Shown: positions 1 through 64,000 of the stretch, piece by piece
Layout of the letters: the number at the start of each line of letters is the position of its first letter
How positions within the stretch are numbered: position 1 is the stretch's first letter
Virus record (IMG/VR): IMGVR_UViG_3300030329_004647
Location: 1-64,000 of that record
Strand: one strand, 5' to 3'
Length of the DNA stretch: 64,000 bases
The notes under the pieces: model-generated
Database searches by the model: none
What the model saw: the letters and a program-made list of their open reading frames with translations, nothing else
Told to the model about the DNA's origin: nothing
Program-made: the position numbers and the translations under genes

Positions 1-10
1 AAATTTTTAT

Positions 11-18
11 TATATTTG
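11..18 (+). promoter_or_regulatory. Bacteroidota-type -7 promoter element
   Basis: TATATTTG matches TAnnTTTG; followed by TAGT then the ATG at 23. Confidence 0.7.
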
Positions 19-22
19 TAGT

Positions 23-946
23 ATGAATTTAGGATATGCATGTATTAATATGACTTTAGGTAATCAAAAACCAAAAATTACAACAAATAGGTCAATGATT
101 AAAAAAACCTTTCTAACGAAGGGTATGGAATACGCTGGAGAACTCGCTCTACTTAACTCTAGAGATTTATGTGAGATAGTAAAATGGAATGTGGAGAATG
201 GAATAAATTTCTTTAGAATATCTTCAGACATATTTCCATGGGCTTCTGAGTATAATATAGAAGACCTGCCTCAATATCACAGAATCAAAACAGTTCTTTC
301 TGGTTGTGGAAATTATGCTAGAGATAATGGTATTAGGTTAACTTCACACCCAGGCCCATTCAATGTCCTGGTTTCACCTAGAGAACATGTAGTACAAAAT
401 ACTATAACTGACTTAACCAATCACGGTAAAGTTTTTGATTTACTTGGTTTGGATAGAACTCCATACAATAAAATCAATATACATTGTAACGGTGTTTATG
501 GAGATAAAAAATCAGCGATGGATAGATTCTGTAAAAACTTTGAGTTACTCCCTGAATCAGCCCAAACACGTCTTACAGTTGAGAATGATGATAAGGCAAG
601 TATGTATTCGGTAAAAGACTTGATGTACATACATGAACGTATTGGTATTCCTATTGTATTTGACTATCATCACCATAAGTTTTGTACTGGTGACATGACA
701 GAACAAGAGGCACTTGAGTTAGCAATCTCAACATGGCCTAAAGGAATTACACCAGTAGTACATTACTCTGAATCAAAATCATTACACGAAAGTAATGAAA
801 AATTAAAACCACAAGCTCATTCTGATTACATTAATAACTTACCAGATACCTATGGTAACGATGTTGATATTATGGTAGAATCCAAAGCGAAAGAATTATC
901 TATCATCCCTCACTTAAGATTTAACACAGATTTAACAATTTCTTAA
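23..946 (+). CDS. uvsE: UV damage endonuclease (UvsE/UvdE family)
   Basis: LGYACIN start, FFRISSDIFP, RLTSHPGPFNVL, INIHCNGVYGDK, LTVENDDK, IVFDYHHH, VVHYSES, AHSDYI, IMVESKAKE motifs. Confidence 0.95.
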   Translation: MNLGYACINMTLGNQKPKITTNRSMIKKTFLTKGMEYAGELALLNSRDLCEIVKWNVENGINFFRISSDIFPWASEYNIEDLPQYHRIKTVLSGCGNYARDNGIRLTSHPGPFNVLVSPREHVVQNTITDLTNHGKVFDLLGLDRTPYNKINIHCNGVYGDKKSAMDRFCKNFELLPESAQTRLTVENDDKASMYSVKDLMYIHERIGIPIVFDYHHHKFCTGDMTEQEALELAISTWPKGITPVVHYSESKSLHESNEKLKPQAHSDYINNLPDTYGNDVDIMVESKAKELSIIPHLRFNTDLTIS

Positions 947-979
947 CATCGAATGCTCCAACTCCTATTACTTATTAAT

Positions 980-1069
980 ATGGAAACGGAAGTGAAAAAA
1001 ATAGATATAACTCCAGTTTTGTACGTCATAGTTATGATTGTAATGTTCACTATCGGAACATTGTTATAA
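980..1069 (+). CDS. small membrane peptide (29 aa, not in ORF track)
   Basis: METEVKKIDITPVLYVIVMIVMFTIGTLL; one hydrophobic helix, fills intergenic gap. Confidence 0.4.
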   Translation: METEVKKIDITPVLYVIVMIVMFTIGTLL

Positions 1070-1126
1070 CATTAGTAGGCCTCAGTATACGGAGGTTCAA
1101 CGACCAAAAGGGTTCCGAAAGTGTTT

Positions 1127-1149
1127 AAAGAGGTTTTACCTCTTTTTTT
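1127..1149 (+). terminator. intrinsic terminator
   Basis: AAAGAGG-TTTTA-CCTCTTT stem-loop followed by T run. Confidence 0.7.
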
Positions 1150-1160
1150 ATGCCTTTTGG

Positions 1161-1192
1161 TTTGGTAAAATGAAAAGATTTATTTATCTTTG
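1161..1192 (+). promoter_or_regulatory. Bacteroidota-type -33/-7 promoter
   Basis: TTTG (1161-1164), 20-nt spacer, TATCTTTG (1185-1192), then TAGT-ATG at 1197. Confidence 0.75.
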
Positions 1193-1196
1193 TAGT

Positions 1197-1592
1197 ATGA
1201 ATGATAGATACAACACCAAAGGTCCTAACTTAAATTTTGAGCATGACAAGGTACTTAGTTTATTTAATGAACTACTATATAAAGGTCAAATTTTAGAATG
1301 GAGAGAACAATCCAGCTCCAATTACTTTAGAGACAATTGGGGGAAGTTCAAAGTAACATCTATTAAAGTTAATAGTTGGGGCTCTATATATGTGAATCTT
1401 AGATTAATAGATGGGGAATATTACAATAGACCATTAATTAATGAGTTCACCGAACAAAAAACACAATACAAAAACAATCAAACAAAGAATCAGTGGAAAT
1501 GGGACAACCTAACAGGGCTGGTATATAAGGAATTAAGACTCATGGGAATTCCAGGGGGTAAAATTTTTATTAAAAGACTAACAATAAAATGA
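1197..1592 (+). CDS. hypothetical protein (start moved to MNDRYN at 1197)
   Basis: ORF; the upstream ATG at 1170 lies inside the promoter. Confidence 0.65.
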   Translation: MNDRYNTKGPNLNFEHDKVLSLFNELLYKGQILEWREQSSSNYFRDNWGKFKVTSIKVNSWGSIYVNLRLIDGEYYNRPLINEFTEQKTQYKNNQTKNQWKWDNLTGLVYKELRLMGIPGGKIFIKRLTIK

Positions 1593-1879
1593 AATTATTA
1601 ATTTGTAAAATATGTAACTCAGTATTTAATTTGACTAATAAGTCAAAATCTTGTGAGTGCGGGAAAACTAAAGGTAAGTACACGGATAATATTAACGCGG
1701 TGTACAGTGGTCCAGGTATCCCTATAGGGTTTGGTAATAATAGTTTATTAAACGCGATGAGATTACAAAATTATTTAAATAAAATAGAAAAAGACAACCC
1801 AAAGGTTTGTTGTAAAGGTGAAGAGTTCACAGCATTTACCATACCTCAATGGGCTGATACAATAAAAAAAGAAAAATGA
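1589..1879 (+). CDS. small Zn-binding hypothetical protein
   Basis: CxxC...CxC (CKIC, CECG); ATGA overlaps with neighbours. Confidence 0.75.
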   Translation: MKLLICKICNSVFNLTNKSKSCECGKTKGKYTDNINAVYSGPGIPIGFGNNSLLNAMRLQNYLNKIEKDNPKVCCKGEEFTAFTIPQWADTIKKEK

Positions 1880-2619
1880 AAACAAAAATATTTGAAATAG
1901 GAGGATGTGTTAGAGATGAACTACTAGGTTTACACACCAAAGATATTGATTTTACTGTGGTTATTGACCAAAGAGGTGAAAACTTAAGTGTAGACGAAGG
2001 TTGGGCATTTATGAAACACTTCCTCCTCAATGAAGGATTTAAGATTTTTTTAGAAACTAAAGATTGTTTTACTATTAGAGCGATGTTCCCTAAAGGACAT
2101 CAACATGAGGGACTTGTTGCGGATTTTGTAATGGCTAGGAAAGAAGTGGGTTACATTCCAGGGACCAGAAAACCAATCCTAGAGTTAGGTAGTTTAGAAG
2201 ATGATATGATAAGAAGAGATTTTACAGTAAATGCAATGGCTAAAGACGAACATGGAGAAATTATAGACTTATTTAATGGTCAACAACATCTGAAATGGAA
2301 ATTACTAATGACACCATTAGACCCTATGACTACTCTTATGGATGACCCACTCCGATTATTAAGAGCTTTAAGGTTTAGTATTACCAAAGGATTTACAATA
2401 GATGGTGCAGTTCGGAGAGCAATGTTTCAACCTAACTTAATGGATAAGTTAGAAAATGTAGTCTCACAAGAAAGGATAAGAGAAGAGGTTACAAAAATGA
2501 TGAAACATGACACCCTCTCTAGTCTCAGATTATTCCAAGAAATCGATAAAAGAGAACCAAGATTATTAGAAATTATATTTGGGGGTGATATGTGGCTATT
2601 ACCATCAACAAAAAAATAA
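1876..2619 (+). CDS. cca: class II tRNA nucleotidyltransferase / poly(A) polymerase family, short form
   Basis: GGCVRDELLG..KDIDF, DFVMAR, EDDMIRRDFTVNAMA, DDPLRLLRALRF, ERIREEVTKM. Confidence 0.9.
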   Translation: MKTKIFEIGGCVRDELLGLHTKDIDFTVVIDQRGENLSVDEGWAFMKHFLLNEGFKIFLETKDCFTIRAMFPKGHQHEGLVADFVMARKEVGYIPGTRKPILELGSLEDDMIRRDFTVNAMAKDEHGEIIDLFNGQQHLKWKLLMTPLDPMTTLMDDPLRLLRALRFSITKGFTIDGAVRRAMFQPNLMDKLENVVSQERIREEVTKMMKHDTLSSLRLFQEIDKREPRLLEIIFGGDMWLLPSTKK

Positions 2620-2622
2620 GAT

Positions 2623-3474
2623 ATGATAAAATATAAATTAGAAGAATACACAGACACCCTAACACTAAGACAATACAGAAAAGAAAAAACACTATTACAA
2701 GTGGAACTTCTTAAACTACAGGAATGGGTTATTAAAGAAAAGAAAAAGGTGGTTATTGTGGTAGAAGGTAGAGACACCGCGGGTAAAGGAAGTACCATTA
2801 AAAGATTTGTAGAAAAATTAATAGAACGAAAAAGTTCAGACAACCCAACATATAGAGTAGTATCCCTAGGGATTCCTAGTCCAGAAGAATCTAAAAATTG
2901 GTTTGAAAGATATGAAAAACATTTACCTAAGGAATCTGAAATTGTATTTTTTGATAGAAGTTGGTATAATAGAGCAATAGTAGAACCCGCGATGGGATAT
3001 TGTAGTGAGGGACAGTATAGAGATTTTATGGGTAGAGTTAATGAGTGGGAAAGTGAGTTAACACAAAAAGGGTTGATACTGATAAAATTTTATTTGGATA
3101 TCGATAAGGACAACCAACAAGAACGTATAACAGAAAGACAGGAGAGCCCATTAAAATATTGGAAGTTTTCTATGAATGACTTAGCAGCTTTAGGTAAGTG
3201 GGAAGCTTTTACAAAATACCAAAGCCAGATGTTTGAAAAGACATCCACCAAAAATAACCCATGGGTGGTCATAAACTCTAACAATAAACTAATAGCGAGG
3301 TTAACCGCTATTAGATATGTTTTACAGAATATAAACTATTTGGAAAAAATTCCACTTAAAGAAAAAAGATGGTCAGAAAGATTAAAAGAAATAAAAATTA
3401 AAGGAGTAGTCTTTAAAGACTTAACTGTTAAACAATACAATATATTAAAAGAATTGACACATGAAAAAAACTAA
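2623..3474 (+). CDS. ppk2: polyphosphate kinase 2 (class I-like)
   Basis: QVELLKLQEWV, EGRDTAGKG Walker A, IVFFDRSWYNRAIVEPAMGYC, LIKFYLDI, SPLKYWKFS. Confidence 0.92.
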   Translation: MIKYKLEEYTDTLTLRQYRKEKTLLQVELLKLQEWVIKEKKKVVIVVEGRDTAGKGSTIKRFVEKLIERKSSDNPTYRVVSLGIPSPEESKNWFERYEKHLPKESEIVFFDRSWYNRAIVEPAMGYCSEGQYRDFMGRVNEWESELTQKGLILIKFYLDIDKDNQQERITERQESPLKYWKFSMNDLAALGKWEAFTKYQSQMFEKTSTKNNPWVVINSNNKLIARLTAIRYVLQNINYLEKIPLKEKRWSERLKEIKIKGVVFKDLTVKQYNILKELTHEKN

Positions 3475-4009
3475 AATTATTAATTTTTTTGGTGGTCCTG
3501 GAATTGGTAAATCCACACAATCTGCAGGTCTATACTCACTTATGAAAAAAAATAACATGAGTGTAGAACTAACTTATGAGTTTCCTAAAATACTTGCTTG
3601 GGATGAAAATTTATCAGCTATTAAAGACCAGTTATATATAACGGCAAATCAACATAGAAATATAACCCGATTGTATGGTAAAGTAGATTATATTATTATA
3701 GACAGTCCTATATTATTTGGTATGGTTTATAAAAACAAATACGGAACCTCCTACCCTCAAGGAATATATGGAGAGTCTTTTGATATATTTCTACTAGACC
3801 TTTTTAATCAATATGACAATATTAATATACTTCTAAAAAGAAAAGAATTAAACTACCAAGATACAGGTAGATTCCAAGGATTAAACGAATCTAAAGAAAT
3901 AGACGATATATTAAAAAATCTTTTAGAAACTAATAGTATTCCTTATTTGGAGTTTGAGGTTTCCGATAACCTAACAAAAAAACTTTATAATAATTTATTT
4001 AATTCATAA
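3461..4009 (+). CDS. P-loop nucleotide kinase-like protein (AAA_28/NadR-like)
   Basis: IINFFGGPGIGKST Walker A; IIIDSP. Confidence 0.75.
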   Translation: MKKTKIINFFGGPGIGKSTQSAGLYSLMKKNNMSVELTYEFPKILAWDENLSAIKDQLYITANQHRNITRLYGKVDYIIIDSPILFGMVYKNKYGTSYPQGIYGESFDIFLLDLFNQYDNINILLKRKELNYQDTGRFQGLNESKEIDDILKNLLETNSIPYLEFEVSDNLTKKLYNNLFNS

Positions 4010-4017
4010 AAAAGTGT

Positions 4018-4025
4018 TATATTTG
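4018..4025 (+). promoter_or_regulatory. Bacteroidota-type -7 promoter element
   Basis: TATATTTG-TAGT-ATG(4030). Confidence 0.7.
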
Positions 4026-4029
4026 TAGT

Positions 4030-5322
4030 ATGGATGAAATTAAAGATTTAAAAAAAATACAAGAATTGGTAGATAGACTAAAGTCTACAAACTCAACTAA
4101 TGACAAAATTGATATTATTAAGGAGTATGGGGATGACTCTATGATTAAACAACTTTTAAAATATGTTTATTCTCCTTTTAAACAATATTATATAAAAAGC
4201 ACACAGTTAAAAAAACTAAAAAAATTATGTAACCCTACCTATTTTGGTAGTCTTTTTTGTATGTTAGATAATCTAACTAATAGAGTCTGGACAGGGCATA
4301 CAGCTATTGGATATGTTAATGGGTATGTTAAAAGTTTTCCAGAGTATAAAGAATTAATTTATTGTATAATCGATAAAAATTTAAAGACAAGAACGGGAGC
4401 GGACCTAATCAATAAAGCAATCCCTAAATGTGTACCAACATTTAAAGTAGCTCTTGCTAACTCTTACGACAAACAAAAGGGTAAAGTTGATTTTAATACA
4501 CAGACATGGTTCGCTTCCCAAAAGTTAGACGGAGTTAGATGTCTTGCTGTGGTTGATGAAAACGGTAAATGTAATTTTTATTCACGACAAGGTAAGACTT
4601 TTGATACTCTAGATGTGGTTAAAAACGAAATAGAGAGTCTAGGATTAACTAATGTGGTTTTTGATGGTGAAGTGTGTATAGTGGATGAAAATGGTGTAGA
4701 GAACTTCCAAGACATCATGAAAGAAATAAAAAGAAAGGACCACACCATTAAAAATCCTAAATATAAAATATTTGATTATCTTACATTAGATGAGTTTGAC
4801 AACCAACTAAGTACAAGAAATTTAAGTGTAAGATTAAGTACATGTGTAAAACCTAAATTAGGTTGTGTTGAAATGTTAGAACAGTGGAAAGTTGAGTCAG
4901 AAGACCATTTCCAAGAATTAGCAGAACTCGCCACTAAAAATAATTGGGAAGGTTTAATGTTACGTAAAGATTGTGGTTACAAGGGAAAGAGAACAAATGA
5001 GTTATTAAAAGTAAAAAAATTCTTTGATGAAGAATATGTTGTGAAAAGTGTGGAAAGCGCTATTCACAGAATTATTATAGGAGGGATAGAAGCTGAAGTT
5101 GAAATGTTAAGTAATGTTATTATCGAACACAAAGGATGCGATGTGGGAGTAGGTTCAGGATTCAATCAAGAAGAAAGAAAACTGTACTTTAAAAATCCTG
5201 AACTTATAATTGGAAAGACAATAACCGTCCAATATTTTGAAGAAACAATTAATCAAGACGGATGTCACTCACTTAGATTTCCTGTTGTCAAACACATTTA
5301 TGAAAACGGAAGAAACGTATAA
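4030..5322 (+). CDS. lig: ATP-dependent DNA ligase
   Basis: motif I QKLDGVR, VFDGEV, EGLMLRK, KRTNELLKVK, VGSGF, ITVQYFE, SLRFPV. Confidence 0.95.
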   Translation: MDEIKDLKKIQELVDRLKSTNSTNDKIDIIKEYGDDSMIKQLLKYVYSPFKQYYIKSTQLKKLKKLCNPTYFGSLFCMLDNLTNRVWTGHTAIGYVNGYVKSFPEYKELIYCIIDKNLKTRTGADLINKAIPKCVPTFKVALANSYDKQKGKVDFNTQTWFASQKLDGVRCLAVVDENGKCNFYSRQGKTFDTLDVVKNEIESLGLTNVVFDGEVCIVDENGVENFQDIMKEIKRKDHTIKNPKYKIFDYLTLDEFDNQLSTRNLSVRLSTCVKPKLGCVEMLEQWKVESEDHFQELAELATKNNWEGLMLRKDCGYKGKRTNELLKVKKFFDEEYVVKSVESAIHRIIIGGIEAEVEMLSNVIIEHKGCDVGVGSGFNQEERKLYFKNPELIIGKTITVQYFEETINQDGCHSLRFPVVKHIYENGRNV

Positions 5323-5325
5323 ACT

Positions 5326-6024
5326 ATGAATTATTTATTTGATGTAGACGGAACACTAACCCCTAGTCGATTACCTATTGATGAGGGGTTTGAATCATTC
5401 TTTCTTAGTTGGATGAAAGGTAAAAACGTTTATTTAGTAACAGGTTCCGATAAAGACAAAACAATAGAACAAGTTGGAGAAGAGATTTGGAATAGTTGTA
5501 CCAGAGTATATCAGTCATGTGGTAATGCCGTTTATGAAAAGGGAAAATTAATAAGACAGTTAGATTTTGTATTAGATACAAAATTAAAAAAACTTTTAAA
5601 CGAATTTTTATTGTGGTCTAGTTGGGAAGATAGATACCAAACTAACATCGAAGAACGTATAGGTCTTATAAATTTTAGTGTTGTAGGTAGAGATTGTCCT
5701 CAGGAGGTTAGAGAAAGATATTATAAATGGGACCTAAAAGCAAAAGAAAGAGAAACATTTTGTCAAATTATTGAAGAAAAATTTCCTGAAATCGAAGCAA
5801 GTGTAGGTGGACAAATATCAATAGACATATATCCTAAAGGTAAAAATAAAGCACAAGTTTTGGAAGAAATTGATGGTGAAATAACATTTTTTGGTGACAA
5901 GTGTGAACCAGGAGGCAATGATTATCCTATAGTTAAAATGTTATTCCCTTTAATAGATGAACACACAATACACTCCGTAAAAAATTGGAGAAATACCTGG
6001 GAAATATTAAAAAATAGGTTATGA
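5326..6024 (+). CDS. phosphomannomutase, eukaryote-type (HAD IIB)
   Basis: FDVDGTLTPSR, VTGSD, IEERIGLINFSVVGR, GGQISIDIYPKG, FFGDKCEPGGNDYPI. Confidence 0.88.
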   Translation: MNYLFDVDGTLTPSRLPIDEGFESFFLSWMKGKNVYLVTGSDKDKTIEQVGEEIWNSCTRVYQSCGNAVYEKGKLIRQLDFVLDTKLKKLLNEFLLWSSWEDRYQTNIEERIGLINFSVVGRDCPQEVRERYYKWDLKAKERETFCQIIEEKFPEIEASVGGQISIDIYPKGKNKAQVLEEIDGEITFFGDKCEPGGNDYPIVKMLFPLIDEHTIHSVKNWRNTWEILKNRL

Positions 6025-6060
6025 GTACAGAATTAATTGAAATCTTAAGTGTTGTTAACA

Positions 6061-6068
6061 TATTTATA
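6061..6068 (+). promoter_or_regulatory. TATTTATA motif (putative phage late promoter)
   Basis: recurrent motif upstream of ATG 6081. Confidence 0.5.
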
Positions 6069-6080
6069 ATAAAAAACTAA

Positions 6081-6335
6081 ATGGCACGATTAACTAACGA
6101 ACATTTGCATAGTGAAATAAAACTAGTCAAACAAGATGTGGTCTATATTAAAGACACTCAAGCAAAAATGCAAGAAGATTTAACAATGATTAAAAAAGTT
6201 TTATTAAACCCAGACAATGGAACAATCGCTAGAGTTAATCGAAACACTGATTTCAGAAAAAAAGCAAATGCTGCCTTATGGTCAATATGGGTAGCTATGA
6301 TAGGTGTAATAGCAAAGTTGATGTTCTGGAATTAA
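6081..6335 (+). CDS. coiled-coil protein with C-terminal TM helix (holin-like architecture)
   Basis: heptad-like N-terminus then ALWSIWVAMIGVIAKLMFW. Confidence 0.55.
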   Translation: MARLTNEHLHSEIKLVKQDVVYIKDTQAKMQEDLTMIKKVLLNPDNGTIARVNRNTDFRKKANAALWSIWVAMIGVIAKLMFWN

Positions 6336-6362
6336 TTATGTAATTTTACATAAAATTCTTTT

Positions 6363-6584
6363 ATGGGAAATGTTAACAGGGTCAATATTATTATAGACCA
6401 AATACAAAAACTTCAAAGAGAACTAGAACAGCACCAAGATAAGTGCCCTCATCTCCACAAAACTATTAGATATGTTAACGGTAATGACGTACGCTGGGTA
6501 TGTGATGACTGCAAACTACCAACAGACTGGCCTAGTGAAAAAGATTTAAAAAAATGGATAAACAGTGAAAAAATACAAAAATAA
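6363..6584 (+). CDS. small hypothetical protein, possible metal binder
   Basis: CPH...CDDC. Confidence 0.6.
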   Translation: MGNVNRVNIIIDQIQKLQRELEQHQDKCPHLHKTIRYVNGNDVRWVCDDCKLPTDWPSEKDLKKWINSEKIQK

Positions 6585-6864
6585 ATATTTTCGAGAAGTT
6601 TTAGAAAAAGACTTGAAAGAACAAGGCTTAGGTGTTAATATTCACTGTAAAGATGATGGAATTTACTTAACAGTACCACCATATCCAGTTACTGGAGATA
6701 AATTCAGTGATAACTATGGTAGGGAAATGTTAAAAGAAGATTATGATACCGATAAAATGGTGAAAAAAATAAAAGATTTAACAGTAGATTATGGTATTAA
6801 TATAAGTTTAAAACAAGCAGTCTACGGTGATAATATTAAAATACAACTTAACGTAAATGAATGA
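6565..6864 (+). CDS. hypothetical protein
   Basis: ORF with GTG start, coupled to neighbours. Confidence 0.6.
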   Translation: MKKYKNKYFREVLEKDLKEQGLGVNIHCKDDGIYLTVPPYPVTGDKFSDNYGREMLKEDYDTDKMVKKIKDLTVDYGINISLKQAVYGDNIKIQLNVNE

Positions 6865-7081
6865 TAAACCCCTTTATATTACCCTTATAGCTTTACTAAT
6901 AGTCTTCGGTATTGTTTGGTTATTTAGTGCATTTATATTATGGATAATGTATTCACTGTGGTGGTTAATAACAAATCATATGGTAGATAATGTAGTATTT
7001 TTTAAATGGACAACCTTATTAACAGGAATACTAATGTTGATTCCAATGATATCCAGTATCCTCCCACCAAAAAATAATTAA
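6857..7081 (+). CDS. small membrane protein
   Basis: two hydrophobic segments. Confidence 0.6.
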   Translation: MNDKPLYITLIALLIVFGIVWLFSAFILWIMYSLWWLITNHMVDNVVFFKWTTLLTGILMLIPMISSILPPKNN

Positions 7082-7089
7082 CAAAAAGG

Positions 7090-7120
7090 TTTGTAGTTCA
7101 AATTTATTTTCTTATTTTTG
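7090..7120 (+). promoter_or_regulatory. Bacteroidota-type -33/-7 promoter
   Basis: TTTG (7090-7093), 19-nt spacer, TATTTTTG (7113-7120), then TAGTAT. Confidence 0.7.
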
Positions 7121-7154
7121 TAGTATAAATAAAGACTAACTTAAATAATAAGAA

Positions 7155-7937
7155 ATGAATAACACATTAAATCAACCTTTAAACAAAGAAGACCTTCAGT
7201 CTCTCGCACCTTCAATATTTACAAATACACCTTCTAAAAAAGTCTCTAGTAAATACACTTTTATATCTACCGAAAGAGTAGTTGACGACTTAAACGTGCT
7301 GGGTTGGAAACCTTTCCAAGCTTCACAAAGAAAATCTAGAACTAAAGAAGATAGTTTATTCACCAAACATTTGGTAAGATTAAGAAATAATACTATAGGT
7401 AAAATAGGTGATTCTATTCCTGAGGTAGTTTTAACAAATTCTCACGATGGAAGAAATGCCTTTAGTCTACACGCGGGTTTATTTAGGTTGGTATGTTCTA
7501 ATGGTTTGGTAGTAGCTGACACTACCTTTGAACAAGTTAAAATAAAACACCAATGGTACTCCTTTGACGAAATACAAAGAGTTACTAGTAGTATGATAGA
7601 AAAAGTACCAAGTCTAGTAAAACATATGAGTGCGTTAGATAGGATAGAATTATCTCTAGAAGACCAAGTTATGTTTGGTAAAAAGGCTATGAAATGTAGA
7701 TGGAAAGCAGGTAATGAAAAACTAGATGTAGAAGACTTATTGGAAGCGGTAAGAGTAGCTGATTCAGGTAACTCATTATGGAAAGTATTCAACACCGTTC
7801 AAGAAAAACTTATCAAGGGTGGTTTAGTCTATAACAACCAAAAAGAAAAATATCAAAAACTTAGACCTATAGTTAATATTGACCAACAGATTAATATTAA
7901 TAAAAACTTATGGGCACTTACTGAAGAATACCTGTAA
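7155..7937 (+). CDS. DUF932/DUF945 family protein
   Basis: APSIF...SSKYTFIST, KHLVRLR, PEVVLTNSHDG, AGLFRLVCSNGLVV. Confidence 0.88.
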   Translation: MNNTLNQPLNKEDLQSLAPSIFTNTPSKKVSSKYTFISTERVVDDLNVLGWKPFQASQRKSRTKEDSLFTKHLVRLRNNTIGKIGDSIPEVVLTNSHDGRNAFSLHAGLFRLVCSNGLVVADTTFEQVKIKHQWYSFDEIQRVTSSMIEKVPSLVKHMSALDRIELSLEDQVMFGKKAMKCRWKAGNEKLDVEDLLEAVRVADSGNSLWKVFNTVQEKLIKGGLVYNNQKEKYQKLRPIVNIDQQININKNLWALTEEYL

Positions 7938-7941
7938 TAAG

Positions 7942-9666
7942 ATGGAAGAAAGAGTACTCCAGAAATATAAGTGGGAAAACTTTACTCTTGAGGAATTCGC
8001 TGACCATAACCCCATTCCATGTGATTTTAAATGGCAAAGGGGTTATACAGCGAATTTAGCTCCATCAGGTCAGGAACCAGAAATCTATACGTTTAATAGG
8101 ACTAAAAGACTTTATGAGACCACTGAAAAAGAATGGATTAAAAAGTCAGTCAACCTTTTTTGCACCGCTAGAGTTAGTAGAGTCACTTTAATTTTATCTG
8201 AAATTATAGAAAATGGTAAACCTATTAAATTAAGAGTGTGTGTTTATTATTTTACTAAAGAAAGAAAAGTAGGTAAAAGATATTTTTGGAAGAAAGCAAA
8301 TAGCGTTTATTATACTGTAAATCTAAAACAAAAAAACTTTTATGTGACTAAAAAAAATAAGTCAGGAAGACACACAAATACCACCACCACTAAAAACCCA
8401 ATAAAGTTCTTTAAAAGAGATGAGTCACTCCTAAATGGTATATTTCTACACCTTAATATACCTACTAATTTTGATAATTCTATAATACCTTATGTAGAAT
8501 TAGGTACCTACGAAACCGACGCTATGATAATGAAGCAAGAAGTAGAAACCGCCGTAGATAAAATTCTAAGTAAGTTTAAGAATAGATTAGAAGTAAAAAA
8601 TATAGGGATGAAATGTGACCTATATACCATTTTATGTAAATGGTTTATAAACAAAAGAAAAATTAAAGTACCAAACAATTGGAAGGATTATATGAGATAT
8701 TATTATCCTGGTATAAAAGAATTAAAAAAACACAATAATAAACTTATACAAACCATACTTTCGAGTTATGGATTAAAGTCTAAATCTAGTATTAGTTTAC
8801 TCCACACTAACGACTTTATTTGTCTAGATACGTACAAAATCATTAAAGATTTGGTAGGTAAACACAACATATCAAAAATCAATACTAGTTTATTTAAAGA
8901 CGAACACCTTCTAGGATTAAGTAACACAGAACAAAGATTTAAAGCTCTTAATTTAAGTAAAAAAGAGATAAAAAATATTATTAACTTACTTAACGATATT
9001 GCACATAATGGTGACCCATATGTTTTAAGAGATTTTATAGCTGACCATATCTCTATGAGAGAACAATTAAAACGAAAGACAGGAAAAACATACAGGATAA
9101 AAGCTGATACAATAAAATTGTATAACAATGAACATAGTAAATGGAGTACTAAATTATCAGAAATAAGAAAGGGGGAAAACATAGAGTATCTATATGACAA
9201 CAATTTTATTAAAATAATAACATCTCCTTATACAGATGAAGTAGGTCAAAAATTTATAATAAAACTATTAAAAACAGGACTAGATTACACTGAAGAGGGG
9301 TTAAAACAAAAAAATTGTGTTGCCACTTACATAGATAAATTTGATAGGTGTATAATATCTGTAAGAACTATGGATGATGAGAGAGTTACCTTAGAGTATG
9401 TTATTCCTCATGAACACAACCCACCCAAACTAATACAAGCTCGAGGAAAACTTAATACAATTATTCCAGATAAATTCAATAAGGTTGTACATGAAATAAC
9501 ACAAAGATTTTTACATATACACAATACTAATATATGGAAACCTACACAAATTGAAGTAAATAATTTAGTAACTGGTCTAAAAGAGATAAAAGAAGTATCA
9601 AAACCTTTAACAATTAAAAATGATTTCTTATTATATGAAGAGGAATTCGAAGATTTACCATTTTAA
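7942..9666 (+). CDS. large protein with C-terminal PcfJ-like domain (start moved to MEERV)
   Basis: EEGLKQKNCVATY...IISVR...RVTLEY...IQARGKLN; ends DLPF. Confidence 0.7.
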   Translation: MEERVLQKYKWENFTLEEFADHNPIPCDFKWQRGYTANLAPSGQEPEIYTFNRTKRLYETTEKEWIKKSVNLFCTARVSRVTLILSEIIENGKPIKLRVCVYYFTKERKVGKRYFWKKANSVYYTVNLKQKNFYVTKKNKSGRHTNTTTTKNPIKFFKRDESLLNGIFLHLNIPTNFDNSIIPYVELGTYETDAMIMKQEVETAVDKILSKFKNRLEVKNIGMKCDLYTILCKWFINKRKIKVPNNWKDYMRYYYPGIKELKKHNNKLIQTILSSYGLKSKSSISLLHTNDFICLDTYKIIKDLVGKHNISKINTSLFKDEHLLGLSNTEQRFKALNLSKKEIKNIINLLNDIAHNGDPYVLRDFIADHISMREQLKRKTGKTYRIKADTIKLYNNEHSKWSTKLSEIRKGENIEYLYDNNFIKIITSPYTDEVGQKFIIKLLKTGLDYTEEGLKQKNCVATYIDKFDRCIISVRTMDDERVTLEYVIPHEHNPPKLIQARGKLNTIIPDKFNKVVHEITQRFLHIHNTNIWKPTQIEVNNLVTGLKEIKEVSKPLTIKNDFLLYEEEFEDLPF

Positions 9667-9676
9667 AAAAATAAAT

Positions 9677-10744
9677 ATGAATAACACACAAATACAATTT
9701 TACGAACCAACATTTGCTGGAAATTTTCCATTAATGAATTATTACATTCACACGTTTAATAAAATTGCAAATATAGCAGATTTTTCAGAGTGTTTTAGAG
9801 AAGATGTTTTACAAGAAATAGAATCATCTCCATACCTGGAAAGGATTAACACTATCGAAGAAATTAATTTTGTTAATAATCAAAAAAACGAAAGAAAAAA
9901 TATTATTTACAAAGCTAAAACACAATATGGTGATGGTAAATATATGTTAAGTATTTCACATCATTCAGAGGAGTCAATTTGTAACGCTACTTTACTTTAT
10001 GATAAAAAAACAGAAGTAGAATTTTTAATTAAACTATTAAAGAAATTTTCTACAGTTAGAGAAAAAGAAGTGGGCCTTATAATCAAAGACGAATTTGGAT
10101 TAGCTGTTAGAGGTTTTAAAGTTAGTGCGGGAAAAGATTTTAAAATAGAAGACAATTACAATGAAGATTTTTTAAAAATTGATAAAAAAATTAAAAAATG
10201 TTTATCAGCTAAGAATAAAAGTGGACTACTTCTTCTTCATGGTAAACCAGGTACTGGCAAAACTACCTATATTAAACATCTAGCAGATAGTTTAAAAAAA
10301 CAAATAATTTTTGTTCCACCTATGATGGCAGGGGCAATCGGGGACCCAGGATTTATACCCTTACTCCTCAAAAATCCTGATAGTATTTTAATTATAGAAG
10401 ACGCTGAAAATGTGGTTAAAGATAGGAATGTGACAGGAAACGCAGATGTGGTATCTAATATACTAAATGTAACTGATGGTATTTTAGGAGAGTGTCTTAA
10501 GATACAGATTATAGCTACATTTAATACCGCAAAAACTCAAATAGACGCAGCTCTTCTAAGAAAAGGAAGACTATTAGCAGAATACAAGTTTGATAACTTG
10601 AGTGTAGAAAAAAGTAACAAATTACTAAAAAAACTTGGAAAAAAAGCTAAGACAAAAGAACCAATGTCTTTAGCAGATATTTATTACTATAATGAAGATA
10701 GTACAAGTACTAATAACAATAATAAAATAGGATTTTTTAATTAG
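9677..10744 (+). CDS. AAA+ ATPase (start moved to MNNTQ)
   Basis: LLLHGKPGTGKT, ILIIEDAE, IIATFN, IDAALLRKGRL. Confidence 0.9.
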   Translation: MNNTQIQFYEPTFAGNFPLMNYYIHTFNKIANIADFSECFREDVLQEIESSPYLERINTIEEINFVNNQKNERKNIIYKAKTQYGDGKYMLSISHHSEESICNATLLYDKKTEVEFLIKLLKKFSTVREKEVGLIIKDEFGLAVRGFKVSAGKDFKIEDNYNEDFLKIDKKIKKCLSAKNKSGLLLLHGKPGTGKTTYIKHLADSLKKQIIFVPPMMAGAIGDPGFIPLLLKNPDSILIIEDAENVVKDRNVTGNADVVSNILNVTDGILGECLKIQIIATFNTAKTQIDAALLRKGRLLAEYKFDNLSVEKSNKLLKKLGKKAKTKEPMSLADIYYYNEDSTSTNNNNKIGFFN

Positions 10745-10751
10745 ATAAGAT

Positions 10752-10919
10752 ATGATAAATTGGATAAATGGCTTTAACGCTGGTAACAAAAAAGAAAAAT
10801 ATAGTTTAACATTTAGACTAGGAACATTTACACTGTTCGAACTAAAAGTATCACCTTATGGTAACCCAAATGGTACGGTGCTAAGATTCATGATAATGAA
10901 TTTAGGATTTGAAATTTAA
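10752..10919 (+). CDS. small hypothetical protein (55 aa, not in ORF track)
   Basis: MINWINGFNAGNKKEKYSLTFRLGTF...LGFEI fills the gap. Confidence 0.6.
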   Translation: MINWINGFNAGNKKEKYSLTFRLGTFTLFELKVSPYGNPNGTVLRFMIMNLGFEI

Positions 10920-10924
10920 AAACT

Positions 10925-11194
10925 ATGGAAATAATAATTTATTCTTTAGAAAGTTGTCCTCATTGTGTGGAACTAAAAGAAATGTTAGAAGATGAGGGAT
11001 TATCTTTTAAGGTTAAAGATATTGATGTACACAAAAAAGAGTGGGAACAAATTAGAGAACACACAAAAGTAGATTATGTTCCTACTGTACTAATGGTTGA
11101 TAAAGAGAATAAAACTGGTTCAGTTATAGCCCCAGACCGTGATTATGACGAACTAACTGAATGCGTACAAAAAGTCAAAAACAAACTTCTCTAG
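10925..11194 (+). CDS. glutaredoxin/NrdH-like redoxin
   Basis: YSLESCPHC, YVPTV cis-Pro motif. Confidence 0.88.
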   Translation: MEIIIYSLESCPHCVELKEMLEDEGLSFKVKDIDVHKKEWEQIREHTKVDYVPTVLMVDKENKTGSVIAPDRDYDELTECVQKVKNKLL

Positions 11195-11196
11195 TA

Positions 11197-11204
11197 TATT
11201 TATA
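11197..11204 (+). promoter_or_regulatory. TATTTATA motif (putative late promoter)
   Basis: upstream of ATG 11216. Confidence 0.5.
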
Positions 11205-11215
11205 GTTAAAACTAA

Positions 11216-12781
11216 ATGTCAATTATATTAGAAAACAAAAATAAGAATTCAATTTTTTGGGACACAGTAAAAGATTTAAATGTTAATCTTAAATTTGTGG
11301 GCACTTTTGGATTTGGCATAACTGGACTGTATGGTATTGTACAAGATTTATTATTTAGAACCTTCCCAACACTTACCGAACAAGAAATAATACTCATTTT
11401 TTTAGCTTCTCTTACTTATTTTAGTTCTCATTTAATTGATAATGTTTCAGAATTAAGAAACAAAATTAAAGATAAAAAATTAGAAAAGTATGTTAATAAA
11501 ACCACAGAGGTTTTAAAAAGTTTAGAAAATGTAGGAATACAAGTTGCGAAATCAGCTGGATTTACCATAGGTTCTATGATGGAGTTAGTTGGATATGTGT
11601 TTTTATTGATTCCATTTTTAGACACGGTAACCCAAATAATACAAAATAATAGTTTTGATTTATTTACTTTAGGAACTTATTTAAAGTCTATACTTGCCTC
11701 TATAGGTATTTTTTATGTTAAAAATTTATTTAATTCTTTAGTTTTAAAATTAGCTGGGGGTAAAAAAGATGAGTTAAAAGAAAATTTTATTAAAGATATG
11801 TCACTACTAGAACATGATACGAAAAATGTCTTTAATAGGTGGAAGAAAGAAACAGATAGGGGAGGTGTAGCCCAACGGATTAATGAGGATGACCTTTACT
11901 ATTTTTTAATAGAAGACCCAAGTGAAGATAAGAGATATGTTGATTGGATGGCTAATCAGTTTGTAAGCGGGTATTGGTTAAACGTAAATAGAGAATACCT
12001 AGTTAGATTAATTAAATTATTTCATCACAATTTAGAAAGATTAACCCCTAAAAATGTAAGTAACCTAAAGGATACCTCAATCCCTGAAAAATATTTGTTA
12101 AAAATAATAGACAATCCAGATAATATAGAAAGTTACGCGGGATACCCTCACCTTGAAAAGGTATTATCTCTACTTGCAAAAAGTCAATTTAATTTATCCG
12201 AAGTTGAATTAGGGTTGGGTGAGTTTGAAGAAATGGTAGGTGAATCTAAAAAAGCTGATTTAATTATAGAATCACAAGGACTAGATATTGATGAAGCTTA
12301 CGATGTTTATTTTAATAGTCCAATCAAACACATAAAAGAACACAAAGACCCCAGAATAAACCAACCACTTCAAATAGGTGACGTAGTGGAACTAATATAT
12401 ATGGATGACCCATATAACCCTATATCACCACTAACAAGAGGTGTGGTTATGGGATTTGAACCTACTCCTGGTGAAGATAAAATTCTAGTTCGTTGGATTA
12501 TGGACGCAGAAAATGAAGAGTTTAGAAATTTTCCTATGATACCCGAGGCAGATGTTTGGAGAAAAATAGAACCATCTACGGAGTCTATAACAGAAGGGAA
12601 TCTATATGAATATGATAATGGTATGTTTGGAATTAAGTTTAAAATTTCACCCAATAAAAAGAAAGTATATATTAAGGAGGGTAAATACTACGGTGTTAAA
12701 GCTACTAAAAAACAATTAAAAGAAGACCTATTCCAAAAAATGATACATTTGTTATTAAAAAAAGAAAAATTGGTCTACTAA
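11216..12781 (+). CDS. modular protein: TM-rich module + DPS/KYxxW module + SH3-like module
   Basis: hydrophobic N-terminal third; EDPSEDKRYVDWM resembles 17058/18848; IKE|HKDPRINQPLQIGD resembles repeats in 41862. Confidence 0.75.
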   Translation: MSIILENKNKNSIFWDTVKDLNVNLKFVGTFGFGITGLYGIVQDLLFRTFPTLTEQEIILIFLASLTYFSSHLIDNVSELRNKIKDKKLEKYVNKTTEVLKSLENVGIQVAKSAGFTIGSMMELVGYVFLLIPFLDTVTQIIQNNSFDLFTLGTYLKSILASIGIFYVKNLFNSLVLKLAGGKKDELKENFIKDMSLLEHDTKNVFNRWKKETDRGGVAQRINEDDLYYFLIEDPSEDKRYVDWMANQFVSGYWLNVNREYLVRLIKLFHHNLERLTPKNVSNLKDTSIPEKYLLKIIDNPDNIESYAGYPHLEKVLSLLAKSQFNLSEVELGLGEFEEMVGESKKADLIIESQGLDIDEAYDVYFNSPIKHIKEHKDPRINQPLQIGDVVELIYMDDPYNPISPLTRGVVMGFEPTPGEDKILVRWIMDAENEEFRNFPMIPEADVWRKIEPSTESITEGNLYEYDNGMFGIKFKISPNKKKVYIKEGKYYGVKATKKQLKEDLFQKMIHLLLKKEKLVY

Positions 12782-12966
12782 ATTTCGTCGGACACCATTC
12801 TTTGTTTGTATATCGCTTTTTGTTTCATTTCTCTAAGTCTGTCTGATTTTTTGGTAAAAGCCTTTTTATCTCTTAGAGTTTTTAATTGTTTTGTCAATTT
12901 TACTTTTCTTCTAAGTGTTTTTAAGGCTCTGTTTAAATTATTTTTTTCTATTTTAACTATTAACAT
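12778..12966 (-). CDS. rpsU: ribosomal protein bS21 homologue
   Basis: MLIVKIEKNNLNRALKTLRRKV...FTKKSDRLREMKQKAIY fits the Bacteroidota bS21 pattern; 62 aa, very basic. Confidence 0.85.
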   Translation of the reverse strand: MLIVKIEKNNLNRALKTLRRKVKLTKQLKTLRDKKAFTKKSDRLREMKQKAIYKQRMVSDEI

Positions 12967-12990
12967 TTAATTCATTTTAATTTATTAGTA

Positions 12991-13662
12991 CTATTTTTTC
13001 TTTTTACTACCAATAACTTCATCAATCAAACCGTATTTAAGAGATTCATCCGCTGTCATCCAATTGTCTCTTTCTGCATCTTTCATTACTTGTTCCGCGT
13101 CTTTATCACAGTACTCTCCGAGTAACTCAAATAATGTTTTATTTATTTTTTCCCACTCCATAAAATCAATTCTAGCGTCTTGTATGTTTCCTATAGAACC
13201 ACCACTAGATTGGTGTATCATACTTCTAGAAAACCTAAGTGAAGCTCTTTTACCCTTTGCTCCCGCTCCTAAAAGTACAGCACCCATACTAGCTGCCATA
13301 CCTGTATTGATAGTAGCAATATCACATTTAACATAATTCATGACATCTATAATACTTAGTCCGGATTTTACAGAACCGCCTGGAGAGTCTATATGCATTA
13401 CAATATCACTTTTACTATCTAGATTGTCTAGAAACATAAGTTGTGCTTGTACTATTGTAGACATCCCATCATTAATTGGTCCTGCACACCAGATAATACG
13501 TTCCATCATTAATCGAGAGAATATATCCATTTGGGTTACTCTCATTTCTCTCTCCTCTAGGATAAAAGGAGTCATACTACTTTCATAGTCGTGTAACGCT
13601 AAAGAAGACACTCCTAAGTGTTTCGTTGCGTAACTTTTAAATTCATTTTTTACATTCAACAT
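12991..13662 (-). CDS. clpP: ATP-dependent Clp protease proteolytic subunit
   Basis: MDIFSRLMMERII, HIDSPGGSV, GMAASMG (catalytic Ser), MIHQ (His), ERDNWMTA, YGLIDEV. Confidence 0.96.
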   Translation of the reverse strand: MLNVKNEFKSYATKHLGVSSLALHDYESSMTPFILEEREMRVTQMDIFSRLMMERIIWCAGPINDGMSTIVQAQLMFLDNLDSKSDIVMHIDSPGGSVKSGLSIIDVMNYVKCDIATINTGMAASMGAVLLGAGAKGKRASLRFSRSMIHQSSGGSIGNIQDARIDFMEWEKINKTLFELLGEYCDKDAEQVMKDAERDNWMTADESLKYGLIDEVIGSKKKK

Positions 13663-13675
13663 AATATTATTTTTT

Positions 13676-14734
13676 TTATAAAGGTACGAAAAATTTTAAC
13701 TTATTCAAATTTTCCCACATAAAATTTGATTCACCAGATAACTCACCAAAGTAATTATTCATACAGGCATTTTTATATATAGGTTTAGATAACTCTAAAT
13801 CATTTATTATTTCAGGCATAGAAAAAGGAAAAACATCCAATATTAAACTTTTTAACCAACGTTCTTCTACAATAAGTGTTCCAAAACAATTCATAGATAT
13901 AGATATCGGTTTATCTTTAGAATCTCCCCACGCAATAGATATTAAACATTCATTTGCAAAATTTGCTCTCACCACATGTTTAGCTATATTTCTAGCTAAC
14001 AAACTTCCAGTTCTACTAAAAAAAGATGGGTCTTTCCCTACAAAATTTGGATTGGATAATTTAAGCCCATTTCTAGTAACTAAAGAGGGATTCCAAGACA
14101 AAGAAGTGCCTACGGAAACATCTGGACAAAGTTTTTTATGGGTTACTGTTCTGATATTTGGTGCTTGTCTCCCCAACTCAACACTTTTAAACACATCTGA
14201 AACTAAAGACTCAACATTTTTAATAGTTTTACTATTTTCTAAATCTAGAATCACATCGGTAAATTTAGTATTAAATCCATCAACCTCTGAAACTAACACA
14301 CACTTACCACTACGGGATATTCCTTTTTCCCAAAGGTTATGTGTAAGAAGTTGTCCTACTTTATCTTCTTTACTAATAAATTCCGCGGTTTCGGAATTTG
14401 CATAACCATACGTCACACAAGAAGGTCTTACTACTTCATCTGCAACATCATTTAAAAAACTTACATGTCTTATGGATGTGGTACCAAAATAAGATGTGTC
14501 CCCTGTGTAACCAAGAGTATCAGCTACTTCTAAAACACACTCATCAGTATCTATTTTGTTTTCAGAAAAAACTTCTCCACTAATAATAGATATTTGATTT
14601 TTGATAGTCGTTCTTACATCTAGCTTAACATCTTTAGATTTTTTTATATGACCATCTAATATTGTTTCAGAGATTGTGGATGAAACTCGGTCAGGATGTC
14701 CCGGCAAAAGATATTCAGTTATTTTTTTATACAT
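13676..14734 (-). CDS. metK: S-adenosylmethionine synthetase-like protein with degenerate active site
   Basis: GHPDR, SGEV, YGYANSET, GKDPS, ARNIAKHVV, KPIYKN retained; GAGDQG and GGPxGDxGLTGRKII signatures absent. Confidence 0.8.
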   Translation of the reverse strand: MYKKITEYLLPGHPDRVSSTISETILDGHIKKSKDVKLDVRTTIKNQISIISGEVFSENKIDTDECVLEVADTLGYTGDTSYFGTTSIRHVSFLNDVADEVVRPSCVTYGYANSETAEFISKEDKVGQLLTHNLWEKGISRSGKCVLVSEVDGFNTKFTDVILDLENSKTIKNVESLVSDVFKSVELGRQAPNIRTVTHKKLCPDVSVGTSLSWNPSLVTRNGLKLSNPNFVGKDPSFFSRTGSLLARNIAKHVVRANFANECLISIAWGDSKDKPISISMNCFGTLIVEERWLKSLILDVFPFSMPEIINDLELSKPIYKNACMNNYFGELSGESNFMWENLNKLKFFVPL

Positions 14735-14799
14735 TTTAAATTATTTAATCAAAATATAATAAAAATAACTGAATAGTCTAAATGGTAGAGATAAAAAAT

Positions 14800-15414
14800 T
14801 TATACAATATCTTTTGACTCAATCAAAGTATAAGTAAAGTTGTTGCTCCAAGTATCTCTTGCTTTTCTCATAATTTTCATAAAAAGAGTCCAATCATCAT
14901 TTGCTGCAATTACTTGACACCCTGCTGACCACTTATCTACTTTAGTAGATTTTTTACCAGCGTACTTGGTAGCTCTATGTATATTAATCCCAAATAAACC
15001 AGTCATAGTATTGTCATCACTTAAATCATAAGTACCATCTTTGTTAGCGTCTCTATAGACAGTAACAGGTCTTTGTTGGCCTAATGCTTCGTATCTTCCT
15101 TGGTGTTTTCTAATTTTATGAGAACCTTTGTATTGCCCCTCCTTAAGAACAGCGACCCCTTCCTTGCGCATTATATTCTCCACCCAATGCGTGCCGGGGT
15201 CTGTAGTACACTCAAAGCAGTAGAATTTCCATTCACCCTCTTTTTTGTATGAAACAGTTATACAGTCGTCAAAACGATTAGTGACTTTGTTTTTGGTTTC
15301 AGAGTTTCTGATACCGACGATATTAACATTATAATCGCCATTTTCGAACCATTTGTAACCTTTTTCTTTTACAGCAGATTCGATTTGTTCCCTTGTGTAA
15401 CAAGTTTTACTCAT
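14800..15414 (-). CDS. YkuD/L,D-transpeptidase-like peptidoglycan enzyme (possible endolysin)
   Basis: GINIH-x16-SAGCQV His/Cys motif; VNIVGIRN, TTDPG. Confidence 0.55.
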   Translation of the reverse strand: MSKTCYTREQIESAVKEKGYKWFENGDYNVNIVGIRNSETKNKVTNRFDDCITVSYKKEGEWKFYCFECTTDPGTHWVENIMRKEGVAVLKEGQYKGSHKIRKHQGRYEALGQQRPVTVYRDANKDGTYDLSDDNTMTGLFGINIHRATKYAGKKSTKVDKWSAGCQVIAANDDWTLFMKIMRKARDTWSNNFTYTLIESKDIV

Positions 15415-15450
15415 AATTTTTTATTTTTGTTAAGTTCTTATTTTATTTAT

Positions 15451-16545
15451 CTAACTGGTTCTCCAGTTTAGTTCATCAATAAATATTTCGTTGAAGTGAT
15501 TTTCCACTTCAGTGTTGTCAGGGTATTCAGAAACTCGTGGACACAGAAGTCCTCCATTATAGTCATTCTCTTCCATTGCCGTAACTAAAGTACCAAACCA
15601 ACTACCTTCTTCTAAATAAGGGTCAGCATAACTCTCCCATTGTTTAATAACATCCCAGAATTTATCGGTAATATCTATTTTATATTTCCAATTAGGCACC
15701 TCAACCAATTGACCTTCTTTATTTCTTCTACGACTACTCCCAGACTGAACACTTTCTCCCTGAGGTAAAATTTCTCTAACTGCATCAACATAGGTGTTAT
15801 AATATTCCCCAAGAGAAATATCATTATAAGCCGTATCAAACGTATCCCGTATAGCTCCTTCCACTTCTTCTAGCTCTTCGGTGTTTCCTATTAATACTGA
15901 CATATTATATCTGTCTTTAGCTACACTCATTATTCTATCTGGTGTGAGAATAAAACCACTCTTTCTATCACCTAATTTGTCAGCATCAACCCAAGAACCA
16001 AACTCTTCTCTAAAAGAAGAAACTTCCATATTACTAAAGTTTTCTAGTAAAAAATCTACAAGTTTTTGATAGTTTTCCTCACTCATTATGGAGTCTTCAT
16101 TAACATTTCCTACTATGTCTTCTAAACTCATACTGCCATAATGAGGTTCCCAATCTAAACCTTCTTCAGAAAATATTTGTTCAGCTAGGTCCCTACAAGG
16201 TATGTCTTGTCTATAATAACCATCTGTACTAAACAACTGTGACAAATCATTCTCATTATCTAGATATAAAAAATATTTATCACCCTCTTGTTTAACATCC
16301 CCAATATCCCTTGAAACCAAATCAAAAGCTAACTTTTCATAAGGCTTATAACTACTATCAACTAAGGGAGGGACTATTTTTAAATAATTGTCTTCGTCAA
16401 ATAAATCTACAAGTTGGTCTAGTTGGTCATTCTTCTTATAATAATCAAAAATAGAATATATATCATGACCAAATAGTTTTTCAGCATCCTCTATCGTGTC
16501 AAGTTGCTCGTAGACTAAATTCTTTATGATGTTTACCAGTTTCAT
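15451..16545 (-). CDS. acidic protein with N-terminal leader MKLVNIIKNLVYE|Q
   Basis: Asp/Glu-rich ORF; TATTTATA 4 nt before ATG. Confidence 0.75.
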   Translation of the reverse strand: MKLVNIIKNLVYEQLDTIEDAEKLFGHDIYSIFDYYKKNDQLDQLVDLFDEDNYLKIVPPLVDSSYKPYEKLAFDLVSRDIGDVKQEGDKYFLYLDNENDLSQLFSTDGYYRQDIPCRDLAEQIFSEEGLDWEPHYGSMSLEDIVGNVNEDSIMSEENYQKLVDFLLENFSNMEVSSFREEFGSWVDADKLGDRKSGFILTPDRIMSVAKDRYNMSVLIGNTEELEEVEGAIRDTFDTAYNDISLGEYYNTYVDAVREILPQGESVQSGSSRRRNKEGQLVEVPNWKYKIDITDKFWDVIKQWESYADPYLEEGSWFGTLVTAMEENDYNGGLLCPRVSEYPDNTEVENHFNEIFIDELNWRTS

Positions 16546-16549
16546 ATCC

Positions 16550-16557
16550 TATAAATA
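16550..16557 (-). promoter_or_regulatory. TATTTATA motif (putative late promoter)
   Basis: + strand TATAAATA; 4 nt from ATG 16545. Confidence 0.55.
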
Positions 16558-16572
16558 TTTCCTCTAATAAAG

Positions 16573-16596
16573 AAAAAAGTCAGATTACTCTGACTT
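16573..16596 (-). terminator. intrinsic terminator
   Basis: AAGTCAGA-GTAA-TCTGACTT then T run on minus strand. Confidence 0.7.
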
Positions 16597-16737
16597 CTTT
16601 AAAACATTATCTCTTATTTCAAGGTACCGTTTGATAGCTTTTTTAACTTTTTCAGTTCTAGACTTATCTACTGAAGGTGGTTTATATTGTGAGTTAGAAA
16701 CCTTTGACTTTTTATTTTTTTTACATCCACATCCCAT
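16585..16737 (-). CDS. small basic protein (50 aa, MGCGCK start; not in ORF track)
   Basis: MGCGCKKNKKSKVSNSQYKPPSVDKSRTEKVKKAIKRYLEIRDNVLKKSE. Confidence 0.6.
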   Translation of the reverse strand: MGCGCKKNKKSKVSNSQYKPPSVDKSRTEKVKKAIKRYLEIRDNVLKKSE

Positions 16738-16740
16738 AAC

Positions 16741-16965
16741 TTATTTTTTAATAAATTCATCAAACGCTCCATTTTTAGCAGTTTCTAAAAAAAGGTCAAA
16801 TTGTTCTTTAGTGAACCTAGTATAACCCTCCTCTTTACCACCGATTATAACGGTATCATTATCTTTATTAATATCTATACTGGGACATTTACAACTCCCA
16901 CTACCACAAAAAGTTATTTGTAAACTATTGTGTGTTTTTTCATAAGGTAAATTATTGTACATCAT
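16741..16965 (-). CDS. small Cys-containing protein, weak DUF397-like pattern
   Basis: FCGSGSCKCPSIDI...VIIG...FTKEQFDLFLETAKNGAFD; preceded by TATTTATC at 16979-16986. Confidence 0.55.
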   Translation of the reverse strand: MMYNNLPYEKTHNSLQITFCGSGSCKCPSIDINKDNDTVIIGGKEEGYTRFTKEQFDLFLETAKNGAFDEFIKK

Positions 16966-17036
16966 ACTGTATTTTTTAGATAAATATATTATTGATTAAT
17001 TATGTGTAAACCTTATACGGATAAAAATGATTGGTA

Positions 17037-17044
17037 TATTTATT
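17037..17044 (+). promoter_or_regulatory. TATTTATT motif (putative late promoter)
   Basis: upstream of ATG 17058. Confidence 0.45.
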
Positions 17045-17057
17045 ATAAACGCCTAAG

Positions 17058-18845
17058 ATGAATCTATTTGAAAATATAAAAATTTTATTAAAAGAAGATA
17101 GAGTTAGTGATGTGCTAAAAAAATATAGTAAAAACCCTAACCTATCCCAAGACCTTTTTGATGTTATAGTACAAGGTAGTAGTGAAATCGCGGGTAACCA
17201 AAAATACTTAGATTGGATTGTTAGTAGATGGTTAAAATCTAGAGCAGATAATCCAGAAACAGTTACATCATCTAAAGAAAGTGCACAAGAGGTTATCGAC
17301 GCGGTAAGAACCTTTGATAAGGTAAGAAATACTTTAGACATTAAGAACTTATACGATTATAAAACCATCACCCAATTATTTGATACTTTAAGAGCGGTAC
17401 AAAAAAAAGCAAGAAGAAATGTAAGTAGTAGAGAGGACGCTACTAAAGTTTTTGAAAATGACCAGTTTACTATTATGGTGCCAGAAAGTAAAGAAGCTTC
17501 GTGTTATTATGGTGCTGGTACAAAATGGTGTGTCGCGTCTACCGATACTGATTCTCATTATAACAATTATAAACAGTCTGGAGAACTTTACTACATAATT
17601 GATAAAACAAAACCTACATCGGACCCGACATACAAGGTAGCTCTTAATAAAAAATTAACAGGGGAGGAAGATTATTGGAATGCTATAGATAAAATGATAA
17701 CAGATACATCACTTATTGATTCTATAGTAAATAACGAAGATTTAATGAAGACAATAAGAGTACATTTTGAAGGTATTCATGGAGAAAGAGCAGCTCAGGC
17801 AGAAAGAGAAAGAAAACAAAGAGAACAAGAAAGAGCAACACAAGATGCAGAAAGAAGACAACGAGAAAGACAAAGGAGAGCACGTTTAAACGCTGAAGCA
17901 CAGACTAGAAGAGAAAATGGTGAATGGGAAGAATATGATTTAGCTCATGCATTGATGACATATTTAATTGAAAATGGTGATTGGGAAGGAAGTAGTAAAG
18001 AAGAAATACAAGACCAAATAGACACTCTAAGAGATGAAATGGAAAATGACCCAGAAGTTATAAATGACCCAGATGGTCCAAGAGCTCAGGAGTACGGGGA
18101 AGATTTAAATAATTTAGAAGAAGAATTAGAAGAGGCAGAAGATGTTTATGAGTTAATCCCAGAACCTTATGAGACTGAGGACTATGCAGGATTTGAATAT
18201 GGTGGAGCTGAATGGTTAGTGGCGACAGAGGAGGGTGCTGATGAATATGCATATGAAAGAGTAGAAAGTTTAATAGACGATATAGGATATGAAGGATTCA
18301 ATGAAGGATTTGTAGACAATCATATAGATGGTGACCAAATGGCAAATTATTATGAGGAGTGGTTTAGAGATGAGGTAGAAGAAGAACCAGACAGTTATTT
18401 AGATAATGATATCTATGGTGATGATATGGAGTTAACAAGTGAAGCAAAAGAAGAGATTGAAAAAATAAAAGATGTAATAGGGGAGTTTAATGAGGAACTA
18501 GAAGAAACCGATGACCCAATCATGAGGGAGGAACTAGAAGATAAAATACAAGATTTAGAAAGTGAGATAGAAGACCTTGAAGACGATGAAGATTCTTATG
18601 AATTTACAGACGAGGCAAAAGAAAGATATGTAGAGGGTAGAATGGACGATATAAGATATGACCCTGCTGCTTTTATGAGAGACTATGGGATGGAAAGAGA
18701 AATCGAAAACTTTATAGACCAAGAAAGTTTTATTGAGGACGTAATAAACTCTGATGGTAGAGGTCATACTATTTCTTCCTATGACGGTGAAGAAGATGAG
18801 GTAGAGTATGAAGGAGAAACATATTACATATATAGAATGAATTAA
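17058..18845 (+). CDS. leader-bearing protein with ASCYYGAGTKWC domain and hyperacidic C-terminus
   Basis: MNLFENIKILLKE|D; KVFEND..EASCYYGAGTKWC; charged helix linker; D/E-rich tail. Confidence 0.8.
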   Translation: MNLFENIKILLKEDRVSDVLKKYSKNPNLSQDLFDVIVQGSSEIAGNQKYLDWIVSRWLKSRADNPETVTSSKESAQEVIDAVRTFDKVRNTLDIKNLYDYKTITQLFDTLRAVQKKARRNVSSREDATKVFENDQFTIMVPESKEASCYYGAGTKWCVASTDTDSHYNNYKQSGELYYIIDKTKPTSDPTYKVALNKKLTGEEDYWNAIDKMITDTSLIDSIVNNEDLMKTIRVHFEGIHGERAAQAERERKQREQERATQDAERRQRERQRRARLNAEAQTRRENGEWEEYDLAHALMTYLIENGDWEGSSKEEIQDQIDTLRDEMENDPEVINDPDGPRAQEYGEDLNNLEEELEEAEDVYELIPEPYETEDYAGFEYGGAEWLVATEEGADEYAYERVESLIDDIGYEGFNEGFVDNHIDGDQMANYYEEWFRDEVEEEPDSYLDNDIYGDDMELTSEAKEEIEKIKDVIGEFNEELEETDDPIMREELEDKIQDLESEIEDLEDDEDSYEFTDEAKERYVEGRMDDIRYDPAAFMRDYGMEREIENFIDQESFIEDVINSDGRGHTISSYDGEEDEVEYEGETYYIYRMN

Positions 18846-18847
18846 TT

Positions 18848-20386
18848 ATGAAGGGATTAGATAAAATATTATTAGAAGGTAGGGTTGAAGATGCTAAGAA
18901 CTTACTGAACAAAACTTATGACGACATGGATTACGTCGAAGATATTGTTAGTGACTTTGTAGATGGAGACCCATCAGGTAATAACAAATACTTAATGTGG
19001 ATGGCAAAAGCTGTACAGGAGGAATATATGAATATAACCGATATTATAGAGTTGGTTACAGACTATCATAAACTTTTACCCAAAATCACCAATGCTTTAG
19101 CGATAAAAGTATTCGGTGCAGAGGCAGACTCAAACGCGATAGTTTCACCCAAAAGTATAGACTCCTACAAAACAGTAGAAGATTTATATAAAATAGTTGA
19201 TGCCGCGAAACAACTAGAAAGTAGAAAAGAAGTAGCGACCCAAGCAAAATCAGGAGCTAATAAAATATATGAAGATGAAAGATGGTTAGTGGTCAGACCA
19301 GACACTAGAGATGCATCCTGTTATTATGGTGCAGGCACAAAATGGTGTACCGCTATGAAAAATGCTGAACATTTTGATAACTACAATAAAAAAGGAAGAC
19401 TTTATTATTTGATTGATAAAAGTAGAGACCTAGGAAGATATTATAAAGTAGCTTTATACAAAGAGTTCGGTGCGGGGGGAAGAGATGAGTATTGGAATGT
19501 GGGTGAATGGTATGATGAATTAGATGATAGACTAACTAGTGATATGTTAGAGGTAATAGTAGCTTTACTACCTGAAAAGTTAGGTTCCCGTATTCTGCAA
19601 GACTTTAGAAAAGAGGAGGAAGAAAACGTACTATCAAGACCAACAGCACAAGAATTTGGTAAGAAATTTATAACATGGGTTGGAAATAAATACCCAGATG
19701 GGGACTTAATAACGAGTTTAAGTGGTCCATGGGCATTACAAGCATTTGTTCATGAAGGTGAGGAACCTTATATCTCACTGTCCGCAAGAAAATATGAGGG
19801 ATATGTTAATGTGGCTATTTTTGATGATGCTAATCCAGATGAAATAGTTGTAGATTTAAATGTTGAAGCATCTGCACATGAAAGAGAGAATTACTTTGAA
19901 ATGTCCGAGAGCGTAAGATACGGTACCCCTGAATTTGAGAGTAAATTTTGGAGATTCGACCTCAATGACGAGTTTACCGAAAGGAATTTTGAAACGTTCT
20001 ATACTCAGTTAATATATTGGTGGATTAAAAATAAAATTTTAAATAGTGATAAGGTAATAGAAAGAGTGGATTTAGATGAAGTATACTGGCAACAAGGAGG
20101 ACATAGTGGACGAAGTTTAAGATTTCATTATCCACCTCGAAAAGGAACAATGACACAATTATTTACAGATTATGTAATTAATAATCCAGGAAGAACAAGA
20201 CAACAATTTTATCAAGACGTTCTCAAAAAAAATCATACACCAGGTCATAATACTACATTTTTTGGTGGAATAATATCTTCAGGTATTGTAAGAGGAGAAA
20301 GAGGTCCTGGGAGAGGAAGAGGAATGCAATTCTACAAAGGACCTAACTACGATGCGTGGACTCAAGGGAAATTAAAAAGAGTATAG
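18848..20386 (+). CDS. paralogue of 17058 with different C-terminus
   Basis: MKGLDKILLE|G; DPSGNNKYLMW; DASCYYGAGTKWC..YYLIDK..YKVAL. Confidence 0.8.
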   Translation: MKGLDKILLEGRVEDAKNLLNKTYDDMDYVEDIVSDFVDGDPSGNNKYLMWMAKAVQEEYMNITDIIELVTDYHKLLPKITNALAIKVFGAEADSNAIVSPKSIDSYKTVEDLYKIVDAAKQLESRKEVATQAKSGANKIYEDERWLVVRPDTRDASCYYGAGTKWCTAMKNAEHFDNYNKKGRLYYLIDKSRDLGRYYKVALYKEFGAGGRDEYWNVGEWYDELDDRLTSDMLEVIVALLPEKLGSRILQDFRKEEEENVLSRPTAQEFGKKFITWVGNKYPDGDLITSLSGPWALQAFVHEGEEPYISLSARKYEGYVNVAIFDDANPDEIVVDLNVEASAHERENYFEMSESVRYGTPEFESKFWRFDLNDEFTERNFETFYTQLIYWWIKNKILNSDKVIERVDLDEVYWQQGGHSGRSLRFHYPPRKGTMTQLFTDYVINNPGRTRQQFYQDVLKKNHTPGHNTTFFGGIISSGIVRGERGPGRGRGMQFYKGPNYDAWTQGKLKRV

Positions 20387-23300
20387 ATGGGAAATTATGG
20401 TTATTTAAGATACGCACCTGAACTACTAAGAAGAACATTTAGTTATTTAGAATTTTGTTCTGGATGTGTTTTCGAGTCAGATATAGACTATACAACTTTT
20501 AGTGGTACAGCTATGGGTTTATATTCGAGTGGATTTACACCTTGTGATAAACAAGCTATTGATTACACTACTTTTTATATACTAGACCTAGTCAATGCAT
20601 CGATAACAGGTTCTACTTTTGACAATGAGTATTGGACAGGAAATAGTGGTAACATAATAGCTTCATCCACTACCGTTACTAATGTAGGTATTGGTACGGT
20701 TTCTCCTAATACTAAATTAACGGTTAATGGAGTTGTGTCAAGTACTACAAGTATGGCAGCTCACAATTTTGTATCTACGGGTGCCAGTAACCCATCCGCG
20801 GGATACACATTTAACTCACTATATTTAAGATTCCAGACTGCATATACTAGTACTTACATAGGATTCAGTGTTCCAAGTGGTTTTGACACCAACAGTACGA
20901 AAAACACTGTAGTTGGTCATGGAGCTATGGGAAATGCGACTTTAAACACCGCCACTGATAATACTGGTTTGGGGTATAGAACTTTCTATGATATTACTAG
21001 TGGTGATAGAAATGTAGCTATAGGAAAAACAGCTTCATATAATTTGACAAGTGGTGGTGATAATGTACACGTAGGAGCAAACGCTGGGTTCACAAGTAGT
21101 GTGGGTAATTATAATGTATTTATCGGTTCAGCTGCTGGTTATTATAGTGATGGGGTTGGAACCAATGCTAATACAGCTGTTGGTAGGAATGCTATGCTTA
21201 ACAGTAAGGCTGGTAAACACAATACCACTATGGGACACAACTCCATGTATGGAAATGGGGCATTTCCAGGTGGTACAGGTAATACAGCTATGGGAAGTAA
21301 TAGTTTATCCGCTATACGTGATGGTAAGTATAATACCACAATTGGTTTTGATGCGGGAGACTCGATTACTACGGGAAGTGGTAACACTACTTTAGGTGCT
21401 GGGGCAGGTGATAATATAGTAAATGGTTCTCATAATATTGCTATTGGGAGTGGAACTACTATTTTAGACGGTAGTGAAAGTTGGAGACTAAATATAGGTA
21501 ACATAATTTATGGTAGAGATTTATCTAGTATAAATAGTATAAATGCTGTAGGTATAGGAACACAAGACCCTACAAATAGACTACATGTTGTTGGACATGA
21601 AGAAGAAGACAATCCACTACGACTAGAAACACTCAGTACAGGAAGAGGTAATATAGTTGTAGCTGACGCACAAGGAGTTCTATATAAATCTCAAACCAGT
21701 AGTGGTCATACAGCAGGATTCTGGACTGCAGCTACTGGTGTAATATCGAATAGTGGGTTAACTGGTAACAGTGTAGCGGTAGGTACCAACTCACCTAATT
21801 CTTTATTTGAAGTAAAAGACTACATTACGTTTTATACTGGGTCCTCAGAAGCAAACACGTTCATAGGTTATCATAGTGGAATGAACTACAATGACGATAT
21901 GGAAAAAAATGTAGGGATAGGACACCAAGTCATGGCCTTAGCTGCAAAAACAACAGGTATAAATGCACCTCAGGAAAATACAGCTGTTGGATACCACTCT
22001 TTAAAACACATTACACAGGGAAAACTGAATACCGCTATAGGTACAGACTCATTACAAGAGTTAACTACAGGTCAATATAATGTAGGTATAGGTGCAGGAG
22101 CAGGAAGTGGAGTAACCACTCAAGAATACAATATTGCAATAGGTAGTCTGACTTTACGAAACATGGATGGTACAGCAGCAGGAAGACCTGCTCGTCACAA
22201 TATAGCGATTGGACATAATAGTCAAACCTACAACCCTTTAGGTGTTTTTAACACATGTGTTGGTGGTTTTACTTTAGGTAACACATTTGGTAATGCAGGT
22301 GGTAGTGGTAACACTGTAATGGGATATGGTGCTCTAAAAACCCAAGGTGGTAATTATAATGTTGCTATCGGTTTAGAAGTAGGTAGGGCTGTAACTGTGG
22401 GGAGTGGGAATACTCTACTGGGTTATAAAGTAGCGGACAACCTTACAACAGGAAACCATAATATTATAATAGGATACGATATAGACGCGGTTGAGATTGA
22501 TACAGACAACTCATTAAATATAGGAAAAGCAATCTATGGAACAGGAATAGGTTCGTATGGTGCTAAGATAGGGATAAATACCACTACACCTAACATCGTA
22601 GGACTTCAAGTAGCTGGTGATATTAGTGGTAGTACGATTAGTGCCAATACTAGTGTGTACGCTCAAGAAACAATGACAGCTCAAACTATTGCTTCAGTTA
22701 CCACACTATCGGCTATGGGTGACACTCACACACATGGGGACATCTATGTGGACGAAGATAAAAAAATCTATTTCGACTCAACGGACACTTATATATACGC
22801 AAACACTAATACCTTCGAAAATTTATTAATAGGAGCGGATAATAATATAATACTAGAACCAGATAATGACTTAACAATTAAAGTGGGAGGCACACAATAC
22901 GCTAGGTTTTTTGGTGCAGAGAAAAAAGTTAGAATAGGTACCACATCTAGTACATCACCAATAGCAGAATTAGAAGTAGTGGGTACGGTAAGTGCCGACA
23001 CTGCTATAATAAATGATAAAGTGGGTATTGCTACGGGAACTCCTATGACCGCTTTACACGTCGTTAATGATTATGGAAACGGTATCGGTACACCAGATTG
23101 GGGGTTGGACGAGGGTCAAGGTGGTGGAGAAGTTTTAAAATATGGTAGATTTAATAGTGCAATAACGGCAGAAGGACTAATTGTTATGTTAGTTAATAGT
23201 GGTGGTACTTCCGCGTGGTATAAAGCAGATGCTAGAAACCCTGCTGATACTAGAATTGCTCACCTAGTAGGTGTCGCGTTAGATACTTACGATAGTGGTG

Positions 23301-23572
23301 ACGTTAATAAAACAGCTACAGTTTTACTTAGAGGTTTTGTTAGAATTGATAGTACTTTATGGAATGGAACAACAGCTAACAGTAGTAGAGGTTCACAAGT
23401 TTATGTTTCTCCAGACGCTAATGGTGAATGGACTAATGATGTGTCTGATTTTGATACAACTAACGATGTAATGCGTGGAATGGGTAATTTAATTGTAAGA
23501 GACCCTAGTTCACCTAATGATTATTTTATTTGGTTTAATCCAGACCAAAACTATATTAAAATTCAAGCTTAA
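20387..23572 (+). CDS. putative tail fibre / receptor-binding protein with NTAxG beta-helix-type repeats
   Basis: many NxAxG/NTxxG repeats, VGIGTxxP motifs; C-terminal domain paralogous to 35344. Confidence 0.7.
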   Translation: MGNYGYLRYAPELLRRTFSYLEFCSGCVFESDIDYTTFSGTAMGLYSSGFTPCDKQAIDYTTFYILDLVNASITGSTFDNEYWTGNSGNIIASSTTVTNVGIGTVSPNTKLTVNGVVSSTTSMAAHNFVSTGASNPSAGYTFNSLYLRFQTAYTSTYIGFSVPSGFDTNSTKNTVVGHGAMGNATLNTATDNTGLGYRTFYDITSGDRNVAIGKTASYNLTSGGDNVHVGANAGFTSSVGNYNVFIGSAAGYYSDGVGTNANTAVGRNAMLNSKAGKHNTTMGHNSMYGNGAFPGGTGNTAMGSNSLSAIRDGKYNTTIGFDAGDSITTGSGNTTLGAGAGDNIVNGSHNIAIGSGTTILDGSESWRLNIGNIIYGRDLSSINSINAVGIGTQDPTNRLHVVGHEEEDNPLRLETLSTGRGNIVVADAQGVLYKSQTSSGHTAGFWTAATGVISNSGLTGNSVAVGTNSPNSLFEVKDYITFYTGSSEANTFIGYHSGMNYNDDMEKNVGIGHQVMALAAKTTGINAPQENTAVGYHSLKHITQGKLNTAIGTDSLQELTTGQYNVGIGAGAGSGVTTQEYNIAIGSLTLRNMDGTAAGRPARHNIAIGHNSQTYNPLGVFNTCVGGFTLGNTFGNAGGSGNTVMGYGALKTQGGNYNVAIGLEVGRAVTVGSGNTLLGYKVADNLTTGNHNIIIGYDIDAVEIDTDNSLNIGKAIYGTGIGSYGAKIGINTTTPNIVGLQVAGDISGSTISANTSVYAQETMTAQTIASVTTLSAMGDTHTHGDIYVDEDKKIYFDSTDTYIYANTNTFENLLIGADNNIILEPDNDLTIKVGGTQYARFFGAEKKVRIGTTSSTSPIAELEVVGTVSADTAIINDKVGIATGTPMTALHVVNDYGNGIGTPDWGLDEGQGGGEVLKYGRFNSAITAEGLIVMLVNSGGTSAWYKADARNPADTRIAHLVGVALDTYDSGDVNKTATVLLRGFVRIDSTLWNGTTANSSRGSQVYVSPDANGEWTNDVSDFDTTNDVMRGMGNLIVRDPSSPNDYFIWFNPDQNYIKIQA

Positions 23573-23574
23573 TT

Positions 23575-23946
23575 ATGCCAGACATTGAAGATTTAAACTC
23601 AAAAGATTTTTGTGATAATGTTGTTTCAATAAATGGAATGCAACTAGCTAATATCGTTTCTATTAATACGTTATTACAAGATTGTGTAACTTGTGCTGAA
23701 ATCATTCTAGGACCATCTCATTTTAGTTGTGGTAGAGCGTGTGTAGCAGAATGTACTGCACACTACACAGATGGTGATACCGCAGCTAACCTAGTAACGG
23801 GGGACCATATATATGAAAATGAGGAATGTACTTGTCCAGGTAACACAAGTAATATATATTATTCCAATAAATGTGGGGGAAGAAGTGGTGTTTGTTATAC
23901 CATTAATCCGGCGGATTGTGAAATTATTAGTGTAACCTCTTGTTAA
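23575..23946 (+). CDS. Cys-rich fibre partner protein
   Basis: paralogue of 37388 (NGxxLANI, CxTC, TDG, YYSNxCGxRSG). Confidence 0.7.
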   Translation: MPDIEDLNSKDFCDNVVSINGMQLANIVSINTLLQDCVTCAEIILGPSHFSCGRACVAECTAHYTDGDTAANLVTGDHIYENEECTCPGNTSNIYYSNKCGGRSGVCYTINPADCEIISVTSC

Positions 23947-23947
23947 T

Positions 23948-24493
23948 ATGATTATGAAAAGTTATACGTTTTTAGAGGATAAAATATTAGATGAGACAAG
24001 TGCCGAAGTAATGATGTCTTGGGAGACACCTATGATGAAAAAACATGCAGAAGTAGTAACTGAAAATGGTGGTGATATTTTAGAAATAGGTTTTGGGATG
24101 GGAATTTGCTCTGATTTTATCCAACAACACACAATTAATTCACATACTATTATTGAAATACACGACCAAGTATTTGAAAAACTTTTAGAATGGGCAAAAG
24201 ATAAACCTAATGTTATACCAGTTAAAGGGGATTGGTTAAATAGTATACCCCCTAAAAAGTATGATGGTATAATGTTTGATACTTGGAAAGATAATAGGAA
24301 TATTAAATTTAAAAAAATAATACGTAAATACGTTAAAGAAGGAACTATTTTTACATTTTATAATTCTTATCAAAGTGAATGTAATGGATATAATTATGAC
24401 GCAGAATATACGGTCTTAGATGTTGAACCCGATAAACAAGATAAAAAATACTTCACACATAAAAAATATTATTTACCCAAAGTAATTTTTTAA
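23948..24493 (+). CDS. class I SAM methyltransferase, GAMT/Rmt2-like
   Basis: VMMSWETPMMKKHA, GDILEIGFGMGI, HTIIEIH, KGDW, YDGIMFDTW. Confidence 0.85.
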   Translation: MIMKSYTFLEDKILDETSAEVMMSWETPMMKKHAEVVTENGGDILEIGFGMGICSDFIQQHTINSHTIIEIHDQVFEKLLEWAKDKPNVIPVKGDWLNSIPPKKYDGIMFDTWKDNRNIKFKKIIRKYVKEGTIFTFYNSYQSECNGYNYDAEYTVLDVEPDKQDKKYFTHKKYYLPKVIF

Positions 24494-24838
24494 TTATTTC
24501 CAAAAAATTTGAATAGAAACTAAACACACGGATAAGATTAATGAAATCATAGTTTTAGTGTTGATTCCTTCACCTTTTAAAACCCAAGTTAATATAGAAA
24601 AAATAATAATTCCACAGGCAAACGCTATAAATCTTTGAGGCCATAAAAGACCACCAAAACCAGCTACACCTTGTCTAGTCGCCTCTAAAAATATCCAACT
24701 AATAGGTAATCCAAAAAGTATTAAAATCCATTCATATTTTTTAAAAGAGTCCCAAACAAATTGTCCATTTAATTGTAACCAGACCATTGTTTGAGCAACT
24801 AAAAAAATCAATATAGCAAAAAGTATGTTCTTATTCAT
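24494..24838 (-). CDS. 4-TM small membrane protein (DMT/SMR-like topology)
   Basis: four hydrophobic segments in 114 aa. Confidence 0.65.
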   Translation of the reverse strand: MNKNILFAILIFLVAQTMVWLQLNGQFVWDSFKKYEWILILFGLPISWIFLEATRQGVAGFGGLLWPQRFIAFACGIIIFSILTWVLKGEGINTKTMISLILSVCLVSIQIFWK

Positions 24839-24876
24839 GAGTATTCTTATATTTGTTTTAAAAGTGTTAAAAAATT

Positions 24877-25065
24877 ATGAAAATATCAACATATATACTT
24901 GAAAATGATTTAGAAAAACTTTATAAATTCTTAGAGAGGAAAATTACTACTCCCCCTGTCGTGTATTTTAATACTCAAATTTCAGATATAAATTTTACGA
25001 AAGAAGTAGTAAACGTCCATATAAACTACAATGATTATGTCAGAATCAAAGACCAACAAAATTAA
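24877..25065 (+). CDS. hypothetical protein
   Basis: ORF. Confidence 0.5.
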   Translation: MKISTYILENDLEKLYKFLERKITTPPVVYFNTQISDINFTKEVVNVHINYNDYVRIKDQQN

Positions 25066-25297
25066 TTTAATCATAGAGGAAAATCCAGAAGCCCTATTAG
25101 CCGATGGTTTTGATAAAGCGATAATAGGAATGTGCCACCAAGCTGCACAATCTCCTGTTGTAGCATATGATTATGAAAAATGTATAAATATTTTAATGGA
25201 GGATATGTCTAGAAGAGACGCGTTAGAATATATGGAGTTTAATGTAGTAGGTGCATATATGGGACTAAATGGTCCTGTATTTATAAAAGTGTTATGA
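25031..25297 (+). CDS. hypothetical phage protein (LADGFD motif)
   Basis: LLADGFDKAIIG...VVAYDYEKC...EYMEFNVVGAYMG. Confidence 0.7.
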   Translation: MIMSESKTNKINLIIEENPEALLADGFDKAIIGMCHQAAQSPVVAYDYEKCINILMEDMSRRDALEYMEFNVVGAYMGLNGPVFIKVL

Positions 25298-25572
25298 AAA
25301 TAGTTAGTGATAATTTAGAAGAAGCTATAAAATTAATAGAGACTCCTACCCATGAAATGTATCTTCACATATTTGATTCCTTCATTATGTATCATTTTTC
25401 TAAAAACGAAATAGAAGTAACAAAGTTTGTAGTTAAAGAACCTTATTTAGTTATTGATTTTATTATTAATAAAAAAAATTACAAAGCTGTTGGTGAAAAA
25501 TTACTAACTTATTTTGAAAAAACTGAAGAATTTGAATATTGTAAATCTGTTTTCGATATTTTAAAAAACTAA
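25294..25572 (+). CDS. hypothetical protein
   Basis: C-terminal LLTYFEKTEEFEYC resembles LIKHFESLNQYEKC of 41425. Confidence 0.6.
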   Translation: MKIVSDNLEEAIKLIETPTHEMYLHIFDSFIMYHFSKNEIEVTKFVVKEPYLVIDFIINKKNYKAVGEKLLTYFEKTEEFEYCKSVFDILKN

Positions 25573-25578
25573 TCTTCC

Positions 25579-25586
25579 TATTTATA
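25579..25586 (+). promoter_or_regulatory. TATTTATA motif (putative late promoter)
   Basis: upstream of ATG 25599. Confidence 0.45.
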
Positions 25587-25598
25587 TAAAAAATTAAA

Positions 25599-25979
25599 AT
25601 GAAAACAAAAACTGCTGGAATACTTGTAATATGTAAAGAAAACTCAAAACTTTTTTTAGTGAAAAGAGCTCCACATCATTTTTATCATGCCAATGAATGG
25701 TCCATACCATCAGGACATTTAGATGATGGTGAAAAATACAAAGAAGCTGCGATAAGAGAACTTAAAGAAGAGACACAAATAGAAAATGTTGAAGACATAT
25801 CTTTTTTAGGTGCATTAGAAAATGAAGAAAGAAGGTTTGAAATTTTTAAAGGATACGTTCCTAATGAAATCAATCCAGTATTAGACCATGAACACACCGA
25901 TTACGGTTGGTACTCTATATATAATATTCCTTCACCCATGGGACAAAGTTTAAAAAAAGTAATACAAAGAGCTTTGTAA
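25599..25979 (+). CDS. NUDIX hydrolase
   Basis: Nudix box GHLDDGEKYKEAAIRELKEETQI. Confidence 0.92.
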   Translation: MKTKTAGILVICKENSKLFLVKRAPHHFYHANEWSIPSGHLDDGEKYKEAAIRELKEETQIENVEDISFLGALENEERRFEIFKGYVPNEINPVLDHEHTDYGWYSIYNIPSPMGQSLKKVIQRAL

Positions 25980-26022
25980 AAACATAACCACAAAGATAAA
26001 AGTCCGTAAACTTCATTGATGA

Positions 26023-26030
26023 TATTTATC
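26023..26030 (+). promoter_or_regulatory. TATTTATC motif (putative late promoter) heading the envelope operon
   Basis: upstream of ATG 26046. Confidence 0.45.
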
Positions 26031-26045
26031 ATATAAAAGACAGTT

Positions 26046-29000
26046 ATGCGAAATTTTCTATTAATTATATTATGTTTTATATCGTTTGGAGTTGTAGCAC
26101 AGAACGATTCGTGGTTAAACCTACAAATCCAATTTGATAACTATCCTGAAGAATTAGACTGGAAATTATTTCAATTAGACACTTTAGCACCGAACAATAT
26201 TCTTGTCGCAGAGGGCGGACCTTACTACTCAACACCAAACCAACATTTACTTAATGTTTTTATACCTAACTTACATTCTAATGAAACTTACATATTAGAA
26301 GTCCATGACTCATTTGGGGACGGGTTAAGTTGGCCTAATAATGGGTATGTTTATTTGTCTAATATTTGTACGGACACCATATCATATGTGGAGGGAGACT
26401 TTGGTCCTTTTTTTACAGACACATTAACTGTTTCACCATGTAATTCCCCACCATTAGGTTGTCCAGATACATTAGCACTTAACTACGATTCTCTTGCGCA
26501 ATACACAGACATGAGTGTATGTACTTATCCTCCTTGTACTTCAGGTTTAGACACTCTATATGTTGAACCTATATGTGATAATGGGGTTTCAAAATTATAC
26601 TGGCAGTGGTCAGACCAAACAGATACAAATCCTAATTGTGGGATTATCGGTTATTATAGAGGAACAGACCTAAATAACCTCCCTTTTTATCCTTGGCCAA
26701 GTAACTGGCCCCAAGGAGGATTAACAACAACTATTAACCAAACATCACAAGGACAAATGCATTATTTTTATGCGATGTTAGGTGATTCTACTTTAACTGA
26801 CACTCTATCCATAATGCCTATACAATGCATATTAGGATGTACCGACCCTACAGCGATGAATTATAATCCATGGGCAAATGAAGATGACGGTAACTGTCAA
26901 AGCGCACAAGGAAGTTGTAATTACGGAGAAACATGTGTGAGAGTAATAGTAACACCAGATTCTTATGGAGAAGAAACTTATTGGTCACTAACCGATACTA
27001 TTACAGGAACCGTATTAGGTTCTGTGAATCCTGGTTTCTACTCAACACCAGGAGTTCCAGTAACCACTAATGTATGTGCACCTGAAAATTCAGTATTAGA
27101 ATTTACATTAAACGACCAATATGGAGACGGTATGTGTGGAACTTGTTGGGGTGGAATAGATGGTTCGGTGTTAGTAGAAGCTTGTGGTGATACTATAGCA
27201 CACATTGGACCTCCTACACCTATGGATTTTGGAAGTGATACAACGTTTGTTGCGGTTCCAGCACCAGTGTGTACAACAACAGGACCTACAGTAGGTTGTA
27301 TGGACCCAGGTTATGTCGAATACCTCCCAACAGCAACACAACAAAATCCAGGAGATTGTGTAACACCCGTTCAGTTGGGTTGTGTTGACCCAATGGCTTT
27401 TAATTATGACTCCACAGCCAATCAACAACTTATAACACCTAGCTGTACTTATACGTTAAGGTTATTAGATGGTGCTGGTGATGGATGGTTCGGTTCTTGG
27501 ATAGGAATCACACAAGGAGATTCTATTATTGGTGATTTTACTATGACACAAGGAGACACTCTAGACATTCCAATAGTATTAGACGCAATAAAACCAGCAA
27601 AAATATATTTCTTTACACTAGGAAATTCAGTATCAACAGCTAGTCAATGTGGTGTTCAACTAATAAACCCAATGGGACAAGTTACATTTTACGCTGGTTC
27701 TAATCCATGGACAGACCCTATTATTCCATTTCCTTTTATATACACCACAATTCAAGATTGTGGAAACAGTTGTGTACCTACAATTCCAGGATGTATGGAT
27801 TCTACCGCATACAATTATAATCCAGGAGCAAATGTACCAGATACAGTGTTTCCGTGTTTTTACAATCCAGGGTGTATAAGTCCTGCTTATTTAGAATACC
27901 ATACTTATTTAGATTCTGTTGGTGTTGCTCCAGATTTTCTGGACCCATTTTCTTGTCAGAACCTTGCAATTTTTGGTTGTATGGACTCAACTCAATTTAA
28001 TTACGACCAATATGCTACTGTTAATTGGACTTCCGCGACCGATTCATCAGACCCGTGTGTCCCTATGATATATGGTTGTACAGACGCCACAGCTTTAAAT
28101 TATGACCCATTGGCTAATACAGAAAATTATACGTGTATACTACCAATATATGGGTGTACGGATTCAACAGCTTTTAATTTTAACCCATTAGCGAATACAA
28201 ATAATGGAACTTGTATTGCTGTAATAGAAGGGTGTACTGACCCTACAGCTATGAATTATAATCCTAACGCTAATACAGATGATTTTAGTTGTATAGCTTA
28301 CATTTACGGTTGTACCGACTCCACGATGTGGAATTATAATCCATTAGCAAACACAGATAACGGAACCTGTGAACCTTTTGTTTATGGTTGTACGGATGTT
28401 ATAGCAGCTAACTTTGACCCATTAGCAAACACAAATAACAATACATGTTATTATAATCCAGGTTGTACCGACCCACTTTATGTAGAATTTTATAATCAAG
28501 GATTTACCGCTGACTTTGACGATGGTAGTTGTTTGACCCTAGTTGTATATGGTTGTACCGATAACACTATGTTTAATTATGACCCAACCGCAAATGTAGA
28601 TAATGGTAGTTGTGAACCTTTTGTGTATGGGTGTATAGACTCTACTATGTTTAACTATGACCCATTAGCTAACACGGATAATGGTACGTGTGTACCTTTT
28701 ATTTACGGGTGTATGGACGCCACAATGTTTAATTACGACCCATTAGCCAATACAAATCAAGTGAGTGAAACAGATATCTCCAACCCATGTATACCAATTA
28801 TATATGGATGTACCGACTCAACAGCATTTAATTATGACCCTTATGCAAATACAGATAACGGAACTTGTGAAGCAGTGGTATACGGATGTACAGATGAATA
28901 CGATTTTCCAGCATACCTAGATTCAACTTATATAAATTATTTACCAGGATTTTCAACGGTTACCACTTACAATGTTGATGTCACAGCAAATACAGACGAC

Positions 29001-29417
29001 GGGAGTTGTCTATATTATGATGAAAATAGTGTAACAGGACCAGGTACACCTTATTGGTTAAATGATTCATGTTACGCTTGGGTAGTATATGATGTTGACC
29101 CATACTGTATGACAAATCAATGGGATGCTTTTTGTCAATCACAATATGATTATTGTGAATTTGGAACACCAATTGGATTAAATGAAATGACACGTGACCA
29201 AGTTTTGATTTTTCCTAATCCAACTAATGACTTAGTAACTATTAGGTCTAAAGAATCAGTAGATGTAAATATTTATGACTTCTTAGGTAATTTAATATTT
29301 GAATTAAAATCAATACAAGAAGAAAAGGTGGACCTGCGACCTTATTCTTCCGGTATTTATAATATACAACTTACTTACAAAGGTATAATTATAAATCATA
29401 AAGTAGTTAAACAATGA
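26046..29417 (+). CDS. T9SS-secreted Cys-repeat protein
   Basis: Sec signal peptide; about 18 GCxDxxAxNYxPxA..C repeats; C-terminal IFPNPTN..IYDFLGN..SGIYNI..KVVKQ sorting domain. Confidence 0.88.
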   Translation: MRNFLLIILCFISFGVVAQNDSWLNLQIQFDNYPEELDWKLFQLDTLAPNNILVAEGGPYYSTPNQHLLNVFIPNLHSNETYILEVHDSFGDGLSWPNNGYVYLSNICTDTISYVEGDFGPFFTDTLTVSPCNSPPLGCPDTLALNYDSLAQYTDMSVCTYPPCTSGLDTLYVEPICDNGVSKLYWQWSDQTDTNPNCGIIGYYRGTDLNNLPFYPWPSNWPQGGLTTTINQTSQGQMHYFYAMLGDSTLTDTLSIMPIQCILGCTDPTAMNYNPWANEDDGNCQSAQGSCNYGETCVRVIVTPDSYGEETYWSLTDTITGTVLGSVNPGFYSTPGVPVTTNVCAPENSVLEFTLNDQYGDGMCGTCWGGIDGSVLVEACGDTIAHIGPPTPMDFGSDTTFVAVPAPVCTTTGPTVGCMDPGYVEYLPTATQQNPGDCVTPVQLGCVDPMAFNYDSTANQQLITPSCTYTLRLLDGAGDGWFGSWIGITQGDSIIGDFTMTQGDTLDIPIVLDAIKPAKIYFFTLGNSVSTASQCGVQLINPMGQVTFYAGSNPWTDPIIPFPFIYTTIQDCGNSCVPTIPGCMDSTAYNYNPGANVPDTVFPCFYNPGCISPAYLEYHTYLDSVGVAPDFLDPFSCQNLAIFGCMDSTQFNYDQYATVNWTSATDSSDPCVPMIYGCTDATALNYDPLANTENYTCILPIYGCTDSTAFNFNPLANTNNGTCIAVIEGCTDPTAMNYNPNANTDDFSCIAYIYGCTDSTMWNYNPLANTDNGTCEPFVYGCTDVIAANFDPLANTNNNTCYYNPGCTDPLYVEFYNQGFTADFDDGSCLTLVVYGCTDNTMFNYDPTANVDNGSCEPFVYGCIDSTMFNYDPLANTDNGTCVPFIYGCMDATMFNYDPLANTNQVSETDISNPCIPIIYGCTDSTAFNYDPYANTDNGTCEAVVYGCTDEYDFPAYLDSTYINYLPGFSTVTTYNVDVTANTDDGSCLYYDENSVTGPGTPYWLNDSCYAWVVYDVDPYCMTNQWDAFCQSQYDYCEFGTPIGLNEMTRDQVLIFPNPTNDLVTIRSKESVDVNIYDFLGNLIFELKSIQEEKVDLRPYSSGIYNIQLTYKGIIINHKVVKQ

Positions 29418-30016
29418 GACACATAAACACATTTGTAAAAGCTAACCTCACAGTAGTTTACTTAGGAATATTATTAATATTTTTTGCACTGATGTTAACT
29501 GCTTGTGAAAAAGACCCAATAGAACCCTATAATCCTCCTGAGGCTATTAATCCAGATGAAATAAAAGGCAATTGGGAAATAACTAACTTTTATTTATTAG
29601 AGGAAGGGTTTAGAATTGATTTATCTGCGTGGGTAGTATATGTAAATGATTCTGTAGCAGATATAGGTACTATAATCTTTAATGACGAAGGAAACGCAAA
29701 TTTTGATTTGATATATGGTACCAGAGCAGAAGGTTATGACTCCCAAATGAGATGGGGAGATAACTTTAATTCCGCTTTACAAGACAGTTCTACTTTAGGT
29801 TGGAACTGGAGAGCTGAAAAACCTTTGTGTAACACCACTGAGTATAATTATGATTATAACCCAGCACAATATTTTTTAGGAATGAACTTAGAAGATTGGA
29901 CTACAACTTATAAAACAGAAAATAAATGGATAATTGAAAATACAAGACATTATAATGATGAATTAGAATTGACGGGAGAACACTTCCAGTACCGTCGTTT
30001 AACTTTAGAAAGATAA
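29414..30016 (+). CDS. lipoprotein, lipocalin-like
   Basis: lipobox LTA|C EKD; IKGNWEIT motif. Confidence 0.75.
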   Translation: MRHINTFVKANLTVVYLGILLIFFALMLTACEKDPIEPYNPPEAINPDEIKGNWEITNFYLLEEGFRIDLSAWVVYVNDSVADIGTIIFNDEGNANFDLIYGTRAEGYDSQMRWGDNFNSALQDSSTLGWNWRAEKPLCNTTEYNYDYNPAQYFLGMNLEDWTTTYKTENKWIIENTRHYNDELELTGEHFQYRRLTLER

Positions 30017-30020
30017 ATTT

Positions 30021-30407
30021 ATGACAACTACAAAAACACAAGGATTTTTACAAAAAATTGACCCACAAATGTGGTTAACTTTAATAGGCTTTGTATTCAC
30101 CCTAGGACTTATTTATGGAGAGTTTCAACAAATGAAAAATCAAATACAAATATTTGAAGAAAAACAAAAACTTTTTGATGAAGATTTTGAGAATGAAACC
30201 AAAATGGTACTTGAAAAATTTGAAACATTAGAAGAAAAACTACAACTTGAAATTGAAACGGTAGAACAAAGATTAGATAAAAAGATTAAAACAATAAATA
30301 CTCTAGAAGATAAAGTATTTGATATTACAAAAGAAATAGATGTTGAGTTTAAGAAAATAGAAATGCAAATAAAAAATTTAGGAGGCCATGATATAACTAA
30401 AGAATAA
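30021..30407 (+). CDS. membrane-anchored coiled-coil protein
   Basis: TM WLTLIGFVFTLGLIY then heptads. Confidence 0.7.
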   Translation: MTTTKTQGFLQKIDPQMWLTLIGFVFTLGLIYGEFQQMKNQIQIFEEKQKLFDEDFENETKMVLEKFETLEEKLQLEIETVEQRLDKKIKTINTLEDKVFDITKEIDVEFKKIEMQIKNLGGHDITKE

Positions 30408-30408
30408 T

Positions 30409-31521
30409 ATGAAAAATATACTTTTAATATTAACTCTATTACCACTTCTTTCTTTTGGACAAACAGACTCACTTAATTTACAACTTAAACAGGATTGGTT
30501 TAAAACCAACGTATTTGATGGGCTAGAGATTTATTTAGCGGGTAGTTATGGTAGACCTAATGATTTTTCTGACCAAACACTATTAGATGATTATGGATTT
30601 ACTATAGGTTTTAAGAAAAAAGCTAGTGAACTGTGTATAACTTGTCCAAAAAATGAATTTGGTAGAAAAGATGAAGAATTAAAAGCAGATGAAGATAAAG
30701 AATCATATGCTTTTAATAAACAAGGTTTAGAGTATAGAATTACCTGGAGTTATTTTAGAGACGATAATAAACCCTTTAAAGAAGACAGACAGTCTGTTAG
30801 ATACACTAAATTATTTAAAAAATGGGGTGTATGGGCTGAAGTAGACCATAGAAATACTATTTTTGATGATATTTCAGAATCAGGGTCCAATCAAGAATAT
30901 GTAAAAGGAGGTATAAGATTATTATTTAGAGCAACAGATTGGTTAAATATTACTGGTGGGGTAAATGCTAGAACAAACCCATTCGTATCATATACTAATG
31001 AGTTTATTAATTGGTATGAGGGAGCTTCTTGGGATACTGAGTCGTCTGCACAAAACGTATTTTATGATTTTAATGGTGATGGTAGTTGGGAAGATACAGA
31101 ATTAGTAGGTACTTACACAGAAATATTAGACCCTGTGTTAAATGAACCTTATGTTACAAATGCATATAATGCAAAAAAAGAAATTTGGGTTGCATCATCA
31201 TCACCTGTAATAGGTTTAGATATTCTTACCGAATCAAGCATCTACTTTTTTAATTTATTTGTTAACATTTATCCTTACCCTTATGATGTCATCACACCTG
31301 AAGTTGAATATGTTTACTCTGGTAATGACGTGGAATTAAAAGCATTTGGTATGGAAGCTGATTGGGCTCCTACTGAATCAATTACAGAATTTGATGCTGG
31401 GTTAGTTATAGGTTTAAAACTTGGTAAAAACTTTTCCGCTGAATTAAACGGAGAAATATCTAATTACTATGGAGTCTATAACTACAGGACTCAAATTGGA
31501 TTAAAATACAAATTAAAGTAA
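30409..31521 (+). CDS. putative outer-membrane beta-barrel protein
   Basis: signal peptide MKNILLILTLLPLLSFG; alternating beta-strand pattern; C-terminal YRTQIGLKYKLK. Confidence 0.65.
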   Translation: MKNILLILTLLPLLSFGQTDSLNLQLKQDWFKTNVFDGLEIYLAGSYGRPNDFSDQTLLDDYGFTIGFKKKASELCITCPKNEFGRKDEELKADEDKESYAFNKQGLEYRITWSYFRDDNKPFKEDRQSVRYTKLFKKWGVWAEVDHRNTIFDDISESGSNQEYVKGGIRLLFRATDWLNITGGVNARTNPFVSYTNEFINWYEGASWDTESSAQNVFYDFNGDGSWEDTELVGTYTEILDPVLNEPYVTNAYNAKKEIWVASSSPVIGLDILTESSIYFFNLFVNIYPYPYDVITPEVEYVYSGNDVELKAFGMEADWAPTESITEFDAGLVIGLKLGKNFSAELNGEISNYYGVYNYRTQIGLKYKLK

Positions 31522-31522
31522 A

Positions 31523-33928
31523 ATGCAAATCAACAAGTATCCCACCGCGACCATCTTTGGTGTATATATTCTATTTCTATTATTTCTACTATTCAACTCA
31601 ACACAATTAGTAGCTCAAACTATAACCATACAAGACCAACAAACCTTAGAACCCATCCCCTTTGCGAATATTTCGTCCTACCAGTTGTTAATAACAGAAA
31701 CAGCTAATGGGTTTGTTACAGATTCAGTTAGGGTTGGTACAACAACAGACATCAATGGTCATGCTGATATTTCAGACTGGTCCGATGATATGTTACTACA
31801 TATATCATTTCTTGGTTATGAAAAAAGAAAGATAACTAAAGGAGAGATATTAAAAAAGAATAATGTTATTTTCTTAAGAGAGACCGCACAGTTTTTAGAA
31901 CAAGTGGTAATATCTGCTAGTAAGTTTAGAGAAAAAAGAGAAGATGTGGCTTATTCTATAGAATCTTTAGATAGAAAAACCATAGAAAACGCAAATGTAA
32001 CACAAACTCCAGACCTTCTTACAAAAACTAATGGAGTAACAATTCAAAAGTCACAATTAGGTGGAGGTTCCCCAATCATAAGAGGATTTGAAGCTAATAG
32101 AGTTCTATTAGTAGTTGATGGTGTTAGAATGAATAACGCGATTTATCGTTCTGGTCACTTACAAAATTCTTTAACAATTGACCCTAATGCAGTAGAAATA
32201 GTGGAAGTGGTATTTGGTCCTTCATCCACGATTTATGGGAGTGATGCGTTAGGAGGGGTAATACATTTTTATACACGTAAACCACAATTTAGTAAGAATG
32301 ATAAAATATTTACCCAAACAAAGGTTGTGAGTCGTATGTCTCTTGCTGATGAAGGAATGTCTACTCATATAGATTATAACATAGGAGGTAAAAATGTTGC
32401 TAATTTTACCAGTTTAACATATACTAGTTTTGGGGATTTGAGGATGGGTCAAAACAGAAATCATGGGTATGATGATTGGGGGTTGGCAAACTATTACATT
32501 AACGAGAACGACGAAATGGTGGAAAATGAGAATTCTCATATACAAGTAGGTACAGGTTATGAACAATATGATTTACTTAATAATCTTACATGGAAAGCAA
32601 CTCCAGAAATAATTTTAAGATGGAACACCCAACTATCCACTACTACAAATATACCTAGATATGATAACCTACAAGATTATAATGATGGTGAGTTAAAATG
32701 GAGTGAATGGCACTACGGACCTCAGACTAGATTTTTTACTTCACTACAAGGTAATGTATATAAACAAACTAAATTTTATGATAATTTTAGAGTAACATCC
32801 GCATATCAATTCATTAAAGAGGATAGAATAACAAGAAAGTATCAATCAGAGGATTATAATAACACATATGTAGATGTACACGTATCCAGTATTAATTTTG
32901 ACCTTTCAAAGAAAAAACTTTTATACGGGTTTGAGTTTGTTAATAACCAAGTAATATCTACCTCAACGGCAGGAACTCAACCAAGATATCCTTCAGGTGG
33001 AAGTGACTTAACATCAATCGCAGCTTATACAACATATAAACATCACTTTTCAGAAAAATTCTTAATTGCGGGTGGGTTAAGATATTCTTCCATATTTGCA
33101 AACATGTCTTTTAACAATGATGACCCTGTATTTGTTACTGATGAAATAAATGCAACAAACGGCGCACTTACGGGAAATATAAATAGTGTTTGGAAACCAG
33201 GGAATGGGTGGAAATTCGATGTTGTTGGAAGTACAGGTTTTAGAAGTCCAAACATTGATGACTACGGTAAAGTCTTTGTTAAAAGAGGTGACATGGTTAT
33301 CCCTAATCCAGACCTTACACCAGAATATGCTTATAATACAGAAGGTACTTTGACTAAAACTTGGTCCAACATATCCTTAGCTGGAACAATATATAATACA
33401 TGGTTAAGAGATGCTATCACCAAACAAGATTTAGGGTATAGTCAAATACATGAAGACGAAGAAGTAAATGTGCAAACCCTGATGAATACTGAGGAAGCCT
33501 ATGTTAGAGGTATTTCTTTAGTTGGGAAATACGAACCAGTAGAAGAACTTTATTTTGAATCCTCATTTAACCTACAAAAAGGATATGATATATCAAATGA
33601 TGAACCTCTTGGTCATATTCCACCCGCATATGGTAAATTTTTAACTAGATTTAAACTTAAAAAATTTGAAGGAAGGGTTTGGTACGATTACGCTTTACCT
33701 AAATTATTAGAGAATTCTAATGGGGCGACGGACAATATTGATTTAGCGACTGATGAAGGTTGGCCTTTTTGGTATACACTTAATTTAAGTATGACCTATA
33801 ATATAAACAAAGGTCTTACAATGCAAATAGGGTTGGAAAATTTAATGGACCTACACTATAGAACATTCGCTTCTGGTCTTTCAGCACCAGGAAGAAATGT
33901 GATAATAAAAGCACAATATAAATTTTAA
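31523..33928 (+). CDS. TonB-dependent receptor (Bacteroidota type, N-terminal CarboxypepD_reg-like domain)
   Basis: EQVVISAS, GGGSPIIRGFEANRVLLVVDGVRMNN, FGPSSTIYGSDALGGVI, FRSPNIDD, C-terminal PGRNVIIKAQYKF. Confidence 0.95.
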   Translation: MQINKYPTATIFGVYILFLLFLLFNSTQLVAQTITIQDQQTLEPIPFANISSYQLLITETANGFVTDSVRVGTTTDINGHADISDWSDDMLLHISFLGYEKRKITKGEILKKNNVIFLRETAQFLEQVVISASKFREKREDVAYSIESLDRKTIENANVTQTPDLLTKTNGVTIQKSQLGGGSPIIRGFEANRVLLVVDGVRMNNAIYRSGHLQNSLTIDPNAVEIVEVVFGPSSTIYGSDALGGVIHFYTRKPQFSKNDKIFTQTKVVSRMSLADEGMSTHIDYNIGGKNVANFTSLTYTSFGDLRMGQNRNHGYDDWGLANYYINENDEMVENENSHIQVGTGYEQYDLLNNLTWKATPEIILRWNTQLSTTTNIPRYDNLQDYNDGELKWSEWHYGPQTRFFTSLQGNVYKQTKFYDNFRVTSAYQFIKEDRITRKYQSEDYNNTYVDVHVSSINFDLSKKKLLYGFEFVNNQVISTSTAGTQPRYPSGGSDLTSIAAYTTYKHHFSEKFLIAGGLRYSSIFANMSFNNDDPVFVTDEINATNGALTGNINSVWKPGNGWKFDVVGSTGFRSPNIDDYGKVFVKRGDMVIPNPDLTPEYAYNTEGTLTKTWSNISLAGTIYNTWLRDAITKQDLGYSQIHEDEEVNVQTLMNTEEAYVRGISLVGKYEPVEELYFESSFNLQKGYDISNDEPLGHIPPAYGKFLTRFKLKKFEGRVWYDYALPKLLENSNGATDNIDLATDEGWPFWYTLNLSMTYNINKGLTMQIGLENLMDLHYRTFASGLSAPGRNVIIKAQYKF

Positions 33929-33933
33929 AAATA

Positions 33934-34107
33934 ATGAATTGGAATAAAATTGGACTTAAAGTAATGGATTACTTGAAAGACTATGGACATCACGCACTTC
34001 TATTATTCGCTGGTTGGGAGTTAAAATCAGCTGATTGGATGGTGTTTGCTTGTTCTATCACAATCTGGGCACTTGTTAACGAAGTTAGAAAGTATACTAG
34101 AAATTAA
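33934..34107 (+). CDS. small membrane protein (57 aa, not in ORF track)
   Basis: MNWNKIGLKVMDYLKDYGHHALLLFAGWE...; similar to 34133. Confidence 0.6.
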   Translation: MNWNKIGLKVMDYLKDYGHHALLLFAGWELKSADWMVFACSITIWALVNEVRKYTRN

Positions 34108-34110
34108 TAA

Positions 34111-34118
34111 TATTTATA
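34111..34118 (+). promoter_or_regulatory. TATTTATA motif (putative late promoter)
   Basis: upstream of ATG 34133. Confidence 0.5.
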
Positions 34119-34132
34119 ATAAAAATAAAAAA

Positions 34133-34321
34133 ATGGATACAGTATTAAATTATATCAAAAATTATGCAGGACACTTACTATTATTTGGTTACACTTGTGA
34201 AGTTATAAGTGGTGACCATTTAGTCGCACAAGCTTTACTATTAGGATGGATAGTATGGAGAGAGTGGAGATGTAAATGTTCAGCTTGTAAAGGAGATAGT
34301 ACGTGTTGTAAAAGTAAATAA
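34133..34321 (+). CDS. small membrane protein with Cys-rich tail (start moved to MDTVL)
   Basis: VLNYIKNYAGHLLLF...CKCSAC..CC. Confidence 0.6.
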   Translation: MDTVLNYIKNYAGHLLLFGYTCEVISGDHLVAQALLLGWIVWREWRCKCSACKGDSTCCKSK

Positions 34322-34324
34322 ATT

Positions 34325-34513
34325 ATGACTATAGCTAGAATTATTATCACTATGGGGGTTCTAGCAATATTTGCATGGTTAGTTTACCTTATATTTTTTG
34401 AGGAGGTTACGGGTACCACTCGTGACCTTCTTTTTATTTTGGTAGGTGGATTCCTCAGTTCATTCCAAAATATAATAGACTATTGGTTTAAAAAAGAAAA
34501 AAAACATGTCTAA
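34325..34513 (+). CDS. 2-TM holin-like protein
   Basis: two TM helices, RDLLFILVGG...IIDYWF, basic C-terminus. Confidence 0.5.
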   Translation: MTIARIIITMGVLAIFAWLVYLIFFEEVTGTTRDLLFILVGGFLSSFQNIIDYWFKKEKKHV

Positions 34514-34838
34514 CGGAACAGGATACAACACATCACAAGGAGGGACGGATTGCACATGGATTACTGCTGATGATTTATGGAGTCAAGCATTTTATACTTG
34601 GTTAAACGCTTGTTATTCTGATGGAGGAGGTAAAACAGCTCAACTTACAAGAATAAGAAAGGGTAAAAAAGATTTCCAAAGAAAGTTTATAAAACTTTTA
34701 TGTGAAATAAAAGGGGAAACATATGAGGAAACAAAATATTTTCGTCCTAACATCAACGTAACCGCAAAAGATGTGGACTTAGTGGGAAAAGAATTGAAAA
34801 AGATAAATTTAAATATATTTATAAATAAAAAGAAATAA
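34506..34838 (+). CDS. hypothetical protein
   Basis: ORF coupled to neighbours. Confidence 0.65.
   Translation: MSNGTGYNTSQGGTDCTWITADDLWSQAFYTWLNACYSDGGGKTAQLTRIRKGKKDFQRKFIKLLCEIKGETYEETKYFRPNINVTAKDVDLVGKELKKINLNIFINKKK
34816..34823 (+). promoter_or_regulatory. TATTTATA motif (putative late promoter)
   Basis: upstream of ATG 34838. Confidence 0.45.
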
Positions 34839-35308
34839 TGTATACACTTTTTTCAGACAAACCAAACCTATTCGAATGTACTATACAACTTGAGGGTGCA
34901 AGCCTATCTCAAGCAAGTGCACGATTAATTATTGAGAGTGATGAAAACTCTTTAGTATTTGAAGGAGAAATAGATAAAAATGGGGTATGTCTCATTCCTA
35001 TTAAAAAACTTAAAAGTGTTGTTAGTGAAAATGGGAATATGAAACTAGAGGTTATAGCGGATGATATGTATTTTAATCCCTGGTCATCTGATTATGAATT
35101 GACACAGTCTAAAAAAGTTACAGTTGAAGTTAAAAACCCGACAGAAAAACCGAAACTTTTTGAAAGTAATAAACCAAAAGTTAACGTGACCTTTAAAAAA
35201 CCAATCAAGAAACAAAAAGTTTCACGAAAAACCGTTTCAGAATCAAAATCTAAGTCAACTTTCACCAACAAAGACCTAGAAAAACTTCTAAAACGTCTAC
35301 GTGGATAA
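34838..35308 (+). CDS. hypothetical (possible structural) protein
   Basis: beta-rich N-terminus, basic C-terminus. Confidence 0.7.
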   Translation: MYTLFSDKPNLFECTIQLEGASLSQASARLIIESDENSLVFEGEIDKNGVCLIPIKKLKSVVSENGNMKLEVIADDMYFNPWSSDYELTQSKKVTVEVKNPTEKPKLFESNKPKVNVTFKKPIKKQKVSRKTVSESKSKSTFTNKDLEKLLKRLRG

Positions 35309-35343
35309 TTTACTTTCATAACTATAGGGATAACTTTTAAGTT

Positions 35344-37386
35344 ATGGCAGATTTATCCAATCTTAAAATATCAAGTACCTTTCCAAGAGTCTTACAAAGA
35401 GACCCTGACACTGGTCAGTTACAAAACTTGGTGGGAAATAAACCAACTAATCTTATTATTCAAGATACTACATTAAGATATGTAGATGGTAATCAACAAA
35501 ACAATTATATATTAACATCTGACGCTGATGGTAATGCAAGATGGGCAGTTAATTCTGGTGGTGGAGGAAGTACCGATATCTATTGGTCAGCAAATACCAC
35601 AAACACCACACCTAGTATAACACCATCTGGGACTAGTGTAGCTACACCTATTTTAGTTAAGAATGACATAAGTGGAGCTACTGATTTATATTTAGGTAAT
35701 TCTACCGCTAATGTTGTAGATACCTATACAGCTTCTACTATTTCTGCTTATGATAAACTAACAATTAAGGGAAGACGTGTTGACAATGATTTTATAGTAT
35801 TACAACAGGATGAAGTTAAATTGTTTCTGGATGGAACGGAATCAATAGTGTTTAGAAGTGGCACTCACCCTAGTGGGAGTGCTGACTACATTTTTAATTC
35901 TGCTAGCCAAGATATTGATTTCGCGATTAATGGACCTACAAATACAAACTTCAAAGTCAGTGTTTCGAGAGATGCTATAAGGATGAAAGACCACGTAACA
36001 GTTGGAGGAGCATCTTTTGTTTCTTGGAATAATATGGAAAATTGGGGACTTGCGGTAACAGGAACATCATACTTAGTATCAGGAGGAACCAACGGATTAG
36101 ATAAAAACGCGATAACAACGAGTGGTAATACTCACATACACGGTTCACTTAGTGCCAACACAAATGTTACTGTAGATGGAACTCTATCCGCTAACACCAT
36201 CTCAAGTAAGAATATAAATGAATCAATTCTAACAATCCAATCTGATGAGGTAAAAATAGCAAGTCACGGTGGAAGTCCTGAATATCTAAATATTAAAGAT
36301 GATGTTATTAAATTTTATATTGATAATTCAGAAGCGGTTACCTTTGACAAGTCAAACTCACAATATCTCTTTAACGCTGCTCAACAAGATTACGATTTTG
36401 TAATTGGTGGAAGTACAGGAATTAACACATTCCAGGTAGACGTAAGTGCGAACCTAGCTAGATTTAGAGACCACCTAACAATAGGTACTTCTCTTGGTAT
36501 ATCCAGCCAAATAGGGATAAGGTTTGGATTATCAGTAACTGGAACTTCTTATTTAATTTCAGGTGGTACTCAAGGTGCTGATAAAAACGCAATAACAACA
36601 AGTGGAAATACACATATACATGGTGTGATGAGTGCTAATACCGCTGCATATGCACCTTTCTTAACGACAGACTATGTTATAGCAAATTCGTCAAATGGTC
36701 TGTGGTTAAAAGAAGACGGTGGTAGAGGTATAGAAATTCAAGATGGAGGAAATATTGCAATTGGTGGTACAGGACAAAACGCCAATGAACAATTAACAGT
36801 TAGTGCGGGAATATCTGGAGTTACCGTTTATTCCAAAACTGATATGTACGCGGGAGTTACAGGTAGAATGAGTGGTGGTACAGTAGTAGCTGCTACGAGT
36901 TTATCAGCGATGAGTGAGACAACCATAGACGGTAATCTTAATTTAAATGGTTATGTAAAATATAAACAACCCGCATTTTTGGATAATAATGCTGGTTCAG
37001 GAGAAATAGCATATTTTGGTATTGCACAAGGAGGTTCAACCACTAAAGGAAAATTATACTATCTCCAAACAAATGGTGCTTGGGATGAAGTTCAGGCAAA
37101 TGCTTCTAGTAATGATGGTAATAGTCAATTATTAGGTATTGCTCTAGGTTCCACACCAGCTTCTAATGGAATGTTGTTAAGAGGGTTTTTTGATATGAAT
37201 AGTCATTTTACTGGTACTTTTGATGAGGGAATACCAGTATATATTGATGATAATAACTCGGGTTACATAACAGTCACCCAACCAGCTGGAAACAATGAAT
37301 TTGTTAGAGTAGTAGGATATTGTACCAATACCGCAAACGTTATTTATTTTAATCCAGATGGAACTTACATAACAGTGAACGCGTAA
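35344..37386 (+). CDS. putative tail fibre / structural protein with internal duplication
   Basis: two copies of ...GLxVTGTSYLxSGGTxGxDKNAITTSGNTHIHG; C-terminal domain paralogous to 20387. Confidence 0.7.
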   Translation: MADLSNLKISSTFPRVLQRDPDTGQLQNLVGNKPTNLIIQDTTLRYVDGNQQNNYILTSDADGNARWAVNSGGGGSTDIYWSANTTNTTPSITPSGTSVATPILVKNDISGATDLYLGNSTANVVDTYTASTISAYDKLTIKGRRVDNDFIVLQQDEVKLFLDGTESIVFRSGTHPSGSADYIFNSASQDIDFAINGPTNTNFKVSVSRDAIRMKDHVTVGGASFVSWNNMENWGLAVTGTSYLVSGGTNGLDKNAITTSGNTHIHGSLSANTNVTVDGTLSANTISSKNINESILTIQSDEVKIASHGGSPEYLNIKDDVIKFYIDNSEAVTFDKSNSQYLFNAAQQDYDFVIGGSTGINTFQVDVSANLARFRDHLTIGTSLGISSQIGIRFGLSVTGTSYLISGGTQGADKNAITTSGNTHIHGVMSANTAAYAPFLTTDYVIANSSNGLWLKEDGGRGIEIQDGGNIAIGGTGQNANEQLTVSAGISGVTVYSKTDMYAGVTGRMSGGTVVAATSLSAMSETTIDGNLNLNGYVKYKQPAFLDNNAGSGEIAYFGIAQGGSTTKGKLYYLQTNGAWDEVQANASSNDGNSQLLGIALGSTPASNGMLLRGFFDMNSHFTGTFDEGIPVYIDDNNSGYITVTQPAGNNEFVRVVGYCTNTANVIYFNPDGTYITVNA

Positions 37387-37387
37387 T

Positions 37388-37747
37388 ATGGCAGAACAAG
37401 GAGGAATAGACGGTAGAGATATGTGTTCTTCAGTTAAAGATATGAACGGTGTGTTACTAGCTAATATTAAAGGAATTGGAGGTAGAGATAGGACAGCATG
37501 TACAACTTGTGAGTCAGTTAGTTTAGCAGGTAATAGAATTGCATCGACAGCGTGTGCTCTTGCTTGTGATACCTTCTTCACGGATGGAACCCCCTCTAAT
37601 CTACAATTAGGGGATAAGATATTTAGTAATGCGGAATGTACTGAATTAGCAGCAAGAAATTACTACTCTAATAGGTGTGGAGCAAGAAGTGGTAATGTTT
37701 ATTTAATTGATTCTAATGGAGCAATAACTAATATTGCTTCATGTTAA
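37388..37747 (+). CDS. Cys-rich fibre partner protein
   Basis: paralogue of 23575. Confidence 0.7.
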   Translation: MAEQGGIDGRDMCSSVKDMNGVLLANIKGIGGRDRTACTTCESVSLAGNRIASTACALACDTFFTDGTPSNLQLGDKIFSNAECTELAARNYYSNRCGARSGNVYLIDSNGAITNIASC

Positions 37748-37750
37748 TAA

Positions 37751-37758
37751 TATTTATA
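37751..37758 (+). promoter_or_regulatory. TATTTATA motif (putative late promoter)
   Basis: upstream of ATG 37770. Confidence 0.5.
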
Positions 37759-37769
37759 GTATAAAAGAT

Positions 37770-38336
37770 ATGGGGTTAGATATTTCAGCAGTTTCAAAAT
37801 TACAACCAGTAGATTTACCAGAAGGCATAGAACTATGGAGTGATGAGTATTATGATTGGGAGGATAAACAACCTAGTAGTGTATGGAATCTTCATCCTCA
37901 TACCTATTTTGAGGAACAATTCCAAGGTCTAGAAGAAGGGCCACATATTTTTTTAGGTCCTACTTATACTCATAGAGCAGGTTCTTATTCAGGTTACAAT
38001 CAATGGAGAGATTGGTTAGCACAAGCAGCTTACGGAAAACGTATAGAGGATGTGTGGAACGATATAGATTCTAGTGGTTATGGTGGTCCATTTGCTGAAC
38101 TAATTAACTTTCCTGATAATGAAGGTACTATAGGTCCTGTAGCATCTGAAAAACTTTACCGTGACTTTGTTATGTTAGAAGATGATATAATGGATGAGGT
38201 GGATTCATGGTATCTAAAACAACATCCCACAAATACAATAGGTCTAGAGGATTTTAAGTGGTTCCAGTCAAAATACAAAGATTGGAAAGAAACATTCAAA
38301 ATAGCATCTGATGATGGTGCTGTATTTTTTCATTAA
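37770..38336 (+). CDS. hypothetical acidic protein (start moved to MGLDIS)
   Basis: ORF after promoter motif. Confidence 0.7.
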   Translation: MGLDISAVSKLQPVDLPEGIELWSDEYYDWEDKQPSSVWNLHPHTYFEEQFQGLEEGPHIFLGPTYTHRAGSYSGYNQWRDWLAQAAYGKRIEDVWNDIDSSGYGGPFAELINFPDNEGTIGPVASEKLYRDFVMLEDDIMDEVDSWYLKQHPTNTIGLEDFKWFQSKYKDWKETFKIASDDGAVFFH

Positions 38337-38396
38337 AAACTTTTATTAAGTATTGGAATATTAACATACTTTTTTTATGTTTATTAAAAAACATAA

Positions 38397-39119
38397 ATGA
38401 AAGAAGTTTGTATATTAGGAGACGGCCAATTAGGAAAAGAAATACAAGAACAAACAGGATGGAAATGTATTTCTCGTAAAAAAGATGGTTTTGACATAAC
38501 CAAACCCGAAGAATGGGATAAACATTTATTAAAAGTAGAGTTTGGTGCAATCCAACATTGTCCTTATAGTGTTATTGTAAATTGTATAGCAGATACAGAT
38601 ACATACTCAAATAAGAGAGATTCCCATTGGAATATAAATTATAAAGGAGTTGATGACTTAGTAGAATTTTGTAATAAATGGAAAATTAAATTAATACACA
38701 TATCTACTGATTATCTTTATGGTGGAGGTCTACCCAATAAAACAGAAAATGAGGTCCCATCTCATTGTGAAAACTGGTATAGTTATACTAAATTATTGGG
38801 AGACGCTCACGTACAACTAAAATCTAAAAATTATTTAGTAATACGATGTTCTTTTAAACCTTCCCCTTTTCCTTTTGAAAAAGCTTTTAATGATGTAACT
38901 GGAAACTTTGACTATACCGATAAAATTGCTAAATTAATTATTAAACTTATAACTAATAAAGCAACAGGAATATTTAATGTTGGTACAGAAGCTAAAACAT
39001 TATATGAATTGGCTATTAAAACTAATCCAAAAGTCCTCCCAACCACTAGGAGAGGAACACCTTTCCCTAATTCCGTGTTAATGAACATATCAAAAATGAA
39101 AAATTTCTTGAAAATTTAG
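38397..39119 (+). CDS. rmlD: dTDP-4-dehydrorhamnose reductase-like SDR
   Basis: ILGDGQLGKEI, IVNCIA, KLIHISTDYLY, YSYTK (YxxxK), YLVIR. Confidence 0.8.
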   Translation: MKEVCILGDGQLGKEIQEQTGWKCISRKKDGFDITKPEEWDKHLLKVEFGAIQHCPYSVIVNCIADTDTYSNKRDSHWNINYKGVDDLVEFCNKWKIKLIHISTDYLYGGGLPNKTENEVPSHCENWYSYTKLLGDAHVQLKSKNYLVIRCSFKPSPFPFEKAFNDVTGNFDYTDKIAKLIIKLITNKATGIFNVGTEAKTLYELAIKTNPKVLPTTRRGTPFPNSVLMNISKMKNFLKI

Positions 39120-39160
39120 TTTTTTTTTATTAAATTGTATTATATAAAATAGTATAAAGT

Positions 39161-39535
39161 ATGCAAGGAAAAACTAACAAACAAAAAGAAGACGCGATGA
39201 GAGGATTCGTGATAGGAATATTTGGAATTATAGTGGTTCTTATTTTTTTATCTTTTAAAAATGAATTCACTAAAATGAAACAACAAAAAATAAATGAACT
39301 AAATAAAAGTGGGGTATATACTACACACTTAGATTCTATTTTTAAAAAAGATAGTTTAAGATTAGATAGTTTATCGTTAAAGTTAGATAAACTTAATAAA
39401 ACTCTGGATAGTTTAGATTTAATTTTTCCAGACACTGTAGATACTTTAGAAGTTGATAATTGGAACCAAGGTGATTGTCCTGGTGATGAGTACAAAATGT
39501 GGATAGGTGAAAATGGAGATACTATATGGGAATAA
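39161..39535 (+). CDS. membrane-anchored hypothetical protein
   Basis: N-terminal TM helix. Confidence 0.65.
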   Translation: MQGKTNKQKEDAMRGFVIGIFGIIVVLIFLSFKNEFTKMKQQKINELNKSGVYTTHLDSIFKKDSLRLDSLSLKLDKLNKTLDSLDLIFPDTVDTLEVDNWNQGDCPGDEYKMWIGENGDTIWE

Positions 39536-39619
39536 TGATAGGAATTGGATTTGTAATACTACTAATATATGGTTATAAAACTGGATTTAGTGATGGACAA
39601 GAATAAAATAAAATAAAAA

Positions 39620-39829
39620 ATGGGACAATGGGAAGATTTTTGGTGGGAAACTCACTATGAATTAGAAAAACTGGGATTAAAAAAAGAATTTGATGCACAG
39701 TTAGAAAAAATGAACTACCAAGACAAACATAAATATAAAGATGCTAGAGCGAGATGGAGTTACGCTTTAGATAAAATAAAAAAATTAAATGATAAAAAAG
39801 AAACAAAAAATGTTCAGGAAGAAAAGTAA
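39620..39829 (+). CDS. hypothetical protein
   Basis: ORF. Confidence 0.6.
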   Translation: MGQWEDFWWETHYELEKLGLKKEFDAQLEKMNYQDKHKYKDARARWSYALDKIKKLNDKKETKNVQEEK

Positions 39830-40193
39830 ATATGATAGAAGAAGAGCTTTAGATTGTAAGTTAGTAGAAAAAAGTAAAAAAAATGCTGGTTATTACAAAT
39901 ATATGGTTACTATCGGAGAGAAAGACGGAACAACACATAAACAACCAGCCTACGGGAGGGATATGCAAGACGCGTTATCTAGGCTAATTAATACGGAAAG
40001 AACAGTTAAGGTTGAAAAGAAATTAGAAACTAATATGTTTTGGGTGTTCTTAATATGGGTAATCGTTATGGGTTGGCCCGCAGTAGTTGCAGACCATCAA
40101 ACCCCTTGGTTTTTAGCTTATTCATTTGCATCAGTACTTTTGATGTTTATTGGAGCAGCTGCGTGGTATAATTATTTAAGTAAAAATAAATAA
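39789..40193 (+). CDS. membrane protein with two C-terminal TM helices
   Basis: PAYGRDMQDAL, then 2 TM. Confidence 0.65.
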   Translation: MIKKKQKMFRKKSKYDRRRALDCKLVEKSKKNAGYYKYMVTIGEKDGTTHKQPAYGRDMQDALSRLINTERTVKVEKKLETNMFWVFLIWVIVMGWPAVVADHQTPWFLAYSFASVLLMFIGAAAWYNYLSKNK

Positions 40194-40195
40194 AA

Positions 40196-40420
40196 ATGGA
40201 TTTAGGACAACAAACACAAATATCAATTGATATGGATAAAACCACACCTTACGTATGTGAAAAATGTGGAGGTGAGTTTTTTGAAGAAATTATTTGTATG
40301 AGAAAAGTATCTAAACTTCTAAGTGGGTCATTAGACGACAGTCTAATACCAATGAAAACATATAGATGTTCAGAATGTAAACATATAAATGAAGATTTTA
40401 AATTAGATAAAACAAAGTAA
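40196..40420 (+). CDS. Zn-ribbon protein
   Basis: CEKC...CSEC. Confidence 0.7.
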   Translation: MDLGQQTQISIDMDKTTPYVCEKCGGEFFEEIICMRKVSKLLSGSLDDSLIPMKTYRCSECKHINEDFKLDKTK

Positions 40421-40490
40421 AATGATTTGGTACACGACAACAACATGGGGAGATTATGAAGTAGTCTACCAATATATAGAAGATTAAAGT

Positions 40491-40697
40491 ATGGGATTTC
40501 ATAAACGTTATATAGATAACAATCAGATTATAGAAATGTATAAAGTAGGAGGTATAGAGAAAGTGTACGATTGGTACACTAAAGGAGTTGATGCAATAAT
40601 TACAGAAACGGGATTAGCTTCAGACATTAGTGACTTGATTGGACATAAAGACGATAAAGATAAAATAGATACACTAATAACAAATTCAAAATCATGA
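40491..40697 (+). CDS. hypothetical protein
   Basis: ORF starting MGFHKRYI. Confidence 0.6.
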   Translation: MGFHKRYIDNNQIIEMYKVGGIEKVYDWYTKGVDAIITETGLASDISDLIGHKDDKDKIDTLITNSKS

Positions 40698-40948
40698 AAG
40701 AAAGAGAAAGATTCTATATTGTAATTAAATGGCACTACAACCCAACAACAAATGAAGTTGGGAAGAAAAAGAACTTACCCGTATTAATGTTTGATTCCAA
40801 TGGTGACCCGTTAGAATTTAATTCTTTGGATTCAGCGAATGAATTTTTAGAAATAATGAACATAAACACCAACCAAGGATTTAGATATGAAGTTAGAGAA
40901 ATAGGTAGGCGTTTTACCGAAATAAAAACCACACAACACGACACTTAA
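40694..40948 (+). CDS. hypothetical protein
   Basis: ORF with ATGA overlap. Confidence 0.6.
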   Translation: MKERERFYIVIKWHYNPTTNEVGKKKNLPVLMFDSNGDPLEFNSLDSANEFLEIMNINTNQGFRYEVREIGRRFTEIKTTQHDT

Positions 40949-41040
40949 ATAATGAGAAAGTTTTTTAGAAATATAAAAGCGTGGTGGATAAAATTTAAAA
41001 GAAAACACATAATAAGAAGAGCACCAGATAATTGGGATAT

Positions 41041-41421
41041 ATGAAAACAATAATTTGCGATATTGACGGTACATTAGTTACCTATAAAAAAGATACATTA
41101 GGGATTGTAAAGACACCCCATGATGTATTACCTGGAGTTATAAAACACATGAATAGATGGGAAAATGAAGGGTGTAAAATAATTTTAATGACAGGAAGAA
41201 GAGAAAATCTTAGAAAAATAACAGAGGAAGAGCTGACAAAATTAGGCATACCATTTGACCAATTAATTATGGGATGTGCAGATTCGGGAAGGGTTCTAAT
41301 AAATGACGAAGGAAGTAAAGTAAAGGCACATGCAGTTTCACTTCCTAGAGATAAAGGGTTTAATGATTACGACTGGAGAGAGGTAGGTCTTACAAAATTA
41401 AAATTAAGAAAAAACAATTAA
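41041..41421 (+). CDS. HAD-family phosphatase (cap-less, Pnkp-phosphatase-like)
   Basis: IICDIDGTL, LMTGR, FDQLIMG, VLIND. Confidence 0.85.
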   Translation: MKTIICDIDGTLVTYKKDTLGIVKTPHDVLPGVIKHMNRWENEGCKIILMTGRRENLRKITEEELTKLGIPFDQLIMGCADSGRVLINDEGSKVKAHAVSLPRDKGFNDYDWREVGLTKLKLRKNN

Positions 41422-41424
41422 TTA

Positions 41425-41649
41425 ATGTCAATAAGGAGGTATAATAGAATATACGATTTCGTAATTAAAAACGAGGATGAAAGATATAAGATAGCTACAG
41501 AATGGTGTAACCCCAAAGAATTGCCTCCGTATATATTATTAGATAAATTAATTAAACACTTTGAATCTTTAAACCAATATGAAAAGTGTTCTACACTATT
41601 AAAAATTAAATGTTGGCGTGCAAAACAAGATAAAAAATACAATTTATAG
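41425..41649 (+). CDS. hypothetical protein
   Basis: C-terminus resembles 25294. Confidence 0.55.
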   Translation: MSIRRYNRIYDFVIKNEDERYKIATEWCNPKELPPYILLDKLIKHFESLNQYEKCSTLLKIKCWRAKQDKKYNL

Positions 41650-41845
41650 ATACCTAGATAACAACCTTTTACCTAGTTTGTTAGAAAGACCTACAGACTT
41701 TTCTTATCACTTATCTCTTTTCACAATAAACAACCAAAAATCATTTTTAAGAAAATGGGCGTCCACCCATAACTTGTTACTACACTTTGATATTAAAGGA
41801 AAAATCACTTGGTTAGATAAAACTGGTTCCTCACTTCTGATGTGA
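41618..41845 (+). CDS. hypothetical protein
   Basis: ORF. Confidence 0.45.
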   Translation: MQNKIKNTIYRYLDNNLLPSLLERPTDFSYHLSLFTINNQKSFLRKWASTHNLLLHFDIKGKITWLDKTGSSLLM

Positions 41846-41848
41846 TGA

Positions 41849-41856
41849 TATTTATT
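41849..41856 (+). promoter_or_regulatory. TATTTATT motif (putative late promoter)
   Basis: 5 nt before ATG 41862. Confidence 0.45.
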
Positions 41857-41861
41857 TGTAT

Positions 41862-44800
41862 ATGAAATCCAAAACTACATACTATACAGACGACTGGAAG
41901 GAGAAACTCGTAGATGACTTCTATACTGAATATTACCCCAAACCAAGACTAGAACAATCTATTTTTAAGTATTTAGATAATTTATATTATATAAGTGAGG
42001 ACGAAATATTTGGTACTATCTATAGAAAATCTGACGATTACTTTATGGGTAAAACTCAAATCACCGATGATTTACAAAATTTATTTGGTTTAACCTTACC
42101 TAATCTTTTAAAGATAGGTCCAGGGGAAGATGATTATATTGAACCCGCTAGAAATCCAATCCCTAGAAGGGTTTTAAATAATTGGATGAAAAGTAAACGA
42201 AATACAGAAAGACTTCAGAAAGAATCAATAGTAAAAGATAGTATTGTTTGTGATAATTGTGGATGGAACTGGAAAATAAAAGATGGTGGTGATGATTTAT
42301 ATATTTGTCACAAATGTAATCATAATAACACCCCTTTAAATGAACATAAAGAATCTAAAATAAATCCACAGTTAATGATAGGTGATGAAATCACTGTAGT
42401 TGATGTTGATGAAAGTTTTGGTACACTCCATACACCAGAACGATATAAAGATTATGTGGTTATAGGTAGACGACACAGACAACCAGAAAATTGGGAAGGA
42501 CCCGATGCGGATACTAGTTATTATGTGATAGAACCATTAAGTGGTTATAGTGATAAGGAAACATTAGGTCGTATGTTATCTGGTGGTGGAAGAAAAAGAG
42601 AAGAACAACTCCACCCAACAGATAAATGGATGTTAAGAAAAGGATTTTTAAGAGGAGAACATTTAACTGAACAAAAATCACTAAAAAATAATTTACTTAA
42701 TGTAGAATTAGAAGAAGGTGATAAAATACTTGTAGTGAGTAGAAAGGAGACACCAGCAGGATATAGAGAACCCTTACCAGACCACGACGTAGAGTTATTC
42801 ACCACCTATGTGGTTATAGAGAAAAGATATAGTGGGCATAAAGCAAAACACCCTTACCATTATTTCTTATTACCAGAGGAACAGTATGAGATTTTTATAA
42901 ACGACCCATATGATGATAGTGTAGATAAATCGGTAAAATCATTATTCCCTTGGATACACGATTGGATTTTAGATAATGAAGATATAATGACTGAACATAA
43001 AGAATCAAAAATTAATCCTGAGTTAGAAGTAGATGACATCATAAGAATAATTGATGTTGATGGGGAACATGATAGAAAACCAGAAAAATTTAAGTTATAT
43101 AGAGTAGCGTATAAGGGAAATAAACCAATTGGACATGGGTACTCGTGGGAAACAGAACCTAGAATATGGTATGATATAGTACCAACAGACCTTGACTACG
43201 ATACAGTAAGAACTTTTGATTCAAGGGGCACACCAATGTATCACAGTAAAAGTTTATATCCTGGAGATACATGGATTAAAATGGATGAAGTTATTAGTGA
43301 ACAGAGTGCTGATAGTCCAGGTGACAACATAAGTGATGATGATGAAGAATACGTAGACAATACACCGTTTACCAAAAAAGAAATTTTAATCTTAAATCAA
43401 TTACACAAAAAATTAACTAAAGATGAATTACACTCTCTTGTTATTGATACACCAGGAAAAGGAAGTTCGGATTACTACCAACACCAAGCTAAGTTTTGGG
43501 AAGTTATGAAATTATTTGGGATGGATTATAAAAATGACGCTCCCTACCAGACTAGAATTTCACAGTACGCTAAATGGGCATTAGACAATTGGACTCCAGA
43601 AGGTGATTATGGAAAGATTGGAAATCCCCTAAAAGTACCACTTAAATGGTACAATGTATCGAGAGAGGAAACAGGTACTCAAGTAGAGTATAAATCTGGT
43701 GAGGCAGAGGTACTAGGGTTTGATTATGATAATGCAGAAGAGAGAGCTAATAATGAATTTTGGGAATGGGGTGGAGAAATGGAACCATTTGATTATGGAG
43801 ACTATGAGGCACACGATAGTGAAATTACAGGTATTGACTTTGTTAGATTGGATGAAGCGAAAAGAATAGTGAAGGTGTTAAATGAACAAGATGAATCAGG
43901 TTTAGAAAGACAAATAATTCAAGCGGAAACTGAAGACTTCCAAGAACTTATGTATGAGGTTTTGAGAAGAGTTAGACAGATTCCGTTGGATAAAACAGTA
44001 TCACCTAGAAGAATTAAAGAAATTTTAAGTGATGACGGAGTAAGTTTCGACCTCTATCAAGGAGCAGACCTTAATGAGGAAATACATAGAGAATACAATA
44101 GAGTAAGATTTTATGAATATAGTCAACAACTTTTAAAAGCTGCACATTCAAAAGGAGTAAGAGGTCACTATTTTGAAGGTTTATTAGCAGGATTATTTAA
44201 TGGTGAAGTTGTTAGTCCGATGGAAGGGGAAATGACCGACCCAAAAGAAGATGTCCTTATTAATGGTATTAACTACTCAGCTAAATTGGTACGTGCTCAA
44301 GATAAAAAATGGGGAACATCCAGTTTACTAGGGGGATTTAAAAAAGCAATAATTCAAAGACTAGTGGATAGAGACATCGAAGTACCTGATGAATTATTGA
44401 AACGAAAGTTAGAGGTTAAAACTCTTAATGAGTTAGTAGTTTTATTTCCCGAAGGAGACCCAGATAGAGAGTCTTTTCAAGTTAGACATATGGAATTGTT
44501 TTTAAAAGATTCATCTGTAGACAGAAAGTATAAAGAGATAACAATGAACTATGCTTTTACCAGTAAATCAGAAGAGGAAATAGGTATAGAATTACATTGG
44601 ATTTTTGGATTAATATGGGGTACCAATGAGACTTTTGAAGGAGAAGAATTACCTACTACTAATTTAAAATATTATTTAATGGATACTCCTAGTTTAATAG
44701 ATGGAATACTCGATGGTGATATTCATTTTACAAAAGGTAGAAACATTAGGGAAATTAGAATATCGGAAAAAAGCATGATAGACTCAAATGGGGCTAGTGA

Positions 44801-45815
44801 ACACTCAATCATATTTCCAGTGATTACAAGACAAGACCTTAAAAATTTATTATATGACGAAAAGTCAGAAGAAATGGTTTATAAGGTAATGGGTATATTT
44901 AAAGACTTCAGACCAGGTACTGAAAAATATATGCATCATAAAATAGCTGATGTAATCGCTGATAATCCACAAGAGTTTATTAAAAGGTTACAAGATTTAT
45001 TTCCAGAAAAGAAAATCACAAAAGAAACTTTTTCCAGAATTATAGAAAATATAGATACTACAGAAATAAAATATGCTATAGACCAACAATATAGAACTGA
45101 ACCTGATTTAAAATCTGATATTATACAATCAATACTTGGAGACGAAGAAACAACTGAGGATACTTTTTATTTAAACCCACAAGGTGTAGAATTAAACGTA
45201 CCACCAATCAAAATAGCACAAAAGGTTAGTGATATTAATGATTATGGTGAGATTAATTTTGAAATGCAGGGTGGAAACGGTATCGCTTATTTTACAGATA
45301 AAGACTTAGTAATAAAACTTACAACTGATGAATCTGAATATCACACAGCGACTAAACTACTAGGAACAGAAAATAAACATATTGCTAATGTGTTAGAAAG
45401 TGCAAAAATTAACACTTCACATATAAAAGGTGACCTTTTTATGATAGTAACAGAAGCTTTACATATGACCAAAGAGATGGAAGAAATATGGCACAAATGC
45501 TGTTGTTCAGAAACAGACCCAATTTATATAGATTATACTCAAGAACCAGCTAGACCTATATCACCAGTATCAGAACATGCAATATGTCAACCTATATATG
45601 ATAATATTATATCAATAATTAGTGATTTAACGTCACATGGAATAACTTGGAGTGATATTGGGATAGATAATCTAGGTATTAAAAATGGAAAACTAGCCTT
45701 AATAGACTTAGGAGATAGTCAAGGTGGGTCACTTAAAGGTAAAATACTAACATTAGAAAGGAGAAATGATTTAATACAAAGAGAACTTTTATATGAAGAT
45801 GTATTCCCTAACTAA
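41862..45815 (+). CDS. polyprotein 1: Zn ribbon, 3 SH3-like repeats, acidic domain, nuclease-like and protein-kinase-like domains
   Basis: modules delimited by LNE|H, LTE|Q, MTE|H, ISE|Q, LNE|Q, IIE|N; kinase motifs GGNGIAY, VIK, DIGIDN, IDLG. Confidence 0.8.
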   Translation: MKSKTTYYTDDWKEKLVDDFYTEYYPKPRLEQSIFKYLDNLYYISEDEIFGTIYRKSDDYFMGKTQITDDLQNLFGLTLPNLLKIGPGEDDYIEPARNPIPRRVLNNWMKSKRNTERLQKESIVKDSIVCDNCGWNWKIKDGGDDLYICHKCNHNNTPLNEHKESKINPQLMIGDEITVVDVDESFGTLHTPERYKDYVVIGRRHRQPENWEGPDADTSYYVIEPLSGYSDKETLGRMLSGGGRKREEQLHPTDKWMLRKGFLRGEHLTEQKSLKNNLLNVELEEGDKILVVSRKETPAGYREPLPDHDVELFTTYVVIEKRYSGHKAKHPYHYFLLPEEQYEIFINDPYDDSVDKSVKSLFPWIHDWILDNEDIMTEHKESKINPELEVDDIIRIIDVDGEHDRKPEKFKLYRVAYKGNKPIGHGYSWETEPRIWYDIVPTDLDYDTVRTFDSRGTPMYHSKSLYPGDTWIKMDEVISEQSADSPGDNISDDDEEYVDNTPFTKKEILILNQLHKKLTKDELHSLVIDTPGKGSSDYYQHQAKFWEVMKLFGMDYKNDAPYQTRISQYAKWALDNWTPEGDYGKIGNPLKVPLKWYNVSREETGTQVEYKSGEAEVLGFDYDNAEERANNEFWEWGGEMEPFDYGDYEAHDSEITGIDFVRLDEAKRIVKVLNEQDESGLERQIIQAETEDFQELMYEVLRRVRQIPLDKTVSPRRIKEILSDDGVSFDLYQGADLNEEIHREYNRVRFYEYSQQLLKAAHSKGVRGHYFEGLLAGLFNGEVVSPMEGEMTDPKEDVLINGINYSAKLVRAQDKKWGTSSLLGGFKKAIIQRLVDRDIEVPDELLKRKLEVKTLNELVVLFPEGDPDRESFQVRHMELFLKDSSVDRKYKEITMNYAFTSKSEEEIGIELHWIFGLIWGTNETFEGEELPTTNLKYYLMDTPSLIDGILDGDIHFTKGRNIREIRISEKSMIDSNGASEHSIIFPVITRQDLKNLLYDEKSEEMVYKVMGIFKDFRPGTEKYMHHKIADVIADNPQEFIKRLQDLFPEKKITKETFSRIIENIDTTEIKYAIDQQYRTEPDLKSDIIQSILGDEETTEDTFYLNPQGVELNVPPIKIAQKVSDINDYGEINFEMQGGNGIAYFTDKDLVIKLTTDESEYHTATKLLGTENKHIANVLESAKINTSHIKGDLFMIVTEALHMTKEMEEIWHKCCCSETDPIYIDYTQEPARPISPVSEHAICQPIYDNIISIISDLTSHGITWSDIGIDNLGIKNGKLALIDLGDSQGGSLKGKILTLERRNDLIQRELLYEDVFPN

Positions 45816-45820
45816 GTATT

Positions 45821-45828
45821 TATTTATA
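45821..45828 (+). promoter_or_regulatory. TATTTATA motif (putative late promoter)
   Basis: tandem TATTTATTTATA before ATG 45839. Confidence 0.5.
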
Positions 45829-45838
45829 TATCAAATAT

Positions 45839-48800
45839 ATGGCCAATACTACATTACATAAAAACAAAATATCTAGAGAAGACCTATTAAGCTTCTACAA
45901 TACCCCAATACCACAGATAGGGGACAGAATACAAATTTTAGAAACCACTAACGTTGTTGAATCAGGTGAGGTTTTTAATGTTAAAGGTGTACACAGAACA
46001 TCCCAAGGTGTCTTTATAAAATTACAAGAAATTAAAGATAGGTTACCTTTATATTTACATGATGAAGAGACGGTAGAAAATACAACTAAAATTCGTATAT
46101 TAAATCCAAAAAATTTCAACAGCCCTCCACAGTCTTTACTAGAAAAAGGTGATTTTATAATGGTAGAAAATACCCCTTCACCTTTATATGTACTTAAACA
46201 AGACAACCATATTGTAGAAACATTAAGTTTACATCCACTAGGTTTGGATATTAAGAAGATAAATTTAAATGAAAGAAAACATAAATTGTTAAAAGAAAAT
46301 GAGGAAAAGACAACTAAATCTAAAATTTATGACAACCCTGAAGTAAAGGTTGATGACAAAGTACAAATTTTACATGTTCACCATCCTAATAGTTTTAATA
46401 AAAAGTATATTGGTGAAACAGGTATAGTAAAAAGAATTAGTCAGAATGAAAGTGAAGTTCACATAGCGGTAGATTTTGGAGAAGATGATTATAGAAGAAT
46501 AGGTAGTGATGTTGTATACCCTATGTTTAAGATAAAAGGAAAGGTACTAGGTGATTTATACCTACGTGACGGTTCCCCTGAACAAGTTTGGGTAGATAGG
46601 GATTTAGTTAGAATAGTACCAGAACCCATCGTTGAACAAAAAGAAAAAGAAGTAAGTCCTGACCTCCAACTAGGAGATAGAATAATGACTTGGGACATAA
46701 CACCAGACGATACACCACCAGGAGGTCTACGTGCTGAAGATGACTGGGAACCACCCAGTACTTTCATAGCTACAGTAATATCGGTATGTGAAGATTGTTA
46801 TAACCCAAAATATGAAAATGGAATAAAGTATGTGGTAAGGATTGATGATACTGGTGAAGAGGTCGGTCTATATGGGGGTGAAATAGTAGAGGACCAGATG
46901 TCAACTAAATTTTCTACAGAATATACCCCAATAACTTATGAAGGTAGAGATAAGTGGATAAAATTACCTAAGTTAGATATTACAGAAGAATCAGATATAT
47001 TTGGACAAGGATTAATGGACCCTATTGAACCTGAGGAGTTTGAGGGTACGGATAAAGATTGGGAAGAGTTAATTAGTGGTATAGAAGAACCAGCAGATGA
47101 ACCTGAATATGAATATGAAGGAGGTAAAACCGACCCAGAAAAAGGGTTTGTTGCCCCATCTAAAGAAGTTACAGATAATATATGTAAAGTTAAAGGATTT
47201 TGTGAAGCTCAAGGACCTATTACATTTGGTCAACTAAAAGAATTAGTTGAAGAAGCAACATCCAAAAGAATCCAAGCAGATATGGGAAGAGGAGCATTCA
47301 AGACTCTATGGAGAATTGTTCCATTCTTTGTCCCTCAAATACTATTACCAGCTATCGGTGTTACAATAACAAGAGCCATCAACAAATTAGTTACTCCAGC
47401 TTTAAAAGATACAAGAGGGTATAAAGAATGGTGGGGAAAAGTTGTATTAAAAGCTATGGATATTGCAGAAGGAGATTACATCCCTGACCTTGCTATGGGT
47501 GATGACCCTATAAGTAAAGTATTCTTTATTTCTGATGGTTTACTACAAATGATTAAAGATAAATACAAACTTAAATTTGCGAGATATGTTGCAGATGTTG
47601 CAGCATCCAAACCAGATGATGAACCAGTTCCAGATTGGTTCGTGGATAATTTACTAAGAGATTACTTAAATCAAAAATTCTTATTAGACCCACCATTACC
47701 CATAAGACAATCAACGAATGATTTAGAAGGAATAGAATTGGAGGAAGATTTAAGAAATTGGGGATATAAAGATGGTAAAATAGGACCACTTAAAGAACAG
47801 ACAGAAGTAGAAGTTGTGGATGATAATATAGGGGGTTTAGATAAGGCAGGTGGTTATGTAGAAAATAGAAAATTTACACCCAAAGAATGTAAAATATTAA
47901 AACTACTATCTAATAGATTTGAGTTTGATGAGTTGCAGAAATTAGTAAATGTAGATTCACATGCATTATCTGGTGAATTCCAGAATAAATGGGGAGACAC
48001 CATGAAATTAATTGGAGAACCTCTTGGTTCAAATGAAACATGGGGTAAATCACTTAGATGGGCATCTTGGATTATTGATAATTACGACTATGTGAGTAGT
48101 ACAGGTGATGGGTTTTGTGATATAGAGAAACCCTTAATAAGATATCCATCTATGTACGAAGTACGGGGAGATGATTCAGGATGGGAAAGAATATATAGAA
48201 GTGGTTATATTGAGGTTCCTGCTTTTGATGAGGATGATGCTTACGATAAAGCTGACAACCATTGGTTTGATTACGAACCAGAGATGGAAACCTCTGATTA
48301 TGGTGATTATGAATCCGATGATGATTTAGAATTAGCGGAACCAGAACACATTAAGACTTTAAAAGAACAACAACTACCATTTAATTCAGACAATAAAAAT
48401 ATAGAAAGAGACCATCCTAAAGGTGAACCTGATTGGTCTATTAGAAGAGGTAGACAACATTATGCTATGAATGTTAAGGATACTAAAAGTGAACCAGTAA
48501 CAGCACTTAATAATTATCTAGTTAAAAACTCACCATTTAACTTTTTAGGTTTTGATTATTATCTAACCGCAGTTCCAGGTAGAATGCCAAACCAAGCTAA
48601 TGTAGATATATTTGTACCTATGTTGGATACAGGATATAATGCTGATAAATTATGGACTACAAGATTTTCACCAGTGGTTAATTTAGATATACATGATGAT
48701 GAGGGTCCATACTTAGAATCTACAATTGAATTTCTCCACCAAATTAGAGCAGATGAAAAATGGCCAGAATATTATATGTATGATGAGGTTAGAGATAAAT

Positions 48801-56415: not shown

Positions 56416-57417
56416 ATGAGACAATCAAAAATACTACAAATTATACGGGAAGAAATAGACCACCAAGAAAACGGACTTATTTTTGAGGGAGTAAATTCTT
56501 ATACCCCTACAAAGGGATATAGGAATAACCAACTTATAGAAGTTTATGATAGTAAGGGTAAACAACTTATTAATGAAGGAATGATTGATACTGTACAAAG
56601 TGTTTTAGATTATGCGGGATTTATTCCTGGTATTGGAGACCTTTTAGATGGGGTAAACGCTTTAATTTATATGATAAGAAAAAAGTATTTTTTAGGTGTA
56701 ACTTCTTTAGTTGCGGTTATTCCAGCTGTAGGAAGTGTGATAGCAGCACCATTTAAAGCAGCACACAAATTATTAGGTAAGGCAGCGAATAAATTAGGGA
56801 GTATTTTAGGTAAAATGGTTTCTAATGGTAAGAGTGCAGCTTCAGAATTGATAAAATTGTTACAAAGTGGTGGAACCAAACTTAAAGGGGTGACTGATAA
56901 AATTTATAAAGCTATTTCTAAAAATGTATCTAAAATAAACTCATTCTTAGATAAAGTCATACCAACACTAAATAATAAAATAAAAGATTATTCATGGGGT
57001 TATTTTGCATTACCAAATGCATTTGTTAAATCAGGAAACGCTATCATTAAACAAATGAAACAATTTTTTACACAATTAGGTAAACCAGCGTCCTATCAAG
57101 TTAGTAAAAAAGTAGCAAAGAGTGAGGTAAAGAAAGAACTTAAACCAGAAGAAAAAAAGACTAATTATAAAAACTATATAGCAAAATTAAGTAAAAAATA
57201 CAATGTACTCCGATATGGTAAAGAAAATGATTGGGGACAAAATAGATATGCGTTTTATAATAAAGATTGGCATTTTATTTGTCCAGATGGTTCTACGGGA
57301 AAAGCTTGTACCACTAGTAAAACCAAAGAGTTTACTCATGGTATTGTAAAACTCGCTGACGATAATAAAGCTAAGATAGCTCTAAAAAATTATATGGACG
57401 CTAAAAAAACAGCTTAA
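56416..57417 (+). CDS. leader-bearing protein with pre-toxin TG-like domain
   Basis: INE|GMIDTVQSVLDYAGFIPGIGDLLDGVNALIY...LVAVIPAVG; basic C-terminus. Confidence 0.7.
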   Translation: MRQSKILQIIREEIDHQENGLIFEGVNSYTPTKGYRNNQLIEVYDSKGKQLINEGMIDTVQSVLDYAGFIPGIGDLLDGVNALIYMIRKKYFLGVTSLVAVIPAVGSVIAAPFKAAHKLLGKAANKLGSILGKMVSNGKSAASELIKLLQSGGTKLKGVTDKIYKAISKNVSKINSFLDKVIPTLNNKIKDYSWGYFALPNAFVKSGNAIIKQMKQFFTQLGKPASYQVSKKVAKSEVKKELKPEEKKTNYKNYIAKLSKKYNVLRYGKENDWGQNRYAFYNKDWHFICPDGSTGKACTTSKTKEFTHGIVKLADDNKAKIALKNYMDAKKTA

Positions 57418-58512
57418 ATGAAAGATATAATTAAAAAAATATTAAGAGAACAAATTTCTACTGAATTAGAACAAGACCTTAATGCTTTTCATCCAGATTT
57501 ATTTGAATTAGAAGAAGGTAAAAAGAAGAAGAAAAAAAAGAAAAAAGCTAAGAGAGACGCTTGTTATCATAAAGTTAAAAGTAGATATAAGGTTTGGCCT
57601 TCAGCTTATGCTTCAGGAGCTCTTGTTAAATGTAGAAAGGTTGGAGCAAAAAATTGGGGTAATAGTACAAAAGAAGGGGTTAAGTTAGATGAAGGAATGT
57701 ATGGTATGTCAGAACCATTAGATTATGTTGTAGTAGATATGAGAAATTTAAGACCACTCATGATGAACTATGGAGATGGTCAATATTATGAAAAATGGCA
57801 AACAGAATTAGACGCTCAAAAATCAGCAGACGACTTAAATAGAGCTTACCAAAAAACATATGGTGCGGTAGAAGGACCCCATGTTGTTATGTATAAATCT
57901 GATTACTTTACTGAAAAAAGAAAAGAAGATATGATGGAGGGTAAGAAGAGAAAGTTAACCAAAAAACCTAGTTCAGAAACAAGTTTAAGAGATTGGTTTG
58001 GTAGAAAAGGTGCTAAAGGAAGTACTGGAGGTTGGGTAGATTGTAACGCACCAGATGGGAAAGGTGGTTATAAATCTTGTGGAAGAAAAGAAGGTGAAAG
58101 TAGAAAAAAATACCCAGCATGTAGACCTACACCAGCTGCATGTAAAAGTAAAGGAAAAGGAAAAAAGTGGGGTAAAAAGAGTAAAAATGAATCTATAACA
58201 GAACAATATGGTAATTTTGTTAGATGGGGTGAGTTAATAACCGAGGCAGAGTATAAAGGTAGAAAAGTAAAACTTAATAAACCAACTAGAGGTGATGTTA
58301 AGAAGTTTAAGGTTTATGTTAAAAACGATAAAGGTAATGTAGTTAAAGTTAACTTTGGTCATGGAGGTACTTCGGCAAAAAAGAGAGGAGAAAAAACAAT
58401 GAGAATTAAAAAAAGTAATCCTGAAAGAAGGAAAGCTTTTAGAGCGAGACATAATTGTGACAACCCAGGACCAAAATGGAAAGCTAGATATTGGTCATGT
58501 AAAGCTTGGTAA
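57418..58512 (+). CDS. leader-bearing fusion of small basic Cys-containing modules
   Basis: MKDIIKKILRE|Q; WPSAYASGALVKC; GGWVDC..KYPACRP; EAEYKGRKVKLNKP..RARHNC..RYWSCKAW. Confidence 0.75.
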   Translation: MKDIIKKILREQISTELEQDLNAFHPDLFELEEGKKKKKKKKKAKRDACYHKVKSRYKVWPSAYASGALVKCRKVGAKNWGNSTKEGVKLDEGMYGMSEPLDYVVVDMRNLRPLMMNYGDGQYYEKWQTELDAQKSADDLNRAYQKTYGAVEGPHVVMYKSDYFTEKRKEDMMEGKKRKLTKKPSSETSLRDWFGRKGAKGSTGGWVDCNAPDGKGGYKSCGRKEGESRKKYPACRPTPAACKSKGKGKKWGKKSKNESITEQYGNFVRWGELITEAEYKGRKVKLNKPTRGDVKKFKVYVKNDKGNVVKVNFGHGGTSAKKRGEKTMRIKKSNPERRKAFRARHNCDNPGPKWKARYWSCKAW

Positions 58513-58514
58513 CT

Positions 58515-59108
58515 ATGAAACTCCTAGATGTGTTATCGGAACAAATAGAAAGTAATTCTAATCAAGTAGAAAAAAGACTTAGAACACTATTCAGTGCAAT
58601 GCAGGACATCAAAGGAATAGACAACGTCGTGGGGTGTATATCATCAGAAAAATCTAGAGAAAATTGTATGGGTCGTCAGGGGTATATTGTAACCCAAACT
58701 GAGGTTTTGTCATTATTAAGATTATTTGGATATAATGCTTTGGATAAGATGAGATTTGACCAATTTGACATGTTTTATTGGTTAGCTACTTGTTTTATAG
58801 CGAACGGTGGTTACGCAAGGACTTTTAGTCAAGGACCTCTAGAGGCAGTTAATTTAGAAATAAATGTGAGAGAAATGCAAGCTGAATATGATGAAGAACG
58901 TATAGAAACAAGAGAGGGATGGGGTGATTTATATGATATGAGTGATGATGAGGATGCTAAACAATATTATTTAGATAATTTTGAGAGTTTAATGACGGAT
59001 AATGAACACCTAGATGATGATTGGGGTGATATAATAGATGTAAGAAACCCACAGGTAGTTGCACATAGAATAATAAAACTCAACCCTGAATGGATAGGAC
59101 TAAAATGA
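58515..59108 (+). CDS. leader-bearing acidic-domain protein (start moved to MKLLDVLSE|Q)
   Basis: LLRLFG...acidic tail resembles the SDTLKLYG family. Confidence 0.7.
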   Translation: MKLLDVLSEQIESNSNQVEKRLRTLFSAMQDIKGIDNVVGCISSEKSRENCMGRQGYIVTQTEVLSLLRLFGYNALDKMRFDQFDMFYWLATCFIANGGYARTFSQGPLEAVNLEINVREMQAEYDEERIETREGWGDLYDMSDDEDAKQYYLDNFESLMTDNEHLDDDWGDIIDVRNPQVVAHRIIKLNPEWIGLK

Positions 59109-59821
59109 AAGATTTAATTAAAAAAATATTAAAAGAAGAATTGTTAACTGAATCTGCGTTTACACAAGAAATTGCTGTAGACCTATGGAAAAATGTTCTT
59201 GCGTATCCACAAAATAGAACTAAAAAAACTTATGATTACTTAGATTATGTTGATGGAGAAACAGCATTTGGTGCTTTACACTGGACTACCAGTGGATTTC
59301 CACAACTCTATGAGATTATGGGTAATACTATAACTAAACATTATTTTGGTAAAACTGTAGAAGAAATGATAGAGTTTAGTAAGAGTGTAAATGGTGAAGA
59401 ATTAGAGTATGAATGGTGGGAAGACGGTATGAACGACTTTATAAATGGACCTTACAACGAATCCGTCCAAAATCAAGCAATCCATGATAAATTCAGTCAA
59501 AAATTTGCTAGGAGTAAATATGGTGGTGTAATAAATAAATGGACAACACTAAGAGAATTTGCTATAGGAATGTCTTTAATTAATTCTGCTCCGGCGTGTT
59601 TTTTAAGAGGAAAACAATATGGGTGGGACGCTGAAGAAATGATGAGAGATTATTGTAAAGGTACTGGAGAGAAAAGTAATATTCCATCTTCTGAAGAATC
59701 CGGCTGTTATAAAACAAGGGGGTGTAGAAGTAGATGTGAAAACATCAATAAATTTTATCCAGCGCCTAGTAAAAGTGGTTATGTCTGGTCTGACGAAGAA
59801 CATGATAAGTATTGTTCATGA
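59105..59821 (+). CDS. leader-bearing protein, possible lysozyme-like fold
   Basis: MKDLIKKILKE|E; DGETAFGALHWT motif; Cys-rich C-terminus. Confidence 0.6.
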   Translation: MKDLIKKILKEELLTESAFTQEIAVDLWKNVLAYPQNRTKKTYDYLDYVDGETAFGALHWTTSGFPQLYEIMGNTITKHYFGKTVEEMIEFSKSVNGEELEYEWWEDGMNDFINGPYNESVQNQAIHDKFSQKFARSKYGGVINKWTTLREFAIGMSLINSAPACFLRGKQYGWDAEEMMRDYCKGTGEKSNIPSSEESGCYKTRGCRSRCENINKFYPAPSKSGYVWSDEEHDKYCS

Positions 59822-60354
59822 GACGGTTAATCCAAAGAATACTCCTAGAAGAAACAACCTCTAAAGTTTTATTAGTTTTCGGTGGTATAAATCAAGCTAC
59901 TCCAGAATGGATGGGGAATCAAATTCCTAGTAGAATTAAAAATCAGTACGATAAAATAATCCTCAAAAGTTATAGAAGTAGAGATTTGTTAGAATCAATA
60001 GACTCTCTTAAAGAAATGAAAAACACCAATATTAGTGTAGTAGGTTTTTCACAAGGAGGTCTCAATACCTACAGATTAGCCAATAGTGGTGTAAAGTTAG
60101 ACTTTCTAGGTTTAATAGACCCATCAGTTAAAAGTGACTGGTCATTAAAAGGATTTCCTTCCGGTCGAAATTCTGTGTTATTCTACAATAATAAAAACTG
60201 GGGTAAACAGTACTATGACAAATACATTGTGTGGAGAAATGAATTAGCGGAAGAGATGAGAAGTAGTGGTATGGAAGTAGTAGAAGAAGATTTAAATCCA
60301 CATATAAATGACCATATGTTATTCCCTAGAGAATTTTTTAATAGGTTTATGTAG
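59818..60354 (+). CDS. leader-bearing alpha/beta hydrolase
   Basis: MRRLIQRILLE|E; nucleophile elbow VVGFSQGG; LIDPS; C-terminal His. Confidence 0.75.
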   Translation: MRRLIQRILLEETTSKVLLVFGGINQATPEWMGNQIPSRIKNQYDKIILKSYRSRDLLESIDSLKEMKNTNISVVGFSQGGLNTYRLANSGVKLDFLGLIDPSVKSDWSLKGFPSGRNSVLFYNNKNWGKQYYDKYIVWRNELAEEMRSSGMEVVEEDLNPHINDHMLFPREFFNRFM

Positions 60355-60465
60355 TAAAAGGGGTAGGGGAAATTCAATGGTTCCGGTTGTTGTTTTATTA
60401 TAGATAATTCGAGTATCGACAATCCCCTCAGGTTTACCACTACGTGGTCGTTACATTCACTTCGT

Positions 60466-61038
60466 TCATTTCACTAAACTTTCGGGAATTATCAATTCTC
60501 CAATTATCATTAGAAATAAACATATTATCAGAAAAATAATTCCCATCATAAAATATAGTTTTAAATTTAATATTGTACCAATAAATTTATTATCCCTATA
60601 GTGACCAGAAAAAGCATCTAGTTTTTCAGCTTGTTTAAAAACAGAAACCTTAATATCTAAATCTATTCCTTCGTTTAAGAATATTAACATAGCAGCTCTG
60701 TGAAAACCATCTAATATATTCCCATCTTCATTTACGGTGATATAATGATATTTTTCTGGGTCATAACCATTATCTAAAATACTATTATATAATTCTTCCC
60801 AGTTATATGTGGTTCTACCTTTTTTCCTAGCATCTTTAGTTAAAGATATTATGTTTTCTTTTTTTCCCTCTACATTTTCTGATATAAACTTTAAATGAGC
60901 TCTAAGTGTGTGATTCTTTTCTTTTAGTTCTGATAGTTTATATGTACGGTATTCAGAATGCATTTTACTAAAGAAATCAACTTTAATATTTTGCCAATAC
61001 CCCCTTTTAAGTTTTTTCCATATAGATTTTATACTCAT
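60466..61038 (-). CDS. ParB/Srx-like domain protein with C-terminal TM helix
   Basis: LYNSILDNGY...ITVNEDGNILDGFHR. Confidence 0.7.
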   Translation of the reverse strand: MSIKSIWKKLKRGYWQNIKVDFFSKMHSEYRTYKLSELKEKNHTLRAHLKFISENVEGKKENIISLTKDARKKGRTTYNWEELYNSILDNGYDPEKYHYITVNEDGNILDGFHRAAMLIFLNEGIDLDIKVSVFKQAEKLDAFSGHYRDNKFIGTILNLKLYFMMGIIFLIICLFLMIIGELIIPESLVK

Positions 61039-61409
61039 TTTAATAACTTTTTTAGTTTTCTAGTTATATCTTTTATCTGTGTTTTTAATTTTCCACGATT
61101 ATTTTTTACTTTCAATAGTTGTTTAAACACCCACTCCAAGGTAAGATAACATAAAATAGGCCACACAATCGACCAAACTATATACAATACAAACCAACTG
61201 TCAGTTAAATCAGTATTACTCATATCAACATATTTACCCCAGGATAATGATATTATATCTATTAGACACATTAATACCATCACAGGTATTACTAATCTTC
61301 TAAATGTTTTTACAGGATGAAATTTAAAGGACCTTTTTAAGTTCTTTATTCCAGACCATAAGGTATCCAATATGTACTCCGTGTCTATGTCTCTACCTTT
61401 CCACTTCAT
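61035..61409 (-). CDS. 2-TM membrane protein
   Basis: two hydrophobic segments. Confidence 0.65.
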   Translation of the reverse strand: MKWKGRDIDTEYILDTLWSGIKNLKRSFKFHPVKTFRRLVIPVMVLMCLIDIISLSWGKYVDMSNTDLTDSWFVLYIVWSIVWPILCYLTLEWVFKQLLKVKNNRGKLKTQIKDITRKLKKLLK

Positions 61410-61416
61410 ATCTTTA

Positions 61417-61491
61417 CTAATCCCAAAACTCTGTAATAAAGTCCATAAAATCGTCCCACCATTCTCCTAATTTATCTAATAAATTCTCCAT
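61417..61491 (-). CDS. 24-aa peptide (not in ORF track)
   Basis: MENLLDKLGEWWDDFMDFITEFWD, amphipathic, fills gap in operon. Confidence 0.4.
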   Translation of the reverse strand: MENLLDKLGEWWDDFMDFITEFWD

Positions 61492-61495
61492 ATAA

Positions 61496-61795
61496 TTATC
61501 TATTTCCTGTTATAATGTTAAGTAAATACTTAAGAGCAAAGATGGTTATAAATAAACCACTTATCACTAATAAAGCGTCCCACAACTTTAACCACAATGC
61601 TGGGTCAGTAATACCATCAGGACATGTATTACACGGTGTTCCATCTCCAAAGTCTTCGTTAATTTGTTTAGTAATATTATACTCTTCAAATGGGTTCCAA
61701 CCAAAGGTAAAACTTATGATACTTAGAACCAAAGGTAGTAACATAAATATGGAAAAATTAATCCAAAATAGTTTAGTTTTTAATAGTTTTATCAT
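61496..61795 (-). CDS. 2-TM membrane protein with CxxC loop
   Basis: TM-CNTC-TM. Confidence 0.65.
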   Translation of the reverse strand: MIKLLKTKLFWINFSIFMLLPLVLSIISFTFGWNPFEEYNITKQINEDFGDGTPCNTCPDGITDPALWLKLWDALLVISGLFITIFALKYLLNIITGNR

Positions 61796-61799
61796 AATA

Positions 61800-61830
61800 C
61801 AAATATACTATATAATTAGGTCAAGTCAAA
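61800..61830 (-). promoter_or_regulatory. Bacteroidota-type -33/-7 promoter
   Basis: TTTG (61830-61827), 19 nt, TATATTTG (61807-61800), TATT, ATG 61795. Confidence 0.75.
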
Positions 61831-61839
61831 GTTTTTTCG

Positions 61840-61847
61840 TATATTTG
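61840..61847 (+). promoter_or_regulatory. Bacteroidota-type -7 element (divergent)
   Basis: TATATTTG before gene 61893. Confidence 0.6.
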
Positions 61848-61892
61848 TATATAGAAAGTAAGTAAGTATTAACCCTTTAAAATTTATCAATC

Positions 61893-62216
61893 ATGACATA
61901 CAACAAGATATCCAATCAATACAATGAAATTAAGGAAATAATTAATATAATCAAGGGTAATATTAATTCACTAAAATCACAGTTAGGTATGTGTGAAGCA
62001 CAGATAACATTCGGGGATAAGAGAGTAAAAACAAAATATAGAAAAGAAGAAACTTACTTAGTAAAGAAACTTAAACAAGAGATGTGTGACTTAAGAATGT
62101 ACAAGGACGGTATTACATTACTAAAGAAATATAAAAACGTAGGAGAAATGTTAGGGGTCGTAGTAAAGGTAAAGATATTCTCAAATGACGGGGTATTAAA
62201 AGTAATAACTAAATAA
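61893..62216 (+). CDS. hypothetical coiled-coil protein
   Basis: ORF after promoter. Confidence 0.6.
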   Translation: MTYNKISNQYNEIKEIINIIKGNINSLKSQLGMCEAQITFGDKRVKTKYRKEETYLVKKLKQEMCDLRMYKDGITLLKKYKNVGEMLGVVVKVKIFSNDGVLKVITK

Positions 62217-62345
62217 TAGTCACTCTATAGAAGAATATAATAAAAGGGAATAAGAACAACTCAATAATGAGTATATATAATATTCCCTTTTTTAATGCCT
62301 ATAAGAATAAGGTATTAGTAATTCTTCAACTAACAGACTATATGA

Positions 62346-62555
62346 TTAATTACTTTCTTCTTTATTGTCATTCTCCATATCTTCTAATGTACGACCATCC
62401 CTTTCAGGAATCCATATACTTTCATCCTTCCATACAGAACCATAGTGTTCTTTTATCCATTTGTTATAGTAGTATTCATCATCCATATAATCATCATTGG
62501 AATCATACGTATATCCAGTATCGTTTGATAGAAGAAATTGTTTAGTTTTACTCAT
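62346..62555 (-). CDS. small acidic protein
   Basis: ORF after promoter 62593-62624. Confidence 0.55.
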   Translation of the reverse strand: MSKTKQFLLSNDTGYTYDSNDDYMDDEYYYNKWIKEHYGSVWKDESIWIPERDGRTLEDMENDNKEESN

Positions 62556-62592
62556 AGTGTATATGTATATTTCGTTTATAAATAGTTGTATA

Positions 62593-62624
62593 CAAAGATA
62601 CGAAAATAGTCCTAAACAACCAAA
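62593..62624 (-). promoter_or_regulatory. Bacteroidota-type -33/-7 promoter
   Basis: TTTG, 20 nt, TATCTTTG. Confidence 0.7.
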
Positions 62625-62971
62625 GAAAATAAGTTTAAAAACATTAGTCTTTTGGTTGAAGGTAAGTACCCCGCTCCTTGCAATATAAAGAGGTTTTTAG
62701 AGAGTTTCTAGATATTTATATATAGTTACTTAACTAACCCATAACCTATTCCATAACCCCCTTATTTTATCGTATTCCACATATTACCACTTTCTACCAC
62801 CATTTACCACTATAATTCCCTATAGTGATATTGTTAGAGGGAATTTCACACAATATGACACTATGTATATAGGAGGTAAAAACCGTCAAAGGGTCTGTGT
62901 CGTCCGCGAAGTGTGACTGACATTCTGACAAAGTCAAGTATTTCGACCACTATTTACTAACAAAATTCCCC

Positions 62972-62986
62972 CTGACAATGTGTCAG
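62972..62986. repeat. inverted repeat CTGACA-N3-TGTCAG (operator-like)
   Basis: perfect 6-bp arms; further CTGACA copies at 62917 and 62925. Confidence 0.55.
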
Positions 62987-63150
62987 AAGGGTTTTATAAA
63001 GGGAAAATATATGGTACCATAACGGGTAGTTACTAACAACGACAAATAGTCATGTGTTTTATTTGGCCATGTCAAAAAAAAGTTGTACCTTTAGGTTGTG
63101 GGAGGGTGGGTAGTATACTATTAAAAAGGAGTTTAGGGACAAAAAAAATA

Positions 63151-63540
63151 TCACCATCTGTGATATCTTTTCTTCGGTGGGTATACATCTGTACAACTAG
63201 AGTCCTTACCGAACTTAATCGTCTTAAGTTTTACACTAGTAGGGAATCCCCATAGACGGGTCCAAGAACTTACTAAGTTACCCACACCATTATATTCTCT
63301 ACGTAGGAAAGTTCTAATATCTTTAATCCCATAAGTGTGACATCCTCTCCATCCCCCATTAACACATTGTACTTCAGCATGTACAGTGATATCCACTTCT
63401 GTGTAAGGTCTACCCCATCTTGGGTTTACTTGTCTCGCTCTAGTTACTCTTACGTTAAGGTTTCTAATATACCCTCCGTCGTTCCCCCTCAGCAGGGAGG
63501 TCTGTAGTTTCTTATTTAATTGTCTCTTGGTCATATTCAT
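63151..63540 (-). CDS. hypothetical basic protein
   Basis: ORF starting 4 nt after promoter. Confidence 0.65.
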   Translation of the reverse strand: MNMTKRQLNKKLQTSLLRGNDGGYIRNLNVRVTRARQVNPRWGRPYTEVDITVHAEVQCVNGGWRGCHTYGIKDIRTFLRREYNGVGNLVSSWTRLWGFPTSVKLKTIKFGKDSSCTDVYPPKKRYHRW

Positions 63541-63544
63541 ACTG

Positions 63545-63576
63545 TAAAGATACGAATTTAATTCCGTACTACCAAA
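63545..63576 (-). promoter_or_regulatory. Bacteroidota-type promoter (variant -7)
   Basis: TTTG, 20 nt, TATCTTTA, CAGT, ATG 63540. Confidence 0.65.
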
Positions 63577-63641
63577 ATAATATGGGGTTTTTTTAAAATA
63601 AAAAGCAGGGTGTCCCCTTATGGTCCGTCCACATCTTAATA

Positions 63642-63673
63642 CAAAGATACAAAAAATATTTTAACTATACAAA
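63642..63673 (-). promoter_or_regulatory. Bacteroidota-type -33/-7 promoter
   Basis: TTTG, 20 nt, TATCTTTG. Confidence 0.65.
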
Positions 63674-63738
63674 TTTTTAGGGTAGTATTTAAATTGGGAC
63701 TGACGGGTAATAACATTAACACTAAGAATAATAATATA

Positions 63739-63876
63739 CCCCCTGCTTCCCCTATATATAATCTCCAAATGGCTCCCCCCTTATATATCCCCTATGCTGC
63801 CCCCTTATTTAGGGGGCCCCTCCCCCCGCTCCGTATCCCCTCTTACATATAGGTTTTGGGCGGGTGTTTAGGGGGG
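63739..63876. repeat. C-run/G-run island
   Basis: eight C runs of 4-6 nt, GCCCCC-TTATTTA-GGGGGC hairpin, G6 run. Confidence 0.7.
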
Positions 63877-64000
63877 TCAATGCTCTCTGTGAAATATGAC
63901 CCTATATTTTAATTTAATGCTTATACCCTTAAAAAAATTTTTATAGAATTTTTTAGAAAAAATGGACTTCTTATTATAGATTAGTTATTATTACTTTATA

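Follow-up and report, generated by a model that had tools for sequence, protein, structure and literature searches.

A short N-terminal leader on unrelated proteins of an uncultured marine phage is a candidate capsid-targeting propeptide

Introduction

What is the function of a short, strongly conserved leader at the start of proteins that otherwise have little in common? The question is raised by an uncultured marine phage of 230-280 kb, known from a viral contig of 232 kb whose first 64,000 positions we analyzed (hereafter the window). A first-pass annotation proposed that at least 14 dissimilar open reading frames (ORFs) carry a related leader ending in (L/I/V)-x-E, which would be removed by a prohead protease after directing an arsenal of effectors into the virion. 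Our analysis suggests that the main class of this leader, T1 (M-K-x-L-I-K-K-I-L-(K/R)-E), functions most likely as a T4-like propeptide that targets proteins to the capsid, a reading to which we assign a probability of about 0.6. The 11-residue tag on many unrelated proteins would then most likely serve capsid loading, and T4's internal-protein device would be seen here in a novel, greatly enlarged version.

Results

The T1 leader in the window

The consensus M-[KR]-x-[LIR]-I-[KQ]-[KQR]-I-L-[KRL]-E heads six ORFs, 53088, 53336, 54728, 57418, 59105 and 59818 (Table 1). Searched as a DNA pattern, I-[KQ]-x-I-L-x-E matched the window six times, against 0.13 matches expected from shuffles, and all six were in frame with a start codon 12 nt before. 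The maximum of a class-based 8-mer score was attained by six N-termini but by none of 17,548 internal positions. A looser architecture, hh-x(1-2)-hh-x-E, is found in four further ORFs. One of them, 15451 on the minus strand, attains the maximum score, while 56416, 17058 and 18848 score 6.5 and are marginal on the motif alone because about 0.1% of internal positions do as well. The leader-like start of 58515 (MKLLDVLSE) is weak, its score of 5.5 not being significant alone, and the N-terminus of 11216 (MSIILE) is at chance level, with [LI]xE present at residues 3-14 in 46 of the 198 genes of the genome. ORFs 56183 and 51752 belong to two other classes, described below. Of the proposed set of at least 14, six are robust and four looser members, and only about 7-10 of the 14 bear the T1 leader proper.

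Table 1. ORFs with proposed leaders and copies of the late-promoter-like motif in the window. A slash marks the end of the proposed leader.
Positions	Strand	Feature	N-terminus (leader positions)	Other features
11216..12781	+	ORF, 521 aa	MSIILE/N	leader unsupported; late-promoter-like motif in front
15451..16545	-	variant T1 ORF, 364 aa, acidic	MKLVNIIKNLVYE/Q	ATATTTATA 4 nt upstream
17058..18845	+	looser-leader ORF, 595 aa	MNLFENIKILLKE/D	N-terminal domain homologous to PA5oct gp205
18848..20386	+	looser-leader ORF, 512 aa	MKGLDKILLE/G	paralogue of 17058
51752..52615	+	T3-class ORF, 287 aa	MNNLFTLSEQEKNRIRGLHLTESKDKRLTSVL	
53088..53339	+	T1 ORF, 83 aa, acidic	MKARIKKILRE (53088-53120)	TATTTATT 4 nt upstream
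53336..54706	+	T1 ORF, 456 aa, net charge -36	(M)KNLIKQILKE (53336-53368)	GTG start
54728..56170	+	T1 ORF, 480 aa	MKTLIKKILRE (54728-54760)	then Peptidase_M23 (residues 64-155), PG_binding_1, SLT
56183..56413	+	T2-class ORF, 76 aa	MKKIKLTEETLGRIVKRVIME/Q	N-terminus recurs on three further genes of the genome
56416..57417	+	variant T1 ORF, 333 aa, basic (net +27)	MRQSKILQIIRE/E	single hydrophobic segment, residues 91-109
57418..58512	+	T1 ORF, 364 aa, very basic (net +46)	MKDIIKKILRE (57418-57450)	poly-Lys run
58515..59108	+	weak leader-like ORF, 197 aa	MKLLDVLSE/Q	
59105..59821	+	T1 ORF, 238 aa	MKDLIKKILKE (59105-59137)	leader followed by ELLTE
59818..60354	+	T1 ORF, 178 aa	MRRLIQRILLE (59818-59850)	
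54716..54723	+	late-promoter-like motif		TATTTATA
11197-11204, 17037-17044, 45817-45828, 51208-51215, 53076-53083	+	late-promoter-like motif, further copies		
16550-16557	-	late-promoter-like motif		

Other parts of the first-pass annotation held up. When the first 22 residues were removed, 17058 and 18848 were the sole paralogous pair among the leader proteins of the window (E 7e-24), so that these proteins are indeed otherwise dissimilar. No T1 leader was found among the genes at 1-11 kb of the window or in the 40 kb to its left, where the genes mostly encode enzymes, in agreement with the claim that early metabolic genes are devoid of it. The reported placement behind TATTTAT(A/T) was confirmed for 11216, 15451(-), 17058, 53088, 54728 and for 51241, which heads 51752; the motif lies 4-25 nt before the ATG, and it also precedes TerL, the protease and other head genes of the genome.

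The leader peptide has a high helical hydrophobic moment (0.67-0.76) and a positive net charge. The leader proteins have no signal peptides and, apart from the one segment in 56416, no hydrophobic helices; they are either strongly acidic or strongly basic. Signals for Sec, lipoprotein or T9SS export, judged by an N-terminal hydrophobic core of 10 or more residues or a C-terminal sorting domain, were not found, and the leaders contain no hydrophobic stretch. True signal peptides and a Por_Secre_tail domain do occur elsewhere among the phage's genes.

The cargo labels proposed earlier fared unevenly. The peptidoglycan hydrolase is well supported, as ORF 54728 matches Peptidase_M23, PG_binding_1 and SLT with Pfam E-values of 9e-19, 4e-11 and 1.6e-13, respectively, while 'esterase', 'PT-TG' and 'OmpA-like' found no Pfam support at E<=0.01. 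No known domains were found in ORF 53336, and the remainder of 57418 has domains in common with cyanophage 'gp114' and pelagiphage proteins.

Two further leader classes recur in the window's flanks. T2 has the pattern MKKIKLTEE..hh.+Vh.E, is related to T1, and is also borne by a GH24 lysozyme; T3 has the pattern hhLSE[QS]EKxRIRGLH. The ~30-residue N-terminus of the T3 member in the window, 51752, also heads an 868-aa ORF directly 3' of the capsid gene. Since each class has [IL]-x-E in its first 8-22 residues, T2 and T3 probably work in the way suggested for T1.

A modular tag virtually confined to viruses

We then have the distribution of the tag beyond the window. A degenerate DNA pattern matched 102 times in IMG/VR, always at an ORF start and always 0-27 codons past an in-frame stop. 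The tag is present on at least 68 protein families with unrelated downstream sequences, including M23/SLT and soluble PAP2, which establishes its N-terminal position and its modularity. It is virtually confined to viral sequence: prokaryotic genomes (bacterial and archaeal, 596 Gb) gave two matches compared with the 102 in IMG/VR, and one of the two is on a SAG contig of 63,985 bp, sized like a leader-carrying IMG/VR viral contig (size alone was compared).

Residue constraint was assessed in a sample of 54 unseeded T1-like N-termini, in which I/L/V/M at P3 follows from the construction of the search. The final Glu, two residues past the hydrophobic pair, is kept in 51 of the 54 and is never Asp; as proposed, the last residues of the leader form the (L/I)-x-E motif of the T4 protease. 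K or R precedes this Glu in 48/54. The residue after it is most often another Glu (31/54), which would count against a propeptide if an S77 protease does not accept it. Position 3 is free and swaps among K/R/Q and among I/L/V are tolerated, while Glu is not replaced; at nearly all leader positions synonymous codons vary roughly as they do genome-wide. Selection acts on the leader peptide. Some nucleotide-level constraint is also present, as ATA encodes Ile8 in 49 of 54 families versus 42% genome-wide (p about 1e-13), and this too speaks against the propeptide reading.

The T1 genes of relatives are part of the head-gene module, interspersed among those for protease, scaffold and capsid. Leader genes also occur in tandem arrays. 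The class is lineage-restricted, occurring at 8 of 80 head-module loci in the nearest capsid-protein clade, a further point against the propeptide reading. With three of the leader proteins and a widespread T1 family as queries, tblastn against 50,697 phage records returned nothing useful and no cultured relative.

Head protease and capsid protein

A gp21-type prohead protease, which the first-pass annotation had proposed to look for, is encoded on the same contig at 116,602-117,300 (116.6 kb; Peptidase_S77, PF03420). It is identical to the L200 17996-18697 protein, listed with PF03420 in the Pfam table, and the protein of a relative, L099, matches Peptidase_S77 at 2.5e-28. In an alignment with T4 gp21 and PA5oct gp152, the catalytic His89 (in ELNHP) and Ser152/153 (in G(I/V)SSRG) and the downstream Asp178 are invariant. 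Further head genes on the contig are those for a T4-type portal (Portal_T4), a scaffold and the capsid protein Gp23. The latter has L-I-N-E/A exactly at the column of the T4 gp23 cleavage site L-T-E/A, and the protease keeps an invariant L-x-E at the column of T4 gp21 LIE-9. Conserved cleavage-type motifs are thus established in both proteins.

The ClpP of the window (12991-13662) was considered as a prohead protease of the phrog_94 type and rejected. It is a cellular-type Clp subunit that matches CLP_protease from end to end (positions 5-181 of 182, 5e-60); its neighbors on the minus strand are MetK, an S21-like gene and an endolysin-like gene rather than a head module, its ClpC-like partner is encoded elsewhere, and the head protease is a separate S77 protein.

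Discussion

A proposed packaging route and its alternatives

Under the propeptide reading, genes behind (A/G)TATTTATA would be expressed late in infection alongside the head genes, and the basic amphipathic leader would dock its cargo on the acidic scaffolding core during prohead assembly. The S77 protease would cut at (I/L)-(K/R)-E, behind the invariant Glu, and release the mature protein within the head, from which it may exit with the DNA at the next infection. Scaffold docking, cleavage, virion residence and ejection are steps that we infer. Every sequence-level prediction of the earlier capsid-targeting model that we examined agreed, with the reduction in the number of leader ORFs noted above. 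Cleavage, virion presence and injection are predicted, so that its 'effector arsenal' should be taken as a suggestion; some of the cargo, for example a GH24 lysozyme, VanY and PAP2, might just as well serve lysis or metabolism, which weakens the case for packaging.

The leader might instead target the prohead or virion and stay on, or its bearers might be assembly factors that are neither retained in the mature particle nor injected. All of the evidence for head association fits this equally, and a T4 leader with Asp in the last position still targets the head, unprocessed. We nevertheless consider it unlikely, because the invariant Glu, with the I/L ahead of it, fits the motif of the protease, and such a fit would be needless for docking alone. 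It is also quite improbable that the leader is a tag for the phage's own proteostasis, by which a ClpC-like ATPase with ClpP, or DnaK/DnaJ, would unfold, hold or degrade late proteins on schedule in place of packaging. The genome does encode a full-length cellular-type ClpP, a ClpC-like double-AAA ATPase, DnaK (Hsp70) and DnaJ. Hsp70 binds a hydrophobic core flanked by basic residues, and this machinery could recognize a basic-hydrophobic tag at the N-terminus, a point against the propeptide reading. Clp genes are present at 7 of the 102 leader-seeded loci, but they are no commoner near leaders than S77 genes, and a proteostasis tag leaves unexplained an invariant, never-Asp Glu at a fixed distance, the identity of the leader motif with the conserved capsid-protein site, and the head-module location of the leader genes.

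The hydrophobic moment and net positive charge would suit an amphipathic helix that brings late proteins, many of them acting on the cell wall, to the inner membrane for lysis or membrane-associated assembly without packaging, and the tag heads several peptidoglycan enzymes (M23/SLT, lysozyme, VanY, PG_binding). We give this little credence: membrane helices interchange acidic and polar residues, so that a strictly conserved terminal Glu in 11 residues would be unusual, a poly-Lys DNA-binding-like protein and very acidic proteins bear the tag too, and it is essentially missing from cellular genomes. Least probable is that the conserved unit is DNA or RNA, either an enhancer of translation start on late mRNAs that are nearly leaderless or a recombination handle for the shuffling of gene cassettes. 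The short distance from promoter-like motif to ATG, the ATA bias at Ile8 and the tandem arrays point that way, but other positions vary synonymously near genome frequencies (AAG, CTA/CTG/TTG, AGG/CGA, GAG), peptide-level substitutions are conservative with Glu fixed and position 3 free, and structural genes with the same promoter have no leader.

Comparison with known phage systems

In T4, gp21 cleaves after L/I-X-E, the first 10 residues of IPIII are enough for packaging, and Asp at the final position of the leader blocks processing (PMC9026906). The capsid-targeting sequence (CTS) of T4 IPI, IPII and IPIII is likewise a short N-terminal MK leader ending in (hydrophobic)-x-Glu on otherwise unrelated proteins, its genes have late expression signals like the leader genes here, and the T4-type head genes described above accompany it. 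In the T4 record, IPII and IPIII begin MKTYQEFIAE/A. Unlike this 10-residue peptide, MKxLIKKILRE is basic and has 11 residues, and there is no detectable homology between the two, with only M, K and a terminal h-x-E pattern in common, which counts against the propeptide reading. As the cyanophage S-RIM8 has a canonical T4-type CTS (MKSYNEFISE), we regard T1 as a distinct consensus. T4 has three internal proteins, whereas the ~167 kb of genome surveyed here contain at least nine T1 genes and about 15 T2/T3 genes, in three leader classes. The host also differs, being probably a marine Bacteroidota species, and the present system is a predicted one. The 10-residue propeptide of T4 gp24, MAKINELLRE/S, ends as T1 does (..ILRE/S), and gp23 has the site aligned with that of the phage's capsid protein; those are shell proteins, while the leader here is on enzymes and orphan proteins.

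The jumbo phages phiKZ, 201phi2-1 and SPN3US process dozens of head proteins after Glu via a diverged gp21 homologue, and their inner-body or ejection propeptides are cut by gp175 / gp245. They differ in their motif (S/A/G-x-E), in long propeptides with no common short tag, and in forming a nucleus; neither chimallin nor a virion RNA polymerase was seen in the phage studied here.

An indirect link to virions comes from the Pseudomonas phage PA5oct (Arenbergviridae). Its gp205, homologous to 17058 and 18848, begins MKLFEVFTLYE/D, and its head-module protein gp150 begins MKINDIITE/G. Identity is only about 23%, the T1 consensus is absent, and no processing is reported in the PA5oct paper text consulted. 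Both proteins were found in PA5oct virions by mass spectrometry (ESI-MS/MS for gp205), so that the homologue of two looser-leader proteins is a virion protein, which favors the propeptide reading.

A shared leader on unrelated proteins

Six ORFs between 53.1 and 60.4 kb start with M-[KR]-x-[LIR]-I-[KQ]-[KQR]-I-L-[KRL]-E, an 11-residue leader that we call T1 (consensus MKxLIKKILRE). A DNA pattern for I-[KQ]-x-I-L-x-E matched the window 6 times against 0.13 expected, always in frame and 12 nt past the start codon, and a class-based score reached its maximum at six N-termini and at none of 17,548 internal positions; these counts rule out chance in an AT-rich genome. A looser form of the same architecture is found on 15451(-), 56416, 17058 and 18848. 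The first-pass annotation had assigned a related leader, ending in (L/I/V)-x-E, to at least 14 otherwise dissimilar ORFs. The T1 set stands and the looser set is partly marginal by motif alone, while the leader of 58515 is weak, 56183 and 51752 exemplify two other classes (T2, consensus MKKIKLTEE..hh.+Vh.E, and T3, consensus hhLSE[QS]EKxRIRGLH, respectively), and that of 11216 does not stand out from background, [LI]xE occurring within residues 3–14 in 23% of the genome's genes. T2 and T3 recur on a dozen flank genes, one of them immediately behind the capsid gene. The dissimilarity was upheld by all-against-all BLAST without the leader: the stripped proteins are unrelated, except for the paralogues 17058 and 18848, and paralogy is thus ruled out as the origin of the common N-terminus.

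IMG/VR and prokaryotic genomes were scanned with a degenerate DNA pattern for MKxLIKKILRE. It matched 102 places in IMG/VR, all 102 at ORF starts, on contigs that have 26–41% GC and reach 318 kb; ATATTTATA precedes many of these matches. The proteins downstream represent 34 or more unrelated families, or 68 with unseeded neighbours from the same loci, a count drawn from a few hundred loci. A further [LI]xE right behind the leader is not a general feature, being present in just 5–9 of the 68 families. T1 is confined to sublineages: within the nearest capsid clade, 8 of 80 head loci have it. Bacterial and archaeal genomes (596 Gb) gave only 2 matches, one of them on a 63,985-bp contig (L205) filed under the Prochlorococcus single-cell genome AG-409-L21; a T1-bearing IMG/VR viral contig (L025) agrees with it in size. 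If the two contigs, known to be alike in size alone, are one and the same, Prochlorococcus may be a host of some leader-bearing phages, or a cell to which they adhere. When cultured relatives with virion proteomes were searched by tblastn with 53336, 56416, 59818 and an abundant 69-aa T1 family, nothing useful was returned, and megablast of 41–62 kb gave matches limited to 110 bp of two pelagiphages. Literature searches with leader peptide strings found no paper, nor did any earlier account of a leader of this kind in marine phages come to light.

The head module and its prohead protease

We traversed the genome by exact-protein look-ups in both directions from the window. The 40 kb to the left hold no head genes, with enzymes, chaperones, a sigma factor and a primase-like gene instead. 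To the right lies a T4-type head module comprising TerL, Portal_T4, three small ORFs, Peptidase_S77, a 473-aa acidic protein in the scaffold position and Gp23. The gp21-like protease gene that the leader hypothesis had called for is at hand: the window's own contig encodes the identical Peptidase_S77, whose His, Ser and Asp line up with those of T4 gp21. T1-carrying relatives share the module (Peptidase_S77, 2.5e-28; Gp23, 2e-68; Portal_T4, 2e-78), and their T1 genes are interleaved among the protease, scaffold and capsid genes. An intein carrying a LAGLIDADG domain interrupts the S77 gene of one relative, giving 581 aa against about 240.

The ClpP of the window, which PHROGs labels a head maturation protease, was rejected as the prohead protease. 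It matches cellular ClpP end to end (5e-60) and sits beside MetK, outside any head module; a ClpC partner is encoded elsewhere, and the true S77 enzyme has been found. Within 10-kb loci, where co-occurrence says little, Clp genes turned up near leaders no more often than S77 genes. As in a relative (L052), the ClpC-like gene lies alongside the module of neck, TerL and portal genes.

Comparison with T4 capsid targeting

In T4, L/I-X-E is the motif after which gp21 cleaves, and packaging needs no more than the first 10 IPIII residues; leader residues 4 and 7 serve targeting and residues 8 and 10 processing, and Asp at position 10 stops processing with targeting kept (PMC9026906). In the T4 record, IPII and IPIII begin MKTYQEFIAE/A and gp24 begins MAKINELLRE/S (the slash follows the Glu). 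T1 fits the gp21 specificity because it ends I-L-(K/R)-E. The known T4 gp23 site, L-T-E/A, aligns with L-I-N-E/A in the capsid protein of this phage, and the same column reads L-[IL]-x-E/[AT] in three relatives and L-V-E/N in phage PA5oct. The S77 protease itself keeps L-x-E at the column of T4 LIE-9.

A 108-aa ORF beside gp114 of Synechococcus phage S-RIM8 begins MKSYNEFISE, close to the T4 IPII/IPIII targeting sequence, so that a canonical T4-type tag, distinct from T1, exists in marine cyanophages. An internal T1 in S-RIM8 gp114 was ruled out, the alignment being confined to a common DACY..WPSAYASG domain.

What the leader is likely to do

Synonymous variation in the leader codons is about genome-like at nearly all positions, position 3 is free, conservative replacements are present, and the final residue is Glu in 51 of 54 unseeded leaders and Asp in none of the 54, all of which argues for selection on the peptide. 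The residue before it is K or R in 48 of the 54. The exception is the Ile8 codon: 49 of 54 independent families use ATA, vs. 42% genome-wide (p ~1e-13). A Glu-specific processing step would predict the Glu-not-Asp rule.

An amphipathic basic helix would also be accounted for if the leader tagged proteins for the phage Clp/Hsp70 machinery, served as a membrane-targeting helix, acted as a nucleic-acid signal, or docked its protein without being cleaved. What these alternatives leave unexplained is the invariant Glu, the match to the capsid-protein site and the location of leader genes inside head modules. From sequence, the most economical reading, to which we give a probability of roughly 60%, would be a T4-style capsid-targeting propeptide system, differing from that of T4 in its new consensus, its three leader classes and its many more clients.

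Among the proteins that travel in the head and are delivered along with the DNA are first-line counter-defence factors, the classic case being T4 IPI*; to our knowledge, such head-borne proteins are not recognisable from sequence in uncultured phages. A short, near-invariant, virus-specific tag, paired with a protease that can be recognised, would make this hidden injected set directly accessible to computation, and at least 68 cargo families are already visible. The T4 capsid-targeting principle, in use as a protein-packaging tool, would be extended to a second, unrelated leader-scaffold pair, and there would be a testable explanation for some of the orphan genes that marine jumbo phages carry. 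A bolder and distinctly tentative proposal is that a widespread uncultured group of AT-rich marine T4-like and jumbo phages uses T1, T2 and T3 as three separate address tags, and with them packages at least 20 different proteins per genome in the head (enzymes acting on the cell wall, proteins that bind DNA, and numerous orphans that are plausible counter-defence factors). Were this so, the tag would be a sequence-only marker for reading the injected proteome of uncultured phages, and the T4 internal-protein system would be the small end of a far larger phenomenon.

Cargo and late expression

Tagged proteins are strongly acidic or strongly basic, 57418 reaching a net charge of +46 with a poly-Lys run, and none has a signal peptide. 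The peptidoglycan hydrolase listed earlier as cargo is confirmed as a tagged M23 + PG-binding + SLT enzyme in the window; tagged flank proteins include a GH24 lysozyme, a VanY-family protein, a PG_binding_1 protein and a soluble PAP2 enzyme. PA5oct gp205, a virion protein detected by mass spectrometry that begins MKLFEVFTLYE/D, is a homologue of ORFs 17058 and 18848; PA5oct has T4-like gp20, gp21 and gp23. PA5oct gp150, a 73-aa virion protein encoded between the portal and protease genes, has a T2-like start, MKINDIITE/G.

The motif TATTTAT(A/T), usually with A or G before it, lies 4–25 nt ahead of the ATG of 11216, 15451(-), 17058, 53088, 54728, 51241 and 45839, and also ahead of TerL, the protease and other head genes. 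Many leaders had been placed behind this motif or in operons it heads; this holds for the first five of these ORFs and for 51241, which heads 51752. The candidate late promoter, (A/G)TATTTATA, stands just 4–25 nt ahead of start codons, so that late mRNAs should have very short 5' leaders. No obvious Shine-Dalgarno sequence precedes the 14 inspected leader ORFs. The phage encodes a sigma-70-like factor with regions r2 and r4, about 30 kb left of the window.

Genome context

The 64,000-nt window is identical to positions 1–64,000 of the 232,028-bp IMG/VR contig IMGVR_UViG_3300030329_004647. Near-identical assemblies of 279–280 kb are present in Tara Oceans and JGI data, and at its right end the window shares 99.9% identity with an overlapping Tara scaffold. 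The window is AT-rich (~31% GC) and densely coding, mostly on the + strand, with no tRNA genes. Host-like outer-membrane genes, a T9SS sorting-domain protein and a SusC-like receptor, point to a Bacteroidota host.

Coordinates of features in the window and in related or flanking loci
Feature	Position	Strand	Remarks
UvdE, PPK2, DNA ligase, CCA/poly(A) polymerase-like enzyme	0-6 kb
ClpP, MetK, S21-like gene	12.8-14.7 kb	-
62-aa ORF resembling ribosomal protein S21	12778-12966	-	homologues in 20/80 related head-module loci
Proteostasis set: cellular-type ClpP, ClpC-like double-AAA ATPase with UVR motif, Hsp70/DnaK, DnaJ	window 12991-13662 (ClpP); L198 46-2070; L200 2435-4291; L194 2546-3547	- (ClpP)
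Tail-spike / tail-fibre-like proteins	20387 and 35344
1123-aa protein	within 26046-33928		signal peptide; T9SS C-terminal sorting domain (Por_Secre_tail, 3e-10)
801-aa SusC-like TonB-dependent receptor	within 26046-33928		Plug 1e-23, beta-barrel 2.5e-22
Two huge ORFs, 1319 and 1787 aa	41856-51202		nearly without detectable domains; 1787-aa ORF behind late-promoter-like motif, C-terminal P-loop kinase domain (AAA_33, 7e-11)
Candidate late promoter, example	54716-54723
Ile8 ATA codon, example	54749-54751
Peptidase_S77	contig 116,602-117,300
Sigma-70-like factor	L195 546-1352
Intein-split S77 gene of a relative	L051 6705-8450	-
PA5oct gp150	L113 4922-5143
S-RIM8 108-aa ORF	L001 3606-3932

A conserved 20-codon ORF, MKELIKKILSESHQNIYFII-stop, perhaps the remnant of a disrupted gene or else an upstream peptide, occurs in L014, L016, L022, L023 and ~13 further loci, on a different group of contigs with 36–41% GC; another locus, L032, holds a 264-aa version of it.

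What the first reader, a model, noticed from the sequence alone, without database searches (positions are those of the whole stretch)
13676..14734. Catalytically eroded MetK: possible dominant-negative SAM-synthesis decoy
Seen: a full-length intact ORF aligning to MetK along its length, with no frameshift. Against E. coli MetK (recalled numbering) H14, D16, K165 and K265 equivalents are kept. The K+ ligand E42 becomes R, GAGDQG (D118) is gone, the GGPMGDCGLTGRKII loop (D238, R244, K245) is replaced by LCPDVSVGTSLSWNPS, and K269/D271 become F/S. Established: MetK active sites form at subunit interfaces; phage T3 depletes SAM to blunt type I R-M and BREX. Inference: a pseudo-enzyme that co-assembles with host MetK to lower SAM, or a repurposed sensor. 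That would be a new anti-defence route.
Basis: partly seen in the sequence, partly recalled or inferred. Interest (0 to 1): 0.78.

Follow-up and report, generated by a model that had tools for sequence, protein, structure and literature searches.

The report
Dead SAM synthetase kept by jumbo phages
A marine jumbo phage carries a complete copy of the enzyme that makes the cell's methyl donor SAM, with its catalytic machinery stripped out but the gene still preserved by natural selection; sister phages keep a working copy in the same spot, so the dead version must do some other, still unknown job.

Summary
It has a confident full MetK fold (pLDDT 88.6; TM 0.85-0.90 to solved MetKs). It lacks 24 of 56 near-universal MetK positions, the gating loop and the catalytic loop.

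It is not decaying. Four lineages of the eroded protein exist in related marine phages and form one clade. dN/dS is about 0.09, against 0.07 for intact orthologues. All three listed natural variants in this lineage are synonymous.

Sister jumbo phages carry a catalytically intact metK in the same slot (phrog_3000-like gene, MetK, ClpP). The eroded gene is therefore an ex-enzyme derived from a phage auxiliary metK.

Of ten conserved polar contact residues of the MAT dimer interface, the eroded clade keeps one, and the replacements differ between lineages. Selection acts on the first and last thirds of the chain, including clade-specific motifs already present in the active relative.

Best reading: a non-catalytic binding or scaffold protein in a conserved ClpP-bS21 operon, partner unknown. 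Anti-defence through SAM depletion remains possible but untested.

The parts
13676..14734 (-). Eroded MetK ('pseudo-MetK'), 352 aa, intact ORF
14447..14734 (-). Residues 1-96: conserved N third (38% invariant across the four eroded lineages). Holds EYLLPxHP (H14/P15 kept), the KNQ(I/L)SI hairpin, LGYTxDT and IRHxxF.
14051..14446 (-). Residues 97-228: fast-evolving middle third (6% invariant). No Pfam central-domain hit. The gating loop and GAGDQG are missing, and D163 is lost.
14045..14134 (-). Residues 201-230: the replaced catalytic loop (Ec D238-K245 and GGG258-260). It is the only low-confidence stretch of the model (pLDDT 52-63).
13679..14050 (-). Residues 229-352: conserved C third (29% invariant). 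G264-K265 are kept; K269 and D271 are lost.
13826..13858 (-). Residues 293-303: clade-specific invariant helix WLKSL(I/V)LD.FP, partly present in the intact sister protein.
13679..13702 (-). Residues 345-352: clade-specific C-terminal tail K(L/I)K.F(V/I)P(L/Y), shared with the intact syntenic MetK (…LKEFLPF) and absent from canonical MetKs.
12991..13662 (-). ClpP, 223 aa, Ser-His-Asp triad intact. It starts 13 nt after the pseudo-MetK stop. The pair is conserved in all seven related lineages, with gaps of 3-15 nt.
12778..12966 (-). Ribosomal protein bS21, 62 aa, last gene of the minus-strand operon.
14800..15414 (-). phrog_3000-like 204-aa gene directly upstream. It is 66-68% identical in phages carrying either eroded or intact MetK.
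15451..16545 (-). 364-aa acidic protein of unknown function, syntenic first large gene of the operon.

Best explanation
The ORF encodes a catalytically dead descendant of a phage-borne SAM synthetase, a pseudo-MetK.

Shown:
- It arose once, in a lineage of marine jumbo phages whose probable hosts are Bacteroidota.
- It came from an active metK that still occupies the same slot in sister phages (phrog_3000-like gene, MetK, ClpP).
- It keeps the whole three-domain MetK fold.
- It has lost the substrate, metal and gating-loop residues and the polar network of the classical subunit interface.
- It is under purifying selection about as strong as on the intact orthologues.
- That selection is concentrated on the first and last thirds of the chain. 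It includes clade-specific motifs (KNQ hairpin, WLKSL[IV]LD.FP helix, K.F[VI]P[LY] C-terminus), and 15 of 37 such positions were already present in the active relative.

Inferred:
- It cannot make SAM.
- It works as a non-enzymatic binding or scaffold protein, continuing a second, non-catalytic role that the phage MetK already had.
- By conserved gene linkage, the leading candidate context is the co-oriented ClpP-bS21 host-takeover operon (proteolysis and translation).
- It does not act by co-assembling with host MetK through the classical dimer interface.

Confidence is about 0.9 for 'dead but selected ex-enzyme derived from a phage metK'. It is 0.45 for the full statement, including the binding/scaffold role and the rejection of interface co-assembly.
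For: - Homology and fold: pLDDT 88.6, pTM 0.90; TM 0.85-0.90 to MetK chains; independent alignment-free Atlas model, pTM 0.89.
- Loss of catalytic positions: 24 of 56 columns that are >=90% conserved in 119 canonical MetKs are lost in all four eroded lineages, and the gating loop is deleted.
- Positional orthology with intact MetK: L021, L029 and L030.
- Single clade: SH-aLRT 100 for the eroded four, 86 for eroded plus intact syntenic.
- Selection: dN/dS 0.093 (eroded L006 vs L014) against 0.067-0.077 (intact). There are 2 synonymous and 0 nonsynonymous differences among contigs of P0152, and 3 synonymous and 0 nonsynonymous listed variants in the window's own lineage.
- Distribution of constraint: N third 38%, middle third 6%, C third 29% invariant; 37 gain-of-constraint positions, 15 shared with the intact L021 protein.
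- Interface: of ten conserved polar contact residues of the MAT dimer (PMC7271947 Table S1), the eroded clade keeps only E23 in all four lineages. The substitutions differ between lineages, while intact L021 keeps nine.
- Linkage: MetK is followed by ClpP after 3-15 nt in all seven lineages although flanking genes vary. The ClpP triad is intact. bS21 lies in the same operon.
Against: - No partner has been identified and no biochemical or expression data exist. No RNA run was listed.
- The gene pair with ClpP predates the erosion, so it may be simple co-inheritance.
- The 286-aa L019-type relatives have no ClpP next door.
- No MetK-ClpP link was found in the literature.
- Motifs shared between intact and eroded forms could partly be phylogenetic signal and not evidence of a shared second function.
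- Hydrophobic contacts could still allow hetero-oligomers with host MetK despite loss of the polar network.
- dS is near saturation (1.2-1.5) in the informative pair, so the ratio is approximate.
- About 168 kb of this phage genome was not examined.
Confidence: 0.45

Rival explanations
1. One reading: a dominant-negative decoy. The dead subunit co-assembles with host MetK at the classical dimer interface, where both active sites are shared. This kills both sites and lowers SAM, blunting SAM-dependent defences such as type I R-M and BREX.
For: - The full MetK fold is retained.
- A real precedent exists: the rat MAT R265H/wild-type heterodimer makes no SAM, and human R264H is dominant (PMC7271947).
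- Phages do target MetK and SAM: T3 SAMase (PMC8406200) and BREX escape (bioRxiv 10.1101/2023.02.27.530186).
- The gene is under purifying selection.
- It has the highest dN of 15 syntenic genes between deep lineages, as might be expected of a host-interaction protein.
Against: - Nine of ten conserved interface contact residues are replaced, including both partners of the E42-R244 salt bridge. They are replaced differently in each lineage, so this surface is not constrained to fit a conserved host protein.
- The ancestor was a SAM producer, which is the opposite effect.
- By inference from known MetK biology, already assembled host tetramers would not be poisoned by a co-assembling subunit during a lytic cycle.
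- In related phages, operon-mate bS21 is transcribed late together with structural genes (PMC9723584), unlike early anti-restriction genes. This is only an analogy.
Confidence: 0.12
2. A regulator of host MetK acting through other surfaces. Homodimers of the dead protein dock on assembled host MetK through the inter-dimer (tetramer) interface or the outer surface. They either inhibit it, as T3 SAMase does, or activate or stabilise it, as trypanosomatid 'prozyme' dead paralogues do for their active partners.
For: - The KNQ hairpin is invariant. It lies at human K61/T62, and T62 is named at the dimer-dimer interface in PMC7271947.
- Dead paralogues that regulate their active homologues are a common class; see the DHS example PMC3663545, listed.
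- An activating role would continue the ancestral SAM-boosting direction.
Against: - The KNQ hairpin is clade-specific and shared with the intact phage protein, while canonical MetKs are variable there. It could equally serve self-association.
- There is no direct evidence of any contact with host MetK.
- Host MetK was not identified.
Confidence: 0.15
3. A residual or new small-molecule function: a sensor or sink for SAM, ATP or polyphosphate, or a new catalytic activity using the retained H14, K265 and (in this lineage only) D16, E55 and K165.
For: - H14, P15, G264 and K265 are invariant in all four eroded lineages.
- The window's protein alone also keeps D16, E55, K165, D266 and R272.
Against: - The other three lineages lost D16, E55 and K165, so the shared function cannot depend on them.
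- The adenine, ribose, methionine and metal ligands (Q98, D118, D163, D238, R244, K245, K269, D271) and the gating loop are gone in all four.
- The loop that replaces the catalytic loop is predicted to be disordered.
Confidence: 0.08
4. A pseudogene in slow neutral decay that happens still to be open.
For: - It diverges fast between deep lineages: dN 0.70, the highest of 15 syntenic genes.
- The middle third is nearly unconstrained.
Against: - The chance of this open frame is about 2e-14.
- Four lineages at 36-47% identity are all intact and similar in length, 338-352 aa.
- dN/dS is 0.09.
- Only synonymous variants are listed within lineages.
- The model is confident and compact.
Confidence: 0.02

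Closest known systems
Intact metK of sister marine jumbo phages (L030 = IMGVR_UViG_3300027771_001853, 298 kb; also L029 and L021/P0004)
   Same: Same genomic slot and neighbours (74-aa, 364-aa and phrog_3000-like genes, then MetK, ClpP, DUF932, PcfJ). Sister position in the tree. Shared clade motifs: KNQ hairpin, LGYT, KH[IV]V..SL..D.FP helix, LK.F.P. tail.
   Different: The sister proteins are 383 aa and hit all three Pfam domains. They keep every catalytic position, the gating loop and nine of ten interface contact residues. Ours has lost them and is only about 30% identical.
Viral metK auxiliary metabolic genes (e.g. Streptococcus phages Javan405 and phi1207.3, Erysipelothrix phage phi1605, Microcystis phage Mel-JY01; phrog_1569)
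   Same: Virus-encoded MetK homologues of 330-400 aa.
   Different: Those keep all substrate-binding motifs, as also stated for viral MetK in bioRxiv 10.1101/2021.01.05.425418. They often sit beside DNA methyltransferases. Ours has lost the motifs and sits beside ClpP and bS21, and no methyltransferase was found in the window.
Dominant-negative MAT subunit (human MAT1A R264H / rat R265H)
   Same: A MetK-family subunit that is catalytically crippled by change at the shared interface and active site. The same arginine (Ec R244) is lost here.
   Different: That is a single substitution in an otherwise native interface that still pairs with wild type (PMC7271947). Here nearly the whole polar interface network is replaced and varies between lineages.
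Phage T3 SAMase (SAM lyase that also inhibits MetK)
   Same: A phage protein aimed at host SAM supply. It would be the functional analogue if the decoy idea were right.
   Different: It has an unrelated fold. It cleaves SAM and binds the outside of assembled MetK tetramers to form filaments (PMC8406200). Nothing here shows SAM cleavage or MetK binding.
Regulatory dead paralogues of oligomeric enzymes ('prozymes', e.g. trypanosomatid deoxyhypusine synthase, PMC3663545)
   Same: A catalytically dead homologue kept by selection.
   Different: Those are paralogues that co-exist with, and activate, an active copy in the same genome. No second MetK was found in the window or flanks, and the partner would have to be the host enzyme.

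Membership tests
MetK / S-adenosylmethionine synthetase (EC 2.5.1.6) | Three-domain MetK fold | tested here: met
   AF2 pLDDT 88.6, pTM 0.90. Foldseek TM 0.85-0.90 to E. coli, Ureaplasma and human MATs. Independent Atlas model, TM 0.92.
MetK / S-adenosylmethionine synthetase (EC 2.5.1.6) | All three Pfam signatures (S-AdoMet_synt_N, _M, _C) | tested here: not met
   N and C score above cut-off. There is no hit to the central-domain model PF02772. The intact sister P0004 has all three.
MetK / S-adenosylmethionine synthetase (EC 2.5.1.6) | Substrate, metal and phosphate ligands (K17, E42, Q98, D118, D163, D238, R244, K245, K269, D271, GGG258-260) | tested here: not met
   All are replaced in the window's protein. 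24 of 56 near-universal columns are lost in all four eroded lineages.
MetK / S-adenosylmethionine synthetase (EC 2.5.1.6) | Gating loop over the active site (Ec ~99-111) | tested here: not met
   A 13-residue deletion shared by all four eroded lineages; the loop is present in intact L021.
MetK / S-adenosylmethionine synthetase (EC 2.5.1.6) | SAM synthetase activity | not testable with these tools
   Needs an enzyme assay or complementation.
Pseudoenzyme (dead homologue retained by selection) | Clear homology to an enzyme family together with loss of its catalytic residues | tested here: met
Pseudoenzyme (dead homologue retained by selection) | Purifying selection after the loss | tested here: met
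   dN/dS 0.093 between eroded orthologues. Only synonymous variants listed within lineages. Four intact lineages.
Viral metK auxiliary metabolic gene | Virus-encoded and retaining the MetK substrate-binding motifs (HPDK, GDQG, DAK, TGRK, SGKD, KVDRS) | tested here: not met
   Virus-encoded, yes. Of the motifs, only HPD and GKD survive. Motif list from bioRxiv 10.1101/2021.01.05.425418.
Dominant-negative MAT subunit | Native tight-dimer interface able to pair with a wild-type subunit | tested here: inconclusive
   Only the polar contact residues could be checked. One of ten conserved ones is kept, and the replacements vary between lineages. Hydrophobic contacts and actual pairing were not testable.
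T3-type SAMase / MetK inhibitor | SAM lyase fold and binding to assembled MetK | tested here: not met
   The fold is MetK, not SAMase. Binding to MetK was not testable.

The most novel reading that the evidence does not exclude
A phage has turned its own SAM synthetase into a dead subunit that binds host MetK (by whatever surface) and shuts down or rewires SAM supply during infection. This would be a protein-mimicry route to escape SAM-dependent defences (type I/III R-M, BREX), distinct from SAM lyases. Natural intact and eroded orthologue pairs are available to prove it.
Probability: 0.15. Interest if true: 0.85.

Novelty: new variant of a known kind. Interest (0 to 1): 0.6.

Why it matters
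Viral metK is usually counted as an auxiliary metabolic gene that boosts SAM. Surveys that annotate by homology would score this gene the same way, although it almost certainly cannot make SAM.

I found no description of a MetK-family pseudoenzyme, viral or cellular, in the searchable literature.

Nature has provided the controls here. Closely syntenic phages carry an active copy, a dead copy, or possibly a still more reduced 286-aa copy at the same locus. The retained non-catalytic role can therefore be found by direct comparison.

If that role turns out to involve host MetK or the phage ClpP, it would add a new mechanism of host takeover in abundant marine phages that probably infect Bacteroidota. 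If it is only a scaffold, it is still a clean example of an enzyme-to-binder transition under selection.

Tried and rejected
- The word-index protein search with the single sequence found only one distant MetK. The exhaustive representative search and a clade profile were needed.
- No DNA match to INPHARED phages. No meaningful BFVD structural match.
- I asked whether MetK-ClpP adjacency is general. It is not: the closest ClpPs, in huge phages LR745206 and LR756502, have no MetK nearby.
- Expression: no RNA run was listed. The promoter and terminator scan was at background level.
- The literature held no MetK-ClpP link and no phage MetK pseudoenzyme.
- The 'regulatory paralogue of a second, intact phage copy' idea: no second MetK in the window or any fetched flank, but the remaining ~168 kb is unchecked.
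- The L019-type 286-aa protein as a further-eroded member is only weakly supported: hhalign probability 64%, E 6.6e-5; AF2 pLDDT 62.7; MetK top fold hit at TM 0.5, but the model alignment contained MetKs.
- The partly eroded P0012 and P0025 are bacterial chromosomal paralogues, not viral, so they are not part of this family.
- Neutral decay was rejected (see rivals).
- Homo- or hetero-oligomer prediction was not possible with the tools.

Full report
**1. Observation**

The ORF listing gives a single 352-aa ATG-initiated ORF at 13676-14734 on the minus strand. At the local base composition, an open frame of 352 codons has a chance probability of about 2e-14. The other five frames across it contain 6-46 stops.

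The protein matches Pfam S-AdoMet_synt_N (1.4e-12) and S-AdoMet_synt_C (4.3e-22), both above the curated cut-offs, but not the central-domain model. It matches solved MetKs at E ~1e-21 and the phage family phrog_1569.

I fetched the real E. coli metK and aligned it, so numbering rests on data and not memory.
- H14, D16 and K265 are kept.
- E42 is R.
- GAGDQG/D118 is gone.
- The D238-K245 loop is replaced.
- K269 is F and D271 is S.
- K165 is kept in the multiple alignment but gapped in the pairwise one.

Every other top homologue tabulated, including four cultured-phage MetKs, keeps essentially all of these positions.

**2. Fold**

An AlphaFold2 model built on a 63-sequence family alignment is confident (pLDDT 88.6, pTM 0.90). 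Its only weak stretch is residues ~201-230, the replaced catalytic loop. Foldseek places it on MetK chains at TM 0.85-0.90 with ~21% identity. The ESM Atlas holds an alignment-free model of the same sequence (pTM 0.89) that also matches MetK clusters. The whole three-domain fold survives, including the part Pfam no longer recognises.

**3. What genome this is**

The window equals positions 1-64000 of IMGVR_UViG_3300030329_004647, a 232-kb contig. An identical Tara Oceans scaffold exists. The sequence recurs in at least 20 marine or seawater DNA runs from 2014-2025.

It is a phage: ATP-dependent ligase, virion proteins and lysis enzymes are present. A T9SS C-terminal sorting domain and a SusC-like TonB-dependent receptor point to a Bacteroidota host. 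So do ClpP relatives in huge phages and Lak phages. Host assignment is an inference.

The gene lies in a minus-strand island: 74-aa, 364-aa, phrog_3000-like 204-aa, pseudo-MetK, ClpP (triad intact), then ribosomal protein bS21.

**4. Relatives and polarity**

The exhaustive search found only a handful of close relatives. Profile and locus searches added more.

Four eroded lineages exist:
- the window;
- L022/P0153;
- L006/P0003;
- L014/P0152, seen on 22 contigs.

In every one the gene is followed by ClpP after 3-15 nt. L022 reproduces the whole operon, including bS21, and the opposite-strand neighbours.

Three other contigs (L021, L029 and the 298-kb L030) carry a 383-aa MetK in the same slot with the same neighbours. 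It has all three Pfam domains and every catalytic position. In trees the four eroded proteins form one clade (SH-aLRT 99-100) on a long stem, and together with the intact syntenic proteins they form one side of a branch (support 83-86). The intact and eroded proteins also share clade-specific motifs.

The simplest history is that an active phage metK lost catalysis once. Long-branch attraction could inflate the clade support, but synteny and shared deletions agree with it.

**5. Selection**

| Comparison | dN | dS | dN/dS |
|---|---|---|---|
| Eroded MetK, L006 vs L014 (78% identical) | 0.135 | 1.45 | 0.093 |
| Neighbouring ClpP, same pair | 0.040 | 1.19 | 0.033 |
| Three intact orthologues | 0.055-0.062 | 0.71-0.89 | 0.067-0.077 |

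dS is near saturation in the eroded pair, so that ratio is approximate. Even so, 106 synonymous against 75 nonsynonymous codon differences tell the same story.

Contigs encoding the identical P0152 protein differ by two synonymous changes and no nonsynonymous ones. Marine metagenome contigs laid on the window list three variants inside the gene, all third-position synonymous. Only the best-supported variants are listed by that tool.

Between deep lineages the protein diverges fast. For the window against L022, dN is 0.70, the highest of 15 syntenic genes; ClpP is 0.18.

**6. Where the constraint lies**

Across the four eroded lineages, invariant positions make up 38% of residues 1-96, 6% of residues 97-228 and 29% of residues 229-352.

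Thirty-seven positions are invariant in the eroded clade but rare (<20%) in canonical MetKs. Fifteen of them are already present in the intact L021 protein. They include the KNQ hairpin, W269, the WLKSL(I/V)LD.FP helix and the C-terminal K.F(V/I)P(L/Y) tail.

The window's protein is the least eroded. It alone keeps D16, E55, K165, D266 and R272, so those residues cannot underlie the function shared by the clade.

**7. Test of the co-assembly idea**

MetK active sites lie at the tight-dimer interface. A rat R265H/wild-type heterodimer makes no SAM, so a dominant-negative subunit is possible in principle (PMC7271947).

That paper's Table S1 lists the polar contacts of the human MAT-alpha1 dimer interface. 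I mapped them through direct HMMER registers to human MAT2A and through motif registers to E. coli.

Ten of these residues are strongly conserved in canonical MetKs: E23, E57, E70, D134, Q135, K181, Q183, T262, R264 and Y320. The intact syntenic L021 protein keeps nine. The eroded clade keeps only E23 in all four lineages. The replacements differ between lineages: E57 to R/I/I/N, R264 to N/I/F/F, D134 to P/P/N/S.

A surface that had to dock onto an almost invariant host protein should be conserved, and this one is not. Two further points weigh against the model. The ancestor made SAM, which is the opposite effect. And by general knowledge, pre-assembled host tetramers would escape a co-assembling poison during a lytic cycle. 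In related phages bS21 is transcribed late with structural genes (PMC9723584), unlike early anti-restriction genes; this is only an analogy.

Hydrophobic contacts and real pairing could not be tested, so the model is disfavoured but not excluded.

**8. Interpretation**

Shown: a dead but selected ex-enzyme derived from a phage metK, in a conserved operon with ClpP and bS21.

Inferred: it acts by binding and not by catalysis, through the conserved N- and C-thirds. This probably continues a non-catalytic role already present in the active ancestor. The only genomic lead to a partner is the invariant linkage to ClpP. That linkage predates the erosion, and I found no MetK-ClpP link in the literature.

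**9. Breadth**

A 286-aa protein in L017-L020 may be a still more reduced member. It shares the EEWLKSLILD motif, aligns to the MetK profile over 261 columns (hhalign E 6.6e-5, probability 64%) and sits beside the glutaredoxin homologue, without ClpP. Its model is weak, however.

Viral metK genes described so far are reported to keep the substrate motifs (bioRxiv 10.1101/2021.01.05.425418). I found no report of a MetK pseudoenzyme.

**10. Verdict**

The pseudo-enzyme status and purifying selection are established. The specific decoy and anti-defence mechanism is unproven and partly contradicted.

This is a new variant of a known kind: a pseudoenzyme derived from a viral auxiliary metabolic gene. 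Natural intact and eroded orthologue pairs make the open question directly testable.

Noticed in passing
window 12778-12966 (-): A phage-encoded ribosomal protein bS21 (Pfam 8e-08, above cut-off) is the last gene of the same minus-strand operon. L022 has it in the same place. bS21 phages with nearby Clp proteases and Bacteroidetes hosts are described in PMC9723584.
   Followed up: partly
window 12991-13662 (-): A full-length cellular-type ClpP (Pfam 5e-60) with an intact Ser-His-Asp triad. It is 62-74% identical across related phages; the nearest database relatives are in >600-kb huge phages and Lak megaphages. It also has a ~40-residue N-terminal extension before the Pfam domain.
   Followed up: partly
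window 31523-33928 (+) and 26046-29417 (+): The phage encodes an 801-aa SusC-like TonB-dependent receptor (Plug, beta-barrel and CarboxypepD_reg domains) and a 1,123-aa protein ending in a T9SS C-terminal sorting domain. Both are hallmarks of Bacteroidota, so they are a host clue, and outer-membrane cargo of this kind is unusual for a phage.
   Followed up: no
window 14796-15188 (within the phrog_3000-like gene 14800-15414): The summed contig depth in seawater metagenomes jumps to ~230-1180x (X11, X15) and ~50-110x (X20) here, against ~10-40x over the rest of the operon (little change in X19). Many loose ends sit at 14889-14890. This segment seems to be shared at >=85% identity with far more abundant marine phages.
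   Followed up: no
window 23-6024 (+): A cluster of auxiliary genes: UvdE UV-endonuclease (23-946), a poly(A)-polymerase/CCA-adding-type nucleotidyltransferase (1876-2619), polyphosphate kinase 2 (2623-3474), an AAA_28 kinase-like protein (3461-4009), ATP-dependent DNA ligase (4030-5322) and a phosphomannomutase-like HAD protein (5326-6024).
   Followed up: no
window 45839-51202 (+): A 1,787-aa protein with no recognisable domains except a C-terminal AAA_33/zeta-toxin-like (polynucleotide-kinase-like) P-loop kinase domain at residues ~1595-1760.
   Followed up: no
L019:7434-8294 (+), also L017 and L018; L012:39-863 (+): Short MetK-like proteins in other viral contigs. The 286-aa type has the EEWLKSLILD motif and no Pfam hit, and lies beside a glutaredoxin homologue and a carbamoyltransferase. 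A separate 274-aa type is in IMGVR_UViG_3300018878_001890. Both lack the GHPD motif, so erosion or truncation of phage MetK may have happened more than once.
   Followed up: partly
L031:6227-7360 and L032:8001-9113 (P0025, P0012): Bacterial chromosomal MetK paralogues with partial loss of conserved positions (e.g. H14N and E42S in P0025; GGG to NPS in P0012). Each is followed by a small 4Fe-4S ferredoxin gene, and L031 has a second, truncated MetK-like gene ~1.7 kb downstream.
   Followed up: partly
L021:302-940: In the short contig carrying the intact MetK P0004, the phrog_3000-like gene is split into two adjacent frames (302-685 and 686-940). This is either a real disruption or an assembly error. 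It is intact in L029 and L030.
   Followed up: no
window 7155-10744 (+): A conserved DUF932 - PcfJ-like - AAA ATPase trio, followed by glutaredoxin (10925-11194). It is syntenic in L022, L014 and L023, and partly in L029 and L030. The PcfJ-like protein is as fast-evolving as the pseudo-MetK (dN 0.67).
   Followed up: no

What the first reader, a model, noticed from the sequence alone, without database searches (positions are those of the whole stretch)
26046..29417. Phage-encoded T9SS cargo with about 18 Cys-rich GCxD repeats
Seen: Sec signal peptide, about 18 repeats of GC(T/M)DxxAxNYxPxAxxDxGxC, interspersed beta domains, and a canonical T9SS type A C-terminal domain. Established: such CTDs route proteins through the Bacteroidota T9SS to the surface. 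Inference: the phage hijacks the host T9SS to display an adhesin- or shield-like protein on the infected cell (aggregation, grazing defence or superinfection block).
Basis: partly seen in the sequence, partly recalled or inferred. Interest (0 to 1): 0.75.

Follow-up and report, generated by a model that had tools for sequence, protein, structure and literature searches.

The report
Jumbo-phage surface fibril exported by T9SS
A marine jumbo phage that probably infects Flavobacteriales carries an intact, conserved gene for a long, cysteine-rich stalk protein with every sequence signal for export through its host's type IX secretion system; phage-encoded T9SS cargo has been reported once before, but here the gene heads a phage operon of five exported envelope proteins that ends in a heme-type outer-membrane receptor.

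Summary
Window 26046-29417 (+) is one intact ORF of 1123 aa. It has a Sec-type leader, four beta-sandwich domains, 18 GCxD-type repeats (0.35 expected by chance), a small Cys-rich domain and a type A T9SS C-terminal domain. That domain scores above both curated cut-offs and superposes on substrate CTDs solved inside the Flavobacterium translocon.

The 232-kb record is a real tailed phage, with terminase, portal, major head and baseplate genes. The locus is not a chimera: at least 24 independent contigs carry it, contigs from other runs bridge both junctions, and related phages are syntenic. dN/dS is about 0.08.

The gene heads an apparent operon of five exported proteins: cargo, lipoprotein, membrane-anchored coiled coil, an orphan secreted protein and a heme/hemoglobin-type TonB-dependent receptor. 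Three related phages keep this order.

The most likely reading is a fibril displayed through T9SS on the infected cell. I favour a capture or adhesion arm for the phage's own uptake cassette. Receptor masking and virocell adhesion remain open.

Phage-encoded T9SS cargo was published in 2020, and many viral homologues sit in databases, so this is a new variant of a known kind. No function has been tested.

The parts
26046..29417 (+). Cargo gene, 1123 aa (P0001): T9SS type A substrate with a fibrillar architecture
   Evidence: Intact ORF. PF18962 and TIGR04183 score above their cut-offs. It is the only TIGR04183 match in the 232-kb genome. dN/dS is about 0.08 against an 80%-identical relative.
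26046..26102 (+). Sec-type signal peptide, aa 1-19, with a VAQ|N site
   Evidence: Read from the sequence. M1 and Q19 are nearly invariant in 41 homologues. dN/dS is 0.22.
26103..27779 (+). Head: four beta-sandwich domains (D1 aa 20-135, D2 160-262 FnIII-like, D3 285-415, D4 468-578), separated by single or double GCxD repeats
   Evidence: AF2 pLDDT is 70-87. D2 matches FnIII domains at Z about 7. D1 and D3 are paralogous. D1 has the highest dN, 0.21. No Pfam family matches.
27789..29009 (+). Stalk: 14 tandem GCxD repeats (aa 582-988), two Cys each, with no Lys or Arg
   Evidence: A four-repeat AF2 model has pLDDT 96. Foldseek finds no PDB fold match. A single copy of the motif is present in MPEG-1, PDB 6u23.
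29016..29195 (+). Small Cys-rich domain with conserved Trp and Asp (aa 991-1050), preceding the CTD
   Evidence: W1004, C1009, C1021, W1026, D1027, C1030 and C1037 are invariant. The domain is present in all phage homologues at 39-77% identity.
29208..29414 (+). T9SS type A C-terminal sorting domain (aa 1055-1123)
   Evidence: VIA-align gives Z 8.8 to 8glk_D (NucA CTD in the translocon), 8.4 to 8gl6_D (RemA CTD) and 8.5 to the RgpB CTD 5ag9. P1057, N1058, P1059, G1081, G1103, Y1105 and K1122 are invariant.
29414..30016 (+). 200-aa predicted lipoprotein (lipobox L-T-A-C); its start overlaps the cargo stop codon
   Evidence: Sequence. It is 63-67% identical and syntenic in L016, L043 and L047. 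ESM-feature neighbours are Bacteroidota lipocalin-like/DUF5004 lipoproteins, which is a lead only.
30021..30407 (+). 128-aa protein with one N-terminal transmembrane helix and a coiled-coil body; the most conserved gene of the module
   Evidence: Sequence. It is 82-95% identical in relatives. dN/dS is 0.03.
30409..31521 (+). 370-aa signal-peptide protein, an orphan family with an invariant CxTCP motif
   Evidence: Only 47 relatives were found, all at least 53% identical and without a Pfam family. It is not PorP/SprF. An RNA-library contig covers 30253-30885.
31523..33928 (+). TonB-dependent receptor, 801 aa, with a signal peptide, a CarboxypepD_reg-like N-domain, a plug and a barrel; closest to heme/hemoglobin receptors
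   Evidence: Pfam Plug scores 84 bits and the barrel 80.8 bits. TIGR01785 aligns end to end at 209 bits, below its cut-off of 317. The best PDB sequence match is PhuR, 8the. It matches phrog_5687.
34400..34432 (+). Terminator-like hairpin (15 pairs, then a T-run) that probably ends the transcription unit
   Evidence: No comparable hairpin lies between the cargo gene and the receptor gene.

Best explanation
The gene belongs to a lineage of marine jumbo myophages of about 230-300 kb that most likely infect Flavobacteriales.

Shown by sequence and fold: the product has a Sec leader, 56 Cys in the mature chain, and a canonical type A T9SS C-terminal domain.

Inferred route: in the infected cell the protein crosses the inner membrane through Sec and folds and oxidises in the periplasm. 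The host SprA/PorV translocon recognises its CTD and passes it across the outer membrane. It then stays on, or is shed from, the cell surface.

Inferred architecture: the four N-terminal beta-sandwich domains form the distal head. They sit on a rigid, very acidic stalk of 14 disulfide-stapled repeats, which is the layout of a fibrillar adhesin.

Favoured function (inferred, about 0.35): the fibril is the capture or adhesion arm of a phage-encoded envelope cassette. The other members are a lipoprotein, a membrane-anchored coiled-coil protein, an orphan secreted protein and a heme-type TonB-dependent receptor. Together they would give the virocell an extra route to bind and import a scarce ligand during a long jumbo-phage infection.

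My confidence in the export-and-display step alone is about 0.8.
For: - CTD: it scores above both curated cut-offs. Its fold matches CTDs solved inside the F. johnsoniae T9SS. The sorting-motif residues are invariant in 41 homologues.
- Leader: the signal peptide is conserved.
- Selection: purifying selection acts on all parts, leader and CTD included.
- Phage identity: TerL, portal, major head and baseplate genes are present. The closest cultured major-capsid relative is a Flavobacterium phage, which itself carries one CTD ORF.
- Conservation: each of five related or unrelated viral records carries exactly one CTD gene of this family.
- Operon: starts and stops overlap or abut, all five products carry export signals, and one strong terminator follows the unit. 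The order is conserved in L016, L043 and L047 at 44-95% identity.
- Receptor type: the TonB-dependent receptor is heme/hemoglobin-like.
- Precedent: in Flavobacterium, HmuY is a T9SS-secreted protein that serves heme uptake (PMC9618737).
- Swappable heads: relatives carry MAM heads on the same stalk and CTD.
Against: - No experiment exists, and the host is unknown.
- No clean transcript of the cargo gene was found. One metatranscriptome holds 7% of the sampled words of the head region, and another holds a 633-nt contig on the downstream genes. DNA carry-over is not excluded.
- The head matches no known ligand-binding family. There is no HmuY domain.
- Related phages (L042, G003, G004, G198:C32) keep the cargo without the receptor. 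The cargo's role therefore cannot depend strictly on the receptor.
- A long stalk would hold the head far from a receptor in the membrane.
- The same repeat occurs in leaderless tail-block proteins of this phage and in a cyanophage virion protein.
Confidence: 0.6

Rival explanations
1. Superinfection exclusion or receptor masking. The phage floods the T9SS and the cell surface with its own fibril, together with the lipoprotein. This hides or displaces the host surface proteins that this or competing phages use as receptors, and it keeps progeny from sticking to debris.
For: The module lies between two paralogous fibre-like gene cassettes. The distal domain D1 is the most variable part. A lipoprotein is co-encoded. 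From general knowledge: the T5 Llp lipoprotein, encoded next to the receptor-binding gene, blocks the TonB-dependent receptor FhuA; and Flavobacterium phage resistance often maps to gliding/T9SS genes. Bellas et al. raised the same idea.
Against: Selection is purifying overall, not diversifying. This reading does not explain why the phage brings a complete receptor of its own. There is no evidence about this phage's receptor.
Confidence: 0.2
2. Virocell adhesin. The displayed fibril glues infected cells to particles, algae or other host cells. This would improve transmission or keep the cell in a nutrient-rich patch, independently of the receptor.
For: The layout is that of a fibrillar adhesin: head, tandem stalk and anchor. 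Relatives have MAM-type heads. The cargo is conserved in relatives that lack the receptor.
Against: The head contains no recognised adhesive domain. Nothing shows that it binds anything.
Confidence: 0.2
3. Virion-associated protein. The fibril ends up on phage particles as a decoration or fibre rather than on the cell.
For: GCxD repeats occur in a cyanophage 'virion structural protein' and in two tail-block proteins of this phage. The gene's neighbours are fibre-like genes. ESM look-alikes of D3 are small viral proteins.
Against: Those virion proteins have no leader and no CTD. Here both are conserved and under purifying selection. A Sec-exported protein is separated from cytoplasmic virion assembly. 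P0001 matches no PHROG structural family.
Confidence: 0.06
4. Assembly chimera with host DNA, or a recently captured host gene drifting without function.
For: The product is bacterial in type, and GC rises locally to 0.376 against about 0.32.
Against: The identical protein, with the same neighbours, is seen in at least 24 contigs from ENA, Tara and JGI. Contigs from other runs bridge 25614-27058 and 27327-30149 with no differences. Two contigs of 273 kb and 290 kb, whose names end in '_c' (which I read, from convention and not from a test, as a circular-assembly flag), and a 298-kb IMG/VR record carry homologues at the same place. dN/dS is 0.08. In 301 Flavobacteriales genomes, the only full-architecture hit sits on a phage-like contig.
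Confidence: 0.02

Closest known systems
T9SS CTD cargo genes of 'Cryophage' (Bellas et al. 2020, Nat Commun, PMC7468147)
   Same: Phage genes carry type A T9SS sorting domains and are presumed to use the host secretion system. The authors suggested altered surface proteins or superinfection effects.
   Different: Those cargoes are an endoglucanase, a GH39 and a PA14 protein in a glacier-surface phage, and they are hypervariable islands. Here the cargo is a non-enzymatic fibril with a GCxD stalk. It is conserved under purifying selection across a marine jumbo-phage lineage and is joined in an operon to four other exported proteins.
Bacterial type A T9SS substrates (F. johnsoniae RemA and NucA, P. 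gingivalis RgpB)
   Same: They share a Sec leader plus a C-terminal beta-sandwich CTD. The fold aligns at Z 8.4-8.8 and rmsd about 2 A.
   Different: This one is encoded by a virus. The passenger is unrelated to those proteins.
Fibrillar adhesins (Monzon et al. 2021, bioRxiv 10.1101/2020.12.07.414375)
   Same: They share a distal head, a stalk of tandem repeats and a cell-surface anchor. Por_Secre_tail is one of the anchors listed in that study's search terms.
   Different: The head has no recognised adhesive domain. The stalk repeat has no Pfam family. Binding is untested.
HmuY/HmuR-type heme uptake in Flavobacterium (PMC9618737)
   Same: A T9SS-secreted protein works alongside a TonB-dependent heme receptor.
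   Different: No HmuY domain is present here. The receptor scores below the heme-family cut-off. The link is by gene order only.
Envelope proteins of huge phages (Yuan and Chen 2026, bioRxiv 10.64898/2026.10.24.761521; Mar_Mega_1, PMC9723777)
   Same: Large phages encode outer-membrane barrels, including TonB-dependent receptors, and substrates of a cell-surface sorting system (sortase B).
   Different: Neither paper mentions T9SS. The sorting route here is the Bacteroidota-specific one.
Synechococcus phage S-CAM3 virion structural protein (YP_009321289)
   Same: It has two GCxD repeats that are 45-51% identical to stalk repeats.
   Different: It has only two repeats, no leader and no CTD, and its host has no T9SS.

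Membership tests
T9SS type A cargo (TIGR04183 / PF18962) | The CTD profile scores above the curated cut-off, at the extreme C-terminus | tested here: met
   PF18962 scores 40.7 bits against a cut-off of 27, and TIGR04183 scores 39.4 against 23. The match covers aa 1055-1123 of 1123.
T9SS type A cargo (TIGR04183 / PF18962) | The CTD adopts the beta-sandwich fold of solved substrate CTDs | tested here: met
   Z is 8.8 to 8glk_D, 8.4 to 8gl6_D and 8gl8_D, 8.5 to 5ag9, and 8.0 to 8qb1. Foldseek aligns the RgpB CTD 7pq4 with TM 0.64.
T9SS type A cargo (TIGR04183 / PF18962) | An N-terminal Sec signal peptide | tested here: met
   By inspection only: a basic n-region, a hydrophobic core and a VAQ|N site, conserved in homologues. 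No dedicated predictor was run.
T9SS type A cargo (TIGR04183 / PF18962) | The producing cell has a T9SS, and secretion depends on it | not testable with these tools
   The host is unknown. A marine Flavobacteriales MAG (G001) sampled here has PorZ, PorP/SprF and 53 CTD proteins.
Phage-encoded T9SS cargo (as in Cryophage) | The CTD gene lies inside a bona fide phage genome, not on host DNA | tested here: met
   Phage hallmark genes are present. The locus is found in independent assemblies and bridging contigs and is syntenic in relatives.
Fibrillar adhesin | A stalk of tandem repeats plus a surface anchor | tested here: met
   There are 14 tandem repeats and a T9SS CTD.
Fibrillar adhesin | A recognised adhesive head domain | tested here: not met
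   No Pfam family matches aa 20-580. Only a generic FnIII-like fold is seen for D2. Relatives, but not this protein, have MAM domains.
HmuY-type hemophore | An HmuY_like domain (PF14064) | tested here: not met
   No hit was found in the cargo or in the lipoprotein.
SusC/SusD polysaccharide utilisation locus | A SusC-type receptor with an adjacent SusD-like lipoprotein | tested here: not met
   The best receptor families are heme, B12 and siderophore types, and no SusC/RagA model appears in the list. The neighbours have no SusD family.
PorP/SprF cognate outer-membrane partner (for the 370-aa protein) | A match to PF11751 | tested here: not met
   There is no match in the whole phage genome. hhalign against two bacterial PorP proteins gives a probability of 0.3%.
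TonB-dependent heme/hemoglobin receptor (TIGR01785) | A score above the subfamily cut-off | tested here: not met
   The score is 209 bits against a cut-off of 317, although the alignment covers the profile end to end. Plug and barrel domains are well above their Pfam cut-offs. The protein is therefore a TonB-dependent receptor, and its heme-type assignment is by nearest family only.

The most novel reading that the evidence does not exclude
A jumbo-phage lineage carries a self-contained, portable 'surface kit'. The kit comprises a T9SS-displayed antenna, a lipoprotein, a membrane-anchored coiled-coil protein, an orphan secreted protein and its own TonB-dependent receptor. Installed on the virocell, it would acquire a limiting ligand such as heme or iron, or re-key the cell surface. 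The head of the antenna is swappable between phages (four-domain head, MAM head), and the downstream cassette comes in at least two flavours.
Probability: 0.25. Interest if true: 0.75.

Novelty: new variant of a known kind. Interest (0 to 1): 0.55.

Why it matters
Flavobacteriales are major degraders of algal carbon in the sea, and their surface proteome is largely laid down by the T9SS. A widespread phage lineage that loads its own fibril into that system, and brings its own outer-membrane receptor, would mean that infected cells present a surface partly designed by the virus. That would affect nutrient uptake, particle attachment and susceptibility to other phages.

The only published case called phage T9SS cargo 'a unique occurrence'. 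The data here show it is common in marine viral sequence collections and conserved under selection.

The 26-residue GCxD repeat gives a very confident model, has no Pfam family, and is spread across bacteria, phages, protists and even MPEG-1. It deserves a definition of its own.

Tried and rejected
- PHROGs on the cargo and the small neighbours: no family.
- Foldseek of the full model against the PDB: only generic Ig/FnIII arrays, apart from the CTD.
- Foldseek of the repeat model against the PDB: nothing significant.
- ESM Atlas feature searches on D1, D3 and the lipoprotein: leads only; the neighbours are viral or Bacteroidota clusters without names.
- The 370-aa protein as a PorP/SprF-like anchor for the cargo: rejected.
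- Profile of the 370-aa family against the PDB: nothing.
- Co-folding of the 370-aa protein with the cargo C-terminus: the tool returned 'no answer', so it is not evidence either way.
- Calcium-binding EF-hand reading of the repeat: the PROSITE pattern does not match. Cation binding therefore rests only on D/N richness and on automatic names of AFDB relatives.
- A bacterial counterpart of the operon: in the one Flavobacteriales MAG where a CTD protein and a similar receptor lie close together, PorZ and RecO sit between them. It is not the same module.
- Bacteroidetes -7 promoter motif: not enriched, and none lies upstream of the gene.
- Sigma-70 scan: below the shuffle mean.
- tRNAs in the window: none.
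- Literature search for the phage clade: nothing specific.
- Phylogenetic tree of phage versus bacterial homologues: not built, because most metagenomic relatives lack context. Architecture and context comparisons were used instead.
Full report
**What is there.** Window 26046-29417 (+) is a single uninterrupted ORF of 1123 codons. The parts run in this order:
- a Sec-type leader, aa 1-19, ending VAQ|N;
- a beta-sandwich domain D1 (20-135) and one GCxD repeat;
- an FnIII-like domain D2 (160-262) and one repeat;
- domain D3 (285-415), paralogous to D1, and two repeats;
- domain D4 (468-578);
- a stalk of 14 tandem repeats (582-988), mostly with a 26-residue period;
- a small Cys-rich domain with conserved Trp and Asp (991-1050);
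- a C-terminal domain (1055-1123).

The motif count is 17 GCxD plus one GCIS variant. Shuffles of the same protein give a mean of 0.35 and never more than 5. One of the 57 Cys lies in the leader, leaving 56 in the mature chain, an even number.

**The sorting domain.** The C-terminal 69 residues score 40.7 bits on PF18962 (cut-off 27) and 39.4 bits on TIGR04183 (cut-off 23). A six-frame search of the whole genome finds this as the only match.

In an AlphaFold2 model the domain has pLDDT of about 78. It superposes on substrate CTDs solved inside the Flavobacterium johnsoniae translocon: NucA 8glk_D at Z 8.8, RemA 8gl6_D at Z 8.4 and RemZ 8gl8_D at Z 8.4. It also matches the RgpB (5ag9), mirolase and PorZ CTDs.

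The residues typical of the sorting motifs (P-N-P near the start, two Gly, a Tyr, a penultimate Lys) are invariant in 41 homologues.

**Is it phage, and is it contiguous?** The window is the first 64 kb of a 232,028-bp IMG/VR record that CheckV rates 72% complete. Outside the window the record encodes:
- a large terminase (phrog_2, E 4e-40);
- a portal (phrog_213, E 2e-65);
- a T4-type major head protein (phrog_138, E 8e-67);
- a baseplate wedge protein, DnaB and ribonucleotide reductase.

The nearest cultured major-capsid relative is Flavobacterium phage vB_FspM_immuto, at 40% identity.

Several lines rule out a chimera:
- The exact protein, with the same neighbours, occurs on at least 24 contigs from ENA, Tara and JGI assemblies.
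- Nine public runs from three studies hold 97-100% of the sampled words of 25.5-31.4 kb.
- Contigs from two of those runs bridge the upstream junction (25614-27058) and the downstream junction (27327-30149 and 26618-30078) without a single difference.

The short 'joints' reported inside the stalk have sides of about 20 letters. They come from cross-matching of repeats in other organisms, so they are not evidence of rearrangement.

**Conservation.** IMG/VR holds 13 loci with relatives. Three of them are phages of the same lineage:
- G002: 298 kb, 93% complete, major capsid 72% and terminase 65% identical;
- G003: 231 kb;
- G004: 173 kb, rated complete.

Others (G005, G006) have no detectable capsid relation. 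Every viral record searched with the CTD model, including phage immuto, has exactly one CTD gene. A 1.9-Mb Flavobacteriales MAG has 53.

Two contigs of 273,531 and 290,309 bp, whose names end in '_c' (which I read, from convention and not from a test, as a circular-assembly flag), carry homologues at the equivalent position.

Against a relative whose cargo is 80% identical (L047), dN/dS is about 0.08 for the whole gene, 0.22 for the leader and 0.15 for the CTD. dS is saturated, so these are rough values, but purifying selection is clear. The distal domain D1 has the highest dN.

Among 301 Flavobacteriales species genomes, 25 match parts of the head, and usually only D3 plus a repeat. The single genome with the full architecture carries it on a 43-kb contig full of phage-like genes, probably a mis-binned phage.

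An exhaustive HMMER search finds 76 cluster representatives at E below 1e-30, and only about seven of them cover the whole head. ESM Atlas and BFVD neighbours are mostly labelled viral, and some are annotated with the sorting domain or with MAM. The architecture therefore looks largely phage-borne, while its modules are shared with host surface proteins.

The cargo stop codon overlaps the start of a 200-aa lipoprotein gene (lipobox L-T-A-C). Three more genes follow with gaps of 1-5 bases:
- a 128-aa protein with one N-terminal membrane helix and a coiled coil;
- a 370-aa signal-peptide protein;
- an 801-aa TonB-dependent receptor with its own leader.

The one strong terminator-like hairpin lies at 34400-34432, after the receptor and a few small ORFs.

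The same order recurs in three relatives, with identities of 44-80% (cargo), 63-67% (lipoprotein), 82-95% (128-aa protein), 56-86% (370-aa protein) and 61-75% (receptor).

The receptor aligns end to end with the heme/hemoglobin receptor subfamily TIGR01785 at 209 bits, below the cut-off of 317. Its best solved sequence relative is PhuR.

The 370-aa protein is an orphan. Only 47 relatives were found, all at least 53% identical, none with a Pfam family, and all share an invariant CxTCP motif.

Other relatives carry a second flavour: the cargo followed by a conserved signal-peptide protein of about 355 aa and no receptor. Some add a secreted thioredoxin-fold protein with a WCGPC site (which could help oxidise a 56-Cys passenger), a beta-carbonic anhydrase or a ferredoxin.

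The island sits between two paralogous cassettes, each a fibre-like gene followed by a small Cys-rich gene.

**The stalk repeat.** In the full-length model the stalk is unresolved, with pLDDT of about 23. Four repeats folded with an alignment of 97 repeat quartets give pLDDT 96 and pTM 0.61, with little regular secondary structure.

Foldseek finds no solved fold match. A profile search does find one copy of the motif in mammalian MPEG-1, PDB 6u23.

AlphaFold DB holds many relatives at 40-50% identity in Bacteroidota surface proteins, marine protists and viruses. Several are automatically named 'EF-hand', but the PROSITE EF-hand pattern does not match here.

The passenger is extremely acidic and almost free of basic residues: 8 Lys or Arg in 1031 residues, none in the stalk, and a net charge of about -110. 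The phage proteome has 11.4% Lys plus Arg. Bacterial relatives share this bias. I cannot explain it. Protease resistance and cation binding are the obvious candidates.

**How it most likely works.**

*Shown:* all the signals of a Sec- and T9SS-exported protein are present, conserved and under selection, in a genuine phage genome.

*Inferred from established T9SS biology:* the preprotein crosses the inner membrane, folds and forms disulfides in the periplasm, and is passed through SprA/PorV by its CTD. It is then released or anchored on the surface. Its N-terminal head sits at the far end of a stiff stalk.

*Inferred from gene order:* it acts together with the other four exported proteins. I favour a capture or adhesion arm that serves the phage's own TonB-dependent uptake route. 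The precedent is the T9SS-secreted HmuY working alongside heme receptors in Flavobacterium (PMC9618737).

This is weakened by three points. The head has no recognisable binding domain. Some relatives have the cargo without the receptor. The stalk is long.

Receptor masking (superinfection exclusion) and virocell adhesion are serious rivals. A virion role is unlikely because of the conserved leader and CTD.

**Comparison with what is known.** Bellas et al. (2020) described three T9SS-CTD genes (two glycoside hydrolases and a PA14 protein) in a cryoconite phage. They proposed hijacking of the host system and called it a unique occurrence.

A 2026 preprint on huge phages reports phage outer-membrane barrels, including TonB-dependent receptors, and sortase B substrates, but does not mention T9SS. 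A marine megaphage paper notes a SusC-like receptor.

The present case is the same kind of thing with several differences:
- a fibrillar, non-enzymatic cargo;
- a repeat without a family definition;
- conservation across a jumbo-phage lineage;
- an operon of five envelope proteins.

I rate it a new variant of a known kind and of moderate interest. Nothing about function has been tested.

Noticed in passing
window 31523-33928: The phage encodes a TonB-dependent receptor closest to heme/hemoglobin receptors. It has a Bacteroidota-style CarboxypepD_reg-like N-domain and is 61-75% identical in three related phages.
   Followed up: partly
window 30409-31521: An orphan 370-aa secreted protein. Only 47 relatives were found in 5.8 billion proteins, all at least 53% identical, with an invariant CxTCP motif and no Pfam or PDB relative. 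A metatranscriptome contig covers 30253-30885.
   Followed up: partly
window 20387-23946 and 35344-37747: Two paralogous cassettes flank the envelope island. Each is a fibre or tail-spike-like gene followed by a small Cys-rich gene. The small proteins are 36% identical, and the fibre C-termini are 28% identical.
   Followed up: partly
G000 218135-220756 and 220773-222203 (outside the window; L013/L014): Two leaderless, Cys-rich proteins next to the baseplate genes each carry a GCTD repeat. The same is true of a virion structural protein of cyanophage S-CAM3. The repeat is therefore not confined to exported proteins.
   Followed up: partly
P0001 aa 20-1050 (window 26103-29195): The passenger has 8 Lys or Arg in 1031 residues (0.8%, against 11.4% in the phage proteome) and a net charge of about -110. 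Phage and bacterial relatives share this bias. It is unexplained.
   Followed up: partly
PDB 6u23 residues 332-352: Mammalian MPEG-1 (perforin-2) contains one copy of the repeat motif (GCTD...ANTDDGSC). The repeat also occurs in marine protists and giant-virus-like records in AlphaFold DB.
   Followed up: no
L016 16798-18096; L042 15714-17048; L042 17054-17734; L047 16004-16321: Related phages add other genes to the same island: a secreted thioredoxin-fold protein (WCGPC, with a D3-like domain), a beta-carbonic anhydrase, or a 4Fe-4S ferredoxin.
   Followed up: partly
L048/L049 (G198 contig C32, 43 kb): A contig binned into a Flavobacteriales MAG carries DnaB, ribonucleotide reductase and several homologues of this phage, plus a full-architecture cargo gene. 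It is probably a mis-binned phage contig.
   Followed up: partly
L045 3192-3923 (Flavobacterium phage immuto, MW353176.1 12691-13422): A cultured Flavobacterium phage has one ORF with a T9SS CTD (47 bits). It is annotated only as 'cohesin domain-containing protein'.
   Followed up: partly
window 24494-24838 (-): A 114-aa multi-pass membrane protein on the opposite strand. It is conserved at 51-86% identity next to the cargo gene in several relatives, including G004.
   Followed up: no
window 45839-51202 and 41856-45815: Two very large ORFs of 1787 and 1319 aa. The first has a C-terminal P-loop kinase or ATPase-like region, and the second matches no PHROG.
   Followed up: no

What the first reader, a model, noticed from the sequence alone, without database searches (positions are those of the whole stretch)
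29414..33928. Complete outer-membrane remodelling operon: lipoprotein, coiled-coil, beta-barrel and intact TonB-dependent receptor
Seen: tightly coupled genes (-4 to +4 nt spacing) downstream of the T9SS cargo and a TATTTATC phage-type motif. The 801-aa TBDR is intact from plug to terminal Phe. Established: TBDRs import iron, heme, B12 or glycans and are common phage receptors. Inference: the phage installs its own nutrient importer (plug motifs resemble Bacteroidota heme/iron receptors) or a decoy receptor. The whole cassette may assemble one surface complex.
Basis: partly seen in the sequence, partly recalled or inferred. Interest (0 to 1): 0.75.

Follow-up and report, generated by a model that had tools for sequence, protein, structure and literature searches.

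The report
Phage-borne TonB receptor envelope module
A large marine phage of uncultured Flavobacteriales carries a conserved five-gene block that builds cell-envelope proteins; its centre is an intact copy of its host's own single-copy TonB-dependent outer-membrane receptor, fitted with a phage-specific periplasmic front domain.

Summary
Four ORFs sit -4 to +1 nt apart downstream of a T9SS-cargo gene. They encode a lipoprotein, a membrane-anchored helical protein, a probable ~12-strand barrel and an intact 801-aa TonB-dependent receptor (TBDR). The TATTTATC motif occurs at chance frequency. The contig is a real jumbo phage: terminase, portal and capsid genes lie elsewhere on its 232 kb. Misassembly is unlikely, because the identical TBDR with the same neighbours was assembled on at least 23 contigs, and three more distant phage contigs keep the module. 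All four genes are under purifying selection (dN/dS about 0.06-0.14). The TBDR belongs to a single-copy Bacteroidota orthogroup. Its nearest relatives are chromosomal genes of marine Flavobacteriales at a conserved PorZ-RecO-TBDR locus. One host gene has a plug and barrel nested inside a phage clade (78% identity), but its N-terminal extension is only 34% identical. Phages therefore share their own version of that periplasmic domain. The lipoprotein and barrel have no detectable bacterial relatives. My best reading is that the phage supplies a transport-competent copy of a host receptor, with phage-specific periplasmic coupling and accessory envelope proteins. The heme or iron assignment is weak, and a complex among the proteins is untested. 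Phage-encoded TBDRs are already reported, so this is a new variant of a known kind.

The parts
26046..29417 (+). T9SS cargo protein, 1123 aa: signal peptide, Cys-containing repeats (GCTDxTAxNYNPxAN...C) and a type-A C-terminal sorting domain. It is a conserved first gene of the module.
   Evidence: Por_Secre_tail E 3e-10. Homologous along its length (42-76% identity) to the gene at the same position in L016, L010 and L013. The repeats are shared at 51-57% identity with several large proteins of the candidate-host MAGs.
29414..30016 (+). Lipoprotein, 200 aa (P0001): signal peptide, LTAC lipobox, invariant C-E-K-E/D-P after the lipidated Cys, beta-rich mature part of about 169 aa.
   Evidence: 79 homologue clusters, all at 50% identity or more and none on a contig longer than 298 kb. 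AlphaFold2 confidence is low (pLDDT 53). ESM Atlas features are nearest to Bacteroidota lipocalin-like/DUF5004 lipoproteins, which is a lead only. dN/dS 0.11-0.14.
30021..30407 (+). Membrane-anchored helical protein, 128 aa (P0002): one N-terminal transmembrane helix, then about 90 charged, probably coiled-coil residues predicted to face the periplasm. It is the most conserved gene of the module.
   Evidence: 82-88% identity to L016, L010 and L013. dN/dS 0.07-0.08. No Pfam, PHROG or NCBIfam family. Atlas neighbours are unnamed viral clusters.
30409..31521 (+). Probable outer-membrane beta-barrel, 370 aa (P0003): signal peptide, about 12 strands, invariant CxTCP motif (C76, C79) and a highly conserved long loop (about residues 208-250). 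Orphan family.
   Evidence: A profile search of 1.84 billion representatives found only its own family. Homologues occur only on phage-type contigs. dN/dS 0.06-0.08.
31523..33928 (+). TonB-dependent receptor, 801 aa (P0004), intact.
31616..31894 (+). N-terminal extension of the TBDR (residues 32-124, CarbopepD_reg-like). This is the phage-specific part of the protein.
   Evidence: Pfam PF13715. NTE against plug+barrel identity is 58% vs 63% between phage subclades and 81% vs 83% within one, but 34% vs 78% between phage and host P0064 (Fisher p 6e-15). In the NTE-only tree all phage sequences form one clade (93/90).
31895..31924 (+). TonB box region (LEQVVISASK, residues 125-134).
   Evidence: Conserved across phage and bacterial orthologues in the alignment.
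31937..32260 (+). Plug domain (residues 139-246); its core is nearly invariant.
   Evidence: Mean identity is 1.00 among phage sequences for residues 181-200.
32531..33844 (+). The TBDR barrel region matched by Pfam (residues 337-774). FRSP and NPDL boxes lie at residues 573-598 with no His between them. The protein ends in Phe at residue 801.
33934..34513 (+). Three small membrane-protein ORFs (33934-34107, 57 aa; 34133-34321, 62 aa; 34325-34513, 62 aa). Their position after the TBDR is conserved; the first two look paralogous. Whether they belong to the module is uncertain.
   Evidence: Small ORFs of similar size follow the TBDR in L016 and L010. No terminator-like structure follows the TBDR.

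Best explanation
The window belongs to a jumbo phage of uncultured marine Flavobacteriales. During infection the phage expresses a five-gene envelope module. Its core is a transport-competent copy of the host lineage's own single-copy TonB-dependent receptor. I infer that this copy is inserted into the host outer membrane by the host BAM machinery and energised through its conserved TonB box. It would then keep up or raise uptake of whatever the host orthologue imports while host gene expression fails. That substrate is unproven; iron-class is the best guess. The phage version differs from the host version mainly in its periplasmic N-terminal extension. This domain is conserved among phages and unlike the hosts' domain. 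It therefore probably sets a phage-specific periplasmic coupling, either to a particular TonB paralogue or to the phage's own membrane-anchored helical protein. The plug and barrel remain exchangeable with host alleles. The lipoprotein, the orphan barrel and the T9SS-secreted repeat protein are phage-specific envelope proteins made alongside it. Shown: gene integrity, phage residence, conservation, purifying selection, orthology to a host gene, and the domain mosaic. Inferred: membrane insertion, transport, substrate, partners and timing of expression.
For: Phage identity: TerL, portal and major head genes on the same contig; IMG/VR virus record, 72% complete. Not an assembly artefact: the identical TBDR was read on 24 contigs, 23 of them with the same neighbours, including Tara Oceans assemblies. 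The module is syntenic in L016, L010 and L013. Purifying selection on all four genes, dN/dS 0.06-0.14. Transport features are conserved: TonB box, an invariant plug core and a C-terminal Phe. Origin: phage TBDRs and chromosomal TBDRs of marine Flavobacteriales form one 100/100 clade, and the host genes sit at a conserved PorZ-RecO-TBDR-DUF4837 locus. The orthogroup is single-copy and sharply bounded in Bacteroidota: 41 of 151 genomes match at 288 bits or more, and the rest have nothing at E 1e-30. Domain mosaic. In SusC the NTE is essential and has been proposed to set TonB-paralogue specificity (PMC7782687). The phage encodes no TonB of its own. A marine metatranscriptome holds a 633-nt contig with 1 mismatch that bridges the P0002/P0003 junction. 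Precedent: TBDR genes in Mar_Mega_1 (PMC9723777) and in Lak phages, where they are transcribed (bioRxiv 10.64898/2026.10.24.761521); also phrog_5687.
Against: The substrate is unidentified. The match to heme receptors is below the family cut-off and lacks the His between the FRxP and NPxL boxes. The bacterial orthologues have no conserved substrate-handling neighbour. Uptake does not explain why a T9SS cargo gene, an orphan barrel and an inner-membrane helical protein are conserved next to the TBDR. The complex prediction gave no answer. The RNA evidence is one contig, and DNA carry-over is not excluded. The NTE is more divergent than the barrel among bacteria too, so part of the NTE contrast reflects a generally fast-evolving domain. 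The AU test on the NTE alone cannot reject P0064 grouping with phage clade 2 (p 0.14).
Confidence: 0.42

Rival explanations
1. T9SS-linked module. The TBDR orthogroup is the counterpart of PorF (P. gingivalis PG0534), a TBDR-like outer-membrane protein needed for normal type IX secretion. On this reading the phage module exists to secrete, anchor or display the phage's own T9SS cargo protein on the infected cell, and the barrel and lipoprotein serve as anchor or attachment parts.
For: A homologous T9SS cargo gene heads the module in all four phage loci. Host orthologues lie next to porZ in four contigs. BNR/Sortilin-type proteins lie beside the bacterial orthologue in three lineages, and the one in L014 carries a T9SS sorting domain. 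All 41 orthologue-bearing genomes have SprA. PorF is a predicted TBDR of about 92 kDa, with orthologues named in F. johnsoniae and C. hutchinsonii; the latter co-precipitates with PorV (PMC5445135, PMC8564354, PMC12704123). A TBDT can act in protein secretion, as Oar does (PMC6434023). The cargo repeats mimic host surface proteins.
Against: Orthology to PG0534, Fjoh_0118 or CHU_1606 could not be tested, because no sequence was available through the tools. 79 of 120 SprA-positive genomes lack the orthogroup. The co-occurrence is confounded by phylogeny. P0003 matches no PorP/SprF, PorV or PorQ model. Type-A cargo is not known to need a dedicated barrel (my own knowledge).
Confidence: 0.2
2. Receptor management or superinfection exclusion. 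The host orthologue is the adsorption receptor of this or competing phages. The module changes the receptor landscape: the lipoprotein blocks the receptor, as T5 Llp blocks FhuA and lambda Lom blocks LamB, and the phage TBDR stands in for the blocked function or acts as a decoy.
For: The module lies between tail-spike-like (20387-23572) and tail-fibre-like (35344-37386) genes. A lipoprotein is encoded with the TBDR. The phage and host alleles have been exchanged. The survey of outer-membrane proteins in huge phages discusses this idea.
Against: The TonB box and plug are under strong constraint, which a decoy would not need. From about residue 160 to 700, the host P0064 plug and barrel fall within phage clade 2 diversity. 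The phage-specific part is the periplasmic NTE, which an incoming phage cannot see. Extra receptor copies would trap progeny virions. No homology to Llp, Cor or Lom was found.
Confidence: 0.15
3. The lipoprotein and the membrane-anchored helical protein form a two-component spanin, and the small membrane proteins downstream are holin-like. The block would then be partly a lysis cluster, and the TBDR an unrelated neighbouring auxiliary gene.
For: P0002 has the i-spanin layout: an N-terminal transmembrane helix followed by a periplasmic helical domain. P0001 is an outer-membrane lipoprotein. Three small membrane ORFs follow the TBDR. In L016 a Phage_lysozyme gene lies about 2 kb downstream. There is a weak Atlas lead to Mu releasin.
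Against: The gene order is lipoprotein first and not overlapping or embedded. The mature lipoprotein is 169 aa and beta-rich, unlike short proline-rich o-spanins (my own knowledge). P0002 has no Cys. No lysozyme gene was found in this record. A barrel and a TBDR sit between these genes and the small ORFs. No PHROG lysis family matched.
Confidence: 0.1
4. Host contamination or a chimeric assembly: the TBDR block is bacterial DNA wrongly joined to a phage contig.
For: The TBDR has close bacterial relatives at 50-56% identity to the window's copy.
Against: At least 23 contigs carry the identical TBDR with the same neighbours. Synteny holds in three more divergent phage contigs. GC content is uniform. 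The flanking genes are phage-type. The accessory genes occur only on phage-type contigs. The bacterial homologues sit in an entirely different, housekeeping context.
Confidence: 0.01

Closest known systems
TBDR genes of megaphages and huge phages: Mar_Mega_1 'SusC-like' (PMC9723777); Lak phage 22-stranded TBDR and the survey of 1,603 huge-phage outer-membrane proteins (bioRxiv 10.64898/2026.10.24.761521); PHROG 5687
   Same: A full-length TBDR encoded by a very large phage of Bacteroidota. Function unproven; read as an auxiliary or envelope-modifying gene. The window's TBDR matches phrog_5687 at E 8e-46 over residues 122-801.
   Different: No close relative was found in deposited phage genomes: tblastn gave at most about 30% identity over the N-terminal third. 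Here the TBDR is the last gene of a conserved five-gene module, with a T9SS cargo, a lipoprotein, a membrane-anchored helical protein and an orphan barrel. It can be traced to a specific single-copy host orthogroup, and it carries a phage-specific N-terminal extension.
Chromosomal recO-linked TBDR orthogroup of Bacteroidota; nearest members in marine Flavobacteriales MAGs (P0064-P0067, L017, L018)
   Same: Same domain order, length, TonB box, plug core, FRxP/NPxL boxes and C-terminal Phe. 50-56% identical to the window's protein, and 75-78% between P0064 and phage clade 2.
   Different: The bacterial genes sit among housekeeping genes without the lipoprotein, helical protein or barrel. Their N-terminal extension is unlike the phage one.
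Heme/hemoglobin TBDRs (TIGR01785; PhuR 8THE, ShuA 3FHH, HmuR with HmuY)
   Same: Best-scoring curated subfamily and best solved-structure matches. An upstream lipoprotein recalls hmuY-hmuR.
   Different: The score is below the curated cut-off. The PDB matches cover only the plug. There is no His between the FRxP and NPxL boxes. The lipoprotein shows no HmuY similarity.
PorF (PG0534) of the type IX secretion system
   Same: A TBDR-like outer-membrane protein of about 800 aa, inherited vertically in T9SS-bearing Bacteroidota (PMC7323717, PMC5445135). The host orthologue lies beside porZ, and T9SS cargo genes lie beside both the phage and some bacterial copies.
   Different: Orthology was not tested. 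The orthogroup was found in only 41 of 120 SprA-positive genomes sampled.
T5 Llp/FhuA and lambda Lom/LamB (phage outer-membrane proteins that mask receptors)
   Same: Phage-encoded outer-membrane lipoprotein or barrel made during infection; here the genes lie near tail-fibre genes.
   Different: No sequence similarity. Here the phage encodes the receptor-type protein itself, with its transport motifs intact.
SusC N-terminal extension (Pfam PF13715; BT1763, PMC7782687)
   Same: The same domain family precedes the TonB box. In SusC it is essential and of unknown function, and has been proposed to select among TonB paralogues.
   Different: The protein here is not SusC-type: there is no SusD partner and no SusC/RagA model among the NCBIfam matches. 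The new point here is that phages keep their own conserved version of this domain.

Membership tests
TonB-dependent receptor (Pfam Plug + TonB_dep_Rec_b-barrel) | N-terminal plug domain | tested here: met
   PF07715 E 1.2e-23, residues 139-246, above the cut-off.
TonB-dependent receptor (Pfam Plug + TonB_dep_Rec_b-barrel) | Full-length 22-strand-type barrel domain | tested here: met
   PF00593 E 2.5e-22, profile positions 12-436 of 436. TIGR01785 aligns over positions 1-677 of 677. The strand count itself was not modelled.
TonB-dependent receptor (Pfam Plug + TonB_dep_Rec_b-barrel) | TonB box ahead of the plug, signal peptide, C-terminal aromatic residue | tested here: met
   LEQVVISASK at residues 125-134, conserved in phage and bacterial orthologues; terminal F. 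Binding to TonB was not tested.
Heme/hemoglobin TBDR subfamily (TIGR01785) | Score above the curated family cut-off | tested here: not met
   209.1 bits against a cut-off of 316.85.
Heme/hemoglobin TBDR subfamily (TIGR01785) | Conserved His between the FRAP and NPNL boxes (feature recalled from my own knowledge of HemR/HmuR work) | tested here: not met
   GFRSPNIDDYGKVFVKRGDMVIPNPDL contains no His. The same holds across the whole orthogroup.
Heme/hemoglobin TBDR subfamily (TIGR01785) | Neighbouring heme-handling genes (HmuY-type hemophore, heme ABC transporter or oxygenase) | tested here: not met
   None in the phage module or beside 28 bacterial orthologues. PepSY_TM proteins lie beside two of them.
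SusC/RagA-type TBDR with a SusD partner | SusC/RagA family model match and an adjacent SusD-like lipoprotein | tested here: not met
   No SusC/RagA model among the 22 NCBIfam matches. The adjacent genes show no SusD family match.
PorF (T9SS TBDR-like outer-membrane protein) | Orthology to PG0534, Fjoh_0118 or CHU_1606 | not testable with these tools
   No tool gave access to these sequences, and the library has no PorF model.
PorF (T9SS TBDR-like outer-membrane protein) | Occurs only in T9SS-bearing genomes and lies near T9SS genes | tested here: inconclusive
   41 of 41 orthologue-bearing genomes have SprA, but 79 SprA-positive genomes lack the orthologue. porZ is adjacent in four host contigs.
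Two-component spanin (for P0002 and P0001) | i-spanin: N-terminal transmembrane helix plus periplasmic coiled coil | tested here: inconclusive
   The layout fits by inspection. No spanin family matched, and the protein has no Cys.
Two-component spanin (for P0002 and P0001) | o-spanin: short outer-membrane lipoprotein encoded within or just after the i-spanin gene | tested here: not met
   A lipobox is present, but the mature protein is 169 aa and beta-rich, and its gene lies upstream of P0002.
T9SS barrel families PorP/SprF, PorQ, PorV (for P0003) | Match to the family models | tested here: not met
   No Pfam, NCBIfam or PHROG match. The profile search found only its own family.
Outer-membrane beta-barrel fold (for P0003) | Signal peptide and a closed antiparallel barrel | tested here: inconclusive
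   Signal peptide present. The model has pLDDT 66 and about 12 strands. Foldseek E is 1e-9 to autotransporter, OmpG and NanC barrels, but TM is below 0.5. The C terminus is ...KYKLK, which is not a canonical aromatic end.
T9SS type-A cargo (for the 1123-aa protein) | C-terminal Por_Secre_tail domain and an N-terminal signal peptide | tested here: met
   PF18962 at residues 1055-1119, 40.7 bits against a cut-off of 27. The N terminus is MRNFLLIILCFISFGVVAQ.

The most novel reading that the evidence does not exclude
The module builds a phage-controlled trans-envelope device. The phage-specific N-terminal extension of the TBDR would dock on the phage's own inner-membrane-anchored helical protein (P0002), instead of or alongside a host TonB. 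A host-type plug and barrel would thereby be rewired into a channel under phage control. That channel would either import a nutrient or, with the orphan barrel and lipoprotein, export and display the T9SS repeat protein. The plug and barrel would be replaced by recombination with whichever host lineage the phage infects, while the phage keeps its own coupling domain.
Probability: 0.12. Interest if true: 0.85.

Novelty: new variant of a known kind. Interest (0 to 1): 0.6.

Why it matters
TBDRs in phage genomes have so far been listed as curiosities or presumed nutrient-uptake genes. This case offers a tractable evolutionary handle. The phage gene is a copy of one identifiable, single-copy host gene. 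Its plug and barrel have been exchanged with a host allele, and phages keep a private version of the periplasmic N-terminal extension. That domain is essential in SusC-type transporters, yet its function is unknown. If the phage domain proves to select a partner, either a TonB paralogue or the phage helical protein, it would help explain what this widespread Bacteroidota domain does. It would also show how a virus takes over energised outer-membrane transport. The phage is widespread in ocean metagenomes, so any effect on uptake or on the surface of infected Flavobacteriales would bear on marine nutrient cycling. The close link to a host TBDR and to host-type surface repeats also gives a host-assignment clue for an uncultured phage lineage.

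Tried and rejected
1. blastn of the block against deposited phage genomes found nothing. tblastn of the TBDR found only weak, partial hits, many in unannotated or contaminated records.

2. The search for related loci with the single protein found nothing in IMG/VR. With alignment A1 it found one 297-kb UViG.

3. The TATTTATC 'phage-type motif' is at chance frequency.

4. The AlphaFold2 model of the lipoprotein was too poor to search with (pLDDT 53).

5. The TBDR plus lipoprotein complex prediction scored 0.00. The tool says this is no evidence either way.

6. I compared the barrel and the lipoprotein with the BBP2 porins and the small protein that flank the Fluviicola orthologue. There was no significant similarity.

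7. I compared the phage cargo with the T9SS cargo beside host P0064. They share only the sorting domain.

8. I looked for a conserved substrate-handling neighbour of the bacterial orthologues. There is none, apart from RecO in 6 loci and scattered PepSY_TM and BNR/Sortilin proteins.

9. The profile search for distant relatives of the barrel found only its own family.

10. The phage genome has no TonB_C, no second Plug, no second Por_Secre_tail, no Phage_lysozyme and no GlnA.

11. All-phage monophyly of the TBDR is rejected (AU 3e-13), but only because host P0064 nests in phage clade 2. Other clade tests were weak or not significant (p 0.019, 0.036, 0.14, 0.21). The groups were named after seeing a first tree.

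12. The sigma-70 promoter scan gave fewer hits than the shuffles and is not informative for Bacteroidota.

Full report
WHAT IS THERE. The window is the first 64 kb of a single 232,028-bp contig with 32% GC. The contig is held as an IMG/VR virus record, linear, with CheckV completeness of 72%. Outside the window it encodes a large terminase subunit, a portal and a major head protein. It also encodes ribonucleotide reductase, a Lon-like protease, a DNA ligase, a tail-spike-like protein and a peptidase/transglycosylase. It has a tmRNA gene but no tRNA genes. It is therefore a jumbo phage and not a bacterial fragment.

From residue 1 the 801-aa protein has these parts:
- a signal peptide;
- a CarbopepD_reg-like N-terminal extension (NTE);
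- a TonB-box-like LEQVVISASK;
- a Plug domain;
- a full-length TonB-dependent barrel;
- a terminal Phe.

The 200-aa protein is a lipoprotein with an LTAC lipobox and an invariant C-E-K-E/D-P after the lipidated Cys. The acidic residues after the Cys recall the Bacteroidota lipoprotein surface-export signal. That comparison comes from my own knowledge and was not tested. The 128-aa protein has one N-terminal transmembrane helix followed by about 90 charged helical residues. The 370-aa protein has a signal peptide. Its model is of moderate confidence, with about 12 long antiparallel strands, and its best structural matches are generic outer-membrane barrels. The TATTTATC motif is at chance frequency.

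IS IT REALLY PHAGE DNA AND A REAL UNIT? GC content is uniform across the block. The identical TBDR was read on 24 contigs, 23 of them with the same neighbours; some come from Tara Oceans assemblies. Three more distant phage contigs keep the same order. They are L016 (49 kb, TBDR 78% identical), L010 (247.5 kb, 61%) and L013 (an IMG/VR UViG of 297.6 kb, 61%). L013 has two extra ORFs between the barrel and the TBDR.

The upstream T9SS cargo gene is homologous along its whole length in all four loci, at 42-76% identity. The conserved unit therefore has five genes: cargo, lipoprotein, helical protein, barrel and TBDR. Pairwise dN/dS within subclades is 0.06-0.14 for the four downstream genes. dS is near saturation, so these values are approximate, but they clearly indicate purifying selection. 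No terminator-like structure follows the TBDR, and three small membrane ORFs come next.

A marine metatranscriptome holds a 633-nt contig with one mismatch that spans the junction of the helical-protein and barrel genes. It also holds a short piece inside the TBDR. This hints at transcription but does not prove it, because DNA carry-over is not excluded.

WHERE THE GENES COME FROM. The lipoprotein and the barrel have homologues only at 50% identity or more, and none lies on a contig longer than 298 kb. A profile of the barrel family, searched against 1.84 billion representative proteins, found only its own family. These two genes are lineage-specific orphans. Language-model features place the lipoprotein near Bacteroidota lipocalin-like/DUF5004 lipoproteins. 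They place the barrel and the helical protein near unnamed viral clusters. These are leads only.

The TBDR is different. About 60 homologue clusters at 60-87% identity correspond to the phage lineage. Many of them share their longest contig with a cluster of the lipoprotein or barrel family. At 50-56% identity come chromosomal genes of uncultured marine Flavobacteriales. In four such contigs the gene sits in the same housekeeping context: PorZ, RecO (detected in L014 and L015), TBDR, DUF4837. More distant Bacteroidota homologues are about 30-42% identical.

I sampled 151 Bacteroidota genomes. Of these, 41 have a full-length match of at least 288 bits, and all but one have exactly one such match. 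The others have nothing at E 1e-30. The family is thus a sharply bounded, essentially single-copy orthogroup. Its neighbours are housekeeping genes: RecO in six loci, plus PolA, HolB and Fe-ADH. PepSY_TM proteins lie beside two orthologues and BNR/Sortilin-type proteins beside three.

In trees, the phage sequences and the near bacterial sequences form one clade with 100/100 support. Inside it, the window's subclade is sister to P0065-P0067 (99/97), and the bacterial P0064 falls within the second phage subclade. All-phage monophyly is rejected (AU 3e-13), but this is because of P0064. The other clade tests are weak, and I named the groups after seeing a first tree.

THE DOMAIN MOSAIC. From about residue 160 to 700, host P0064 is as similar to phage clade 2 members as they are to one another. 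Its first 120 or so residues are very different, although this stretch is well conserved among the phages. The identities for NTE (residues 32-124) against plug plus barrel (160-801) are:
- P0064 against phage P0022: 34% and 78% (Fisher p 6e-15);
- two clade 2 phages: 81% and 83%;
- clade 1 against clade 2 phage: 58% and 63%.

On the NTE alone all 20 phage sequences form one clade (93/90) that excludes P0064. With only 93 columns, however, the alternative grouping cannot be rejected (p 0.14). On plug plus barrel alone P0064 nests inside clade 2, and clade 2 is monophyletic without it in none of 200 bootstrap trees. The NTE is also the faster-evolving part among bacteria, so part of the contrast is general. 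What is special is that phages hold their own NTE as constant as the barrel.

The simplest reading is this. The plug and barrel have been exchanged between phage and host at least once. The nesting of P0064 favours a phage-to-host direction for that event. Each side kept its own periplasmic N-terminal domain. In SusC-type transporters this Pfam PF13715 domain precedes the TonB box and is essential. Its function is unknown, and it has been proposed to give specificity for TonB paralogues (PMC7782687).

HOW IT MOST LIKELY WORKS. The TonB box, the plug core (identity 1.00 among phages over residues 181-200) and the C-terminal Phe are conserved. The gene is under purifying selection, and the phage encodes no TonB of its own. 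I therefore favour a transport-competent receptor that host machinery inserts into the host outer membrane and that is energised through host TonB-ExbBD. This phage copy of a single-copy host receptor would keep up or raise uptake during a long jumbo-phage infection. The phage-specific NTE suggests that the periplasmic coupling is what the phage has customised. The most conserved gene of the module, the membrane-anchored periplasmic helical protein, is an obvious candidate partner. That link is inference only.

The substrate is unknown. The best curated family is TonB-hemin, but below its cut-off. The PDB matches to PhuR, Cir, ShuA and BtuB cover only the plug. The FRxP and NPxL boxes have no His between them, and there are no heme genes nearby. 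'Iron-class' is a guess supported only weakly, by family similarity and two PepSY_TM neighbours.

RIVALS.
1. A T9SS-linked reading. PorF (PG0534) is a TBDR-like protein needed for normal type IX secretion, and orthologues are reported across T9SS-bearing Bacteroidota (PMC5445135, PMC7323717, PMC8564354, PMC12704123). The module starts with a T9SS cargo gene. Host orthologues lie beside porZ. All 41 orthologue-bearing genomes have SprA. The cargo's Cys repeats are shared with several large proteins of the candidate-host MAGs. I could not test orthology to PorF, and 79 SprA-positive genomes lack the orthogroup.
2. Receptor masking or superinfection exclusion. The position between tail-spike-like and tail-fibre-like genes fits this idea. 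The conserved transport motifs and the periplasmic location of the phage-specific part do not.
3. A spanin pair formed by the helical protein and the lipoprotein, with holin-like small ORFs downstream. The layout fits in part, but gene order and lipoprotein size do not.
4. Contamination or chimeric assembly. This is effectively excluded.

COMPARISON WITH WHAT IS KNOWN, AND NOVELTY. Phage-encoded TBDRs have been reported in the marine megaphage Mar_Mega_1 (PMC9723777). They are also reported in Lak phages, where they are transcribed. [quoted passage not shown] PHROG 5687 collects such proteins. The bare finding is therefore not new.

Three points appear to be new, as far as my searches show:
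- the conserved five-gene module with two orphan envelope proteins and a T9SS cargo;
- the tracing of the TBDR to a specific recO-linked single-copy host orthogroup, with allele exchange between phage and host;
- the phage-specific N-terminal extension.

I rate it a new variant of a known kind, with interest 0.6.

LIMITS. No full-length TBDR model was made, so I could not map loops or periplasmic turns. Host identity rests on gene similarity only. Expression evidence is thin. Every mechanistic step beyond sequence features is inference.

Noticed in passing
window 12799-12957 (-): The phage encodes a ribosomal protein bS21 homologue (PF01165, 31.3 bits). The related contig L016 also has one close to the module. 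This fits the described bS21-encoding jumbo phages of Bacteroidota (PMC9723584).
   Followed up: partly
window 26046-29417: The T9SS cargo protein is built of repeated Cys-containing units (consensus about GCTDxTAxNYNPxANxDDGxC) with no Pfam family. The same repeat occurs at 51-57% identity in several large proteins of the two candidate-host Flavobacteriales MAGs (L046, L047).
   Followed up: partly
L014 10001-12322 (Tara scaffold, bacterial context): A chromosomal TBDR at the conserved PorZ-RecO locus has a plug and barrel nested within a phage clade (78% identity) but its own divergent N-terminal extension (34%). This suggests phage-to-host allele replacement of most of a core gene.
   Followed up: yes
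L013 5952-7804: In the 297-kb IMG/VR relative, two extra ORFs (432 aa, with a weak thioredoxin-like motif, and 184 aa) lie between the barrel gene and the TBDR. The module therefore tolerates insertions.
   Followed up: partly
window 33934-34321: The two small ORFs after the TBDR (57 and 62 aa) look like paralogues (shared Y.K.Y.GH.LLLF.G.E pattern), and the second ends in a Cys-rich tail. A third 62-aa membrane ORF follows. They may be holin-like or small membrane modulators.
   Followed up: no
genome C1 90124-90528 (-), outside the window: ARAGORN finds a tmRNA gene (tag GKTLAKLATLGLVREESAVTVA) but no tRNA genes in the whole 232 kb. That is unusual for a jumbo phage.
   Followed up: no
window 38397-39119 and 25599-25979: An RmlD/epimerase-like gene and a NUDIX hydrolase lie near the module. 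The former hints at modification of surface sugars in the same region of the genome.
   Followed up: no
window 30409-31521 (P0003 residues 76-80 and 208-250): The orphan barrel has an invariant C-x-T-C-P motif and its most conserved block (AQNVFYDFN.DG.W...ELVGTYTEIL.PVLNEPY) in a long loop with a DxNxDG-like stretch. These could be a metal-, calcium- or partner-binding site.
   Followed up: no
L016 21249-22316: A close relative of this phage carries a glutamine synthetase, as reported for 'moraphages' and other aquatic huge phages (PMC12619734). None was found in this 72%-complete record.
   Followed up: partly
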